The position numbers and the translations under genes were made by a program. A DNA stretch of 64,000 nucleotides from NCBI GenBank assembly GCA_021432655.1, contig MU271335.1:1-64000 (forward strand), written 5' to 3'. The notes beneath the pieces are model-generated. The model saw nothing but the letters and a program-made list of their open reading frames with translations, was not told the origin of the DNA and did not search any database. The DNA comes from Atractiella rhizophila. Its lineage: Eukaryota. Of the stretch, positions 1-64,000 are shown piece after piece (the stretch's first letter is position 1; every line of letters begins with the position of its first letter).

Positions 1-1304
1 GGGAACAGACGCGGGTGCCGGTGGGGGGATAGCGAAGTCTGGGTCTTCACAAGAGTCGTCATCGTTGTCGTCGATATAGGATGGTTGAATGGGGGGAGGC
101 AGGGAGAGTCCACCATCCGCTTCTTCTTCAAACTCTGAATCCGTAAAATCATCGTTGTTGACACCGTCGCCATCAACGCGGACGTCGAGACGATCTGGTT
201 CGTCGTACTCTGCATATTCTTCGTAGCCTTCCTCTTCGTCTTCCTCATCGTCATGGTAAGCCACGTTCCCACCAGCCCTTATCCTATCCATGAGCGCATT
301 CCCCATCCTCAATTTCTCTGGTACCGTCTGCGTCACCCTCTCACTCTCACCATCACTCTCCAAATCCAAGTCCAAATTCTCCTTCTCCTCATCATCCATC
401 CACTCCTGCTCCTCGAAGAATCCCTTCTGTGCAAGGGGAGAACCAGAGACCTTCTCGTCCGTGCCAGCGCTTTCTTCCGAGACCTTTCTCGCCCTCCTCC
501 TCCGCTTCATGATGTCAGCAACGGTCGCCCTTCCATCCCTCCTCTCCCATCGTTCCCTCTCCCTCCTCCTCCTCTCCTCCTCCCATCCCTCCTCATCTCT
601 TTCCCTCGCATCCATCAACCGTATCCTCTTCGCACTCCTCCCCACACTCACCCTCCCCACCACACCGCTCCTCTCTCCTCCTCCATCCCTCCCCCCTTCG
701 CCTTCCCCAATTCCGTCAACAGACACAGACGAGTTCGGCTCGTCCTCTTCCGGGACAGGAGACAGAGAGCGTGCCATGATGGGTGGCGGGGAGAGGAACG
801 ATTCTGCCCAAGAACGATCTTCTCGTTCTTGCTCGCGGAGCGAAGAGAGGTGGGAGAACTTGGATCGAGGAGAGAGAGAGATGAGGTGGTCCAGGTCCTC
901 GCAGAGAGCGGAGAGGTGCTCTCGAGTAGGAGTGTCGTAGTGGAACAGGCTCGCTCTTGGCGCTTCACCTTCCTCCAATTCCTCGCCTAACTCTGAATCG
1001 TGAAAGTGTTCCTCTTCCTCTTGCGAATGCGGAGGAGCGTGAGGATCTGAATTTGAGGGGGAGGAAGAGGGAGAGGGAGAAGGTGGGGGAATGTAAGAGC
1101 GTAAGTTTTGGGAGCGGCGTAAGAGTGGAGTGTCCTCCTTGGAGGTGGATTCGACGGAGGGAACGTTCTGGGAGGAGTTGGCGGAGGAATGGGCGGTGCG
1201 AGAATCGGAGGGGTGGTTGCCACCGAAAGTGAAGGAGGGGAGGAGGTCCTCAGATGCGTTTTCTCCGGTCGACGCGCCAAAGACGAAGGGATCCGCTGAG
1301 CTTC
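1..1304 (-). CDS. NUD1/Cdc11-like SPB/SIN scaffold, exon 2 (runs off the window start)
   Basis: Minus-strand frame open from a CAG acceptor at 1305-1307 towards position 1: GSSADPFVFG...RASLFHYDTPTREHLSALCEDL...SAKRIRL...GNALMDRIR. These resemble N-terminal motifs of fungal Nud1/Cdc11 proteins; the LRR region would lie outside the window. Absent from the ORF track (no stop in window). Splice phase matches the exon at 4293-4792. Confidence 0.6.
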
Positions 1305-1334
1305 CTGAACAGGGGAGAAAGAAGTCAACACACG

Positions 1335-1342
1335 NNNNNNNN
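1335..1342. other. Assembly gap (8 N)
   Basis: N-run, directly left of mirror block 1. Confidence 1.
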
Positions 1343-1676
1343 ACTATAGCTTCTAATGGAGAAAGGGTAACTCTGGTTATAAGTCCAACATCCACGCATA
1401 CGTTTTCCGAATGAGCCACCCTACCACTTGCTCTTCGCTTTGAGCAAAGATAAGTTGTAGCGCCACGTGGTACATAGGAGGAAGTAAACCTTCCCTCTTG
1501 ACCTGCCATACTCCCGTCCCAATGACCTCAGAGAACTTCCTAGGTATGAGAGGTTTCACGAGAGAATGTCGCAAAGGCTAAGTCAAATAAAGTGCTTGCT
1601 AGGACGCGAGTATGTCTGCGCTGAAAGGAGAGATAGTCTTTGATGCGCCTGTTGGTATGAAAGCTTCTACCGTATC
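1343..1676. CDS. RBA50: RBA50/RPAP1 C-terminal segment, read as complement left to right
   Basis: Complement translates DIEDYLFPIETNIQVVGAYAKGLLGGMVNEKRNSFLFNIAVHHVSSFIWKG...ILSKMA*, the continuation of ...RDIRLSVQDAVLE at 4882. Confidence 0.85.
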
Positions 1677-1704
1677 TGAAGGTACATTGTTGTTCCACTG
1701 GTTT

Positions 1705-4074
1705 AGTGAAGGAGGGGAAGGAGAAGAGTGGAAGGAGGAAGTCGACAAGGGTTGGGAGGTAGGTTGGTTGGAGTTTGGAAAGTCAGCTCTTAGGAAGACG
1801 GAAGGGGGAGCGAGCGAGCGCGTATGAAGAGGCCAGGTGAAGAAGGTAGAGGAGTTTATACTTGTTTTCGAAAAGTCGCATGAGCGGCTGTCTTCTCCGC
1901 ACCTTGGGCCAGCGAACCGGCGCCTTCCCCTGCTGCTCCAGCTCCTCACCTGGCGGTCTTCTCACGTGCTCACCATAATCCGGTCGCCGGACACCATCAA
2001 CTACCAAACATAGTTACAAACCCCGCTTATCTCTCCCTTTACGCTTGGTACTTAAGATGCTACAATTATGGTTTTACAAGTAGTTGGTAACATGAGTTTG
2101 GGTGACTGCTAGAGGGTTTGTCGAGGTAGTCGAGAAGTTGAGACTCTAACTGCACTTTGAGGTGTAACAGGAATGCTCTGGTCAACACTCAAGCTGAACT
2201 TTCATTTTTCTTATTTCGCTTGGAGCTCGAGGTCAAGTGCTTGCTCGTTGGCATCGAGAAGGTGAGCAAAGAACAGGAGGAGTGGGGAGTGCCTTGGTCG
2301 GTACTTCTCAAAGTGCAGGAAGGGGGCGAGACGTGAAGCTAGGTTCTTGAGAGAGTCTCGGTTGTGAACGCAGGATACTAGAAAGAGACCGGATGTTTGA
2401 CGTGATAGTCCGAGCGGTGGGATCTTCGATCATCTGCTACCCCCTTGTCTTCTGCATGGATTTGACTCGTTGCCTCTCGTGCTAAGAGACGGACCCGACG
2501 CGATATAGGTTGGAAGGGTTAGATTATCATAGTGTTCCGCCTTTCTGCTGAGATCGGGAGAAAGGGGTGGGGAAAGGGAGGGAAAGGAGAGGGAAGGAGG
2601 AGCCGGATTGGGAGTAGGAGGAGCTTCCTGACCCGCTGTCAAAGGGGAAGAGAGACATGTGCAGCGAAAGGGAGACGTCTCCTCCCCCTCCCCCTACTGG
2701 GAGCCTTTAACTCTTTCAGCAAAAAAATCCACCTCCTCTCCGCCCCCATTGCCGCTGCTCCCCTGACCTTCCACACCCGCCCACTTCCCCCGCTCACACA
2801 GCCTCCTCCTACAGCTCCACTGGCCGCCAGGTCCTCCTCAAGCGGGTCTACATTAGCCGCTTGCTCTCCTGCACTCTCATCTCCTCCCTCTTCTCCACCA
2901 TTATATAGCTGAAACCCCACGCCCTACTGTGGGCAGCTTAGTACCAACAAGACATCGTACTCTTCAACCACTCTTACTCTACACCTCCCCTCCTTGCCTT
3001 GCGTGCTCTACCACCCTATCACTTGCATGCGCGGCTATCCGTGCCTCCCTCGGTCCTTAGACTGCTACCCTTTTCACTTACGTATCGGGTAGCACAGACA
3101 GGAGCGTGCAGTTGTCCTTCTTTTCCCCTCCATCCTCGTTGCTTGGCTACATGTGCAGCCCATACTCGTTGCTTTCTCGTAGTTCCCGGTAGGTGTACGA
3201 GGGATACGAAACAGGTTCGTAGCATTTGGAGCCGGTTGAGAATAGAAGCTGGGTAAAGGAGCAGCAATTAGAGCGTTTTACATAAGAAGAGAGCACTAGT
3301 CTTTCACCTTATAGCTTGGAGCAGAGGAGGAGAATCGGAAACGAAAGTGTTGCTTACTCCCTATTCCTCTGCATGCTCCTGCAACCTATCTTAAAGTCGA
3401 AACCTTCGCCACAGCGGTCACATCTGCTGTGTCACCTCTCTGCCCCTTCTTCTCTCATTCTGAGGTTCCCGTCGGGTCTCGTGCGCAAGAGGAGGAGGCG
3501 GTCGCAAGGACAACAAGGTATGACAATCTGGTAGAAATAAATAAGCTTGTCCACAGAGCCGTCCTAGAAGTCCCACTCCCCCACTGATAGTCAGCTATAC
3601 CTTAGTTTAGTTCGCTAACTCCTCCTCCTCCTCGAGAAGTTGGAGAGGAGGTGAGTCACAAGTAAGCTGTTACGTTGCAAAACCATAACACACTCTTATC
3701 TATTACTTACGAGTACGTACACACGTGTTCACTCCAATCGTTCTTTAACTCCTACTCGACGTAGTGCTCGTACCCTATTGTCTGCACCTCTTGTTACTAG
3801 GTGAAACGACGTCTCACAGTTATGCTGAATATATTTCCCCTGTAACAACGACTTAAACTACGCAACTGCTCACTGTCTTCAGAGAGAATATCGGACCTTT
3901 CCGACTCTTATCGTTTTCTTTCTGCATGCGTATTCCTACGTTCTCAGGTTGGTGCAGGTGGGGAAGGTTAGGGTTGAGGAAGGAGGCGGCGGGTGAAGCG
4001 TGCGAGTAGGTGCGGGAGTCGCGAAAGTTACGGGGGTCTGTTTGGTCGCTTCGGTGCTCTTCGTCGTCGTGGTA
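1705..4074. CDS. ALG11: ALG11 alpha-1,2-mannosyltransferase (GT4), multi-exon, read right to left without complementing
   Basis: Reverse reading: MVLLLLVASLVCLGALK (signal anchor)...GLLHPYA|NAGGGGERVLWAA...VVYTGD...WANSSWTAGH...VVFPPCDT...LSVAQFR|PEKDH...GLSTMVDEHFGINIVEFM|AAGLIPLVHSSGGPLLDLVVP...TGF...RKGRK*. Canonical GT-AG introns in this reading. Confidence 0.95.
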
Positions 4075-4292
4075 CGTAGGTAGGTGACTGTGACTGTGAC
4101 TTTAGAGTTTTAAGTTGACGGTGCACTGTGTGCTGTGCTAGACAGGCGCTAGTTTTGTTGCTGCAGAAGTGGTTTTAACTCACTTCATCGTTCCCTTAGT
4201 CGCTCGCTAATCACCCTGTTCGTCCTTATATTCAACGTCACCGTCACTTTATAGTTCTTCAGTCCACTCTAAATCGTCCCTTGTAGTGTCGT

Positions 4293-4792
4293 TACCCGTT
4301 CGCGCGGACCAGGAGGCTGGAGAGATGCAGCACCGGGAGCGGTCGCGGCAGACGTAGGGAGGCGTGGAGGGTAGGGAGGAGGCGAAGTCGGCGGTGGCGG
4401 GGTAAGCGATTGCTGGAGTGGGTGAGGCGGCAGGGGCACGCGTGGTAGGTGGTAGGTGTAGGTGCGGCGAGGTTGAGGTTGCGGTCGAGGGTGAGGTTGA
4501 GGTTGAGGTTGCGCTCAACCGCGCTCGCTTCGTCTTCGTTACTAAGTGTCCTATGGTCGCCACCACCTCTCCGCCCGTCGTAGCAGCAGTCCCTCCTACA
4601 CTGCCTCCACGTCCCTCGGGACTTCACCAACTTCGGACCGTACCGGGCACCTGTTCCCTCTCCTTACCGTCGCCCCTACCCGCTCCTGGAGAAGTCGGGG
4701 CGTGTTTGAGCTCTCCAACAAACTTGGAGGCAGCGGCTTTGAAGTACGCTGACGTAGGGGCCTACGTAGACATAGCCCTGTCTTCCTCTCTC
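4293..4792. CDS. NUD1/Cdc11-like gene, exon 1, read as complement left to right
   Basis: Complement: MGKRAWSSDLSTSWPSP...GMGEDLFS/PHKLERLFEPPSPK (needs removal of one base in the G4 run at 4697-4700), then a GTGCGT donor whose phase matches the acceptor at 1305. Confidence 0.6.
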
Positions 4793-4879
4793 CACGCAGG
4801 AAGAAAGAAGGAAGTACTGAAGAAGCGAAGATAGCGTACAGAAAAGTAAAGTAAACGTAAAAGCAAATTAACCCAGTAG

Positions 4880-7800
4880 TCCTCCAACACTGCGTCCTGT
4901 ACAGAAAGGCGAATATCACGGGCGACGTGGAGGTAATCTTTCCAAAGCAGAGAACGATAGTCTGACGGATACCGCATAGAGAGTGGCAGGATAAGCATTT
5001 TCGCAAATGCCTGGTCGCCAAACGACACTGCTTCGAATATCCCCAGTAGGTCGGAATAAAATTGATAAAAGGGTGTTGTACGCAGGAAGGCCTTTGAGGC
5101 AGTCTCCAAACCTTGGGAACGGGCGAGCGGTTTGGATTGAGACAGTGCGGTAAGGAGGGAGGATATGGAGTGCGAGACGGACGAGTCCCGGAACAGCTGC
5201 TGACTCGAATCTACACTAGTGAAAGGTCTGTTCTTCTCCAGCATGTACACTTTCATGATGTTGAAAAGTAGCAACGATCGATCTACCTTGACTCCGTTCG
5301 AGATGTGAGCAAGAAGGGACATTCGAGAGAGAACAAGGGACACGCGGGTAACCTCTACTTCTTCTGCAATTTGAGTGTCTGGCTCCTGGGAGCGACTCCT
5401 GAGTAAGTAGTCCACCCCTACAAACATCCAATCTGGTCGTAGCAGCTGGTCGTAAGGCTGAAGCTGGCGATCCATCGTCGAAAGACGAGAATACTTGTGG
5501 GCCTGTTGTGATGCCGGTTCGACAGACAACACTTCCGCCATCAGCGGTCTGATGAGTGGCAGATGTACCAATGAGGGCACTTCAAGCTGCAAATCAAGCA
5601 CGAATGGGTCTGGCGACACTGTGGAACCAGCCAAGACGACCATGAGGGAGTCGAGGATACGGACTGCAATTGTCTCGTGACCCGTGCGCAACAGGGGGAG
5701 GAGAATGAAAGCCAGAGGGAGCTTTTGAATCATTGGAAGTGCTTGGACAGCATCAACGCAGAGGTTGAGTATTGGTAAATGAAGTGCACCAAAGTTTTCA
5801 GTGGCCAAGTGGCGGAGTAACGATGAATACACGTTGGCATCGATCTTGTCCCCTAACATCTGAGGAAGTTGTGCATATAGCTGAAGGTAACCAGTGAGAA
5901 GCTTCGCTGCCAACAAACATTCTTGGGATGTCTTCGAATTGAAAATTTCCTCTGAGCTCATCCCTCGGATCTCATTGATATCCCCCTGCACTGTTTCCAG
6001 CATTTTCGACGCCTGTTCAAAAGCGACGATGCCCTTGTCTGCATTGGTAGCCTTCAAGCCTTCGAGTGCGTAAGCTGCCAGCGTCAACAACGGGGCAACT
6101 ATCCTACAGTCGCGTTGAGGGGCAACATTCTTCAAGGTTTGAAAACTGGATAGGGCCATCTCCTCTACTTGGGTCCAAACGATGTCGTGATGAGGGGTAA
6201 CATAATGAGGATTCATGGCCGCGATCGTCCACGCCACTTTCAAAGAGATCCATCTCTCAAACAGAGCTTTATCGCGCTCCTCATCTATGTTCTTCCCGTC
6301 GACGAATCGCCTCTCAAAGACTTCGAATACTGGAGTTGCTACTCTCAGCACATCGCAACCCAGCCCATACTCCGCCAACCTCTCATAGATGCCGAGGACG
6401 AGACCACCGAGATCGTGAGCTTCATCTTCCACTCCGGCTGCGTGCCACGGAGGAACAGCAAGGAAGCGGAGTAGTGTATCAGCAGTAGTAGAAGAAAGGA
6501 GTCTCTCTGAGCTTGCGCGTGATGAAGAGACAAGAACATGGAGGTATATGAGGGGTACGCGAGACGGGGCCAAATTGCGAGGTGACGGCCAGTTTCTGAC
6601 CGAGAGAAGGGTGGAGACTTGGTCGAGGAAGTGGATGGGTGGAGTGGGGATGGGGAAGCCACGAAGAATCAGACCAGACAGGACGGAGAGAACGAGGAGG
6701 GTGATCGTTCCTGGTATTGACCCTCATGAAGCTCCTTGATTGCGCCAGAATGAGCGAAGAAGGCTGCCGGCGACGCTTCAACGACCTTGTTCTCCACTTG
6801 AGGCTCCAACTCCTTCTCCCAATTCTCAACTCCCCAGGTGTACAATTCCTCCATGCTGGCCACTTCTATGTCAGGCAACCCCATCAAACTCTCCAAAGCC
6901 TCAACCGTCGCGCCAATCAGTCGTTGGTTTCTCTCCTTCAACAGGAATCCAACAGAAGCACGCTTCACCACCTCCATCTCAAACTTGTGCTTCTTCATCC
7001 CTTCTACAATTCCAGGCTGCAACTCCCCATACCCTCCAGCTCTGATCCTCCTCAGAATACGTCCTGCGAGTTGAAACGCGGCACTCCTCTGAGCCACAAC
7101 TTCGGATCCCAAGACTGAAAGCAGAGAAGTGATCGAGAAACTGGGATTTGAGGAATTTGAAGCGTGATGTGAATGTGGATGAGCATGAGCCTCTTGCGCC
7201 GAAACAGAACTGAGACTCGCATTTCCTTGCAGGTCAAAGACGATATCAACCGTCTTCTCCCCCTCCAAACGCGGAGGGCTGGACACTGACGAGCTACCAA
7301 TAATCCAATCCAACGCTCCCGAAGGGGAGGGATCCGGTTCGTTGGGGAAATAGGTGCGTCGAATATGTTCCGGCGTCCCTTCATCCTCCTCTTTCCTATT
7401 CTTATCACCCAGCTGTAAGTTGTCTTTAACCGGAGGTTTTGAGACCGTGATCGTTGTTGCCTCACTTCGAGCTGCTGGCGGCACGCTTTCTGAGCCCACA
7501 GTCGAGGAGGACGAGCTGAGAATGTTTGATTTTGAGATACCTCGATTTCGAAGCATATTTATCAGCTCCTTGGAGAGTCCAAGCTCTGCAATCTGCTGTC
7601 GCTCGATCTCGATCTGCTCCTCCGTCATACTCGCTAATAATCGTTCGTTTTCGTCGCTAACCGATCGCAAGAGATCTTCCGTATCATTCTTTGGCTGGTT
7701 GGAGTTTGGTTCATCCAGCCCACGACTTCTCGGTGGTGGTGGTGGTTCGGAAGGAATGGTGATCTTCTGTGATGCCGGAAATCCACTGGACGTGGAGGAC

Positions 7801-8138
7801 GCTATCCTTTCGCGTTCAGCCCTCGCGCGCGCGAAGCGTGACTGTTTTTTCTCTGCAATCGGGATGGGAGGTGAATCCTGGAGAGTGGGAGGAAGCGGGA
7901 TGGCATTTGACCGTGCCTGCTCCACAATCCCTCCCAACAAAATGGCGGAGGACGGAGGCTTGGGTGATGTTTTGAGCGATTCTGGTGCTTGATGCGGCGT
8001 AGGTGACGTCTGTGCCCATGCTGGCGGAGTTTTAGAGGGACGAACAACTTTGGCTGACGGTCTGCCACTGGAGGCGAAGGAGGCGTCGATCTCATCTATG
8101 GAGGCGCCGGGTCTTGGGCGTATTGGTAGTCCATCCAT
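4880..8138 (-). CDS. RBA50: RNA polymerase II-associated protein Rba50/RPAP1 (main body)
   Basis: RPAP1_N-like DENERLLASMTEEQIEIERQQI; RPAP1_C-like FDLQG...HHA...FSITSLLSVLGSEVVAQRSAAFQLAGRIL; later RPDWM and FYQFYSDLLGIFEAVSFGDQAFAKMLILPLSMRYPSDYRSLLW. Frame change near 6721; tail lies in mirror block 1. Confidence 0.88.
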
Positions 8139-8448
8139 ACTGCACAACTTTCTAAGCGTTTACGCCTTGGAATGCAGTGGAAATAGGTCACTCGCCTTGT
8201 TTTATTCATCAGTCGCTGTGCGGACTGTTGGTTCGGAAGCGCGGCGACGTTTGTTGAAGATTTACACAAATTTACAATGTTAATAACATTGGATTAATAA
8301 CTTAACTGGACTATATGGACGGGTGTCGATGTCATAGAGTATAATGGGCCTTTTCTAGTTCGATAACAAAAGGAGATTATATTCCCTCTACCTCACCATC
8401 CGCTCGATACTTTACTCTTCTCTTCAAAATGGTATCAAAAAAATATCT

Positions 8449-10739
8449 TTACAACTCATGTTGCTCAAAGAGCAACTTCTTGCTCTGCTCATAAACAAGC
8501 CAAGAAAGTGCGACCCTATGCACCACCATCCCTCGTAAATTGCCGTTCTCCAAACAAGGAAGAGAGGGGACGTACGAAGGGACCACTTTGCCCAGAGTAG
8601 GGGTGAGGCCACGATAAAAGCCTCTGACTCCTTCGTTCTCCCACGTCTTCATCGCCACATCCTTGAATCCTCCATAGATCTGCGGATGAGCTGGAGTGCC
8701 TTGCGCCTGCATCCGGGTGCGAACAAGGTTTCTTGAAAATTTTGAACAGAAATCCGTCAGCACGACTCTCACATTTATGAGATAAGGAGACGCACAACGG
8801 GTATACGGATGTGGCGCCTATCCCTCCACTAAAGCTTCCAATCGCCAATACTCTGTCCAGTGCAAATGCTTCAGTCACATACACAACCGTCAAAGGCGAG
8901 AAGACGAACCCAAACACGCCCGGTTCCTTCCCATTTGTCCATTTGGTATATATTACCTTCAATCCTTCAAAAACACTCATGTCTATAGCACTATAGGGAA
9001 AGACGCCGACGAGGCCAGGTATGAGACCTTTGAAGTAAGCTCTCATCCCGCCATTCCTCCACATCTCCCTCCCCGTCTCTATTATCAGCTTGTTACCTGC
9101 GAAATCTCCGCCAGTAGAGGACATGACGCGAGTCTTGAGGGTCTCGATGGGATAAATCACTGCATCGTCACCATCAACACGAGAAAGCCAGAAGTAGAGT
9201 AGTAGGAGACGTACTAAGTTGACTGATGATCCCACCAATACCACCACTGACAAACCGACTCGCGCCACTGATATCCCTCACATCATCCACGCGGTCCCAA
9301 TACCTCGCAAAAAGGCGCTTAGAGGATTCATAGCTCAGAAACTTGACCGCCGACTCAGGGAAGATCTTGATGACATTCAATCCGTTCCCGACAAAGAAAG
9401 CCCGCATACCCCCTTGCCGGTACAAGGCGGTGATGGCATCTCGGAGGACATAGATGCCTTGGGTCGAAGCCGAGGCGACGGCCACTGTCGCACTGAGCGG
9501 ATTGGAAGTCTTCAGGTGGATAGCGGGTGAATGGACGGTCGAGGTGATGAGGTAGATTTTTAAGCGGTCGAATGGGGCGGTTGCAGTTCGAGACACTACA
9601 TCACGACACCGAGGAACAAATCAATTCCTTCCTTCCCTTTCATGCAGCATGAAAAAGAGAAAGGAAACGCACCTGCACCGGCTATCCCACCTGCGAGCAA
9701 GAACTTGCCCGCGCCTTTGAACATGTCATCCGGCTCCTCTTCCTCCTCATCCTCCTCTACATCATCGTCTCCATTCTCCTCCGCGGAGTGATTGTGATTG
9801 TGATTATTATTGTGACTGACGGCTAGGGACTCTTTCTTCTTGCCCTCCTTCTCTCCCAATACAAAATCCCCATCTGGGGTCAAAATGGTGACTGGATCCC
9901 GCCTGTGGGCTTGGTAGTAAGAGTAGATTTCGGGGATGGATGGGTGACGGGGAAGGAGCTGTTTAAATCTGTTAGTCCGAGAAGAGGGGAGGACGCAAGA
10001 CGAACAAGAAGGAAGTCACGCCATTCCGCATAAGATATCGTGCCATCTCTATCCATGTCTATTGCTTCCAGAAACTCGAGGACATGCTTGTCATTGATCT
10101 CCATCCCTAAGCAGCCACCACTTCTTCAGTGATACGATGAGAAAATGAAGTAGACGAACCGGCGCGATGGAAGGCCTTTTGAAGCTCTTCCCTGTCTAAA
10201 GCTCCATCTCTGTTCTTGTCTACTTCCTGAAAGATATGCCATAGCTCTGACAATCCGTCATCACCATCCATCACTCTGCCAATCAGAGAAGAGAGGGAAA
10301 ACAACCTACCAACTTCCTTCTTTGCGCAGAACCTCTCAAAGTCGTCCCAACTCAGCTCCCTCTCCTTTTCCTTTCCCTTTCCCTTCTTCTGCACTGTGTT
10401 CCACCAAGTCGCTTTCCCTTTCGCAGCCACGTTCTCATCTTCGAACTCCTTCTTCTCGCACTCGGTCCACAGCTCCCTCTTGTACTTCTCCCGCTCTTTC
10501 CGCTTCTCCAGCTCCGCATTCGACGCCTCTCGCAAATTCATGCTCGCTTCTACGGGCGAGGGAGAGAGCGACTCGTACAGCTTCCGGAGACGGACTAGCC
10601 GGGCGGAAGGGGACTCAGAGTCGTAAGGATTGGGAGCTTGGGAGGTTGAGGGGTCAGATGCTTGGGAGGCTGAAGAGGCTGACGTTGAAGGAGCGAGGGT
10701 CGCGTCGAAGATGTCCCTGTTCGACGGGGGTGGTGACAT
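8449..10739 (-). CDS. SAL1: Ca2+-binding mitochondrial ATP-Mg/Pi carrier (Sal1/SLC25A24 type), multi-exon
   Basis: EF-hands DKNRDGALDREEL and DMDRDGTISYAEW, then three carrier repeats (TATAPFDRLK, IYPIETLKTR, VYPL|NLVRTRMQAQG) and GNGLNVIKIFPESAVKF. Confidence 0.92.
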
Positions 10740-12373
10740 GGCGACTGGATGTGTATTACTAGTAGACTATCCTGAGGGAGGTATTACTGAGTGAGAGATA
10801 AAGATGCTGAGATGGAAGATGAGTCTCAGAAAGACTGGTCGTTGAAAACAGGGAAAGACGCAAGAATGTTGCTCCACCTCCGAAATATGCCGGAAGTAAA
10901 ACGACCAAGTAAACATCACATCATAGGGCCATAACGACTTCAGCATCACGCCAAGATATACATGCGTAACAATGTCCTTGTGATTGGAGCCCTCACTATG
11001 CGTTACCTATGAAGGTCAAGGAGGAGGGCCTTCAGGTGTGTTGTCCTGCATTCAGTCCTCCATTATTGGACAGTTGGAAAACCTTTCTCTCCCATTTATG
11101 ATGGCTATTTTGTTTATTGGAGAGGTTGAGCAGCTTGAAGTGTACGCCACAATGTCTGAAAACATGGCGACTAGGCCTCTCATTCACATTCAGTCAAATA
11201 GTTCACGGGCCAGATTTGATTGACTGTTATAGGAGACAATCTTCTCTCCTCTGGTAACGGGCCATTATTAGAACATGAATAAACAGATGCAATGGACGGA
11301 TTAAAGGGAAAACTCTACTCAAGTCCCTTATTGAAGGGTTGGGACCTTGTCGAAGGGACAAATCGTGATAAAAAAGAGAAAGGGAAAATCCTTGTGGTAC
11401 AAGGCCAAACTCTCCTTTGTCCTCGACCTCGATAAGGTGAACTAGCTTGCCATAAATCTTTCATCCCATCCCAGCAGTTTATCGCACATCTATTTGCACT
11501 TTCAAGCAGTCTACAAGTTCTCTAAATCTAATCAGAAATGCTCGTAACCTTTGTCGGATTGGGTAACACACGTCCTCCTCCGTTCTCAAAAGAAGTAGCG
11601 ATGCCCAACATCCTAAGTTCTTCCACACAAAGGCAAGATACCTCGTCCAGAGAGTTTCATACGCTTATTTATCTTTAGGTCACGATATCAAACAATAAAC
11701 TACTGGAGTTTCTCCCAATTCGTCCATAGGAAGCTAACTAGGCCTACGACGATGCTGATGCTTTCTACCCTTTACGCCTTTATGAGCTTTTTTACCCATA
11801 TATTTCAGAGCCTCACTAAGATTGAATCGCTTTTTATGCAATCAGACACTATCCCTAGTTTGTCTTGGGGACAATCGATGAATCATCTGGTCTAGCTTCT
11901 CCATTATCATCGAATTGATTTCGAAATCTTATTTTGGTTGCATCTCTCATCCTCGATACTGTCAAAGTAACATTTTGCCCTTCTTTCTGTCTGTCAGCTC
12001 CATGTCGCCTTGTTCACTTAGTACTTAGTAGTATTTTGTTATCCTAATCTTGCCTCGACAAGCTCAACTTTTCATTTTCTCACTACGGATACTATCCAGC
12101 AAGTCTATAGACTACATCGGTATCATCACAGTGACTTTTGGAGACCCCCCCTCCCCTCAATACACCCAGAAAGCTCGGCGAACACCCTTGTCTTTCCCAA
12201 CGTCAGCAGCGTTGGCGAGACTCATCAAAGCCTTCTTCGGCGACAACGACTTAGAGATCCGATCACTTTCACCCCTCCAGACCATATTTCGAAGTTTTAG
12301 CGCCAACTTTTGTATTGGCTTGGAACTTTGAAATCTACAATGTCAGTGCTAGCAGAGCTGCTCATTCAGATCC

Positions 12374-13297
12374 TCAGATAGGATGAAGTAAAACATTAAT
12401 AATCATGAGTGGATTATACAGCTGGAGACCGTTTGGACAGGGTTGATATCTAACATAATGGTTGCAACTACATTTTCCTTGAAAGGCGATTGAATTGAGC
12501 GATAAGGAAGAACGGTCGAAAATTGCTTTGAAGATCGGAGGAACTGGAGGAACTGACTTGAGATAATTGAAATTGAAAAAGCTTGAACAGATCACTGAAT
12601 GCTCCCATCCACCATCCGTGTCCTTCTTCGTGAGGACACCCTGATGAACTATTAGAGCTGGTACCAGGTCTCTATTATTCGTTCGTTGTCGTAAAAGATC
12701 GGAGTTGAAGCTTGAAGGGGAGACGTGATCTCGCACTCATCACTCGACGATGATCCCGGTCGGTTGCTCCCTCTCCAGCAGTCGTTGTCTCTGCACCTCC
12801 TCCTTTCTCATCTGCCTCTTGATCTGTTCTTGCCTGACGCTGTTCGCCCACTCCAGTATCTGATCATCTTGGAAGAACTCTACCATGATCTTTTCGTCCC
12901 CTTTTAAAAAAGAGATCGCATTGTTGAACTGCGCCAATTCGGCATTTAAAGCCAAAGGATTCTCGAATAGCCCAAGGTCAAAGTTTCGAGGAGGCTGTTG
13001 AGAAGATGAGGAAGGGCTTTCAATGGTATAGCGTACAAGGATGCGGTAGGAAGGATCAAGGCGGAACATTTGCAGGAACTCTGCTCCGTCATGAGCAATC
13101 ATGTGGAACGAAGAGGGAAACAAACCGTCATCGTCGTGCATTCGAAAGCAGCGCTTGGCAGCCTCCAATATCATCGAAGCGTCATGGAAGAGGGGAGTGC
13201 CTTGGTTCGGCGTGCTACAAGAGGTTGAGCACACATGATGATATTGGGATGAATAATCAATAGCCTTCAGCTTGAACCAGACTGTCGACTCCATCAT
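12374..13297 (-). CDS. Hypothetical lineage-specific protein or pseudogene fragment
   Basis: Two same-frame ORFs (185 aa and 120 aa) separated by TGA TGA at 12737-12742; short coiled-coil-like stretch; no recognised domain. Confidence 0.3.
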
Positions 13298-15046
13298 TCA
13301 GTTTCTCGGCATAGAGACTCAAAGAAAGAATCACCCTGCGTTTTGACTAGCATTCGCGACATGTCGGTTTGCGATCGTTCTTGCCGATGGGGCGCCCAAA
13401 GGAAACCGCAACCAAAGCAAGAAAAAAACCTTTTTAAGCAAAGGCAAAAAGAGTTGTACTCACACGTCTCAGGATCAAAGCCACAAGAGAAGATTGAAAT
13501 GTCGATTCTTGGTGGTTTTCTCTGGGGAAAACCTGAAAACAAGAGCCTTCGGAAAAAAACTTACAATCACGATAAGCGAAAACTGACCGTGCGCTGATTA
13601 TTATCCCAGAGCTTTGACAAAATGGCTAGTCCACTTGAAATTGCTTATCGAAATCGTTTGGAAGCCTTTTCAACGGTGTCTTGCTTGTTGTCGAGGCTGG
13701 AGCGTCAGAACCAGTCAAAAGCCCAGGAGTGGCAAAATAACAAAAGGTCTCGAACTTTAAACGCAAGGTTCAGATAAGGTTCATGACCTTGTGAAGCGCT
13801 GCGGATTATGATCTGATAACAGCACAGACTCGGACTTCTGCAGCTTTCTGAGGCAACAACTGTGAAGCAGGGTTGAGGAGAAATTACCTCAAAATACTGA
13901 AATATCGACTTCTGCCAAACTAGCACGCTGTAGGCATCCGCTGCAACCCCCACGACTACTTCATGGTTAAGTTGCACATACAGTACTTGGCAGTCTCCTT
14001 CCATGTTACCGAATCTTGCCCACGTTCTCGCCCATCCCAGCAGTTTCAGCGTAATGTCTGAAACTGTTGGAGTCAAACAACCGGTTCTTAACACTCATTT
14101 CGATACTATCAATATGGTTGCCACACTAAGAAACCGCACGATAGGGGATACAGTACTGGTTGATGACCGCTTGGAGGTGTTCTTGTACTGCGTAGACGAG
14201 GGGTCACGAGGGAGGTATTTATCTTTCTGGTAACTTCGATAGCGAAATACATAGTAAATACTAAGACTTGTAGTGGATATGGTGGAATTCTTTTCTTTAA
14301 CTGCCGGTGTATGTGACGGGAATGTGACAAGGTTTCTCAAAAATGGCTCAAAGTGGCTCGTTATTTCCAGCCTATCTATGACAATCTATGAAAACTAGTT
14401 TTGTAGATTGCGAATCCGGATCCAGAAGGGCGAACGAACCGGTGCTCACTCGCTCACCCCTTCCAAAGCTCAGTTTGTAAACGTTGACGTTATTTGGCCT
14501 CGGCGCTGGAATCCGATGCCATGCTTCACAGCGGAAAAACAACAAGGTGAAAATGGTGAAAAGAGCTGCTGTGGGTTGCCAAAGCCTCTTCTCCACAAAG
14601 TGGCCATCATACTTGCAGCAGAACTGCAACGGAGACATCTTGCGTAAACCCCTGCACAAGGTACCCGAGGGTAAATACACAGAGAGCTATGCAGAGCCAT
14701 TATTGTTTGGGTGACAACATAACAACAATGTGGTTGGTTCTTCGAGCTTCAGTGCGCACGTGCATTATCAACATGCAAATCAAGCATGTATCTCGTTCAC
14801 GCCTGACCAGCCTGAACCTCTTGCCCTGCTTCTAATCCAACTTGCAAGGATGGAGCTCTCACCTCTCATCTCAGCCAGCATCTGAGCCTGTGGCCACCCA
14901 GAAGTTCACTCGAAAAAGTTTGCACTGTTTGTGAGAAGGCGCAACAAAACCACCACTTCATGAGGGCCGTCCTTGGGCCACTGTAAAATTGTCTGAGGGA
15001 GTCGAGGGTCTCTTCTTGATTATTTTTATGGGTAGTTTATGAAGTG

Positions 15047-17168
15047 ATGGAGGAACAAGATTCGCTCTCATATAATCTCGGTTCGTCGCAGGTATCGCAA
15101 ATCCTACCAGGAAAAACGACGCCGACAATAACAAGTACACCACGACGAAAGAGGTCACCTTTCCCAACCATCGATATCGATTTACACAGTTCCCTCAAGG
15201 ACTCAGACCTCTCCACGTCGCCAGAACCATCAGTCAGGCCAAAGAAAGCGACTTCCGAAGCTCTGTTGAGGATCAGAAACCTGGCGTCTCAACTTGCATC
15301 AGCTGACCCTCCCGCTTCCACTTCTAGCAGCACGCTCGTCAATCACACCGATAACGATGAATTCAGTGCATTCAAGGCGTCTGTGAAGCGTAGGCCAAGT
15401 ATTTTGAAAGGAAGGAGAACACTGGGATTAGGACTGGATAGATTGGTTGAAGAGGAAGACACGACGAAATTGCAGAGTGCTCAAGTTGTTGGCCGATTCC
15501 CAGGACGCGTGAGCCTCTCATTATCGCATGCGAAGGAAATGGGAACTCGAGACGCGTCTGAACTGGAGGCGACTCGTGAAAACACCCGCACACCAATAAC
15601 ACCCCCGCCTTCACGCAATGCAGCACCTCCAAAAACCCCTCATCCTCCCGGCGCTTTTCCTCAAACCCCAGCCGGCGCGTCCATTCGAACGAGACCTTTT
15701 ACGCCGCCTCCGCTAGAAGAATCGGTTGCAAGTTCGGGATCGCGCACCCCAACATCTTCACAGAAAGTGAGGTCGCTTTTCCAGAACCATATATATTCTA
15801 GTACGCCGCGAGCTGAATCAAACAGTTTCTATGAAAAGGAGAAATCGAAGGCTAAAGAGCCGCCTACTCCAAAGGTGATTGGCTACTACGAGTCGTTTCG
15901 AGCGCCTGAGGAGGAACAGGCGACCGAATCGTCCTCCTCAGAGTTTGACCAACATCCTTCACATTCACGCATTTCCTCCCACTCCCAGGCCCACTCTGGA
16001 TATCCGATTTCCACTGCAAACTCCAACTACGCCCGACGCTTTCCTACCGCTCAATCTGAATCATCCTCTTCCTCTTCTGAGTCTTCATACGAACGACCCC
16101 AACCTTTACGTTCCTCCATGTCCAAGCGCCAAGTTCAGAAGTCACGCGCTTTTGCCTCGAACCCTCTCTCTATGTCGACCTCCATAGCGAAAGGCGTCCG
16201 CTTCGCCGTGTCTCCCTCTCATTCAATGTCCACATCTCCTGAGAATGTCCCCCCCAGATCGGACAGGGAAGAAGAGGTAGCCGGTACCTCAACTCACTTC
16301 GTGAGAAAAAAGGATTCGAGTCGCGAGGAAGAACATTCGGTCTCGCCTTTGCGTCAGAGATCAAAGAGCAGCGAAATCTCGTTCCAGGTCAAAGAAGGAG
16401 ACGATGGGAGATCGTACCCCCCACGCTCCTCCACCCCCAAACAGAAGGCAAGGGGTCGCTTCGCCAGTATCCGAGAAGGCATTACGCCACGCTTACGTCT
16501 CGATGATGCACTGTCAACTTCTTGGAAGTATAAGAGTGTGGCAGGGGAAGCGTTAGGAGAAGGAGACGAGAAGGATAAGGGGAAGTTAAAGGAGCGAGTG
16601 CGTCATCTGCGAGAAGAAATTGGCGGACTGGAAGAGGAAAGGGATGTAATTCTAAACGAACTCAAGCGATGCGAGTTTGGGGAGAAGGGGCTGATGGGCA
16701 GAATTGAGCTGTTGAGCGATGCGGTTAAAGGAACTGTGAGTCGGTTGGATCTACGATTTGGATCCCCCGTTGATGAGTTTTCCGTAGGATTTTACACTAG
16801 AGGCTCTCAAACGAGGCTCTCGAAAGTGGACGATAATGCTCACGAGCCTCGTGATCTTCGAGGTCTTGATTATCCTTCTGATGTACCTGTGAGTTTGTTT
16901 GATCTCGCTTTGGACAGCACTAATTTCAGTGCTCAGCTCCGCAGATGCTCGCACATCGTACTTCTTTCAGACAGTCTATTTCGACCCTTTTTTCCCTGCA
17001 CTCTTCCTCCCTCCAGGATACGACCAATTTGCCGTGCTCCCGGACACCATCAACCTGTTTTCTCCCCGAAAGGAAGGAGTTCTTCGCATGGTCTTTCATT
17101 GGCTGTTATCTAAACTTCCTCGTGAGGACATGACAACAGGCGATTTTGAACTTCAATGGCCATCATAG
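15047..17168 (+). CDS. S/P-rich protein with coiled coil and single C-terminal TM helix (KASH-like candidate), 3 exons
   Basis: Long exon to a GTGAGT donor at 16736; exon 2 DFTLEALKRGSRKWTIMLTSLVIFEVLIILLMYL (TM); exon 3 SADARTSYFFQTVYFDPFFPALF...ELQWPS*. Confidence 0.7.
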
Positions 17169-17274
17169 CATCTTTTCCCTCAATGACAATGACGTAGCCG
17201 TATATATGCCCACCTCGTTATGGATTCAATCTGTTGTTTTCTTGACCTTCGACTTTCTTGCACCAGTACACTTG

Positions 17275-17465
17275 TCTTCAATCTGTTCTTTTATCTTGGA
17301 CATGCACTATGCAATCAACCATGAACGTTATGGTTCACAACATCTCCGTAACCTGCCGTAACTTGTCCAATCTTCAATCTGTTCTTTTATCTTGGACATG
17401 CACTATGCAATCAACCATGAACGTTATGGTTCACAACATCTCCGTAACCTGCCGTAACTTGTCCA
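17275..17465. repeat. Direct tandem duplication, 2 copies, period 96 bp
   Basis: TCTTCAATCTGTTCTTTTATCTTGGACATG...CCGTAACTTGTCCA at 17275-17369 and 17371-17465. Confidence 0.95.
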
Positions 17466-17880
17466 TGTGTCATTTCTTGGTCCTGTTCTTCGTCCTGAAT
17501 GCACGAGATTGCTTGAGGCTTAGTCAATTCTCGTCATTCATTAATTACTCTCCGCTGCATATCGCTGCGGTAGTCGCAGGGAGCGCGTGGGGGAGAAGGA
17601 ACGAAGGTCTGAATGCCTGCATATCTCCAGCAGCGTGTTCCCTCATGCCAGTGTCACGGGATAAGATAAAAATGTATCTCGGAACTCTTCATCACGCGAC
17701 TGTCTGACGATAATCAGCACTAGCCGCCTTGCTATTCCCAGTTGCATATAATGGCAACCCGATGTCAGCCTTTTCTCTTTTCAAGGTCCCGTTGTTACTC
17801 TTGCGACTCTACAAACGACTATTGGATCCACGAGCCGTCACGACTGATACACATCTTCGAGTTTGTGACCAACGACAAGT

Positions 17881-20460
17881 ATGAGCGACGAAAAGAAGGA
17901 TCTTGAGGGTGGAAACCCTGCAAGTCTCCACAAAACCCCGTCCTCCCTCTCAGCACCCGCTGTAGCGGTAGACGAGGTTGGTGTAAACAGGAGCAGGTAT
18001 GCTCACCCTCTTGTTCAAGTGAGTGCCTACTAGTACGAAGGTCAACCTTGCCATAGTCGTCCTGACATTACGGTAGATCATCTTCCTGAGGTGGGAGTCT
18101 GGTTCTCCGTTTAATCAAAGCTTGCCTTTCTGATGCGGTCAACACAACAGCTTTATTTGCTTCGGGTGCCCAGGTTCTTATGTTTCCATAATACTCTGTG
18201 GTTTAACTCATTTTCGTGCGAAAAGGTCTTTACAATGCTCTGAGCGGAATTGGGGTATGTCACTCACATTGTCATCCGAAGGCACTGATTGAGCCGATAT
18301 TGCTAAAAGGGAGGCGGTCAAGTTGACACAAAGACCCAAAGCACGCGTTTCCTCTCGCGTCTGGCCCTGCAATTGCTTAAGGTTATGTAGGTAACGCATC
18401 TGTGGCTCTGTACAGCACCTTTGCAGTTACAGGGTTCTTTGGAGGTATTATTTGGAGTGATGGAAGAGACGAAAGCTGACGACCTTACAACAGGCAACTT
18501 CTGCAACAAATTTGGGCCTCGCATGACGCTGCAAATTGGCGAGTGGTAGCCTATCCTCTTCCCGGAGATTGCTGATATTCGACGGTTGCAGGGACCCTTG
18601 GATATTGTCTTTACATCGGAGCATTCCTATCCTACAACATCAACGGCAACAGGTCAGGATTTTCAAGAAGGCTTGACAGATTTTGACCGTTAGATTTGTA
18701 GCGGTTTTGTCATCGCCTCAGGAGCGATTTTGGGAGTATGCGCTGGACTCCTGTGGACCGCTCAAGGGTCGATTATGCTTGCTTACGCGACTGAAGCCAC
18801 AAAAGGAAGGCAAGTTATCATCGATGCTCGTTTATGGTGTCTGACAGTGTTGGGTAGATATATCGCTGTGTTTTGGTCTATATTGTTGGTCCTTCGCTTT
18901 TGCATATCACAGTATCCCATTTTCTATGCTAGCAACATGGGAGCTGTCCTTGGATCCGCTATTGCACTCGGACAGAATGCTCACCAGGTCCATAAGTGGG
19001 TCTTTCTCTATATTCAGGACATAAACAAATTGGCGTTCCTCCACAGTGCTCCAGTTGAGAATGGCACCTACATTGCATTTTTGGTCGGTGATTCCTTAGC
19101 AGAGGCTGCTTACGATTGACTGTCCCTAGATAATTACACTTTGCGCTGCCGCTCTACCGTTCTTTCTGGTTAAACCGGAGTCTGTCATTCGATCTGATGG
19201 CAGCAGAGTTGCCATTCCTCAACATCCATCTTGGAAAACCGAGTTTACGGGAGTAAGTTTTCCAACCTCACCGTCCGCTTCTGGAATCTGCTCTGACAGC
19301 GCCGTGCAGATGTGGTGGTCACTCACCAAAGATCCCTACATTATTTTGCTCTTCCCATTTTTTCTTGCTAGTAATTGGGTAAGGATCTTTCAATCTACGG
19401 TTATTCGATTCCTCACACTATCTACGTAGTTCTACACCTATCGTAAGCAGTGTTGGTGCACCTTCTTGTAAACTGACCATCCGCTTTAGAGGGGAATTGC
19501 TACAACGCTGCATTATTCAATACAAGGACTAGGGCACTCAACGGACTGTTATACTGGTTTGTTCAGATTGTAGGAAAGTGTTTCCTTGCAGCAAAACACC
19601 CTGGACTAACCTGTCAGTAGGAGCCATACTATTTGGGTTTTTTCTCGACAATCCAAGGTTGAGTAGGCGCAATCGAGCTTTCGCTGGGTTTGATTCTCCT
19701 CGGAACACAGTCATCAAACTGATTAGATCCTTAGATTTGCATTTCTCTTTGCAATCATCATGATCACATATGGTTGGGGTTACCTCTACCAGAAAGACTG
19801 TAAGGTTCTTTCGTCAAATCGCCCCTGACTGATTCATATCATCTGGTCCTTTGCCGAATAGACACCAGGGCGAGCGTTTCAGAAGCTGCCGGCTACATAC
19901 CTATTGATTGGTCAGATTCTGCATATGCTGGTAAGAACAATGCTTCCAATTGACCTGCAGTTCTGAACAAGGCTTTCAGGACGAGTTCTTCTACACATCC
20001 TGTACGGAATGACAGATGCTTTCTGGTATTTATTCCTAAGCCCTGAAGCTAATAAATTATCCATTTTGACGGATTCGCTTTGCAGGCAAACCTACGCCTA
20101 TTGGGTTATTGGAACAGTATCGAACGATGTGAGGCGGTTGGCCCATCTCGCGGGATTTTATAAGGGTGAGATTTTGAAGGCCATGCGCGCAATCTCTAAT
20201 GAATGAAACTTTCAGGAATACAATCCGCAGGAGCTGCTGGTGTTTGGCGACTCGACGCGGAAAAGAAGAGTTATATGTCCATCTTTGGGTCAACGTGGGG
20301 ATTGTGTGCCGGATCGTTAGTATTAATGCTCCCCTTCCTTATCAGTAGGGTTACGGAACACACGAACGCTGAGGACGAAATCGTCCAGAGGATGGATGAT
20401 AAAGGTGGACTACGTGATGCGAAGGAAATTCAGGAGGCTGGCTTGGAGCCTACGAAGTAG
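17881..20460 (+). CDS. UNC-93-like MFS transporter, very intron-rich
   Basis: Spliced motifs YAHPLVQ, FICFGCPG, LYNALSGIG, GGQVD, VALYSTFAVTGFFG, GAILGVCAGLLWTAQGSIMLAY, LLFPFFLASNW|FYTY, TRALNGLLYW, QTYAYWVIG, AGFYKG|IQSAGAAGVWRLD. Confidence 0.9.
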
Positions 20461-20582
20461 CTTCCATGGAAACGATTTTGGTTACTTTATTGTGAGCCTT
20501 GGTTATCTATTGACGATTCAAAGTGTTGAATTCCTTGATTTGATAGATGATACTTGAAGATCTTGATGAAACAATTTATGAA

Positions 20583-21376
20583 TTACTTGGGCAAAGCAAT
20601 GGCCTCAATCTCAACAACAGCGTCCTTAGGGAGCCTTGCAACCTCGACAGTCGACCTCGCTGGCTTAGAGCCTTCGAAAAGCTGTTCATATACCTTATTG
20701 AACGCGGCAAAGTCGTTCATATCCTTCAGAAAAACTGTGCCAACCTTCAGCATCTCCCATCGAATGAATGGTCACGGACCAGTTGTTTTTACAACACGGG
20801 AGAGGTCCGATCCCTAATATTTCATCAGCAAACGAGCAACACAACTTCAAAACGTGAACATACAGCTTCCAAGAGTACATTTGAGAGATTCTTGATGGAT
20901 TGTGCCTAATCAAACATCCCTCTATGCTGGTCCTTGCAACCGGAAGCACTCAACGCACAGTCTGAGCTTCAACGCCTCCTGCAAAATGATGAGTTGCCTG
21001 CTAAAAGAGAAGAGTGCAGGGCTTGCCTTCGACAAGGTTGCCATTGGAAGGGTCAAGGCCCAAAGACCCAGAGCAGAAGATGAGATCCTTCGTCCTGATG
21101 GCCTGCGAGTAAGGCCCCAGCTATCCCACTGAGTAAGCTACCTATACAAGTGCGAGCGATTAATGAAAGCTTGCAGCGGAGGGAGCCTTTGATGTTGCTA
21201 CAATTTGGTAGGGAGAGGACGACATGGTCTGCTCCCAAGTCCATGGTCAAAACATCCGAGTCTTTTACCCGACGAAAGGACTTTACACTGTATAGTCTTC
21301 CAGTTATGCTTGGGATCTGTCTGTAGGAAATCGAAATCCGCCTCAAAGTGCTAGCGGTCGTCGTCGTTCGGAACAT
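20583..21376 (-). CDS. MMF1: Rid (YjgF/YER057c/UK114) enamine/imine deaminase with mitochondrial presequence
   Basis: Spliced: [13 protein letters not shown]...[58 protein letters not shown]...[55 protein letters not shown]. Confidence 0.92.
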
Positions 21377-21580
21377 GGATGGTCAATTTCTGCCTCTCCG
21401 AACTTGAGATTTCGGCAAGCCTTCGAAGATGGTAGGAAGTTGAATATTGAGTATGAACGTTGTATTAACGTTGCAGATTGCATCTCGAGTATCACGTCGA
21501 TTCATGAAAACGTAGAAACACGAAAGGAAACCAAGAATCCACAGTAAAGCACTTCTGCAGCAACATCACTACCTGACACA

Positions 21581-22577
21581 TCACTCCCTTCCTGGGCTAC
21601 CAGAAGTATCACTATTCGAACCCTGATAATCGAAAACCATCAATTCAGGAGAGATTAGGTCATAAGTCTTGATGAGCAGATTGAATCGTTCATATAATGA
21701 CGTTTCTGCCTGTTATAGTTGTCCGTCAATGCCGTCGTGGAAAGGAAGGAGGAACAACAGTACCTCACAAGTCTCAAATACCTCCCGATGGTGAAACCAT
21801 GCATGGGCGAATATGCGGTAGAGCCTTCGAGCAATGGATGTGAAGTGCTTCAAGGATGTGGGGTTGATCGTTAAACTAGACAGGAACAAGTCACTTATGG
21901 GAAGGATAAAGGAATGGAACAGACGCACCGACTTGGGAAGTATCGCGCTGAGTTTAGCAGTGCCGTTGCTCCGTCTAAGGTGTGGGTGATATAATCGATA
22001 GCACAGCATTCCGTCTAGAGTTTCACCATAAGAAAAAAAGTAGTACATGGAAGGAAAGTTCACCTCGGTTGCTGCAGCATGAGCGGCGCAAAGATAGAGC
22101 CATTCTCCAGCCTTCATTTCAGGACAACGGTCTCGCTGACATTCCGACTGCAAAGCAGTCACGAAAGGGTGAGACAGGTCGAGTGCAAGTCGTCTAATCG
22201 GCGTTTAGTCTGAATATGGAGACAGGGAAGAAGTTCAGACCTAAGTTGCTCGTAAAGCCAAACATCCCTGTCGACGAGAGGGATACCCTCCTGAGCCGCT
22301 TCCGATTCTTCTGGGCTCCTCTCCACGCCATTGACGTCTTGTCCTGCCAGAGCAGCCTTGTCAGGTATGGCTATTATCCGCTCCACGTCATGAGGGTTTG
22401 TGCGGACTAAATAGGCGATGTACTCCTGCAGTTGAAAGGGAGACTCGATTTGGGAAAGGTTCAACGCTGCCGCGTCAGAAGTGGATGGATAGCAATCCTA
22501 CAGCATTCCCGTCAGAATTATCTCTTGCTGGAATTCTGTGCGCATACCTGGTACTTAGTGCCCACTCTGAGATGCAT
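21581..22577 (-). CDS. Mob4/phocein (STRIPAK Mob3) family protein
   Basis: FQLQEYI...[11 protein letters not shown]...[16 protein letters not shown]...[26 protein letters not shown]...[25 protein letters not shown]. Confidence 0.92.
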
Positions 22578-22813
22578 CTGGGCGAGTGTTGTGTCGTCGT
22601 GGCTGCTTTCAGTTTGGCGCAGAGTTTGGTGAAATTGGTGTAGTCCGAGATTATAAAGGTGACAAAACTCCGAAGCTAACCACGATCAAGAAAGGGGCTT
22701 CAAGTCCTTCAGCAGCTCAGAATCTTTCCCACGCTCGCTGTTAACGATTTACGACAAGAGATTCACGAATTTTGCTCACGAAATCACGATTCTACTCGAA
22801 ACAATCACTCGAA

Positions 22814-24998
22814 ATGGCCTCCCCGACACCGACTTACGACCCTGACAGTGTCATGGCTGCTCTCCTTGCGAACGCTCAATCCCTCAAAGCCAAAGTAGCG
22901 TCCGCTCCCACGGCGACAACCACTCCCTTCTACGATCCCGATAAAGTCATGGAAGCCCTTTTGAAGAATGCAGAGACGTTGCATGCTCAAGAGGCCGCTA
23001 AATATCAGCAGGTCACACATGCCATCCCGATTCCAGGACAAGAGATGTATATCTCGTCGCACCTCCTACATCCGAATGCTCCTTTGGCTCTCCCCATTAT
23101 TGCTGGCGTCGCATGCCTCTTTGCAGCATTGGTCTTTTACTTCTGCGGAGCGACTAGCACCAGGTGGGGAAACTCAATCAAATTGAACGAGACCAGGCTA
23201 GTACAAGGTGGATTGGGTGGAATACTGGCTGGATATGCTACTTCTAGTGAGTCTTTCTACCGATATTTATAATGAAAGGGAAGTTAAGCCGTTTTTGGAA
23301 GCCGCTGTCATTTTCCTGCCCTTCGTTCTCCTCCAAACTCCGCCAAAGCTCTCCTCCGTGGCTTTCTACGCCATCTTTGCTTTTGGGTCTATACCGCTGG
23401 CACTCGTCGCTGGAAGGTTTAAGTGGGTGGGAAGGGTTTGTCTTGCACTAACTGGAGCGTAAGTCGACCGCTTTTCGCCATATCTGTGCTGACAGGGAAA
23501 TAGTATGGCGCTCACGGCGAATCTCATCCTGTCGGCTCATCCTGTGACCCTTTTGCCTCGCCTCGTCCTTCTCGCCATCATCGTAGTCCTCAGTCTTGTC
23601 TCTGTTGTCGTCCTCCCCTTGGTTTCTCCATCTCTCTATCCCAAACTCGCCTCTCGTGCACTTATTGTCCTCACTTCTCTCGGTGCTGGTCCCTTCCTCT
23701 TCGGAGCGTCTATAGAGCTCATCTCATCAAAGAAATATGTATGGGTCGACGCCGTCGGGCTTTTCGCCAATGAAGATATCCGCCTAGGCGTTGAGGAAGA
23801 GTGGGGACAAACAAAATCCTTTAAAGGGCTCCTCGCAGGAAGTTGGTTGCTCGGAGTTGTTGCGGCTGGATGGCAATTCTGGAGATGGAGAGAAGTAGGA
23901 GACGATCCAGACGAACAGTGGAACTCATACCTTGGGAAGCTCATCAATCATGAGAAGGACAAGCAATTCAAGGCAGGCCGCTCTCCTGTCAAGAGGAAAG
24001 GTGTCTTTGTCCCCGAACCCACTTTTTGGGACAAGTTGTTCGGTCGCTCTCGTGGACTGGAGAATGTCCGTCCTGCTTCGCCCCTCTTTGACGACGAAAA
24101 AGTCGATAGCCCTTTGACTGACTTGCCGGAGAAGAAGAAACACACGAGAGAGAAGGAACGTGATCTACCTTGGGAGGAAACGGACGAAGAAAAGTCAAGA
24201 TCTCCTCAGCGATACGATCCTCACGATGCGGACATTACGGATGATATTGATGATGATCAGAAGACCCTGGCAGGATCCATAGACTTTGATTTCAAGAGGA
24301 AGGAGTTTGATAAGCTGGACGAGAAAATGGGACTTGGTATCAAGCTGGGAGACGAGAGAGCGCCGATACCAAGGAAGCAAAGTACTGCCACCGCCCTTAC
24401 TTCTCTCAGTGGCTCCACAGCTGTTGGATCAGACCATCATTATTCTCAAAAACAGGAAGAATGTTCTGACTCGTCGTCTTCGGAGTCCGAAGGAGAACCT
24501 GTCGGCGATTTGGAAGCTGGCAACATGACTCGTCAGAAGAAGAAGGGGATGGTCTCTTCCATCTCAAAGATGTTTGGTGGCCAATCCAGGAAACCTGCAC
24601 GCTACAGTGGAGTGCATTCGTCCGATCGATCGCGTTCGCTTTCAATCGATGCCACTCCGATCTCTCCCTCAGCATCTCGACCTCGCCCCGTTTCTAGGCA
24701 AAGCCAACATCGTCCAGTGTCGCGAACGTCGCGTCCGGCTTCCTTTTCTAACAGCTCTAAACAGGCCTCTTCTCCCAGTACTTCCCCGAAAGCACCAGCT
24801 ACAAACCTCGTCCCTGCCACTCCCAGCCTTCTCCGAGCAATTGATCGGATTCAAGAGGCACAAAGGCAAGCGAGGGGCGAGCTTTCCGCTGTTACGGAGG
24901 TGACAGAACCTGTTTCGGAAGCGAAGGGACGAAAGAACGAGGACCTGTGGGCTCAGTTGGAAAAAGTTTCGAATCGCAGAGAAGGGAAGGAGATTTAG
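22814..24998 (+). CDS. Multi-pass membrane protein (DUF4203/TMEM198-like) with disordered C-tail
   Basis: About 7 hydrophobic segments across 3 exons ending LLAGSWLLGVVAAGWQFW, then an S/R/D-rich tail with VPATPSLLRAIDRI. Confidence 0.7.
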
Positions 24999-25449
24999 GT
25001 TGTGGTTCGTTTTGAGACGACATCTAACGGTATTTATTCTTCGGATGTGGACATTATTTTCTGCTTTACTTCCTCCTTTTGTTTTCGTTTCCTTTGTTTT
25101 GAAAGAGAAGGAACTCATTGGACTTAAAGTTACCCACGACCATCGATTTTCGATTCGAAGTTTCAGCTGTTGAACAATTTTGTTGTGCTTACAGTTACGC
25201 TATAGTTATAATTCATTCTGCGAATGCAACACATCCCAATATCATGCTTCACGTTAATTGTAACCCTCGACCACCTCGTGAAGGTGAAGGTCGTGATGAA
25301 GGATGTAGCGCCTGAAATCTCTGGCTGATTTTACGTTTCTTCTCCATAGTGGCAGCATGACTTACTGGGCTCAAGTGGAATTCTTGACACCAGTGACTCA
25401 TCTTGCACAGCTGGATCTAATCGACACATCCAAACGGCGACACTACAGG

Positions 25450-26561
25450 ATGTCGAAAACTATCATTCTCACTGGCGCATCTAGAGGAATTGGATTGACG
25501 ACCTTGAAGCTCCTTCTCGAGAAGAAATGCAAAATTGTTACCATCTCCCGGTTGGCTCCTCTGTTGCATCAGATGATATTCTTACCATATTGAGTAGGAG
25601 CAAGACGAATGAGCTTTCTGCAATTGAAGCTGGAAATCCCGAAAACGTCAAAGTAGTAACCGGAGATGTATCCAACGAAGGCGATGTAGAAAAAGCTGTT
25701 GACATTGCTGTCAAGGCATTTGGCAAAATTGATGGCCTCGTTCGTGCGTTGATTCTACCTATTCTTATGCATTTCTGATGCTGCTTATCAGTGAATGCTG
25801 GAATTTTGGGGCCACTGGCAAATATCGCCGATAAAGAAACAAATTCGTTGCAGGCGTGGAGAAAGGTCTTTGAGATCAACTTCTTCTCTCTCCTCCCTGT
25901 AAGTCCATTTTCATCGATGTTTCCGTACTTGATTCACATTTAGATCATTCAACTGTCCCTTCCTCAACTGCGATCCAACAAAGGAAAAATCAGCGCGTTC
26001 ACCCTTCTGTGATGCTTGACTTGCTAAGCCATGTGCAGTCTTCGTCTCTTCCGGGGCTGCGGTTGGGAACACACCTTCCTGGAGCTGCTACAACGCCAGC
26101 AAGGCGGCGCTCAACTCATTGTGCCGCACTTTGGCAGCAGAGGAACCCGATATCACTGCTGTTGCGCTACGACCGGGGGTGGTGAGAACCGAAATGCAGG
26201 CAGAAATCAGGCAAGTCGGTACGTTCTGTCCTTTCTGCCTCAGATGGTTTTCTGAACTCTAAGAAGGTAAGGGCAAAATGACCGAGGCAGACTACAACAA
26301 ATTCGTCGCGTATCACGAAGATGATGCGTGAGTTTGGCGTACCTGCTCTGTTTTTTGAGGCTAACTTCCCTTCTTGATGACATAAGGCTTCTTAAACCTG
26401 AAGTACCGTATGCTATCTCTGTGTTTCTGCAAGTATTTTCTGACTTTGTCGCCTCAAGTGCTGGCCTCCTCGCCGAACTAGTCACCACGGCAGATTCATC
26501 TTTGACTGGTCAATTCCTTAACTGGAATTCAGAGCAGCTGGCTCCGTACCTCAGAAAATAA
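25450..26561 (+). CDS. Short-chain dehydrogenase/reductase (Irc24/sepiapterin reductase-like)
   Basis: MSKTIILTGASRGIG, NAGILGP, FEINFFS, IIFVSSGAA, catalytic YNASK, LRPGVVRTEMQ. Confidence 0.92.
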
Positions 26562-27112
26562 GGGCCAGTTTGGTGGAAATGAAATCGGAAATAAGGGGAA
26601 ACAAGAAGGGCGGATGATTGCATACTGTAGTTACGACAAATATGCAATAATTAGATAGGCACAAGAAATGTTCTTCATATGACGCTTTGTGGATGCACTG
26701 AGACCATCTTAGCTACTTAGGACCCCCCAATTGGAATTGATGACGACAGCTCAGCTTTCGCAGATCACTACCGTAAGAATAATGGGTTTGAAGAACCGTG
26801 GGATTAAGCTAACTCAAGAAAATTGTACATATACCTTGCATACATAGTTCTAACGTTCTGACACTGATAATCATCAATTCATGACCAGGTTTGATAAAGT
26901 ATACTCGTAATCATTGGTATTTGCGCCTATATAATACACATCAAATGGGTGAAGGAAACATCACTTCATCGCTCATGGCATGTCGTCATAAAGGTAGGCA
27001 TCAGGACAATGATTCGTTCATAAGTACTGATGATATCATCACATAAAAAAACAACCAGAAATGAAGAAGAAGAAAGAAAATACGAAGAAACAGCGCACGC
27101 ATAGTCCAGGCT

Positions 27113-30100
27113 CTAGGCTCTACTCCTCAAAGTCCTCCGCGTAACAGGCTTCTCCATTTCGACCAACTCTGTTTTCTTCGCTCTAGTTGGCCCGCTCTTG
27201 CCTTTCGCCGTCGAAGAAGCGACAGGAGCTGGCAATGCTTCGAGGAGACCGGCCGATGCTGGACCTTCGTTTTCCTTGTCCTCAGTCTCCTTTGTTGTAC
27301 CTTTTGAAACGCTCTCCGATGTTTCAGCTCCGGCAGCCACAGCTTGTTCTTTCGCTATAGCAGCAGTGCCTTTGGCCGAAGACCCTTGAGCGCGTTTTGT
27401 AGGAGCAGAAGCCATCGCCTTCCTTACTCTGATCGACTTCGCTGGGATTATTTCTTCTGGGGCTGGTGCTGTTTCAACAGCAGGCTGAGTCGTTTTGCGT
27501 AGCCGTGTGCTGGTGCGCTTGGCAGGAACAACTGATGCTGAAACTTCTGGCTCAGTTGCGGAAGTTGCTCGTTCGTGCACTTGGGAAGTTAGTTTCGTGG
27601 AGCCTTCAGAGGGCGGCGACTGCGAACGAGGTTGAGCCGAACGGAGTTGTACATCCCCTTCGACCACAAAAGTAGCCACTTTCCTAGATTGGCGTCCCAT
27701 GTCCTTAGAGAGTGTCGTTACCTTTGCCAATCCCTGTAGAGGTGGAGATGATCGTTGGGAAGTTGACTGGACAGGTTCCACGTGTTCCGCTAGCTGACTC
27801 TGGTTGTCTTCCTCTGAGGCCTGACGGCGGGTGCTTCGACGGGTAGGAATGGCCCTAGACCCTGGTTTACTTCTGCCAGTTGGTGGCTTTGCCGCAGGCT
27901 GCTGTTCTGGAGCCACATTCTCCTCCGAACTTTTTCCGGAGAGGGGAACTATGTTCGAAGGAGGAGGAAATCCCTTAGGGCCAGGAGGGTCATCGTTACC
28001 AGATGCTGTGAACATGACAGCGCTGTCATTGGGCTCCAACGACTGCCGTCTGGAGGCAAGGATGCTCTCCCTGATCTGCTGAAACTTTGACTTCGGGGTT
28101 TCTGCCTTCGCAGCTTCACCAACTTGGTCGTCCTCTGCCAGGGTTGTGTCGCGCTGATGAAATGGTTGAGCAATAGAGACATGAGAAATTGGAGCTAAGA
28201 TCTTACAATGACAGCCTCGTTCGTTGGAACACCACCATGCGCACCACTAATCCTAGCCTTCGCAGCAAGCACTGATTTAGCCGGTGAGTCTGTAGGCACT
28301 CTTCTAGGTCCTCGTGCCACAGAGTTCTGTTTGGAAGGGGACAGTGTGAAATCGGGCAAATTTGCCTTTGGCTCCCTTGGGAAAGGGGACGAAGGTCTGC
28401 TCGGAATTGCAGGATAATTGGCTCGAGGCGTCATCGAAGGTCTCGAGAAGACAGCTCGTCGTTGTTGAGTAGGTGAAGTCTACGAACGAGTTAATCCTGC
28501 GGCCAAAGCTGAGCTGAATACGCACCGACTCAATTTCTGCATCTTCCTCCGCCTCTGCTGCCATTTTCTCCTGCTCCCTAGCCGCACTCCTAAGATCCGC
28601 ATAACTATCGCTTCTCCTCCCCACCTTCTTTTCAGTGCTATTTCTCCCTTTCTGTCTCTCCGTCTCCAACCTCTCCGCATCAATCGCTTTTGCACGTTGC
28701 TCCTGCTCCTCCCCGTTGCATACAGCCTCCCCGTCAGCCATTTCCACATCCGGAATCTCTGTTGCCATCTCGGTTGGACTGACACTCAGGCTCTCCTTCT
28801 CTCGTTCAATCGTAGCTGAAATGCCGTTCCGAATCAACACTTTCTCGCGTAGGGAGAGTCGTCGAGAGAAAGATTGAGAGTGGGGGATAGAAGCGACGGA
28901 GGTGATGACAGGCGTCTTCGGTGGTGTCACCCGTTCAACGCGCCGCTCCTCAACCGGCGTAGGAGGAGTCAATTGAGAAGGAGGAAGAAAAACGGGGGAT
29001 TCATGCTCTTCAGGCATTCCTGGTGGTGTCGTCGATCGTGGAGGTGTGGCGTAATCTCCTTGGTCAGAGCTGTCGTCGTTGAGAGACACCTCCATGTCCT
29101 CATGCTTCTCCTCGAATTCCTCTTCACTCCCAACGTCCTGGTCGACCTGTGACCTCGGTCCCATCCTTTGTCCAACAGAAGAAGACTCGCTTCCGCTGTC
29201 GCTGCTACTGGTGTCATCTTCCTCCTCCCCAGCGCTTTGGCCTCCTGTCAGCATATCACTGATTCTCCGACTATTTCTACTCCCCTCCTTGGCAACTTTT
29301 ACCCCTTCCATATCCTTGAGGTCTTCAATGCTAAGTGTCCTCCTGACTACCTCCTTTCCTTTGACCTCCTCCTTCGTCAGAGATCCAGTCGTCATGCTCT
29401 TCTTCATGCCCTCCAACCATTCTTCCTTACTCTTGGAATCTACGAAAGTTAAGCTTCGCTTCATCCCCCCAGATGCGAGACCATCTCCAACTGAAGCCCT
29501 CCTCCTCTCCCTGCGAGCACGCAACATCTCCTTCTCTTTCTCAAATTGTGCCTGAGAAACAGCTTCCACGGGCTCATATGGATCTATGGGGCGAGAGGCC
29601 GTGAGGGGAGGATACAATGAGCGAGGTCGCTTCTCCAATGTTGGAGTCGAAGGTACTTCGAGTTTATCTCGAGGTGATTTAACGATAGATTCTGTCTCTT
29701 TCGGAGACAGAATAGGTGACACTTCGTCTAAGCAAATGAGGTCCTCTTCTGGTGCACCTTCGTCGATCGTACTCGTAACCGACACATCCCCTTGTTCTTC
29801 CTCCTCACGTATCTCAGCAGAAGGAAAAGACTGGGCCCTCTTGACACTTTCCAGACGATACCCCAGAGGCTTCTTGTGCTGCGGCGTGGGAGGGATTGGG
29901 GCCGCGTTCCTTCGTGGCTCTTTGACATGTTGTGCTTTCGGTGGAGCGTCGTCATCGAAGACTCCGGGCGGAGGAGGAGATGCGAAAGCCACGTATACAA
30001 AGCGTCGGTTGTAGATGTTGATGATAGTCCCGTTCTTGATCTCCACTGGCTCGTTCCTCGTGATCGGTGCATGAGGAGAAAGAAACGGAGGATTGGTAGA

Positions 30101-30648
30101 GTGTGAAATCAGCCTAGTCGGCAGATGCGAGCAGTCTAGCGTAACGTGCAGGCGGGAGACACCAGGAATCTTGAGGCGGATATCGCATGAGTCCATCCTT
30201 GGAGCAGGGAGGAAACATGAACCACTTTTTGAAAGAAGCAAGGGGTAACTCACAGTCCTATCTTTATGTGATCTTTCCGGATTAAGCACTTCGCCCTAAC
30301 ATCCTTCTCATCCACGAGAACGTCCCTTTCGCCGCTCCAACTCGTCCCCTTAACAACTTGAAGACCTGTCCCCTTCCCTTCCTTCTCCAGCCTCTCCAAC
30401 TCACTATAAATAAATTCAGAATCCTTCAGATACTCCTCGCTCCACTGAGTCCCATCCTCCCCCATTCCTACAAATCCGCCTTTGGAATTCCTCTGAAAGC
30501 CCTTGGCAAGCTCACGACGACCGCGCATGAGTTCACGCTCGCGTTGAAGGAGGTCAGCTGAGTTCGCGTCGAGAGGCCGTCTTTTGAGAGCGATTAGATA
30601 GCCCACTGCTGGGGCATGAGAGGAACCGAGAGTGACTAGTTGAGACAT
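27113..30648 (-). CDS. N-terminal FHA-domain protein with long disordered K/R/S-rich tail
   Basis: IKIGL|MDSCDIRLKIPGVSRLHVTLD...STNP...IKNGTIINIYNRRFVY; low-complexity exons down to RRTLRSRA*. Confidence 0.75.
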
Positions 30649-30719
30649 CGTGTGGTCGTTACTGAAATTTACTGATTCCGAAGAAGGCGTTCAAGTTGGT
30701 CGACCCTGGAAAACATTGC

Positions 30720-30767
30720 ACGCGTTTTTTGCACGTGATCCGAAAGTGCCAAAGTTTCTCTGACTCA
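30720..30767. promoter_or_regulatory. Motif cluster in divergent promoter: ACGCGT, CACGTG, TGACTCA
   Basis: Exact matches at 30720-30725, 30732-30737 and 30761-30767 between the FHA and PQ-loop start codons. Confidence 0.35.
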
Positions 30768-30901
30768 CGTTCCCCAACTTTTTCCAAGTGGCAACTTCTT
30801 TAAGTTGACCAACTGACCAACTTAGACCCTTCGCTATTGGCAATTTTCTGCCTTTACACTACCATAGAGAATATATAACTCTCTAGAGAGGGAAAACGAA
30901 A

Positions 30902-32141
30902 ATGATGGGGCACCATGAAGGTAATTTCTGCTGTCCCGAATGTCGAAAACGCATAGAGCTGAATGTGCTGAACATCAGCTGCTACTCTCGTAGGATGGAT
31001 CAGCATAGCCTGTTGGATTGTGGTGTGAGCTAATTCCATCATTCTCCCCGAAGGTCTTCCTAATATCCCAGGCAGGTACTCTCCCCAGGTTCATTTTTCC
31101 AAATCTCTCGGTTTCTGACTGAAACGAAAGCTCCTACGATCAGATTTGGACTTGCTATTCCTTAAAATCAGGCGAAGGACTAAGTGTCATGTTTATAGCC
31201 ATCGTACGTTTCCTCCTAGTCGTTGTTGCAAACTGTTGAAGTTCTTTTAGTGGCTAGCAGGAGACTTGGCGAATACGTGAGTGCAGCCCTCCTCTGTCGG
31301 TCGAGTTGCTGAGCTGTTGCAGAATTGGAGCGATATGGCAAGGATTACTGCCAACAATGATTCTGCTCGCAGTATACTACTCGACATGTGACATCATCCT
31401 CCTGTACCAAGTACCTTCTCTCTTCAACCCGCCTTTTGGCGCTGAACACCAAAACAGGTTTATTACTACCGTTGGCTCCGTCGAACGTACCCAGAACGTT
31501 TCAGTAAAATCTCACCGCTGTCGGAGACCTCTCTTCTCCTTCCTCCATCGTCAGCAACAACAAAACCGGGAGGCCCCCACCTCCTAACCCCACTTATGCG
31601 ACAGATTCTCGAGTTCGCCGCGGCAACCGCTTTCGTTCTCGTCGTCGGAGTTCTAGCATGGTGGTTTAGTGGTTCAGCCACTGATGAGCTAGCGGAGGAA
31701 GTCTGGGATTTGAAGGCTCAAATCTTCGGGTGGCTCTCTGCTTTTCTGTATCTCGGAAGCAGGATCCCCCAAATCGCCAAGAATAAGGAAACAAAATGCG
31801 AAGGCCTTAGTTTGACGATGTTTTGCTTCTCCGTAGCAGGGAATGTGACTTACGTATTGTCAGCTTTCTCATCCTTCCACCGTGATGTTAAACTAATTCT
31901 TTTTGGTTTCCCCCGCGATAGATCCATTTTGCTCCAAGGAGTCGGATTCAAACATCTTTGGATCAACGCATCTTGGTTGCTTGGAAGTGGAGGAACGGTA
32001 CGTTTTCTTCGTCGTATCCTAATAGATTCACCAACGTCACGGTAGATTTTCCTTGACGCTATTGTACTTCTCCAATTCTTCTGGTACCGCGAAGAGAGGG
32101 GACGGATACGGTTATCCGATGACGACGAAGATGATGTCTGA
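30902..32141 (+). CDS. PQ-loop vacuolar cationic amino-acid transporter (Ypq/PQLC2 family)
   Basis: GWISIACWIVV|YSPQ|IW...KSGEGLSVMFIAI|WLAGDLAN...; second loop GWLSAFLYLGSRIPQIAKN...CEGLS...NASWLLGSGGT|IFLD. Confidence 0.92.
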
Positions 32142-32318
32142 AATGCATTGCTGTAACTGCCCTATGGCGAATGGTCTCCCAAACCCGGAATTGTTGAGTA
32201 AGAGTGTCCCTATAAGTGAGATATCTTGAACAATCCTTACAGAAACAATTTCTTGATACATAATAATTGAAATACAGGCATAAACAAATCCAACATGGTA
32301 AGTATCGGCTAGCGGGTC

Positions 32319-35300
32319 TTAAATACCGCTGAAGTCCGGAATTCTGTTGGGACTGGAATCGTAGATCGAGTCGCGAGCTAGCAAAAGGAACATTAATTAG
32401 TTATCACGAATGGCCCATGACATACCAGGAATAGACGTCCTGCTACTAATGCGCGAATGTTGTCGATTCAGAGCCTTGATGCACTCTGTTCTTGCAGAAT
32501 CCAGATCTCTCATCAACTGCATCCTTGAGCGACTATTAAGTGTTTTAAGACGGAAGTTGTCGCCCCTATGTTGAAGTTCGATCGACAGATTGTCCCTTGC
32601 CATTTCCCGAAAGCTATTTACCCTTTCAGTTCAAGCATCATCGTAAAACTGAACCGCACCTGATCTCTTCTAACGGTAACGGCCCAAGCCAGACAAGCTC
32701 GATCCGTTCTTTTGCTTCCGAGATGAGTAAGAGATCATTGAACAGGTAGCCTTTCAGCTTTTTCTTTCCCTTGGTCAAAGGAACTTCCCGCAACAACCGA
32801 CGGCGACCTTGCGTCTTGGTCGGAAGAGTAAGATCCAGCCTTTCATCAGGGCCGATGCCAAAATCTAGGACGCTACTGATGGCCAAGAGCTTTTCCAAAT
32901 CTTCTTGATCCCGAACCGACTCATTGATCATCGTTAACACGGACTCTACTTGCTTTAAAGCTGACGACAAAAGGGGGTAATCGAAACTTTCTTCGTCTGT
33001 AAATCGAATGATAGCTGAGATGAGGAGAGGCAATTTGGTTAGGCGTTGAAATGGGTTGAGCTAATGACAACTGAATAAACTAACGTCGACAGACGATGCT
33101 ACTTACGAGGTAGTGCTCAAGCTGTAGGCCGTTCACGGACAAGGACTTAAAAGAAGTTCAGTAAATAAGTGTATACTCGTTATAAAAACCTACGTCAACA
33201 CGATCCTTAATGGAAGGGTTTGTAGCTTTCATACTGGACAACACCCTAGCAGCATTACCCTGACGAAGCGCGTGAGTCGTAAGAATGCTCAGGAGGAGAT
33301 TTTGCGTACCTGATTGACACAATAGTTCCGATAAACGGCAATGCCGGAGATGTGCTCTTCAATCACATCTCCAATACCGTCGATATACATTCGATGCTCT
33401 CGCTGTCGATCTTCTAAAGAGCTTAGGAAGGCAGTGTCAAACATGAGGATTTCGTCAATCCCGCCAAATATGACCTCAGTTGCTTTCGCTGGGAGCAGAC
33501 CGTGGAGGCCGGTGAAGAAGACCTGATCGAAGATGAGGCAAATTAATCGTCTGGGTTGATCGGAAACCTACCTCCATGAGCAACTGTAAGCTCTTAAGAT
33601 ACGATTGCTCTGTGGCAATGAATTCGAATATGGCTAGACAAATGTCATTGTTGACAAGTATGCCAGAATTGGTTCGCACCTTCTTGTCGACGCCTCTCTT
33701 TATCGGGAATTGACTCTAGAGCGCTTTGATCAATGACGCTGGACCAAGTCTATCTATGAAAGTCAGCGAGCTCTCCTGAAAATCGGCGGCGCACCATCGT
33801 GAGCGTAGATCCTGCCGAAGAAGATGGTCTCGCATTTTGGACAGTGATCGATGGGCGAGCGAGTGTTGACGATCCAACAGAAGGCGGACGTCCTAAACCG
33901 AGCCATCCTTTAAGCTTATCCCCAGCTTTCGCAGAATCGGGACTGGTTGGTCTCTGGAGTGGCACAGCAGTGTCCTGAGCAGGAGGAGTGACATCGGGCT
34001 CCGTTTGTGAAGGGGGAGGAGGCAAATCTTTCGATAGGAGTTCTTGATATCTGGTGTAAGCATCTTCCAGATCATCGTTCTCTCGTAAAGAGATAACGCT
34101 TCGTCTCCTGTTTCCACCGTCAACCTCCACATCAAGAGTTTCTTGTCTGGTGCGGATTGGTGGCGCTGGGCGTCGTGGTGGTCTGCGTTTTTCTCCATCG
34201 TTCTTCTGCAAGATACCTACAAGTCAGGTGAGACATAGAACAGGCCTTTCCGTCATTAACTTACCAGCTGCCCTCAATACCTGCAACCGTTCTTCAGCTC
34301 GGCGATTTGACTCTGCTTCGTCCTCTTCCTCCTCGTCACTGGAACTGTCAAGCGAGCTCTGGTGAGGGGAGGTAGGAGAATCGGCTGTTCGTTCTCTAGA
34401 ATCAACAACTTCTCTATGATTGGTGATCGAGTCGGCTGGAATCGAAGTCGAACCGGCGCTTTCAGGCTTTCCATGTCGCATTACATTATTCCCATCTGAT
34501 ATTGAACAATAGAAATTGCAAGTGTAATGATATCGAGGGAATGACAATAGATCCAAAGAAAACATGACGTTTACTCAGCAACTTTCTTGGGATATTAGAA
34601 TTGAGAAGGGACGCAGCGTAAAAGGTGACTAACTTCCAAGTTCCAAGTATGTCGCAGGGACAAGGCCAGTGATTCCGTCTTTTTCTACTCTCCACCAGTC
34701 CGCGTCGTTGTTGTCGAGAACTAGCACAACCTCGTTTTCTTCCAAGGTAACTTCATCTTCCGAGTTTGCGGGGTAGGCGTAAAGAGCTGTTGCTTTTCCA
34801 ACTACAATAACTGTCAGTGGCAGTTTGGATATAGTAATCAACCACGACTCACTGGATTCCGCGCGTTCGACATATGTTTTTGGGAATTGGCCAGATTTAG
34901 ACTTGTCAAATGTACTTCCATACCACCAATCGCTGTCTGGATCTTTAGCTGGATGCGCAAAAATGATGACGTTCGCTGCGAATGTGAGTTCCTCCTCTCG
35001 TTGTCCATCAAACGCATAAAGAGCCCTCGACTTGATTACTGTAGGCAATTATTAGCATCACTCTGTCTCTGGATAGAGTTAAGCTTACCAGTCGTCATAT
35101 CAAATTCGTCAGTGTCAACAGCGGTAGAATCCACCTGAATCGATGGGAGCCCAACCTGCTCCTCTGGTTCTTCTACAGTAGTTTCAAGGCGAGGCGGCTG
35201 AGTGATAGGTGAGAGACCACTTGATGCCAATGAGTTGTACCAATCTACCGATTGCCTTTTGTGCGCATCAGCTGGAGAATCCTCAGAATGGAGGGGTGGT

Positions 35301-38300
35301 TCAACTGCGTCTAGGGGCGGGGTTGGCGGACTAGGAGGAGGAACATATTTCTGAACGGGTGGCGAAGGGTCTCCAATAACTTTCCCCGAAACGCCAGCAG
35401 CGCTCCGGTCGTTAGTAACAGCCTTTTTCAATCTCAATCCTCCTTGGATCTGCGAAAGCAGAGCCCCTCTTCCATCACCTCCTCCTCCTCCACCATTGAC
35501 TGTGGGTGGTGGAGGAGGAGCTGGCGCTGCTGGAGCAGCTGGAGCAGGAGGAACCCCAGATGTCATAGGGGGTGGTGGAGGCGGAGCAGCAGGTATGGAA
35601 GAAGCCGGGGCCTCAGGAATAGGCGTAGACGAGTTCCTTGTTGGTGTTGAAACATTAGGGCTCTCAGGAACAGGAGACCCAGATCCTCCACCGAAAATCT
35701 TGTTCGCCAGGTTTGCCCGGAAATTTCGCTTCTTAATAGCTCCTTCATCGTCACTACTTTCATTGCTGCCGGTCTCATCAGCATCCCAATCATCGTCTGC
35801 TGCCGAAGATACCGTCACTTTCCTCGCAGGGACAGGTGAAACAGCAGGTGGTGCAGGAGGTGGCGCAATAGCTGTAGGTGCTGGGAATGGCGAAGTAGCG
35901 GCTGGAACCGGAGACGGAGCAGACGGAGCAGACGGGGCAGATGAACGAAAGAATGGATTGTTTGGACCCATTGCTGGGGCAGGGCTGGTGGATTCTCCTG
36001 CGGCGATCTTGTGAAAAGGATTGTTGCTGGTAGCAACAGGCGGAGAGGGGGTGGCAACAGGAGGGGAGAATGCCTGACTAGGCGGGGAGATCGCTGGAAC
36101 CGGCGGCGGAGCTGGAGGCGTCGGTATGGACACTGGCGGAGAGGCAATTGGTTGAACAGCGGGAACGGAAGGCGTCCTCGACATCGGAGCGGGTGGTGCA
36201 GCCTTGTTTCTTGAGGTAGGAGGAGGCGGAGCAACTTTGCTCCTTGGTGCAGGAGGAGCTGGCGCTTTCGCAGCTTTCGCTTTCTCAGCAAACATTTGAC
36301 GATTCTTGCGCATCTGTTCCGCTGCTTCCTCCTTTTGACGCTCTTCTTCCTCCTCTTCCTGCAACCTCTTCATCCTCGCTTCCCGCTCCGCTTTCCTTCT
36401 CTTCAACGCTTCCTCTTGCTCCCGTAAAGCTTTGTCCTCTTCATCTTCTACTGGCTGAGGTGCTGGAGTTCGGACAGCAGCCTTTGGTGGTGGCGGTTTG
36501 GGTTTGGGAGAGGCTTTCACGGGTGCAGGAGGCGGGGTCGGCTTCGCCGCTGGGTTCTCCTCTTCAGGTTGACTCTTCTGCTTCTCCTTTGCCAACTTCT
36601 CTTGCCGTTGCTTCTCCCTCTCGGCGAGTTCCCTATCCGCCTGTGCAGCTTTAGCCGCAGCCTCCTGAGCCTCCTTCTCCAATCTCTGAGTGACAGAGCT
36701 ATCCATGCTGTCTTGCTTGCGCTCACTTCCACCGACCCCCAGGGCCTTCAGTCGTTCCTGCACTCGCTTCTGTGCTTCAGATCGGATATAAGCCTGCCTC
36801 TCTTCAGCACTCATAGGTTTGGAAGAGGCAGCAGGGGTGGTCGGGCGGGGAGCAGGTGATGGGGCCGCCGGCTTCGCAGCAACTGGAGGAGGAGTGCGCG
36901 TAGAACCATAGCGATCATCGTTTCGGCTGCTCGAAGGCTCATAGCTTCTTTCCGTGTCCGGAGAACGATAGGACCCTCTCTCCCTGTCCTCATACTTAGT
37001 GTCATAGCTGCCTCGGGAACCGTAATCGTCATAGCTCGATCTGCTTCCAGATCTATCCTGTTCGGCGAATCGATTCTGTTCCCTTCTATTCCTCTCGTCC
37101 CTCTCCATGCCATATTTCATCCTATCCCTCTTCTCTTCCTTCTCCCTGGCTTCCATTCTCCGCTCCAGATCAGGTAGCTGCTCGTATTTCAGCCTCGTCA
37201 ACTCTCTCTCCAACTTTCTTCTCTCTGTCTCATTCGCCTCCGTCCGCCTGCCTGACCGCGTGATGTACTCAATGTCTTCTTGAACTCGCTTGATTCTGTA
37301 CTTTAAATCGCTGATCTCTTGCTTCAACTCATCGTCCTGTTCACTCCTCGACTTGGAAGAATCGAGCAAGTCTTGTGCACTGTCCAAGCCTCGCCTGAGT
37401 TCCGCTAGATCTCCGTCTGCCGAATCATCACCACGGGTTCGAACAGCACGCCTATCAATATGCCTATCACGCGACTTGTACGTTGTCGCTTCACTGTCGT
37501 TGTGACGATAGATAGAACCATCTTGAGGCTGTGGAGATGAGCTGTAAAAGGAACGAGACTTTCCAGCGTCACCCTCTCGATATCCCGTTGCTGACGTGGC
37601 CCGAACGTTAGTATCTTTAGATAGGAGACCTTTCAGAAAGTCAACAGATCCTTCGATATCACGTGAAGACGGAGGAATCAATTCTGCAGGCAGTTGTTGA
37701 GGTATAGGATTGCCATTTAGGCCTGCATATTGCCCTTCAGCTATCGCTTTTCACGGCGGGGAACCATCCTTACGTCGATAAATCAGTCCCATGGCAACGT
37801 GAAACTCAGCTTGATTCAGCTTGCCACGATTGTCCACATCCGACAAAGTCCTCGAGAAACTATCAGTGTCTGCTTGGAGGCGAGCAAATTGAGCATACCA
37901 GATGGCCATCAAATCGTCTCGTGGAAGACCACTTTGCCCGAAGACCTCTTTGGCCGTCTCTCCAGATATAAACCCACTGCCAGGCTGATCCCAAGCCCTG
38001 AAAATCTGATCGTAATTTTTCTTTTCTTCCTTCGTCAGAGCCCAAGGGACGGGCACCTGCGCAGTTCCTGATTGCTGCTGATTGAATTGCTGGAACGATT
38101 GCTGAAGGGAGGGAGCATTGGGTGCTTGGACCTGATGTGCAAACTGCATCTGATTTGCTGGCATACTAGCCTGTTGAGGGTTCGCGGGCAGGAAGGTGTT
38201 CATGAAGGTGGGGGCGAGAGCACGGAAGCCCGAACCCGACGCCATCGCACCTCCCCCAAATCCTCCCGCAAACCCGGTGGGTTGAGCCATCATTGAGGGA

Positions 38301-38694
38301 GCCTGAGGAGCAAGACCGCCACCACCGAATCGAGGAGGAAAACTGGGAACGGGGGGAGCTGCAGACACTTGAAATTGGGACGGCATCGGAGGCACTGGTG
38401 GAGCGAAAGAAGGTCTAAGCCCGCCAGGTTGGCTGTGGAATTGTCAAACAAATTCGTACTCTGACAGGAGGCTTACAATCCGGTAGGCTGAGCCTGCATG
38501 GGGTACATTCCCGTTGGCTGAGGCTTTACAGATGATTCCTCAGGGCCTATACAAATTCAGATCACGGAACACACCTGAAGACCGCCGGGGGCGAATCCCG
38601 TCATCTGTGGCTGCAGGCCTTGAGGCACTCCAAGGCCTGGTTGTCCATAGCGCTGTTGCTGAGGCTGGCCATAGCCCCACTGCTGAGGGTTCAT
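32319..38694 (-). CDS. Intersectin/Pan1-like endocytic adaptor (EH, coiled coil, WH2, 2x SH3, RhoGEF DH-PH), Cin1 type
   Basis: QPTG/QMTG repeats; EH domain [19 protein letters not shown]...[22 protein letters not shown]2 [19 protein letters not shown]3s ALYAF...WWYG...FPKTYVE and ALYAY...WWRVE...[28 protein letters not shown]...[11 protein letters not shown]...[10 protein letters not shown]. Confidence 0.92.
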
Positions 38695-38829
38695 TATTGC
38701 TTGAGAATCGTGTCGTCGTCGTTTGAAAGCGATGCGCAAGCAGGGTTAGGGCTTGCTTCTGGTGTGCAGTAGTCAGAGACCCCTCTGAGGCATCCAAAGC
38801 ACAAGATCGATCTCTAAAGGGCAGCTGAG

Positions 38830-39847
38830 ATGAGTTTTTTTGGCTTGTGAGCTTCTTGCTGATTCACTGGGGTCCTGTCTCACCGTCGCGCAAGGTCTAA
38901 ACAGAAAGTTTGCGTGCACCTGTTGCACGAGGCTGGTGTACTTATGTAGTGCTCTAGACCTTCAAACAGCGCAACATCCCTCAAGGAACGAAGCAGTATC
39001 AGCTCAAGAAGTATGCGGAAGCTACTCTCGGATCAGGGAATTTGAGGCTAGCAGTTCAGCTGCCAGAAGGGGAAGATCTGAATGAATGGTTGGCAGTTAA
39101 TAGTGCGTTTCGTCCCCGTGCTTTGCGATTGGGAGTGACGAATTATTTGTTCCTCTTACTTCATGGATCAAGCTGTCGACTTCTTCAACCAGCTCAATAT
39201 GCTCTATGGTACGGTGACAGAGTTCTGCACTGATCAGGAATGTCCGATTATGAGCGCCGGTCCAAGGAGAGCTCTTCCACGCTTTCAATTCGGGAGTACT
39301 GAATTCATGTGCAGATTTGAATATCATTGGCAAGACGGCGTGAAATATAAGAGGCCAACCAAGATGTCAGCTCCGGGTTTGGCTCCCTCTCGCTTTATTT
39401 CTGCAAGCCCTGACCACACGTTTAAAGGCTATGTCGATGCACTCATGAACTGGGTACAAGACCTACTTGACAACGAGGACGTGTTCCCTAGCAAAATCGG
39501 TACGCTCGCAATGTCTTTCACTCACATGCGGCGACAGCCCTAAGTTGGGAGACAGGCGTACCGTTTCCCAAGGATTTCCAAGTCACCATTAAGTCGATCG
39601 TACGCCGACTTTTTCGAATCTACGCCCACCTTTATCATCACCATTTTGCGCAACTGTGTGCACTGAGCATAGAGGCGCATATCAATACGTCCTATCGTCA
39701 TTTCTTGCTCTTCGTAAACGAGGTTCGTCACAATCTCTTCGGCTCCTGCTAGAATTGATGAATTCTGGTTTAACCTAGTTTGACTTGATTGATCCGAAAG
39801 AACTGTCTCCTCTTAACGAGTTGAACGAAGGCATCCTCGCCCAATGA
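38830..39847 (+). CDS. MOB1: Mob1 kinase activator
   Basis: [68 protein letters not shown]...[15 protein letters not shown]. Confidence 0.96.
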
Positions 39848-40315
39848 TCTGCCTTTCATGATTACATTGGGGGGATCCAAACTTATCTCTGCATTTTGCA
39901 GACAGTTTTCAGGACATGATCCATGATATGCATGATGCGCCGCCGAATTTTGTTCAGAATTTGTTTTGTATACAGTAGGCATTTGCAAGTAAAGTTTAAT
40001 GATTTGTAAAACTCTCAGATCCTATCGCTCGAACAAATGCATAAAATGAGACAAAAACGTCTGCTCCAATTTGTATGAGTCGTCCGCATAATCGAAATAT
40101 ATACTCTGAGGGCCTATCCAAATAATGTGTTCATTATCGTAAGTATCAGCGTAACAACGAAAAAAAGCCCCAACACCCAGGAACAAATACGGAACAAGCG
40201 ACGATAACAAAACGACGATGCGCAAGGATATTCGAAATAAAAGAATACACAGATTTACAAACAACAGGTCCGGAAAGAAGAGTTTAACAGGATCGTCACA
40301 ACATCACCGTCATAT

Positions 40316-43300
40316 TTATCGTCCCATTGGAGCTCTCGGTCCTACAAAATCGTGTCAACAAATTAGACTGGTAACGCATGAAGCGACTAACCTCTTGGAC
40401 CACCTCCCATCTGCATTGGCGGTGGTTGACCGCGCGGTGGGCCCATTCCAGGGCCCATCCTTCTTCCTGACTCGCTTGGTGGTGGCCTAGAACTCATCCG
40501 AGATGCTGGTCGACCTGGTCCTGTCGGCGCATTAGGGCCTCCTCGTGGAATCCCATGCCTGCTCTGAAAATCTAGAAAAGAGCTAATATCCGCCTGAAGC
40601 AATCGCTTCTGTTCGTTAAGGGCATTCATTTCGTCGAGCAGTTTCTTGAGCTATAACAAAAGAATATCAGCCGAGGTCTTGGCTTGGAAAAATGAAAGAC
40701 CTACTTCACCGGACATCACCTCAGTTACATTGCCCTCCATTCCAGCTCTGAGTTGCTCTACTAGTTCCTCTGGATTAACTGCAGGGGTTGTAGGCACTTG
40801 CTGTGAAGATTGGGATGCCAATTCCGCCTCTGTTCCTTCATTGAGTACCCACTGACAAGCGTGATAAAAGACGAACGCTCCGCCAGACTCCTGGCAACCT
40901 CGCCGTATGCCTCTGTCTGTTCGCGCAGTTGTTGGATGAGCAGATCCAAACCTAAGCAGGGTCTGTCAGTTCTGCCTTTGCTATTAGAATAAACACCATA
41001 CTCGCAGAATGTTCTTTCTCTATCATCTCCTGCTGGCGTCTGCTCATTTCCTCGATCTCTTTTCGCTTTTGTTCCAGAGCGGACATCTCTGCACCTTGAG
41101 ACTCCTTTTCACGCCGTCGTGCTTCCTTTTGGATGCTCTTAGCTGCTTCACGGTCTTTACTGTCTTTGATTTCCTGGAGAATTTGGTGCAAGCTGTGGGG
41201 CATCAGTAAATGGGCAGATAGCACGAGTGAGAAACATACCTTTCCAACATCATTTTGTCCATTCCTTCACCCTCAGAGGCATCCTCATAGATAGTCATCC
41301 CATCATCATCCATTACGGACCCCGCTTTTGTCGGAGCCCGTTTCCCCCATCGCTCTGATCTGCCATCACCTGGTTTTGGCCCGCCCCAGACCCTCGCTCC
41401 AAAAACGGTCGGAGGACCTTTGGGTAAACGGGGCCCGGTCAAGCGGCCTCTCGATGACTGCCCGCTCTTGTTACGAAGAACAGATGGAGCAACTTCTGGA
41501 GGTGGAGACGTTGGCGGAATAGTAGCAGAATCGAGCATGTCCGGTCCAGGATCTGTTGAGGTTGGTTGAACTTCGACAATCGGAATTGTAGCTGGAGACG
41601 GCGGAGAGTTGAGAATGGTTTTGACCTGCCGGAACTCTTGTTGGAGGGTCTGTATGGCGGCACTGAGGCTCTGGAATTCATCCGACCGGTCTTTCATGTT
41701 GTTGGCCAAAATCTCGTGCATTTGACCTATGTAAACCGACAATTCCTTCTGGTAGGTAGCAGAACGATCAGCGGCTGCGAAGATGTCAGTACAGCACCGG
41801 GAAAAACTTTGCTACTGACAGGCTCCATGAGCTGCAAGAGCATTTTGAATCTCGCTGAGGACACCAGTATGTTGAGCAGCACCCGCTTTGTACTGTCTGA
41901 GAGGTGAGTTGACAGAATGTAACGCAGACCAAAAGCTCACAGCCTCCAAAAGAGCATCTTGCGTCAATGGAGCGACTGATGCCCTCGTATCCGATGGTGA
42001 AACTGGCGCGACATTGTGCAGTTCAACACTCGATGTCGCGACAGATCGCGGGCGAGGCAGAGGAGCAGGCTAGTTATCCATGAGCCGTCTCACCATGCCC
42101 GGGTTGAATACCCCTTACCTCTATAACTTGGTTGTAAACACCGTCGGAGATGGAAAACGGTTCCCGACTTCGTTTGGATGAGTTCCGTAACAAATCAACC
42201 TACGACTGCTAAGAAACGCGGGTAATTCAAGGCGACACTTACCGACGAAGCTCGACGAGATGGGTCGAGTTGGGCTTCCGGAGTCTGTAGCGGCAGATTG
42301 AGCAAACCTAAAACGACAGCAAAAGCTTACATCTTCTGACCAACGGCTTGTTAAGTTGTTTGGAAGCGCCGTTACTGGAGGATACTGTCGATCAGATGTT
42401 TGTCGTTTTCGCTCTTGCTTCAGAGAGCGAGTTGCCGTGAGAACAGGCGATGTCTTATCACAGTCAGATCCAGTCAAAGGAAAGACCGCATAACGTACAT
42501 CAGGGCCAGGTTGACGAAATAGAGCCTCAGGATTGTCAAGAGGAATGTTCTGTGGACTTTTTTGTCCTTCCAAATGACGCTGCGCACGGGCCCTCTGTTC
42601 TTGGATTCGCTGAACCGCAAGATCGGGGGGCGTTACTACGCGAACGTCTTGGTGCTACAGAACAGATTAGCGCGGAGAGGTGAAGCGATAAAAACACACT
42701 GTGACCATCAATGATGGAGCTTCCGAAACAGCGTCACGAAGGGGTACTGTATTGTCAGGCAGAGCGGTGTCCATCCCCTTCATCTTCTTCCACCTCATGA
42801 CGTCTTCATCAAAGTCCACGTCCATAGTAAACATTGAAGCATTGTCTGAAAGCGTCATTGTTTCCAGAGACGGTGAAGCCATCGGAGGGGGAATAACAGG
42901 TGCAGGAGGTTCATTAATTCGAGACACGATGGTTTGCAGTATGCCTTCTATTCGGTCTAATGCAAGCGAGTTGTAGACAGCAGACTCGTTCTGAGGTTCA
43001 GAAGAGGGGGCAACCGGAGAAGTCGCTGCCGCGGGTCCTGGCAGGGAAGTAGGGAGACTTGCTACGGCTGTGTCTACAGCAGCCGCCGTAGAACTTACGT
43101 CGACGATGCCTGACTGAGTGTCGGATGCAGAATCTTTCCCTTTAAGAGTCTTGTCGACAGCGAAGGACACCTTGTGCTGACTTTCCAGCAGAATGTTGCA
43201 CAAGGTCAGCATATAATCGACCTTGTCTGCTACATTGGGTTCATCACCCCCTTCGCTCTCGTGGTGGCCCTTCAGCCTCTTCGCGATAGAAACCAGTTGA

Positions 43301-46300
43301 CCTTGTATGTCATTGAGGTGATCGCCAAGTCGGTTCGAGCGAGAAATCGCAACGCTGTCCTGCCTTTCCATCGCTTTCAGCAGCCGCTGTAGATCCCTCG
43401 CCACAGCGCGAGAAGGCACTTGCGCGCCGGGAAGTAGGTCACTCTTCGTGCTTTTGCGCTCGATGTCGGACCATGCACCTCTCCCCTTTCTTCTTGGGCT
43501 TCGAAGATCTGGAGAGAGATAACTGGACTCAAATGATCGTTCGCTTTCCATTATAGAAGAAGGCGGGCGCCGTTTGGGTTGTCCAGGATCTTGAAGCACG
43601 TATCGCCTCAGTTTGGAACTGGACCCGTGGACTGAGGTCGGCGGAGTCCCAAGGATATCGTTTGCTGTCCTCCAGTTTTCAGGGCTATTGGGAGCGGATA
43701 TGGACTGCTGTTGGAGATGAGGCAAAGATTGTTGGTGCGCACGCGGGGTCGTTGGATCCGCATAGGTATTGGAATCGTGCTGGTGCGAGTTCATGTGAGG
43801 CGTGTTTGGGACGGAAGGAATAGTAGCTCCTCCAGGAGACAGGGTCTCTGCTCTTAACGATGCTGCCCTCTTTCGTTGGTCACCCACTGCCCATAGATCC
43901 ATCGGTTCTTTCCTCAATCCCGCATCGGATCGATCATCCATGACACTTCCGAGTACGTCTCTGTATTGATTCTCGAGACTAGTCTGTCGTTGCCAATGCA
44001 TTTCTTCCGTGGGTGTCATACTAGGGACCGGTGAACGCCATCGCTTGTCCAAATTTGGTCCAGAAGCTTGAATAAATTGTTGGCTAGCGGCAGATTGAGA
44101 GGAAAACCTATTCATATTAGAGGAGGTGGCACTCGGTATAGTCCGCGAGTCGCTGATCTGACTGTTCAACAATTGCGACAGTCCAGGCGAAATCATCGCC
44201 GGCAGCTCTTGGACAGAAGGTAGAGGGTTTGAAGTGACTTTCTTCGGTGTTCCTTCATCAGTTGAAAAGCTAGCAATGCTCACAGAAGCTCCGGGAGCAA
44301 ATTTGAGCATATTCCATATCTTCGTGACCCATTCGCTCCTTTGTTGAGCTTTATCCGTTGCAAACCGCTCTCTTCTGCCGCCTTTCCAACGTAGCTGAAA
44401 GACGTGCAGACTGATATTACTTTTCCGATTTGCAGTAGCTAAATCGTCCAAGTCATATTCGTTCTCCGTGGTTCGTCGAGCGCGTATAGATTCAACATCA
44501 ATCAAGTCTTTGAGAGACAGTTGCGTATGATCATGAGAATCGAGGAACGAAATGCGGAGCATTCCAGGCTCAAGAACTGCTCTCGCGGGTCGCCAATAGG
44601 GAGCCCGTGGATCCTGAGTGTCGGTTACCAGTACAGAAACATCTCCAAAGAACGAGAACTAAGACCTCTTGAGTAAGTCACCTCTAAAATGACAAAACAC
44701 TGACATCGTAGAAGGAGCTGTCTGCGCTCCTTGCACTTTCGAAACTTATCATGCTGACGGGTCTTTCTACCCGTTCTGGGATTGAAGCTCCATCGCTCAG
44801 CTCCCTGATCCTCTTGTTCCTCCCGGTGGAAGAACCTTCCCTTTCCCACTCACTTCGAATAGAAGGTAGCGCCTCGCTTTGCCCCCTACCGTGACCCCAC
44901 CGCTTGGGACTCTGTCTTGTCTCGAAAGAGCTTCCTTCTTTATCCCCTTCGAACATTCGGATAAGCTGACTCGCACTCTTACTTGCGCTCGTTGTGCTTG
45001 GAGAATCCTGCCTTCCAGGAAGGTCATCCATGGAATTCGACCGCGGATGCTCAAACATCTCTTTTCGCCGTTGCATCGTTGGACTGACAACGCCTGCCCT
45101 CCCTCCCTGGATGCCTTGACTCTGCGGGCTTCGCCCTCCGGTTAAGCTCTTGGGAGGGGTTGAATCTGAACCGTAGTCAAAGGTTTGGCTGTTTCTAAGG
45201 GAGCTCTCGGGCAGATAGCGACTCTTCATTTCTCGTGAAAACTGCTTGAAACTGGAATCTTTGGAGCGGAAGGTATCAATGGATGATCGTTCTGTCCTCT
45301 CGCTGACAGGTGAGAGCGGATGACGGATTAGCTCGTATGGCTCTCCATTCCTTCCTATCCCTGAAAGAATGTTCGAGTTGTCCACTTTATCTTGGGGTTC
45401 GGTGGCGTCAACGGGTTGAGGCAAGCCAGACGCCTTGAGCTTTTCGGCTGAAGCAGCAGATGAGGATACAGACATTTGGTCCAGATAGTCTTCCACACTT
45501 TGAAATCCTTCAAGGGAGAGAGCGTGAGCCTCATCAGACGCCCGTGATGCCCTTTGCAAGACCGCAGGAGGGGAGCCGGATGAGGGGAGCGCGGAGGGTT
45601 GTCGCGGAGGAGTTGGTTCGCTGGAATCCTCTGATGGTGGAAGCGGAGGAAGGGATTTGAGATCAACACTAATGGGCTGAGAGATGTTGTCAAACGAATC
45701 ATAAGACACGGTATCATGCGCGAGGCGCTGGAGGGGTTGTTCCGTCACAGCCTCCTTATTATCCAACTTGTAGGCGACATCTCCTTCATAAGGCTTCTCT
45801 GACTCCTTCGGAGTCCCAAACACAGTCGCACTCGTCGCTGTGTCTCCCACAGAGCTGGTGAGAGGCGTAGCGCCCGTGACTTCGGTAGAAGTGTTGCTAG
45901 CCGTCGACTGATTTCGTTTGAGACTGAGGTTCTTCATGAGATTGGGTGACATCCGGATCTTGGGTTTTCCGCCAGGACTCGAAGGTGGTCTCCCCATCCT
46001 TGGGCTAGGCGGAGCGTTCCGAGTGCCAGCATTCGGAGAAGGCGGGGTTGGAGAGGGAGGAGGTTTGGGACGGAAAGCAGGGATCTCCTGGATCACCATT
46101 CCGCCCATTCTGGTTGGCGTTGGACTGGGGGAAGGGCCAAGGTCCGGAGACGCGAAAGGAGAGGTTGGAGATAAAGGGACATTGATGGACCTGATTCTGC
46201 CGTTGGGGGAGGACAATGCAGAAGCAGTCGGGCTCGTTCGCGTGAGGTGGGGAGCGCGTCCGTAAGGCAAATGCAAGGATGTGGGATCTTCGTTGCGCGT

Positions 46301-46632
46301 CAGAGGGATGTAAGGGGTGGAAAATATGTCGTTAAAAAGGCCGTTAGACCCTGTTGAAGGGAGATCGAGGGCGGAGACGCTGCTGTCACTAAGGCCATCG
46401 TTCTGGGAAATACGACTGAAACGGTCCTGTCTTGCGAGACGCTTCCGCCTGACTTCCTCCAATATGTCGAGCTCAGAGTCCCCAGCCTGACTTGAAGCCG
46501 ATATGTCCTCGACAACGGGGTTATCAAGAAACTGGCGTATTGATGTCAAGGATGGTGAAGGGGGAGAGTCGTCGGACCTGACGATGATGTATATCACCGA
46601 CCCATAATATTTAAGATATGAGGCACTCACAT
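40316..46632 (-). CDS. Large low-complexity protein with a central PH-like domain and C-terminal coiled coil, multi-exon
   Basis: 658-aa and 631-aa ORFs joined by short introns; PH-like WRPARAVL..GMLRISF...LSLKDLIDVES...FQLRWKGGRRERFATDKAQQRSEWVTKIW; C-terminal LLDEMNALNEQKRLLQADI. Confidence 0.7.
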
Positions 46633-46857
46633 ATAGCATGCACTTTGCACTGGGTATCACGTTTTATCGCTGCTATCAATCCAACAGAAATCCTGGTTTC
46701 CTTCCTTGTTTGTTTCGTTCGTGGTCGAACTTCTACTTCTGGAACAGAACGTACACCGCACGTACCTGGCGTCGTCCAAACACGCCGTAGCCATAAATTT
46801 GCATTGCATTGCACTATTCGTATTCGGTGGTTAAGGCACATCGAGTAGCAGCTAGCT

Positions 46858-49800
46858 ATGTCAGGCCAAGTCGTACTCTCATACTCGCCCTCAGAACAGT
46901 TCTCCCAACTCCTCCCTTCCCTCAAGACCCAGCTGCCAATCCTCAACCTCCATTGGAAGTCCAATGCCCGCTCGCTCCGAACAATCCAGTCTATCAACAT
47001 CGACTTCGAACAGTTCCCGCCTCATTCGCTACCAGAGCCACATCTAGGAGTCACCATTCGTCCAACTATCCACACTTACTTCGTCGCCTGCGACGACTCT
47101 GAAGTCTACCGGAGCTCAGTGAGGAAGGAGATCAGAGATTGGTTGGACTTGGTCGAAAAGAGGAAAGGACAGGAGTGGTTGATTGTAAATGTGGTGCCGA
47201 AGGGGAAGGAAGGCATCGGTCGATGGGCAAGGAAGTCGGGAGTGCTGGACAAGATCAAGGCTGACTTCAATACAACCAAGAAGGAGAGGTACGCTTTCTA
47301 CTCTCTGGACATGGGCGTGTAGTGAGAGTCATGTCCCTTCAAGGTGCCTCCAAATTTCGCAGCCTGGTACGGACTGGACGGAGTTCCTGCTCAAATTGAA
47401 AGAAGCAATCATTTCTACATTTGACAGCTACGTCTCTTCAACGGAAGACGAAATACGAAAACAGGACTTGCAGCGTCAAGTACCCGGCTGGAACTTTTGC
47501 CGGTTCTTTCTATTTAAGGTGTGGCCACATCTTTGCTGTTATAACTTCCTTACCTCGATGCTCTGCAGGAATCGCTGGCACTTTCATTCGAGTCGCTGTC
47601 TCTGTATCAAGACGCGCTGCAATGCTACGACGAGCTTGAAGCGTCCTTCTTTTTCGCTTTACGTTCTTCAAATCTCTCCTGGTTTGACAAGATAGGCGGA
47701 ACGGCACCTGACGACGACTCCGCGCCTCTGTTGAGCATAACGAAGAAACCTTACCGAGACTATCTACTCAAAAACGAGATTACCGTGTTTGACTTCAGAT
47801 GCTACCTGTTCGCGAGGCAGGCCAAGCTACTCGGAAGGCTCGGACGGATTGAAGAAGCGGGAAGAAGGGGAGAGGTCTTTATCAGCAACTTTGCCCGAAC
47901 ATTACGTGAGAATGAGGTGAGCATCCCTGCCGAAAGTCCTCTGGAGGAAATACTAAGCCAGAGGGAAGGCCGCCCTTGCCCCAAACTTCATAGAAAGCTG
48001 GATATACTCCGGTTGTCTCAATATTGTCGACCAATGCTTGAAATGGGGTTTAGAGAATGGAATGGAAGGGCAGATGCAGAGTTTTGGGTCCGTGAAAGCT
48101 GAGCTTCTCGATCTGGCGAAAAAACAGGTGCGCACTGCTCTTTCTCTCGCTCTAAACTCTGCCAATGTTAGACATAAGCTCGAAAAAGTTGGAGTGCAAT
48201 ATGGTCACCTCCCGAACGCACATCCCTTCTCAGTGGCTTTGAATGAGCATGTCCCTAATTCTGCAGACACATCTTCATCCGCGGACCGGGCATCTTCTCT
48301 CCCTCCCATATCGCAGAAGGACCTCATAGAGGCTATTGCATCAAAAGAAGCCCTAGACCAATTATATGTAAAGCTAACCAATCGAGCTATTGAAGCTTAT
48401 CAAGCTTCTGGACGCAAACGTTTTGCTCTCAAATTGCATGCATCACTTGCTGCTCTGGAAAGGTAGGCGAAAAGTTTATATCGAGTGTGGTTTCTAAGAG
48501 CTGCCAGGTATCGTGATCATTTACCTTCCGCTCAAAGGCTCTTTTCTCCACTTCCTGGCCACTACGTCGAATCTCGTTGGACAGGCATTGAATCGTCTCT
48601 CCTCCGTCATACCTGCGATCTTCAAGAGAAGTTAGACATGCCAAAAGAGCGACTGCTCAGCGTCTTGGCTCTTTTGCGAGCCGGCCTTCCACCGGATGCT
48701 GAACAGCTTCTAATAGAAGTGAAACAAGGTGCAGCAAAGCTGGACAAGGACTTTGCTGCCATTTCTTTTCCCGCCTTTGATGTCAGGTTGAAGGAAGGAC
48801 GAGGTAAACAAGCAGATGGAGAGGATGGCGTAATTGTCTCTCTGATTGTGGAGAATAAGCTTCCTTGCGTAAGAGGGCTACTTTATTGCTTCATTCCTAC
48901 TGACTGGGGCGAGCTAGTCAATGGAGACAGAAGAGATAAGAATCAAGTTTTCAACTACAACATCCGACCAGGTTTGGTTTGCCTCTGGCCCACACTGTCT
49001 TCAGTCTGGTATAAACCACGTAGATGTGTTTTCCGCGGTAAGTACTAATAAATGCCCTATATTTCGGAAGAGTGATCTTTGCGAGAAGAGCCCCATTTCC
49101 GGACGACTGCATCTGCAACTTGCGCAAATTCGCTATTCTCGCATCGTCTTCCAATACTCCTACAAGGTGCCATCGAAAGGAGACCTTCGCACATCACTGT
49201 CACAAGAGATTTTCATGTCCAAAGACCGCGATGCTTTTGATGCTTCAATAGAAGCCCCGTCGACAAGTCTGTCCCTTGCAATAGCTTGTCCGTGATGCTG
49301 ATGAATTGGCAGTTTGCCTCGACCAAAAGCGGGCGGTCCTCGTTGTCCTTCGTTCTGGAAGGAATGACGTTAGAAAAGCAGTAGTTTCCCTTGCCACGAA
49401 TGAACCCGGGATCGTCTTCAAGTATGATGAGAGTTATATTCCTTTAGGTGGAGGCATAACACAGGTCAAACGAGGGATTGAAGTTGAGGGCATAAAACCT
49501 TCAGAGAGAATGGAGGTCATGATTCCGTTCACAGGCGTTCCTCGAGAAGCCAAGATGGATGTGCGACCCCTCACTCTCCCTGCTTTCGTACTAAAGCAGT
49601 GGTAGGTCAACCTCAGTGTGGATTATTATACAAATGTTCGCCCTGATCAGCGACGAGCGCTCAAGAGAATGTTGCCGTTTTCTACCAGCTTGGAAGTTGC
49701 TGTCAACGTCCAAGATTTCTTCCGCACCAACTGGTGGGATTTTGTATCACTCTTGACTGGGGATTGGCTAACTGGGTCATAGCTTGATTTCTCGTTTCAC

Positions 49801-51049
49801 AATTGCGTCTTATAACGGCGAACCATTCCGGGTATCCTCTGCCGCGGTGCAAGGTTCGACTGATCTTAATTCTCAGTCAACCAGGTCTCAATGTGGCCTC
49901 TATGTGAGAGTATTCAAACTTCCATGCACAGGAATTGATGGATTGTGGCAGACTGTTTTGGGTGACCAAACTGCGAGCTTCTTGTTCAAATTCAATCATA
50001 AGGAGCCGACAGTATCCCGCACGTTTTTTCCGTGGTGTTGCAGTATTGCTGATCATTGTGCTCAGATATGGCAGCTCTATCTCGTTTCGTGCTGCATTAC
50101 ATATCAATCAAAGAGGGTCGGACCACGCTTGCTCTCTCTTTGTGTTCATGTCCTGATTTCATGGACAGAATTATCTGCCATGATCCGTGTCGTGACCGAA
50201 AAATTGGTCAAAGAACGCCAATTATGGAAGTACATCGGACTGCTCACAGAAATCACCTCAAGATGGCTTGAAGACGTTGATACAGAACATTACGCCCTTT
50301 CAGATGAGCTAATCCTACCCCGGGAAGACCCCCAACTCGCATGCAAGCTTAAACACCAACTGCTCATTGACGATGGTGTGGCGGACAGCCTGGTAGAATG
50401 TGTGAAGAACGTCCGAGAGGTACGGTACTTCTATGTGGTGCTCTTTGTTCAGAGGCTCTTCAGGTTAGCGCACGACATCGACTGGACAGTTCCGAGATGC
50501 CCTGGCGATCCCTTGAAATCCCCGTCGAAATGCCTTCCATGACTGTGCTAATTCCTCTCTCAGTACGGTGTCCAGTGCTCAAACTGGGGTGCAGATCATA
50601 AACGTTGTAAAGGTGCTAGCTGCAAATACCTCTGGTCATGAAGTTGGGGAAGCTTTGCCAGTACAGATCTCCATCCACAGCTCTTTCGAATGGAATGTCG
50701 ACGAAACGATCTATCAACAAAACAGCGTCGGTCTTGTTTATGACGTTGCTGCCGATCCAGAGGATTGGTTAGTTACTGGTCGAAAAAAAGGAGAATTCTT
50801 AGTTTCTGTGGGTGCTGATTTCCTTTGTAACTCAAAGCTAATGGAGTACAGCCATCAAATCCAAAGGAATGTGTGGTATCGCTCACCCTCGTAGCACTGC
50901 GACCTGGCCGCCTATTTCTACCATCCATCGTCATCTCTCCCATTGACCCAACAACGAGTTGTGAGACGCAGTACACAAATGCAGTTCAGCACATAGATGT
51001 TCGCCCAGTCACATCAAAAACCACTTTTCACGTCTCATTGCACGACTAA
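46858..51049 (+). CDS. TRS130: TRAPP II subunit Trs130/TRAPPC10, multi-exon
   Basis: QLPILNLHWKS, YRSSVRKEIRDWL, VLDKIKADFN, QRQVPGWNFCRFFLFK|ESLA, KPYRDYLLKNEITVFDFRCYLFARQ, C-terminal DWLVTGRKKGEF. Confidence 0.93.
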
Positions 51050-51153
51050 CATGTTGTATGGACCAGATCCTGGTGCGTGCTTCCACCCTGTTGAAACACC
51101 AATGTAATAATACCGCAATTCCATGTCTATCACCATGCGTTACCGACTGTCCC

Positions 51154-53033
51154 TTACTTCACTTTCTTCTTTACTGTCTGTTTCCGCTCTTTCTTTTTCT
51201 CCCGCCGCTCCCGTCGGTCTTGCTTCACCCCCTGCTTCCGTTCCTGAAACTGCGTCAGCTGCTGTTGGGTACATCAAAGAAGACTCACTCGCTTAGCATC
51301 CTTGTCCTCGAATCTTTTGCCTTTCGGCGTTTTCTCCAAATCGTCGTCACCTTGCTCACTCTCCTGCTCACCGTCTCCTTCTGAATCTGAAGTCATGGCC
51401 TCCTCTCCGACTGGCACCGTTTCTTCAGGCCTGTTTTCACCCACCAACCTTGTTACTCCAGCGTATATCAGCTGATCCTTCCCGCCGGTTAGCAAAATGT
51501 CGATATCACGTTCAGCATCCACGACGTCTTTGAGCTGAGACGGGATGTAGGATTGTTGGAACACGGCTTCATCGATGTGATTGCGCTCGTCCTGATGAGA
51601 ATTCCGCAGCGAATGAATGCTCTCCAATATGGCAGCAACGCTTTCTTTGCCGTCGACGCCATGCGCGCTGGGTTGAGTGACATAGGCGAATGTCTGAATC
51701 ACGCCTAGCGTATTCACACCTCGTTTGAAGAAAAAGTCGTCAACATTCTTGATATCAGATCTAAGAAAGTCGAATGCATGGGGGTGGTCATGTTCCACCG
51801 ATTGAGACACATCAATAACAAATAGATGAGACTGGTGATACCTTGCTCATTCTGTCAAATCATCCAAATCAAAATTTTGGAGAACTTACAAGATATTGTA
51901 TTCGCTCAAATCTGCATGTATCAATCTGCATTCGTGATAGAGCTGTCGGAGCAGTACCAAAGCTTCAATGTAGAGTTCTTCCGCCTTTGCATCGGGAATA
52001 TCTGCATCTTTCAGGCGTGGAGAAGCTCTATCGTGGATCAGAGTCAGTCAGTTACTGCCTGTACTTGACAGAGAGATCTCACCGCCAGGTGCCATCGCCA
52101 AGAAAGTCCATGACGAGAACGTTATTCCTGACCTCTACAGGTTCTGGGACCCGCATGCCAGCTTTGTGAATTCGTTTCAAATTTCGCATCTCCTTCTCCG
52201 CCCAAACTCGAACCATTTTCCGTGGATTACTCCTGGAGTATCCATTTCGATATCTGAATTCTCCCGTAACGTATCGATCCCGGTCCTTGAATTGGAGGAT
52301 CGAGGTTTTGTACACCTTTACCGCAAAATGTCTCTGCTGCAGGCTGGATTCTGGCGGTGCGGGTCCCACGGCGTGATACACGTTGGCTTCTTTTCCTGTG
52401 CTGACGCATCCATCGACTCGATCAAAAAGACCCCTTCCGATCATTTTGAACAGAATTAGCCTTGTACGGGGGTCGAGAACCTGCTCAGAGGTCGCGCGAT
52501 CGGATTTGTCCTTTAGAACGCTTCGCACTTCGCTGCCCCCTTTCCTCGTCGATAAGGACGAAACTGAAAAGATAGGACCTAAATTGAGGTTGGAAGTGAA
52601 TCGTGAGCCAAGAGTAGCGAGTTGATCCTCCACTTTAGAAGAATGGACATTTTGCACCTTAGCTTTTATTGACTCTGGTGCCTGGCGGGAGGCTTGGTTG
52701 AAAGCAGGTACTATTGCCGCTTGTGGCGATTTAACTTTTCTTTTCGTTCGTTGCTGACTGGCATCGATGTATTGGCGCATTCTGTTGTATCTTTTTGTCA
52801 GATCTACATTTACATTGCTTCAGGTGCCGTTCAAATCAAGTTTGAGATAACATACCTCCTGAGACATTTTCCCAGTCTGCTTGGTCCACATCCAAGTCAC
52901 TCTCCGAAGACGACGAGGATGGTGGTAGATTGGTGGTGCGCTGCCAGTATTCAGATGGATCGTCGAAATCATCAGTGAATACGGGAGGTGGTTTCGGCGC
53001 GGCAAACACAAATTCTGGGCGTGGTTCAGACAT
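51154..53033 (-). CDS. RIO1: Rio1 atypical protein kinase
   Basis: [111 protein letters not shown]. Confidence 0.97.
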
Positions 53034-53236
53034 CTTATTACTGGACCTCCTTGAGTTAGCTATCAGAGCTACCTTACACCTTGATCGAAGCTTGATGATC
53101 TTTTGTCGTTGGAATGAGAAATTTGATCGGAAGTCGGCGTTAATGGCGTTTATGTAACTTCTACTTCCACGCCACACCAGATACATTGCTGTCCTTCTCC
53201 TTCTGTTCGCACCGAGATCGTTCCCTGTCAGTCAGA

Positions 53237-53796
53237 ATGGTAGTCAAACGAAAACACGTCTCGTCGACGTCGCTACCTGCCACTGGAACAATCGAGGATA
53301 CCTTTTTGGACACCCAAGACCAAGAGGAGCTTGTGAGGCAATTAAGAAAAGATAATACGCGGCTGCAACGCCTCCAGGAACTCTTTTGCGCCATTATTCA
53401 AGGCCTTTTGATTATTTGTTGCCTGCTGTGTGTAATTTCACATGTCCAGATCGGAACACCCTTAATGTATTCGTTACTAGCTTCAGCGAGGAGTATTCTC
53501 GATTCGTCGTCATCCTTCAAGTCATTAGCCTTGGTCTAGCTTTGCGTGAAAATCGAGAAGCCAGGATCAGTCAACTTACTTCTACGAATGATTTGGATTT
53601 TCTCGCCCAAGGAATATTAACGCTGCCAGGCGTCTATGTTGCGGCGAGCTCGTACCAAGAGTCTTTATCACAAATATTCTGGGCAAGCCCTGCCGTTACA
53701 GTTGCAATACGCTATTATCTTCGTTGTAATTGGTTGCAGACGAACCTCGCAATTGACGGTCTTGAGAAAATGCAGTATCGATTTAAGAAAGTCTAA
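53237..53796 (+). CDS. Small hypothetical membrane protein (2 exons)
   Basis: FLDTQDQEELVRQLRKDN followed by hydrophobic segments, ending IDGLEKMQYRFKKV*. Confidence 0.6.
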
Positions 53797-53860
53797 ATGG
53801 CCACGGTCTTGTGTATGATCAATTACAACAACAGTTCTAATGTATAACATTTCTCCACTG

Positions 53861-54496
53861 CTACACGCGACAATTCGACTGTACCAATTCTGAGCTTCGT
53901 ACCTTGCTAATAAGATGAAAACATGGCGCACAATGTTAAGAATGAGTACATCCGACGCTCCGATCGCCTGTAGATCGTCCATCGTCTTCGCCATCGTCTC
54001 TCGCTCCACCATAGAACTAACTGCGACCCATTCGGAGTCATCGAGAGGAGAGATAGTTGCAGCTCTACGACCAGGAGTAATTTTTGTCGCTTCTGAAATC
54101 TTCGATCTCAAAATGTTATAGTTGCACAGGACGTATTTCTTGGCAGCAATCACTCCCGCTATGCGAGATGATATTAAGTCCATCAACTGCCAATTTTTCG
54201 AGTTTGGCTTCGCTGATCGAATAAGGACTGCCTGGCTGGAAAGAATGGTTTCGATTGGCTTGAGCCCAGCAGCTCTCATCGTTTCTCCGGATTCTTTTAA
54301 GGTGCACAAGTTAGCTTGTCATTTTAAGCGAGCTATGACTTGCCAACAAGGTCAACAATGCCATCAGCTAGTCCCAACGCGCAAGCTGCCTCTACGCTTC
54401 CGCCTACATACTCTATCCTGGTCGTTTTCTTCGGTTCTGTCTTCTTATCAAGCTCTCCAAAATATTGCGCAGCCAAAACCTCAAAGCTAGTCACAA
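53861..54496 (-). CDS. HIS1: ATP phosphoribosyltransferase, C-terminal half
   Basis: VTSFEVLAAQYF...YVGGSVEAACALGLADGIVDLV|ESGETMRAAGL...RIAGVIAAKKYVLCNYN...ITPGRRAATISPL...GASDVLILNI|SNCRV*. Confidence 0.96.
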
Positions 54497-54555
54497 NNNN
54501 NNNNNNNNNNNNNNNNNNNNNNNNNNNNNNNNNNNNNNNNNNNNNNNNNNNNNNN
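54497..54555. other. Assembly gap (N-run) inside HIS1
   Basis: N-run directly left of mirror block 2. Confidence 1.
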
Positions 54556-55312
54556 GCGGTGTTGAAACCTCCTGCGGGTCGACGGACTAGAGGTTCTTCG
54601 TGACGTCTGTAGAGGTCAAGGGTAAGTTTGACGCTTCGAACGAGGTTGGCTTCTAGTTTAAGCTGTTTACCAGTTGGAGGATGGAAGGCCCAGCTAGCCT
54701 CTGCGAAACCTTTAGAAGTCTTGTCAACGGTCCTGGTTTTTATGACAGAAAGTTTATGGATGCAAACTTCTGGAACTCTTAGAGCGAGCCCATTGCCTTC
54801 CTACACAACTAGAGAGCAAAAGCCTTGATAAACAGGAACGAGTTCGTGGGCAGGGAATGTGGTTTGGATAAGAGGAGCTAGTAAAACAAAGAACCGACGC
54901 CCAGTAGTTTGTCCTTCCTAGTGATTTAGACTTCGCTACCGACCTCTTGAGGCGCCGTCCTCTCTCATACGTTCTTTAAGTTCTGATGTAGTTGCGGACA
55001 CTTCGGCTAGGATGGGTAGCGGAGGCGTTATGTCTCAAAGACGCTTTGTTACTAGGCGACCATGAAACGCTTATAAAGGTAGCGGACTACTACTATATGG
55101 CCACCGAGTCGAAGTCCGAGCTTCAGGTCAAGGGTCTGCCTCTTGAACGGCTTGCCGACCGAGTCTAGCCTGTTAGAGTCGAACTAACCAAAGACTTCTC
55201 TTCTTAGTCGCTAGTCGGTCCGAGAGCGCACTTCCTACTACTTTCACTATCGTTGCTAAGACAATGCGACCTAGCAGCAGCAGTCCAGGCCTTTCACGTA
55301 TCCTCGCATATT
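54556..55312. CDS. SUV3: SUV3 C-terminal segment, read as complement left to right
   Basis: Stop-free for about 250 codons: ATTLEDAQLPDLQEALQTSPVPIQTAKLAPT...LFVLAQAPV...MIYRWLSFRLEVQFPD...HRSV*; continues ...QIAGRAGRYGMGKAKGMV. Confidence 0.92.
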
Positions 55313-55326
55313 ATGTAACGTAATTG

Positions 55327-56326
55327 AATAACACGAACTTAGTAAGCGTTAAGTAACTAGGTGTATATAAATGAACTATAGACTATATTTCAGGACTTGG
55401 TCTGCGCGACTCAACGCACGACCCTTTTGGGAGAAGAACGCCTTTCCATAACGCTGGTGCTCAAGCTTATTTACGCTGTCAGGAGAAGGAAACAGGTGAG
55501 CATTCAAACTGTTCAAAGTTAACGTACCTCCACTTACGAATGACCATTGCAGACCCCTCTCTCGTCCCCTTCCACCTCTATGAACCTTTCCTCGCTCCTT
55601 CTACTATCGCATATTCGTCCGCTGCCGTTTTGTGGTGGAAACTGAGGGGCCGACGCACACATGCTGCAGCTCCTCTCATCTTAGTGTCTTTTCTTCCCGA
55701 GTGTACTGTCGCCTCCGTTAACGAGATACCAAGCGTACAGGACTATAGGGCATTTCCAGTTTTCACTAATAGACGACCGCACCAGTCTTCTCGTATTTTT
55801 CTAGTTATTGTTTGACACAGTTAACGGGTAAAGCACCACTTTCCGCACTACCGAAGTTCGTGGCACAGGACCAGGGTGGTCCACACTCCCAATAGTCCGT
55901 TTAGTGATGTATTCTGCAGTTGCAGGTTTTCAGGTGACTCTTGATCGCCACCTGACTGACTAACAGGTCTTACTGTGTTACTCTAAGGACCTACGGCTTT
56001 AACCGCGTCCTCACGAAGTAAAGGAGTCTCGCCTCTACCGGGTTAGGCAGAAACAACGGACGTTGGTACCATTTAAACCCTGGTTCACATCCATCGAGTC
56101 TGGTAAACTCTCCGTCTCTTACACAACGACCTGTCTCGGCAACTCTAACTCCTAACACCCACTCTTCTTGTCGCGGAGTAGCAGTCGATCTGCACTTAGT
56201 CATACTAAGGTCACGACCACTATATAAGCGTGCTACCCGATGATGCATCTCATGTGCCGAGGGTCCAAGTTTACGATTTCGTTCAACTTCGTTCTCCTCT
56301 CATTCTTAATCGAACTACGACCAGTA
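55327..56326. CDS. GPI12: GlcNAc-PI de-N-acetylase (Gpi12/PIG-L), multi-exon, read right to left without complementing
   Basis: MTSIKLILTLLLLQLALA...VVAH|PDDEALFFSPTI...LCLSN|GNKDGLGHLRSEEM...IITFDLYGISGHANHRAI...QHATQRVWFRTLYQISSKYMWINEL..*. Confidence 0.95.
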
Positions 56327-56513
56327 AAATAAGCCCTGCAACTCACTAAAAGATGAGTTTGTTTACAAAAGCCTTAGTAGTATTGAAAAACGAAACGTAG
56401 TAAGGAAGGGCTATCGACGAAGATGATGGAAATGGTCTAGGTGCTTGAGAGTAAGAGCAATCAAAATATCTAAAATGTCCACCGCTGTTTAGTCTGCGTT
56501 GCTCCGCACTCGA

Positions 56514-56948
56514 TACTGCAAATGGTTCAGGTGAAACCTTCTGTCCGATGACAAGCGTTAGGGATTCTTTCCACTTACTAAAATAGAAACCATGCCCCGT
56601 TCCCAACTCAAAAGTTTTCCCTCCGACATGCTTTTCACGGAACTCGAAGAGCGTCCATTCAGGAGCGGCAAGGACGACGAGGACTACGAGTATCTTAGTG
56701 TCCTCGCCTATAGGTTAAGTCAGCGCGTTTAGCGGAACTACAAACGGATCACGCATTAGTACGGTAGCGGGACAAGCAGAGAAAGTACGAAACGACACCC
56801 GACCAAAAATGTGCACTACGATCGCAAAAGGAAGGACGACGTCTGTAGGGAGCAAAGCATCCACTTCCCTTACAGCTAGATCCATATTGTCCAGTTCTGT
56901 ACCAACGTCTTCGTCGTCACCCGAGTAACTAACTCCTTTAAGAAGGAA
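56514..56948. CDS. HIS1: HIS1 N-terminal exons, read as complement left to right
   Basis: MTFTKSTLEDRLLFAIPKK|GRLYEKCLELLA|GADIQFSRANRLDVCLVRNHAIAL|VFLPAADIPRFVGEGNVDLGITGQDMVAE...IEEILP, with three GT-AG introns. Confidence 0.96.
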
Positions 56949-58535
56949 ACCATCCCCTTCGCTTTGCCCATACCGTATCTCCCGGCTCTGCCAGCAATCT
57001 GTCCAATGAGGGAGCTCGGTAGCTTATGCATTGTCCTACCGCCCGCCGTCTCGCCATATTTGTAGAGAGATTCAAAGATTATTCGCTTGATTTTTCTATC
57101 CCAAAATGGTCAAGGCGACAAATGCAATGGCGGCACAGAAACCTACAAATTGAGGCCCATTCCAATCGCATCGCTCCCAACCAGCACATCTACTTCTCCC
57201 TGGTTGAACATCTGCGCCTGGGAGGAGCGAACTTCCGGAGGCAAGGAACCATAAATCACAGCAACCTTCAAAGCCGTTTCTCGTTGAATACGTTGCTGCA
57301 GAGCGAAAATTCTTGCTCTAGAAAAGGCCACAAGGCAGTCACCGGTGCTTAGGTCGACGAGTTTGTTACCAAGACCCTTTTGGGCGACAGCCAGCGGTGT
57401 CAGTCGTTCGTAACTATGCACAGTCAATTTGTCCCCTGTTACCTCACATAGCTTCCGTATAAGCTCTACTGCCCGTAATTCACCACAGAGATGGATTTCC
57501 TTCGCAGCCAAAGACATGAACGCTGCTGTCCAAGCAACCCCTCGATTGACATCGTCAATCATTTGGATTTCGTCAATCACGGCAACATCATACGTTGAAC
57601 TAGCTGTCGACTGAAGCATTTCGACCGTACAGGCAGTCAAAGGAGCGTTATCTGCGACAATCTTGACCACCTCTCCTGTTACTAAGTTGCAGGTCCTACT
57701 GATAGGCTTTCCGTCCTTGTCAACAATCCCTCCCTCATTGAATCTGGTGAAGATTTCGTGGGCCAGGAGACGAAGTGGGCCGGCGTAGACTCCTGTTTGA
57801 GCATTCGCGAGAGCGAGCAGAGCATTATAGGTTTTGCCTGAATTTGTCGGTCCCACGTGTAGGTGTACGTGACGTTGTGTTTTTCTCGATCCACGGTAAA
57901 GATCAGCTGGCGAGGTGAGGTCCGCTATCTCCCTCAAACGCTGGATACGCTCCCTGAGGCTGGCAGGCAGCTTTTGTTCAACAGTCCATTGAAAAAAACG
58001 AGACGCGACTGCTCGGGTGATGATCTCTCGTGGTGGATCGTCGAGCTCAAGGTCCCATCTAAGCAAATTAAAACCGGAATAACAGATTAAAGGCTTATGC
58101 GCACTCTCTCAGTATCTCTTGCTCGGTTTTGGAGGATTCATCCAGTGTCTTCAGCACTTCTGACCCAAATGACGCCGCCAAACGAGTCCCGAATCCTTGC
58201 GAACCGTCTTCTTGATTCGATATGCCCACCAAACGTAAAAGTCTATGGACATTGGGGGCGAGCTGCGCGAACTTGGCGACTTCTTGACGGAGGAAAGGCA
58301 AAGGAGAGTGGGAGACTTGAGTCTCTGCAGACTGTGTTGCAACAGTCCGCCGTGGAGAAGCATTCGTCTCTTTTCTTCTTGATCTTGATCTTCGTTGCGA
58401 CGCGGGGGGACGACCGACAAGGGTCACAGGGAATCGAGCAGCATTGGGAAGTTTAGTGCTGAGGTTGAGCGTGCTGGCGTTTCTGACGGCTGGGACGTAA
58501 AGGATTTTAGACGTGCTGGCGACGTTGGTCCTCAT
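56949..58535 (-). CDS. SUV3: Mitochondrial RNA helicase Suv3 (N-terminal and helicase core)
   Basis: HVGPTNSGKTYNAL, YAGPLRLLAHEIF, ACTVEM, VIDEIQMI, YERLTPL, GDCLVAFSR, IYGSLPPEVR, SDAIGMGLNL, QIAGRAGR; R/S/T-rich presequence. Confidence 0.96.
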
Positions 58536-58998
58536 TGTTTTGAAATCGCTTCTGCTCTCAGTTTCATCAGCCCTTTTATCGCTGGCTGGCTACGAGCTGG
58601 GCTACAAGCTGAGATGGAAATGTTCCTCACAAAAAGTTGGTCTTATTAGTTTCAAACTACAACACCAGTCCATCTCTGACGTTTGCACCGCGGTTTCCAT
58701 CAGGGTTTCTATTCGCTTGACATTGTTGCGCTGCAGAGATATAAGAACGGTTTAATGTAAAGAGGGAACTTCCATTGTACCTTTCATTGTGAGTTGTCAG
58801 TTGACGCTCACGAGATGATCGATTGGATGGCTGGCTGTAAACAATACGTGCCAGATTACCATTTACCATTCGTGTATGCTCATGCCCTTTTTGTATCTGC
58901 GGGAAGTAGTGCACATCTCTTGGCGAAGCACTCTCAGTCTACGCACGTTACACTTTGGCTGAACAGTGTATTGACCCCTCGTTTATCAGATCTACGCA

Positions 58999-61900
58999 AT
59001 GTCCAGTCAGCCAGTGAAACCTACTCGCCCACCGCCCCCATCGCCGTCCCTTGTTTCGGACTTCAAGTCAAGCGCTGCCGAAAAGACCAAAGCGCCATCT
59101 ATAGCGGATCCCGATCCCAACGCGCTCACCCCACTTAGGGCACACTATCTCAAGCGAGAACTGATCACTCTGCAAATTCAACGAGAAATATCCACTGTAG
59201 CTACTTCAGAAGCCCTATTTCTGTTTGGGTCGCCATTTCTCCCAAAATCAAGATTCTTGCCCAATGGCCAACCAAATCCTAATCCTCCACAGCTTTCAGC
59301 AGAAGAGAAACAAAGGGAGAGAGAGCAGCAAGCCGATCTTCCACTGATCAGATTTATCTTCCATCAGTTTGTGGTCACCTTTCCATTTCTCAAGAATTGT
59401 GGCCCAACTTTCTGGTCGCACAAAGTTCAGCCCTTCATTCACTCCTTCTTCGCGCGCAACATCTCGAGCAGCGAAGATAGAGAAGAGGCAACCAAGCGTC
59501 GCAGGCTGTTCGGAAAGGTGGAAAAGCATCTGGGCTTGATAGTTTCTGCGGCTATCAAAGTCAATGATAACAATGGAGCAGAAGAAGTCGTCAGGGTCAC
59601 TAGTACATCTCACCCATTTGGAGCTCGGCATCAAGCGTCGACAGGGCCTGTTTACGAAACGGAGAGTCTGTCGATCAATGTCGGAGCGCTTTCCTCTAAC
59701 GCTTCCGAAAGCGAGCAGAGTTTTAGTGTCAATGTTGTTACCGTGCGCAACATTGTGACAAAGGGAAGAGTTCGCAACAAACATCATGAAGAATTTATTA
59801 TCCGCACGAAGAGCAAGGATGGAGAGGTTTACGTCAGTCGACGATATGGGGATTTTCTCAAATTGTCAGAAGAGGTGCGCCTCCTGCTAATGAGCCTAGG
59901 ATTCCCTGATCGTAGTGTTAATGTTATAGCTACGAAGCGAATATGCAGAAGCAGACATCCGACCTCCGCCTCCGAAAGACCGCCGCTCTGTCGAAGTTCG
60001 ATCTCAGTCGACTGGTCCTTCCCCTCGCAGATCAGAGTTTCCGACATCTACATCCGAGGCGTTTGAGGATTCTCAATATCTGATGCCAGGCGATATCAGT
60101 AGCTCTCCACCAAGCACAAGTGCCTTCTCCTCCAATGCCTCAACACACCATCATCACGACAAACACCTGCCGAATCTCGCTCGAGAAAGGAACAGGCTCA
60201 CTCTCCGTGCATATCTCCACTCCTTATTGGCGAATGATGCACTAGCTTCGAGCGAGACTATGAGATCGTTTCTATTGGAAAGCCCTACCACTTTGACGGA
60301 TTCTGAACTTCGTGATGTGGCAGTTAGAGAAGAGATGGATCGCATACGAGAGGAAGAAACAAGGCAGTTTCAGGAAGAGGTCGAGATTCGTGTGAAAGAG
60401 CTCGAGTCTAGCTTGCGCCAGTTTCGCGAGGACCTGGTCAAATCAGGTTTGTGCAACTGGCAGCAGCGGGTCGTTATCTGATGTATCCCGCTAGACGGCT
60501 TGACAGAGGTTTTTGCCACCATTAGGCGGACGCCAAGGGTTGAGGACTTACCCTTGCAGTATAGAAAGGTTTTGGAATGGGGTCGTATATCGTAACTCCA
60601 TCATCCTTCTATATGAGACCTGACACTTGACTCAGCCTTGCATCGACGCTGTACCAACTATTTCTTGGGTCTGACGATTCATCTTCGACATTTAATCAGC
60701 TGAAGCGGATTCATGGCATGATCCCGTACTTACTACTTCGTGGAGTTCTTAAAATCTCCAACCCCGTCGCCATGATTCGTGCGGCTCTGGACCTCTTTCT
60801 TGCAAGACCTTTCGGACAGACGAGTTTGTTGCAACGTATCTTCAGCAGCACGTTGACCGAAGATATTCGGGAACTCAGGGCGGACATTGAAAAGGTGGCA
60901 GCCAAAGTTCGAGATGACCGCTTGGTCCAGAAAGTTCAGAATTTTGTGAATGCTCCCAAGGAGATCCAAGACGTTTACCGTCTCGATGCCGGTAGGACGT
61001 TTCGGAAATTCATGTTTTGACCTGAACGTGACTCTAGAGATGGAAAAAATCGACATCATTCACGCCATCCTGCGAGCACCAGAGGATCCTGTATTAGATC
61101 GCGCCGCTTTCATCCGAGTACACCGAGCGAGTGGTGCGTACGAAGAGTATAAGAAGATTAGGGATGCTCTCGCGAATCCGGACGACGATGAGGGTCCCGA
61201 TAATGAAGATGCCTGGCTTTTTGAAGACTTACATGTCATTCTGCGAATGGCGACTCGTTTAAGGGACAAGGAGCAAATGATCGCCCTCATATTTGAGGTT
61301 TGTGACCCTTTTTTCCAAAAGCGCGTGATCTAAAGCTTAGAGTAGGGATCTACATCGGAGCTGCTGAAGGACATTATCACAATGTTTTACGAGCCACTTG
61401 CAAAGGTTTACAAGGCTGCCAACATTTCAGATTGCATCTATGACCTCCAGATGTTTGTCAATGACCTGATCAAAACGGTGGAAGAGGCCGAGAACGCCAG
61501 TGTTTCCGATCCCAGGAAGGTTGTTCAACAGTTTATCGATTTAATTTCTCGACATTTACAAGCTGGGTATAATTTTGTCCACCAGGTGCACGCAAAAGGA
61601 GAAGATCTGTTCGACAACTTAATGGCATGGATACAGCTTTTCATCGATTTCGTGCGCGATGGACTTCCTGACAAGGTTACATTGGAATGGCTGCTCCCAC
61701 ACGGCGGCGAGGAGAGGGCCAACGTCATCGCAGAAGTTGACCAGATTATCGATTATCATAGGAAACTCAAGCTTTTGCGAGCCAAGAAGCTAGCTCGCGG
61801 CGAGAGGCATGCCGCGGACCGCAATCAAGACGAAACTGCCTTTGTCTCTGGAGTTTTGAGCAATTTGCACATTGGAGCAATTGCTGGCGACGTCGAGGAC

Positions 61901-62191
61901 GCTCAAGTGGAAGACTTTTCAGAGAGCGACTCGGAAGATGAGGCTGATGTCACGGAGTCCTCAGATGAGGAGGAGTTCCACACGCCAACGTTTCTAGATC
62001 GTACTCCAACTACCCATCCCATGCAGCTGCGACAGGACTCTTCGACCTCCTCGATCAACAAACCTCTGCCTTCCCCACCAGCACAGCCCAGAAAAAAACG
62101 CAACGAGATCCAACCACCTACTTTGAAGTATCTGCCAGAAATGAGTACCGTGTTCGTAGAGATGATTCGACACCAATTACGACCTCGTTGA
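58999..62191 (+). CDS. PX-domain protein with PX-associated and DUF3818 regions (Ypr097w/Lec1-like)
   Basis: LTPLRAHYLKRELI, FVVTFPFL, HEEFII...VSRRYGDFLKL, LARERNRLTLRAYL, MIPYLLLRGVLKISNP..LDLFLARPFGQTSLLQRIF, FYEPLAKVYKAA. Confidence 0.9.
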
Positions 62192-62375
62192 CTTTCTGTA
62201 TCGTTACTATATTATCTTCCTCTTCCAACTTCCTCTCAGCATTTGCCCTGCTTATCTTGTTCAGTATAGACCGAATGCGAAATCTGGTATATAATGTGAA
62301 GTTGAGACCTTTGTGTTTCTATATAATTGTACACTTTATAAGAACAGGAAATTGAAGATCTGGCATATTGATGAC

Positions 62376-63329
62376 TTATTTTTTCTTCCATTCTGCCCGA
62401 TCAAAACCTGGGTCGTTTCCAAATTCGTTCGCGTGATTCAGAACCCAATTTGCAACTTCCTTGCACTGTGCCACCCAAATATTATCCCGCTTCTTGGACA
62501 CGTATTCAACAACATCCTCCATTACTTGTATTCTCTCTTGGTCCAGCTGAAGAAAAGGGTGGAACAACAGGGCTAGATAGCCGCCGTCTCGTTCTATCTC
62601 GTCCACACGCTTGAAAAGACGCTCACGCAAAACAGCTGGAGACAAGGGTTCTTCAGAATCACCCCTTCCCACTCTCAACGGCTTCGTCGACTCCATGTAG
62701 AAGTAGGCGTCAATATTATCCCACTGAAAAGGTAGAATAGCGATTCCCTCCATGACGGCGGGGCGGTCTGCAGCTGGGCTGAGATAGGTCATGCCTTGCT
62801 CCCGCATGAGACGCAACGTGTGGTCAGTGATGAGACCGCCAGGCGGCCGAAAACCGTAATATTTGATACCTATGCTTCCAGCACTGGAAATGCTCTTCTG
62901 CAAATTGTTGACCTCGGTTTTGAGATCGAGGAGGCTCCACACTTCGTGCTGATAGGCATGAAAAGCGACTTCGTGGCCAAGCGATTGAACGTGTTTGAGA
63001 GCGTCGGGGTAGTGTTCGCAGTTCCAACCTTCGACGAAGTAGGTGGCTAAAATAGAATGACATTGCAGAATATCCTGATCTGTCGTTAAGTGCGAAATTC
63101 CGTCAAGCGAAAGCACGAACCAGCATGCGAGGCAACTTCTCCGCGACAGAATAATGTGAGCCAATTGGCTTCTCAGACGGCCAGATGCCTCGATGCAGAT
63201 CAGCCGCCTCTCCCATATTATCCTTCGTAATTTCGTCATTTGGGTAATAGATATTGGAACACCACATACCATAGTGATAGTAACGCATCCCCTCTTACCA
63301 TCTGGCCAGATAAAGCTCTTATTGGACAT
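62376..63329 (-). CDS. Polysaccharide deacetylase (CE4/NodB-like), no signal peptide
   Basis: WPDGKRGCVTITM|DNMGEA, ATYFVEGW, GHEVAFHAYQHE, GFRPPGG, LLFHPF; two introns are read through in the ORF track. Confidence 0.88.
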   Translation of the reverse strand: MSNKSFIWPDGKRGCVTITMVCGVPISITQMTKLRRIIWERRLICIEASGRLRSQLAHIILSRRSCLACWFVLSLDGISHLTTDQDILQCHSILATYFVEGWNCEHYPDALKHVQSLGHEVAFHAYQHEVWSLLDLKTEVNNLQKSISSAGSIGIKYYGFRPPGGLITDHTLRLMREQGMTYLSPAADRPAVMEGIAILPFQWDNIDAYFYMESTKPLRVGRGDSEEPLSPAVLRERLFKRVDEIERDGGYLALLFHPFLQLDQERIQVMEDVVEYVSKKRDNIWVAQCKEVANWVLNHANEFGNDPGFDRAEWKKK

Positions 63330-64000
63330 TGTGGTCGAAAGCAGGTGGTCGAGCTCTCCAGTTTAGGAATAGAGAGCCTTGGCCAGCAAACTTGCCTTCC
63401 GGCGCTCCATCCCCAGCTTCCATTTCGGCTGAAAGGTATTTCCAAGGGAGTGATGAGAATGGTTAAGCTGGACAGCAAGAATTACACCTCATATATTATA
63501 CAAAGCCGTGAAATGTCGAATGTCCATGTGTATAATGAGCAAGATAGCACGCAGGTAATAAGAGATCTTAGTGCCAGGGCCACAGCAGATAGATTCGTGA
63601 TCGGGATTCACCATGAGCATGATCGGTCCGAACCTGACACCAGAATGACCCAGAATGAATCAGACAATTGTATTGATCCTTCTCTTTTCTTGTCTACTTC
63701 CCGCTCGAGAAGAATACGTTACTGTATCCAGCATCATCTACATCCTTACCTGCCGCTTGAACTTCATTTTGCAGTTGACCGCCTGCTGATCTCTTGTTCG
63801 ATCGTTCGATCACTTGCCAGCTAGTTGAACAGCCCAACTCGCACTCTACGTTGTTATAACGGTGTCCCTTACCTGACTGCAGAACTGGATTCGGAAACAT
63901 GACCACCATATCATTCATAGATATTCTCTCAAAAACGCAGTGTATCCGCGTGGGACGCGACTTGCAGACTCACATTATCGAAACACTTTTAGAGCTCAAA

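Follow-up and report, generated by a model that had tools for sequence, protein, structure and literature searches.

Blocks of mirrored sequence beside scaffold gaps in a draft genome assembly of Atractiella rhizophila

Two stretches of a 64,000-nt sequence from the Atractiella rhizophila assembly (the window, which lies on scaffold C156 of assembly G000 and shares its coordinates; other scaffolds are called C26, C155, C60 and so on) are written back to front. Positions 1343-4879 (block 1) and 54556-56951 (block 2) are confirmed as an assembly artefact, not biology: the true plus strand has been reversed in place without complementing. Such blocks occur assembly-wide. The original prediction, made from the sequence alone, placed normal DNA to the left and mirrored DNA to the right of both gaps in the window, amounting to about 9% of its length. 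N runs, Markov scores, a second haplotype and sequencing runs all bear this out, the two blocks together making up 9.3% of the 64 kb. The predicted span of 1335 to 56948 has the correct layout of gaps and blocks, and needs only to be extended by 3 nt, to 56951, at the end of block 2.

The window has eukaryotic, intron-rich sequence, whose gene content we read as that of a basidiomycete fungus, and exactly two N runs, with normal DNA to the left of each. Right of each gap the odds for TpA and ApT are swapped: in four 1-kb bins (3001-5000 and 55001-57000) TpA odds were 0.92-1.09 and ApT odds 0.41-0.68, while bins wholly outside the blocks gave TpA odds of 0.33-0.77. Of the dinucleotide tests proposed beforehand, TpA against ApT was thus informative; CpG against GpC odds did not discriminate blocks from normal DNA in this genome. 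A Markov score comparing the normal with the complement-only reading fell at approximately 1320-4904 and 54293-56951 under a first model, and a better-trained model gave sums of -105 for block 1 and -76 for block 2. By comparison, 260 held-out 1-kb windows had a mean score of +25.3 (sd 10.0, minimum -2.5), none of them below -10. Intron motifs did not discriminate, with counts of 27 as written and 18 mirrored even in normal DNA and of 2/2 and 1/1 in the blocks, and the longest ORFs in the two readings of the blocks (142 vs 250 and 146 vs 251 codons) are a weak signal alone.

The structure of block 1 was resolved by a second haplotype. Window positions 1-14336 align with G000:C26:3025-17334 at 97.5% identity as two haplotypes assembled apart, which is not the case around 52500-58600; in this assembly haplotypes are split in some places and collapsed in others. 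The flanks of block 1 match C26 at 97.5% identity, and G000:C26:12458-15995 aligns with the complement of window 1343-4883 at 98.76% over 3,545 columns. In the best-fitting model the left flank and the gap are followed by window 1343-4879 in reverse and then by the sequence from 4880 onward, with a seamless junction (99.6% over 800 nt in the junction test). In true order the left end of block 1 adjoins 4880 and its right end comes after gap 1, behind whose 8 N approximately 11 bases are absent. Since the reversed block fits the other haplotype seamlessly, block 1 is the true plus strand written backwards.

For block 2, a second haplotype of the flanks was sought in the genome and not found, and the sequencing runs were used instead (the best 4 of 21; X5-X21, with a share of 0.18 or less, were left out). 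In the order as written, depth was 0 over 54670-56805 in all four runs. Contigs from X1 and X2 fit the window from 56952, and the 30-letter loose end that precedes this position is the exact reverse of 54556-54585. X1 and X2 come from one sample, which may be the source of the assembly; they are therefore well suited to checking the record but do not count as independent evidence. One X3 contig, from which intron-like stretches are missing, extends over the region of block 2 and has normal flanks. Taken together, the zero depth, the loose ends and the X3 contig place block 2 at 54556-56951; a translation scan of the junction allowed several in-frame positions between 56942 and 56957, of which the reads fix 56951. 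The X3 contig, 6,456 nt long and corresponding to window 52083-58526, skips intron-like stretches on both strands and takes in several tightly packed genes, which shows that it represents several transcripts that overlap or abut, and not one mRNA.

Table 1. Gaps, mirrored blocks and affected genes (window coordinates unless a scaffold is named; block coordinates as written in the record).
Feature	Position	Strand	Remarks
Residual gap 1	1335..1342	.	8 N; ~11 real bases absent (alignment to C26 haplotype)
Residual gap 2	54497..54555	.	59 N; within HIS1; run contigs continue into gap
Mirrored block 1	1343..4879	.	3,537 nt; plus strand back to front; junction fitted to C26 haplotype
Mirrored block 2	54556..56951	.	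2,396 nt; plus strand back to front; run contigs fit from 56952
Third block, left of 25-N gap	C156:71319-86137	.	14.8 kb; reversal-in-place junction test positive
Normal stretch, 10.1 kb	61212..64000 (start of C156:61212-71318)	+	Mirrored copy follows at C156:71319-81423
Low-complexity ORF crossing gap 1	1..1334	-	1,204 codons stop to stop on C26 (L003:5746-9360)
ALG11 mannosyltransferase, complete, hidden	~1705..4085	.	Approximate limits, mapped from C26 copy
RPAP1-like gene, normal DNA	4882..8159	-	RPAP1_N, RPAP1_C, TPR_RPAP1; junction cuts gene
HIS1 (ATP phosphoribosyltransferase) 3' part, normal DNA	53671..54496	-	HisG and HisG_C
SUV3 3' exon, hidden in block 2	54557..55309	.	251 codons stop-free; frame runs on across corrected junction
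Probable PIG-L/GPI12-type deacetylase gene, hidden	55330..56400	.	Mirrored translation of block 2
HIS1 5' part, hidden in block 2	56514..56951	.	tblastx, complement reading
SUV3 helicase core, normal DNA	56952..58108	-	DEXQc_Suv3 (E 6e-60), Helicase_C

The blocks in the window hide one copy of ALG11, the 5' part of the only HIS1 found and the 3' ends of SUV3 and RPAP1. ALG11 was identified by Pfam on the ORFs of C26; a six-frame search of the genome with PF15924 gave four matches, all at C26:13924-14625 and none on C156. The 614 residues of the RPAP1-like gene before the junction carry a last Pfam match that stops at residue 612, at position 164 in a model of 221. The 3' end of this gene is found in block 1, at the left end, and its continuation is seen at the DNA level in C26. 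The low-complexity ORF, which has no Pfam match, has its first part at the right end of the same block (approximately 4630-4879). The HIS1 5' part in block 2 was recovered by tblastx: read as the complement it matches three of three metagenome relatives (best E 3.6e-40), and read as written it matches none of them; a genome search for HisG found only model positions 67-156, in the sole HIS1 located. Between the SUV3 exon and the HIS1 part, block 2 probably hides a further gene, which we take to be a PIG-L/GPI12-type deacetylase from a motif in the mirrored translation. A six-frame search of all of G000 with PF02585 gave no candidates, a negative that carries little weight where a gene is split by introns. 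That genes in such blocks would escape six-frame searches had been anticipated, and both the HIS1 5' part and the C156 copy of ALG11 were indeed missed by profile searches. The suggested remedy, 12-frame translation, does recover pieces through the mirrored readings. To repair the sequence properly each block has to be reversed in place, and genes that cross the junctions are thereby restored.

Two errors, reversal in place and complement in place, leave the same local signal and are told apart at the junctions. Among 14 blocks, seven gave a junction-spanning match under reversal in place and none under complement in place; the other seven matched neither model, having no partner or only rough limits. 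Blocks on the left of their gaps, including the 14.8-kb third block, likewise conform to reversal in place. Each block so resolved is shown to be the true plus strand reversed in place: its N-adjacent end belongs base for base against the far flank, and the Ns are an unfilled remainder. In all three blocks with a haplotype partner the corrected order is seen in that partner (C26 at 98.8% identity, C334 and C249).

The frequency of the fault was estimated from unselected sequence. In a sample of 687,612 nt from 16 scaffolds, with 10 gaps, four gaps had a block on the right (both gaps in the window and those on C155 and C60), one had a block on the left (C156:71319-86137) and five had none. The blocks at C155:3269-5777 and C60:24897-26065 were confirmed against the haplotype partners C334 (96.1% identity) and C249 (99.1%). 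Twenty further 10-kb stretches, picked blind, held four gaps, of which one was mirrored on both sides (C760) and three had no block. Outside the scaffold of the window, therefore, 3 of 11 unselected gaps carried a block, and approximately 9.4 kb of 800 kb (about 1.2%) was mirrored; of these 800 kb, 110 kb (C26 and C224) had been chosen for other reasons, C26 and part of C1 had served to train the model, and blocks under about 500 nt may escape the scan. Extrapolated to 51 Mb from about 1.2% of bases and from 3/11 gaps at 11 gaps per 800 kb, this would correspond to about 0.6 Mb in a few hundred blocks, an order of magnitude only, since just three events lie behind it. The prediction of a genome-wide error is upheld by the blocks on C155, C60 and C760; the result named beforehand as refuting it, that no other gap flank shows coding signal in the mirrored readings, did not occur. 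It overestimated the scale, since most gaps are without a block and the 9.3% of the window is far above the general load. It also erred in placing blocks always on the same side: the third block and two blocks on C64 lie left of their gaps, and C760 is mirrored on both sides. Only some gaps are thus affected, on the left or on the right.

Gaps selected by a repeat were kept out of this rate. A mirrored repeat, used as a query, had 17 matches in all and hit six other scaffolds, in further agreement with an assembly-wide error. At the eight gaps in these places there were five right blocks by Markov score and one more by repeat match alone, together with two confirmed and two further possible left blocks. 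Wherever BLAST or reads confirmed a block, one of its sides adjoins an N run. At C155:73670-74206, C336:32765-33609 and C79:113205-114000 the Markov model made weak calls (scores -10 to -19) that do not lie at gaps; these three were unconfirmed and were dropped. A Viterbi start left of a gap at C79:101274 is contradicted by BLAST, 101500-101967 reading as normal, and a similar start at C1:66582 is kept as a candidate block only. In the third block, C156:71319-81423 mirrors the preceding C156:61212-71318 at 99.0% over 10,132 columns. Because the first 10.1 kb of the block mirrors the DNA before it, the extension apparently doubled back by way of a repeat, leaving a second, mirrored copy of window 61212-64000. 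A multi-copy repeat family is represented at G000:C156:69609-71318, with at least 78 matches (40 of 134 candidates scored) at 66-95% identity that cluster at gaps and mirrored blocks.

The blocks were very probably written by a gap-filling step that extended contig ends into scaffold gaps and entered some of the extensions mirrored. The far junction is seamless and the true remainders are small (approximately 11, 1 and 9 nt behind 8, 176 and 6 N), both of which point to a contig end extended into the gap. One-base indels numbered 17 in 7,245 block columns (in all three blocks, 14 of them in C155) and 0 in 6,097 flank columns; this excess, although mostly from one block, hints at an indel-prone, unpolished source. 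A gap filler of this kind would extend contig ends into scaffold gaps and keep what is left, the predicted gap minus the fill, as Ns. As the simplest single slip, a minus-strand extension may have been complemented but not reversed before it was spliced in. Since the complement of the minus strand is the reverse of the plus strand, whether a given side of a gap is hit would depend on the strand of its consensus. Later polishing would have left the blocks untouched, as reads cannot map to mirrored DNA.

An identical in-place reversal could result from a scaffolding or merging step that inserted entire small contigs in minus orientation and flipped them wrongly; the join of zero length on one side would then be a later or incidental closure. 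The accuracy of the blocks, 96-99%, would suit short-read contigs, and the many tandem near-identical duplicates in the assembly are a sign of merging or overfilling. Yet a wrongly flipped contig could not be closed seamlessly afterwards, whereas in each of the three blocks checked against a partner the junction with the far flank shows no N, overlap or lost base; as one-base indels are also raised inside the blocks, we regard this origin as improbable. A case-sensitive reverse-complement of whole scaffolds, in assembly or in later handling of the record, that left lower-case, newly filled bases uncomplemented would by reasoning also confine the fault to fills next to gaps. It predicts complement in place with the order kept, which no junction test supported (0/14, against 7/14 for reversal in place), and C26 shows the reversal directly. 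With seven blocks reversed in place and none complemented, such a flip of whole scaffolds is excluded; it is refuted for these seven and, by the runs, for block 2, and we assign it a very small probability overall. Smaller still is the chance that mirrored DNA exists in the cell, through 'swinger' A<->T + C<->G polymerisation or parallel-strand copying. DNA of this kind has been claimed from GenBank records (PMC4942731), but here none of the four runs covers block 2, their contigs carry the normal order, and the X3 contig described above runs across the region from one normal flank to the other. If real, the blocks would moreover break HIS1, SUV3, RPAP1 and ALG11, and they adjoin assembly gaps. 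For block 2 a biological origin is refuted, the order as written being absent from the organism's runs. A gap-filling step that mirrors some of its extensions remains the preferred explanation.

The hidden genes are ordinary housekeeping genes and biologically nothing new. Since the assembly seems to be without the first 66 HIS1 model positions and without any PIG-L gene, and SUV3 appears truncated, calls of gene loss or of a 'novel ORF' near gaps are unsafe. The blocks can be flagged cheaply by scanning gap flanks for TpA/ApT odds or with a Markov score, and in-place reversal repairs them. Other irregularities were seen. Many direct duplicates, 2-8 kb long, 95-99% identical and lying next to or close to each other, are present, as at G000:C1:33115-38417, C157:33173-37380, C500:11823-17307, C600:12933-17450, C224:21762-25896, C26:62547-68689 and C100:12651-30085; they are probably uncollapsed haplotypes or overfilled joins, inflating gene copy numbers. 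Window 50241-51591 and 58629-60464 are repeated at 100% identity as the small separate contigs C1831 and C1668, redundant leftovers, and a perfect pair of 95-nt direct repeats at 17275-17465 is possibly a small assembly stutter.

The mirrored blocks would have wider importance only if a common tool were responsible. We think it rather unlikely, although worth considering, that the fault stems from an undocumented strand bug in some gap-filling program in wide use and not from one laboratory's script. If it were, many public draft genomes of the mid-2010s would carry about 1% of mirrored DNA beside gaps, unpolishable, invisible to six-frame tools and a source of false gene losses, and a software error of this kind could account for some of the published 'swinger' A<->T + C<->G DNA. 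As to the tool, PBJelly or one like it is a guess to which we give somewhat less than an even chance. Eight of the 22 gaps seen measure exactly 25 N, a length that PBJelly may write where a gap is overfilled. Papers on PBJelly, in their available portions, give 25 N as an input threshold only, and describe a program that extends flanks and keeps the remaining Ns (PMC3504050). The leftover Ns beside partial extensions match this behaviour, which is not unique to PBJelly.

No published description of mirrored gap fills was found, the search having covered neither subscription journals, supplements and forums nor code trackers; the available portions of PMC7190621, 10.1101/2020.05.22.110833, PMC5938232, PMC7642942, PMC5134283 and PMC6240028 contained nothing on them. 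Errors of PBJelly-type gap fillers, so far as the accessible parts of the literature describe them (English et al. 2012, PMC3504050; PMC8848313; PMC7757076), resemble the blocks in their one- or two-sided extension, leftover Ns, overfilled gaps and indel-prone inserts. The errors set out in those parts are overfilling and low accuracy and, unlike here, do not include mirrored (reversed, uncomplemented) inserts. The blocks are also more accurate than the fills made by PBJelly from simulated raw reads in a benchmark, for which the available text gives 88.6-95.2% mean identity (PMC8848313), a point against PBJelly. As they are 96-99% identical to the other haplotype, and so above that benchmark, corrected reads or contigs would have been needed as input. 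The closest likeness is to 'swinger' DNA, claimed from GenBank records, for example for a 16S gene in an insect mitogenome, with A<->T + C<->G described in the accessible text as the only exchange rule yet found in DNA (Seligmann, PMC4942731). The transformation is identical, a block readable only as unreversed complement inside normal DNA. There it is presented as biology, whereas here the runs and the second haplotype show an error of the record, and we infer that a single exchange rule is what a reversal dropped in software would produce.

Follow-up and report, generated by a model that had tools for sequence, protein, structure and literature searches.

Reversed but uncomplemented sequence beside assembly gaps conceals a predicted ALG11 and, probably, parts of SUV3 and HIS1 in a scaffold of Atractiella rhizophila

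Introduction

Misoriented contigs (false inversions) are local orientation errors of assembly software that typically lie beside gaps and break the genes at their ends. The two blocks of sequence described here are like them in being, on our preferred reading, assembly-made orientation errors that break the end genes. A false inversion, however, is a reverse complement, in which genes can still be read from the opposite strand and reads align in flipped orientation, whereas neither strand of the present blocks matches reads or genes, so that inversion callers and ordinary BLASTX are blind to them. Erroneous fills made by gap-closing programs offer a second comparison, as they too leave wrong text beside a residual N run with an incorrect number of N (8 instead of 10 in the present case); such fills consist of wrong or collapsed sequence, whereas here the bases are right and their order is wrong, and the true text is exactly recoverable. 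Reversed, uncomplemented letter order also occurs naturally in mirror repeats (H-DNA-forming tracts), which are short homopurine/homopyrimidine symmetries within one locus; by contrast, the blocks described here are 3.5 kb and 2.4 kb long, bear genes, are reversed whole, and have no partner copy. DNA strands are antiparallel, and no pathway of recombination or repair is known by which a segment would be reversed yet left uncomplemented. Searches of the literature outside subscription papers yielded no account of a reversed gap fill of this kind, nor of the assembly of this genome; a passage of PMC5938232 proved irrelevant.

The window analyzed here comprises 64,000 nucleotides (positions 1 to 64,000 of contig MU271335.1, assembly GCA_021432655.1). 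A sequence-only reading of this window had proposed that one block was written backwards and conceals a complete ALG11 together with pieces of two flanking genes.

Materials and Methods

Contigs from four public sequencing runs (X1 to X4) were compared with the window; X1 and X2 represent one sample, and X4 names no study. The names ALG11, SUV3, and HIS1 were assigned using local profiles and BLAST against sequences named by Pfam or by record annotation. The local ALG11 profile was built from 11 ORFs with both Pfam ALG11_N (PF15924) and Glycos_transf_1 (PF00534), out of 12 ORFs tested. The SUV3 C-terminal profile was built from 14 homologues, of which the two that were checked carry Pfam SUV3_C and Suv3_C_1; for HisG, the search with PF01634 returned no control loci from which a profile could be built. 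N runs and blocks are given without strand.

Results

Boundaries and Junctions of Block 1

Block 1 (1343..4879) consists of 3537 bases of true DNA in reverse order, uncomplemented. It starts directly to the right of a run of 8 N (gap 1, 1335..1342), and the coordinates proposed in the sequence-only reading proved exact. The true letters at this gap, as given by contigs of runs X1, X2, and X4, amount to 10 bases. At the left junction, contigs of three of the four runs that align up to 1334 continue through these 10 letters into the 20 letters with which the reversed block opens; at the right junction, its final 30 letters immediately precede the sequence aligned from 4880 (30/30) in contigs of the same three runs. 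The matches at both junctions are exact, and neither loose-end string can be found on either strand of the window as deposited. On both flanks, contigs therefore lead into the reversed sequence, as the sequence-only reading expected. The deposited and true orientations have no exact 20-mer in common.

Junction-spanning contigs carry the sister allele, in that 13 listed read letters turn 8 of 11 amino-acid differences into residues of P0001 (the sister RPAP1 protein described below); strictly, these contigs give the true letter order at the homologous locus, and not that of this scaffold's own allele. The contigs of runs X1 to X4 may derive from the assembly's own source sample and would hence not be independent of it, although it is against source reads that an artefact is properly tested. 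Within 1501-4200 none of the four runs had an aligned contig; this coverage hole by itself proves nothing and was not counted as evidence. The region 4201-4800 is a hexamer-repeat tract. Some short pieces aligned to its deposited text at a likeness of at least 90%, including, among the matches listed, a 36-letter piece with three mismatches (X3).

Reading Frames of the Deposited Text

The longest stop-free frame in block 1 as deposited is 142 aa, and none of the 27 deposited frames of at least 70 aa in blocks 1 and 2 together has a Pfam match. Neither tblastn of 117 ALG11-motif loci nor the local ALG11 profile, applied to all six frames, matched block 1 as deposited, which bears out the claim that its six-frame translation is empty. 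Other long frames can be found in the window by reading it in reverse (27106-28155, 60341-61006, and similar); they overlap long native frames, several of which have Pfam matches, and were taken as chance.

Genes Restored by Reversing Block 1

The native body of RPAP1 (4880..8138, minus strand) encodes Pfam RPAP1_N, RPAP1_C, and TPR_RPAP1, and has 98% identity to P0001, a 1202-aa RPAP1 that is labelled Atractiella rhizophila and encoded on a sister contig. The C-terminal tail of this RBA50-type protein is found at 1343..1676 when the complement of block 1 is read left to right: base 1343 supplies the last letter of a split Asp codon, followed by 110 codons (1344-1673) and a stop codon (1674-1676), and the 110 amino acids are 100% identical to P0001 residues 1093-1202. 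Across the restored junction, GA at 4881-4880 of the minus strand joins the complement of base 1343 to give ...VQDAVLE-D-DIEDYLFP in frame, a string that is identical in P0001; both the tail and its in-frame rejoining thus agree with what had been read from the sequence. The Pfam profile TPR_RPAP1 (221 positions) is matched over positions 10-215 in P0001 versus 9-164 in the native part of the window; without the tail the domain breaks off at profile position 164, and only the tail from the reversed block completes it, as in P0001. The native body also contains a one-base frame break near 6709-6711, where contigs of all four runs have an extra C behind 6709. Given the intact RPAP1 on the sister contig, RPAP1 is at least not missing from the proteome of the organism.

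When the plain letters of block 1 are read right to left, a complete ALG11 of 538 aa is predicted at 1705..4074 from the local profile and a spliced model. The model has eight exons (4074-3929, 3508-3376, 3323-3146, 3096-3006, 2950-2459, 2391-2223, 2170-2048, and 1989-1705) and seven introns, all of them GT-AG, one of 420 bases and six of 49-67 bases; five of the seven donors read GTNCGT, the pattern of the native introns in the window, and the other two read GTTCGC. The spliced model scores 474 bits against the local profile (E 2.9e-146) and shows 33-48% identity to the reference ORFs, and profile positions 87-511 are covered by eight colinear pieces, in the reversed text only. Exon 1 begins with MVLLLLVASLV... 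(an N-terminal hydrophobic segment) and ends with ...VVGLLHPYA, which is spliced to NAGGGGERVLW; the resulting HPY-x-NAGGGGE motif is typical of the family, as seen in the 11 references. By its match to the profile of ORFs with ALG11_N followed by Glycos_transf_1, the restored gene is predicted to encode ALG11, a GDP-Man:Man3GlcNAc2-PP-dolichol alpha-1,2-mannosyltransferase of family GT4. PF15924 was found neither in E. coli nor in the 14 control genomes, as expected of a eukaryotic family. The full-length, backwards-read ALG11 with GT-AG introns that had been proposed was thus recovered.

The gene on the other side of block 1, referred to as NUD1-like in the sequence-only reading, has a native downstream exon (1..1304, minus strand) that runs off the start of the window, and a 5′ exon region at 4293..4792 (complement read left to right), in which an ATG lies at 4293 and the consensus donor GTGCGT follows at 4793. 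In run X4, a contig resembling a transcript passes directly from complement-read 4792 into the native exon at its start, 1304; a 27-letter loose end of X4 behind 1306 corresponds to complement-read 4764-4790, followed by AG. The X4 data uphold the proposed exon end at 4792 and its splice phase. The proposal of a single open exon at 4293-4792 did not hold, as the frame from the ATG stops at 4722-4724 and the frame that splices correctly lacks an ATG, so that the region as written is not one open exon. An intron within 4293-4792 could bridge the two frames by 44 possible GT-AG pairs, none of which has the local donor GTNCGT; one reads GTGCGC. The native part of the gene (444 aa) matches no Pfam family, and the rest of the gene lies beyond the window. 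Protein searches returned no homologue except the chimera P0002 (see below), and the protein atlas gave no usable match.

A Second Block Beside the Other Gap

A second block, which goes beyond the sequence-only reading, lies directly to the right of the other N run of the window (gap 2, 54497..54555; 59 N, within HIS1). Block 2 (54556..56951; approximately 2396 bases, the right end being placed from the reading frame to within 1 base) appears from its gene content to be reversed and uncomplemented like block 1, and would hide the C-terminus of SUV3 and the N-terminus of HIS1.

The native helicase core of SUV3 (56952..58108, minus strand) encodes Pfam DEXQc_Suv3 and Helicase_C. Its predicted C-terminal part (54556..55312, complement read left to right) follows on from the native ...GRYGMGKAKG at 56954 and stays open to 55309, followed by a stop codon. 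The SUV3 C-terminal profile matches one of 18 frames, the reversed one (E 2.4e-36, 111.8 bits), and tblastn with the SUV3 homologues gave a colinear C-terminal match for 14 of 14 in the restored text versus 0 of 14 in the deposited text.

HIS1 (ATP phosphoribosyltransferase) has a native 3′ part at 53671..54496 (minus strand) that matches Pfam HisG at profile positions 69-111 and 109-156, as well as HisG_C. The native parts match Pfam HisG only from profile position 69 onwards, and the N-terminal positions 1-68 would be supplied by reversed block 2. Here, the first four exons (56514..56951, complement read left to right; 56514-56571, 56620-56655, 56703-56772, and 56824-56951) are predicted to encode 97 aa that align to E. 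coli HisG residues 6-79 (E 5e-11). The native parts align to E. coli HisG 129-171 and 167-294, colinear with the reversed N-terminus; residues corresponding to HisG ~80-128 are missing, and are presumably located in the 59-N gap. Weak matches of E. coli HisG to the raw DNA (E 0.004-0.005) are superseded by the alignment of the spliced N-terminus.

Discussion

Origin of the Reversed Blocks

Both N runs of the window (2/2) have a reversed block directly on their right side, and only reversal restores, in frame, the genes that the block ends interrupt (RPAP1, the neighbour splice, SUV3, and HIS1), which argues that both blocks are software artefacts of the deposited assembly and not DNA of the organism; we put the probability of this reading at about 0.97. 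The sequence-only reading had attributed block 1 to a gap fill that was written reversed instead of reverse-complemented, and this attribution is supported by the contact with the N run, the flanking contigs, the three restored genes, and block 2.

The most likely cause would be a gap-closing step that extends the right-hand contig leftwards into the gap. If bases were gathered as the extension advanced, or from the opposite strand, and the string were pasted with either reversal or complementing carried out, although both are needed, the letter order of blocks 1 and 2 would result, and a short N run would remain where the extension failed to merge with the left-hand contig. Gene prediction on the corrupted text would then lose ALG11 altogether and deprive RPAP1, SUV3, and HIS1 of one end each, and one gene model would pass through nonsense exons and join RPAP1 to its neighbour. 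The responsible program step and the genome-wide extent of the fault we infer from two cases on the same gap side. Since both of the two gaps in the window are affected, the fault is probably systematic; in its full form, that every leftward-extended gap of this assembly was filled backwards, and possibly those of other assemblies by the same tool, we would offer even odds.

The same artefact could have been introduced at another step, by a separate patch contig in minus orientation that was complemented and not reversed, or by an equivalent operation. Such a step would give identical text, so that all the evidence for reversal fits it equally, and nothing in the window identifies the software. 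In both cases, however, the block flanks its N run on the right and is joined to the right-hand contig without N (block 1 to the exact base), whereas for a separately placed patch gaps on both sides, or placement on either side, would more often be expected. With two cases this argument is a weak one, and we regard the patch contig as a distinctly less likely route than leftward extension, though one with a real share of the probability.

The reversal is very unlikely to have arisen after deposition, by handling of the window or as a planted test, with the public record being correct, because public proteins already carry its consequences. P0002, a source-named public protein of 1838 aa encoded on a contig of 87,612 bases, links RPAP1 to the neighbour gene by way of nonsense exons; of the 341 residues in the link, 339 are translated exactly from minus-strand frames of block 1 as deposited. 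P0005, a 313-aa SUV3 fragment with 100% identity to the window, ends 5 residues short of the block 2 boundary, and looks like a truncated SUV3 model. The public annotation was thus built on reversed text, with P0002 as a chimeric model. The sequence-only reading expected annotation to report ALG11 as lost and RPAP1 as truncated. ALG11 is unreadable in the scaffold; RPAP1 was not annotated as truncated, having instead become part of the 1838-aa chimera.

A real rearrangement (a true inversion, or unrelated non-coding DNA inserted in one haplotype) is more improbable still. The scaffold and another contig are diverged sister copies (98% protein identity), and structural differences between the two are conceivable. 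A true inversion, however, is a reverse complement whose genes would stay readable in six frames, where none is readable here, and block 1 reproduces gene-bearing sequence letter for letter in reverse, fitting to the base at both ends, for which we know of no DNA mechanism. To mirror-order DNA being real on this scaffold's own allele we assign a very small probability.

Significance for Public Gene Sets

These findings reveal no new biology, and their value lies in data quality. The public protein set contains at least one chimera (1838 aa), and ALG11 and a complete HIS1 are both unreadable in the scaffold; in comparative genomics, errors of this type make too many genes appear "hypothetical" or "lost". 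If the fault is systematic, many public genes would be hidden, truncated, or fused, and would be recoverable by reversing the text beside N runs. A simple screen, in which a few kb beside each N run are reversed and then searched, could repair this genome and might expose the bug elsewhere.

The deposited orientation of block 1

The window contains two N runs (1335-1342 and 54497-54555), and the first base of block 1 (1343-4879) is the first base past the former. As deposited, the longest stop-free frame of block 1 is 142 aa, against ~200-900 aa for most native stretches of equal length (those outside the blocks), and none of the 27 deposited-orientation frames of at least 70 aa from blocks 1 and 2 (the latter at 54556-56951, ~2396 bases) matched a Pfam family at E ≤0.01; ordinary translation of block 1 is empty, as the sequence-only reading had stated. 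The N-run lengths do not equal the true gap sizes: 8 N (1335-1342) represent 10 real bases, and 59 N (54497-54555) must span roughly 45-50 HisG residues or more.

RPAP1 and its restored tail

RPAP1 lies on the minus strand to the right of 4879, where its native part carries Pfam RPAP1_N, RPAP1_C, and TPR_RPAP1; the TPR_RPAP1 match ends at profile position 164 of 221, precisely at the edge of block 1. A protein search with this native part returned four proteins, including intact P0001 (1202 aa, 98% identity, on a 164,516-base contig) and P0002 (1838 aa, marked "partial", 99% identity, on an 87,612-base contig), both with Atractiella rhizophila as the source label. The TPR domain of P0001 extends to profile position 215 of 221. 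The complement of block 1, read left to right from 1344, yields 110 residues and then a stop, identical to P0001 residues 1093-1202, and the restored junction (...VQDAVLE-D-DIEDYLFP) is the same string in P0001; the proposed in-frame recovery of the RPAP1 tail was therefore borne out.

P0002 is a gene model built on the window's scaffold. Past ...VQDAVLED it runs for 341 residues before the neighbour gene begins, 339 of which translate minus-strand frames of deposited block 1 exactly; thus, the reversal is older than the annotation and did not arise in handling of the window, and the error is present in the public record. The end of this partial protein falls a few residues short of the window's first base (window 1-10); probably, the scaffold itself ends not far from the start of the window, where the neighbour gene is cut. 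Separately, contigs of all four public read runs (X1-X4) have one extra C at 6709-6711 (CC to CCC), which keeps the RPAP1 frame open as in P0001 (...EGQYQGTITLL...) and without which the frame breaks; P0002 omits ~33 residues at this break via an invented intron. The discrepancy reflects a homopolymer error or else a true difference between alleles.

Read contigs across the block 1 junctions

Window 1-9000 was compared with the four runs, of which X1 and X2 are one sample, X3 holds little, and X4 names no study; these runs may themselves be the source of the assembly. Contigs of X1, X2, and X4 aligned to 1334 extend by 10 letters, followed by the first 20 of reversed block 1, and those aligned from 4880 are preceded by its last 30 letters. 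Both matches are exact, and both loose-end strings are absent from either strand of the deposited window; neither was seen in X3 over window 1-9000. A few short pieces matched the deposited, repeat-rich 4201-4800; the deposited and true orientations share no 20-mer.

X4 looks RNA-like, because its contigs omit four short minus-strand stretches with GT..AG ends. At 8515-8574, 8732-8795, and 8853-8909, the omitted stretches (GT..AG ends, minus strand) correspond to introns in a gene for a mitochondrial carrier (Pfam Mito_carr), and X4 is thus transcript-like.

Fewer than 1% of sites distinguish the run contigs from the window, and the contigs carry the allele of P0001; 13 listed read letters convert 8 of the 11 amino-acid differences to its residues. 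The scaffold carrying the window appears to be a haplotig, or sister copy, of the contig bearing P0001. Differences between the window and X1 contigs (1-9000) are strongly one-sided by strand (C>T 19 vs. G>A 1; A>G 10 vs. T>C 5), which is not the expectation from symmetric allelic variation. At 842-958 and 7740-7860, paired short contigs lie on the same place with differing depth and mismatch number (e.g., 67.8 vs. 127.6, X1), which fits two alleles in the sample.

ALG11 and the neighbour gene in block 1

As ALG11 references, 117 metagenome loci were recovered with a degenerate pattern built on a family motif of 11 residues; 11 of the 12 motif-containing long ORFs tested carry Pfam ALG11_N and Glycos_transf_1. 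Peptides of reversed block 1 match these loci over the whole protein length, and those of deposited block 1 match none of the 117. A local profile built from the 11 ORFs matched only plus frames of reversed block 1, in eight colinear pieces (profile positions 87-511), and was silent on deposited block 1 and the native window. Spliced at GT-AG sites, the restored ALG11 has 538 aa, a score of 474 bits (E 2.9e-146), and 33-48% identity with the references, confirming that a full ALG11 is read from block 1 taken backwards. Five of its seven donors are GTNCGT, the native-intron pattern, and the other two GTTCGC. Exon 1 begins with a hydrophobic segment and contributes ...VVGLLHPYA, which a 420-base intron separates from NAGGGGERVLW. 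A low-complexity stretch of ~70 residues (roughly 255-330) is unaligned to the profile and may conceal another intron.

The neighbour gene, the putative NUD1-like gene of the sequence-only reading (native downstream exon 1-1304, minus strand), had no family or homologue in Pfam, protein searches, or the protein atlas. Its proposed exon at 4293-4792 stands in part. In complement-read block 1, an ATG lies at 4293 and a consensus donor at 4793, and positions 4764-4790 of the same reading are identical to a 27-letter X4 loose end behind 1306; with the common AG, this gives a splice from 4792 to native 1304 (...SGQKER-G-SSADPFVFG), which places N run 1335-1342 in an intron of this gene. What did not hold is a single open frame: that of the ATG stops at 4722, and the correctly splicing frame has no ATG. 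The break reflects either a further intron or one wrong base; the local donor consensus GTNCGT is absent from all 44 candidate bridging GT-AG pairs (one is GTGCGC).

SUV3 and HIS1 at block 2

A backwards scan of the whole window revealed a 281-aa frame beginning at the second N run. The flanking native genes each lack one end: SUV3, with its helicase core at 57146-58108 and 56954-57109, and HIS1 left of the gap, with HisG profile positions 69-156 and HisG_C. In a library search, the SUV3 core found 150 relatives, of which 14 near full-length proteins formed the comparison set; all 14 have a colinear C-terminal match straight after the core in the restored text (letter order reversed), vs. none in the deposited text. 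A profile of these C-terminal parts matched 1 of the 18 frames searched, the reversed frame (E 2.4e-36). The join reads ...GRYGMGKAKG-I-ATTLEDAQLPDL, which sets the end of block 2 at 56951. At its opposite end, four HIS1 exons encode 97 residues that are colinear with the native HIS1 parts and align with residues 6-79 of E. coli HisG (E 5e-11), vs. E 0.008 for the best of 33 deposited-orientation control peptides. Elsewhere in the window, Pfam Mob1/phocein matches occur in two separate frames 17 kb apart (21716-22204, minus strand; 39139-39540, plus strand).

Origin and consequences of the reversed blocks

The reversed block is confirmed as observed, and the evidence supports reading it as an artefact of gap filling; the reversed blocks are not a biological feature. 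Both lie to the right of their N run, with no N between block and right-hand contig. The simplest account is that the contig would have been extended leftward into the gap and the extension pasted in extension order, or complemented without reversing, a mechanism that we infer from two cases. Identical text would result from a misplaced minus-oriented patch in place of an extended contig. The same fault probably recurs at other gaps of the assembly. In this window, the artefact concealed one gene, removed the ends of four others, and made a chimeric public protein.

Follow-up and report, generated by a model that had tools for sequence, protein, structure and literature searches.

A block of 2396 bases in a stretch of Atractiella rhizophila DNA is written backwards. 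In the window that we analyzed, a stretch of 64,000 nucleotides (GenBank assembly GCA_021432655.1, contig MU271335.1, positions 1 to 64,000 of the forward strand), the letters of positions 54556-56951 run 3' to 5' without having been complemented. We consider it highly probable (about 0.93) that this block is real A. rhizophila DNA that was reversed, and not complemented, in the public scaffold beside an unclosed gap. The true order of genes across the block is HIS1 on the minus strand, GPI12 on the plus strand, and SUV3 on the minus strand. Genes in the block are legible, and in frame with the flanks, after plain reversal only. Plain reversal without complementing is impossible in DNA, given the polarity of its strands; since the genes are in addition absent from both strands of the deposited text, the block is an artefact and not biology. 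A sequence-only reading, made from the letters of the window with no database searches, had proposed both the mirror reversal and this gene order. The reversal is confirmed by 3 lines of evidence that agree: the mirrored letters of contigs, a score of reading direction, and the restoration of genes. The order is borne out by tblastn, by spliced gene models, and by reading through the borders of the block.

Contigs from 3 public runs of the same organism (X1, X2, and X3) were compared with positions 52500-59400. They match both flanks of the block, with most pieces at least 99% alike, and diverge from the window at 54496 and at 56952. A run of 59 Ns (54497-54555) abuts the left edge of the block. 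In X1 and X2, the contigs fit positions 52500-54496 and again from 56952 onward, with loose ends at 56952: one record carries 1775 letters unlike the window beyond 54496, and a second carries 700 such letters before 56952. In X3, a spliced contig (record 17) connects 54496 with 56952 through 2038 other letters. The sampled words of 54556-59400 that are present in the 3 runs amount to fractions of 0.49, 0.48, and 0.34, and the correctly written share of that stretch is 0.51. The mirror of positions 54556-54585 reproduces the letters that stand just before 56952 in X1 and X2, exact at 30 of 30 positions at this one end of the block; the other loose end falls under the N-run, and the match between contigs and mirror covers 30 letters. 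The mirrored window contains this 30-letter string once, and the forward, reverse-complement, and complement readings lack it. The runs may include the sample from which the assembly was made, such that the contigs are independent of the scaffold text and not of the organism. Cover is absent at 54579-56888 in all runs, which is no evidence taken alone; our argument is based on the joint and on the loose ends. A fourth data set, a soil metatranscriptome with a small share (X4), yielded 5 short pieces on the flanks and is uninformative on the block itself.

These contigs settle the limits of the block. The sequence-only reading had placed its left edge at 54556, which stands, and its right border at 56948/56949, which the contigs move 3 bases further, to 56951/56952. 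As a side observation on the left flank, the window has A at 52953, 53556, and 53619 where X1, X2, and X3 have G, reflecting differences between strains or alleles or base errors in the record; additional sites differ from some of the runs only.

The letters of the block also carry their own record of direction. We scored the block as written against the block reversed, using a fifth-order Markov model fitted to the remainder of the window, with both strands pooled. The score of the block is -91.5; 22 control tiles of the same 2396 bases average +63.6 (sd 16.3, minimum 27.4), which places the block at a z of -9.5. Asymmetries of dinucleotides are inverted: the CA/AC ratio is 1.26 in the background vs 0.74 in the block, and the TA/AT ratio is 0.63 vs 1.67. 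A cumulative six-mer score sets change-points at 54483 and 56947, the left one just before the N-run and the right one at most 5 bases from the border. As deposited, the block holds no long open reading frames, and none of its 9 frames (58-146 codons) has a Pfam match at E <= 0.01. Reading it backwards uncovers a 251-codon frame along with several shorter ones whose motifs are familiar. The 8 introns that we modelled in the block are all GT..AG, with lengths of 43-53 nt; introns of the flanks, as removed in the contigs, measure 46-53 nt. The signal is far beyond chance. The features of the region are collected below.

Table. Genes and gap at the mirrored block, in deposited positions of the window; restored positions are those obtained once 54556-56951 is un-reversed
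Feature	Deposited position	Strand	How it is written and where it falls
HIS1 (ATP phosphoribosyltransferase), C-terminal part	53932..54496	-	Correct as written; followed on the left by a short last exon
59-N gap inside HIS1	54497..54555		About 28 codons absent (P0002 residues 99-126)
SUV3, C-terminal 252 codons and stop	54556..55312		Complement letters, left to right; restored 56951..56195, minus strand
PIG-L/GPI12-like gene, 6 exons, 253 aa	55327..56326		Written letters, right to left; restored 55181..56180, plus strand
HIS1, N-terminal 97 codons, 4 exon pieces	56514..56951		Complement letters, left to right; restored 54993..54556, minus strand
SUV3 helicase core	56952..58108	-	Written correctly; more 5' exons lie to the right

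HIS1 is cut at the left end of the block. With a Rhodotorula HIS1 (P0002) as query, tblastn places residues 127-298 at 54494..53932, in correctly written text, and the introns at 54294-54343 and 53879-53931 are removed in X3. The first 30 letters of the X1 and X2 contigs past 54496 are absent from the window in all 4 readings, and one frame of the reverse complement of the contig letters past that position continues HIS1 against P0002. The N-terminal part emerges from the far end of the block. Its Met lies at restored position 54993 (deposited 56514), 3 GT..AG introns of 48, 47, and 51 nt separate its exons, and its product matches residues 8-98 of P0002 at 81% identity (E 6.9e-54); tblastn finds residues 6-98 at 54981-54557 once the block is un-reversed. 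With residues 1-100 of each of 78 full-length-like HIS1 homologues as tblastn queries, 78 of 78 match the restored text (median E 4.9e-28) and 0 of 78 match the deposited text, on either strand. The start at 56514 predicted for the N-terminal exons is therefore retained, and their end shifts with the border, from 56948 to 56951. The claim that restored HIS1 would lack only the part under the N-run is upheld, with the restored N-terminus reaching residue 98 of P0002 and the correctly written part resuming at residue 127.

SUV3 is cut at the right border. Its core includes an open reading frame at 57143-58108, and an intron at 57096-57146 is removed in X3. The exon that begins at 57094 crosses the border in frame and runs for 299 codons to a stop at restored position 56195. 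At the border it reads ...GRAGRYGMGKAKG-I-ATTLEDAQ..., and the in-frame read-through to the stop includes ...GRYGMGKAKGIATTLEDAQ... An in-frame read-through had been predicted and is found; the predicted junction GKAKGM-V-ATTLED is replaced by GKAKG-I-ATTLED, since the right border moves to 56951/56952. Both versions are in frame. The coordinates given earlier for the SUV3 C-terminus, 54556-55312, agree with ours. By blastp, the restored last exon matches residues 470-741 of a homologue (P0131) at 27% identity (E 6.8e-27). This segment of P0131 includes the domains Suv3_C_1 (PF18147, 599-641) and SUV3_C (PF12513, 695-741), and we assign both to the restored protein by alignment to the domains of P0131. 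The tblastn match of P0131 covers residues 137-510 in the deposited text; with un-reversal it continues without a break and covers 137-741. Among the SUV3 homologues, 31 of 76 C-termini match the restored text and 0 of 76 the deposited text (tblastn, E <= 1e-5).

Between these 2 genes, the restored text holds a complete gene that resembles PIG-L/GPI12. Its 5 introns, chosen by eye, are all GT..AG (46, 44, 53, 43, and 52 nt). We searched it with a profile HMM built from 42 bacterial proteins that carry PF02585 above the Pfam cut-off (42 of 45 candidates). In hmmsearch against a database of 1962 open reading frames, the spliced model matches hmm positions 7-156 with E 9.4e-13 (45.4 bits); the seeds had been selected by a pattern coding for AHPDDE, such that the agreement at that motif is in part built in, unlike the rest of the alignment. 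Open reading frames of the deposited window give no comparable match to this HMM. Single exons of the restored gene score weakly (E 0.039, 0.16, and 9), and the spliced model alone is significant. The motifs announced by the sequence-only reading are there with one amendment: GISGHANH is directly readable, and HPDDE is present only once intron 1 is spliced, which completes AHPDDE across a split P codon. We take AHPDDE and the HxxH near position 130 to be the metal-binding and catalytic motifs of PIG-L. Its hydrophobic N-terminal stretch and its C-terminal motifs suggest that the restored gene would be the GPI12 orthologue; orthology to yeast GPI12 and human PIG-L is presumed here from C-terminal motifs and from the membrane anchor. 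In 80 metagenome loci with relatives of SUV3 (up to 54% identity), the middle of the block gave no tblastx match, whichever way it was oriented.

The exon models may be incomplete by one intron. The 2038 letters of X3 are about 58 fewer than the models predict, so an extra intron may exist in the block; a candidate sixth intron, in frame, lies in the last GPI12 exon at restored 55965-56009 or 55965-56018. Two side observations concern the crowding of genes here. Once un-reversed, the stop codons of GPI12 and SUV3 are 14 bases apart (restored 56180 and 56195). The spliced X3 contig is 6456 letters long, spans 52500-58526 with genes on both strands, and has both CT..AC and GT..AG introns removed; since it covers genes of both strands, neighboring transcripts overlap or were merged. 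In the left flank, a 246-codon frame on the minus strand (52079-52819) is presumably RIO-type kinase-like.

The window contains a sister block with the same fault, as had been claimed: positions 1343-4879 (or 1344-4878, the letter at both ends being identical) are mirrored too, directly right of a run of 8 Ns. This block removes the C-terminus of an RPAP1-like gene (8144-4879, minus strand). The open reading frame of this gene gave no protein match of near length, and a search among longer proteins gave public entries that do match. One is P0271, an intact RPAP1-like protein of 1202 aa from another contig of the same species. Its residues 4-1092 fall on 8144-4879; its residues 1093-1202 match, at 100% identity, only the mirror of 1344-1673; and un-reversing 1343-4879 gives its residues 1087-1100 exactly. 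Another is P0272, a partial protein of 1838 aa from this contig, which is a translation of the backwards text (e.g., 98.7% identity to deposited 2923-2696). P0272 is chimeric and continues into the next gene, at 1311-13. On a separate point, P0271 is 98% identical to the RPAP1-like protein of the window and is encoded on a 164516-base contig of the same public assembly, which suggests haplotigs or a duplication as the source of the second copy. For HIS1 and SUV3, the matches of the homologue searches included no second copy from the species.

The public gene models appear to be built on reversed text. For the sister block this is direct, in the form of P0272. For the block at HIS1 and SUV3, truncated models and consecutive accessions point to the same reversal in the public record. 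The HisG model (P0001, KAH8923012.1) has 121 aa, takes an internal Met as its start, and contains the HisG_C domain only. The SUV3 model (P0121, KAH8923013.1) is a partial protein of 313 aa with DEXQc_Suv3 and Helicase_C only, and it ends 6 codons before the block. The two accessions are consecutive on one 87612-base contig; thus, no gene model stands between HIS1 and SUV3. The damage to annotation foreseen by the sequence-only reading is accordingly found in the public proteome, as the HisG fragment, the partial SUV3, and the empty interval. Because the block is unreadable on both strands, annotation lost GPI12 and kept the HisG_C fragment and the helicase core of SUV3.

How might such a block arise? 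We propose a scaffolding or gap-patching step that would have performed half of a reverse-complement. In one variant, an extension leftward from the end of a contig would have been stored outward-first and never turned round; in the other, a patch from the minus strand would have been complemented and not reversed. The N-run that is left over would be the remainder of the estimated gap. In both blocks the first base follows directly on an N-run and the last lies within otherwise continuous sequence, a shared geometry that is expected from half a reverse-complement at the edge of a gap. Both blocks (2 of 2) lie to the right of their gap, and this does not separate the 2 variants. It is a tentative idea, and one we hold somewhat doubtful, that both blocks trace back to a systematic fault in a single scaffolding or gap-patching step. 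If it were true, many kilobase-sized blocks adjacent to gaps would be backwards, in this genome and in others from the same pipeline, with hidden genes, false gene losses, and translations of backwards DNA in protein databases.

Other explanations place the fault elsewhere. The public record might be correct at this block, with the reversal, and perhaps the N-run, introduced after deposit. We hold this improbable: the public SUV3 model stops 6 codons short of the block and lacks its C-terminal domains, and SUV3 has no gap within it, so a correct record would hardly yield such a truncation; the accession of the SUV3 model directly follows that of the HIS1 model; and the reversed text of the sister block is itself translated in a public protein. 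A true chromosomal inversion or rearrangement that broke HIS1 and SUV3 in the strain would explain why 2 genes are cut at the ends of the block. An inversion, however, needs a reverse complement, and tblastn on both strands of the deposited text gave 0 of 78 and 0 of 76 matches; the contigs of the organism continue straight into the mirrored letters, and the polarity of DNA excludes a plain reversal. A true inversion is refuted by the mirror letters of the contigs together with the absence of tblastn matches on either strand, and we leave it a vanishingly small chance.

Equally slight is the chance that the block is foreign or junk DNA, be it a contaminant or a degenerate repeat, whose matches after reversal arose by accident. 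The block as written does have the look of such DNA, with no Pfam match in any of 9 open reading frames and no cover in any run. Against this, 3 genes stand in syntenic order, the reading frame carries on into both flanks, and the modelled introns are canonical in 8 of 8 cases; the match scores of HIS1 (E 6.9e-54 for the N-terminus), SUV3 (6.8e-27 for the C-terminus), and PIG-L (9.4e-13) refute it. We retain the reading of the block as the organism's own DNA, reversed at the edge of a gap.

The locus offers no new biology: its 3 genes, HIS1, GPI12, and SUV3, are ordinary housekeeping genes, and their arrangement is ordinary too. What matters is that a plain reversal escapes the usual checks: neither strand can be read, and nothing maps there. 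As a consequence, the public proteome holds a HisG fragment without its catalytic domain, a SUV3 without its C-terminal domains, and a GPI12 locus without a model. To infer from the record a histidine auxotrophy, a loss of GPI-anchor synthesis, or gene content in general would mislead. A cheap score of direction locates such blocks to within a few bases, and whole assemblies could be screened in this manner. The artefact is worth reporting to curators, including the chimeric model of 1838 aa. Among the literature matches listed for plain reversal as an error type, none dealt with assembly, as judged by titles and the opening of abstracts, which is not proof that the error is undescribed; by title, none of the matches listed was a genome paper on A. 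rhizophila.

The 3 restored genes can be set beside the families to which they belong. In the long form of HisG (PF01634 and PF08029), the restored N-terminus is collinear with the correctly written C-terminal part: PF01634 spans residues 61-223 of P0002, the restored part aligns with 8-98, and the correct part aligns with 127-298. The difference from the family is that about 28 residues lie under the N-run and that the public model is HisG_C only. In the SUV3 mitochondrial RNA helicase (PF22527, PF00271, PF18147, and PF12513), the core is correct here and un-reversal regains the C-terminal part; this part has only 27% identity to P0131, and only 31 of 76 C-termini reach E <= 1e-5. In PIG-L/GPI12 (GlcNAc-PI de-N-acetylase, PF02585), here compared through its bacterial members only, the restored model shares AHPDDE, the GxxGHxxH stretch, and a hydrophobic stretch at the N-terminus.

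The block itself has its nearest counterpart in the false inversions that occur at scaffold gaps of draft assemblies. There, likewise, a block in the wrong sense lies beside a gap, genes are cut at its ends, and gene models are truncated or chimeric. In a false inversion, however, the block is reverse-complemented, and it can still be read from the opposite strand. The block described here is reversed in order only, and neither strand codes; as a result, it stays invisible to ordinary similarity searches, to read mapping, and to gene finders.
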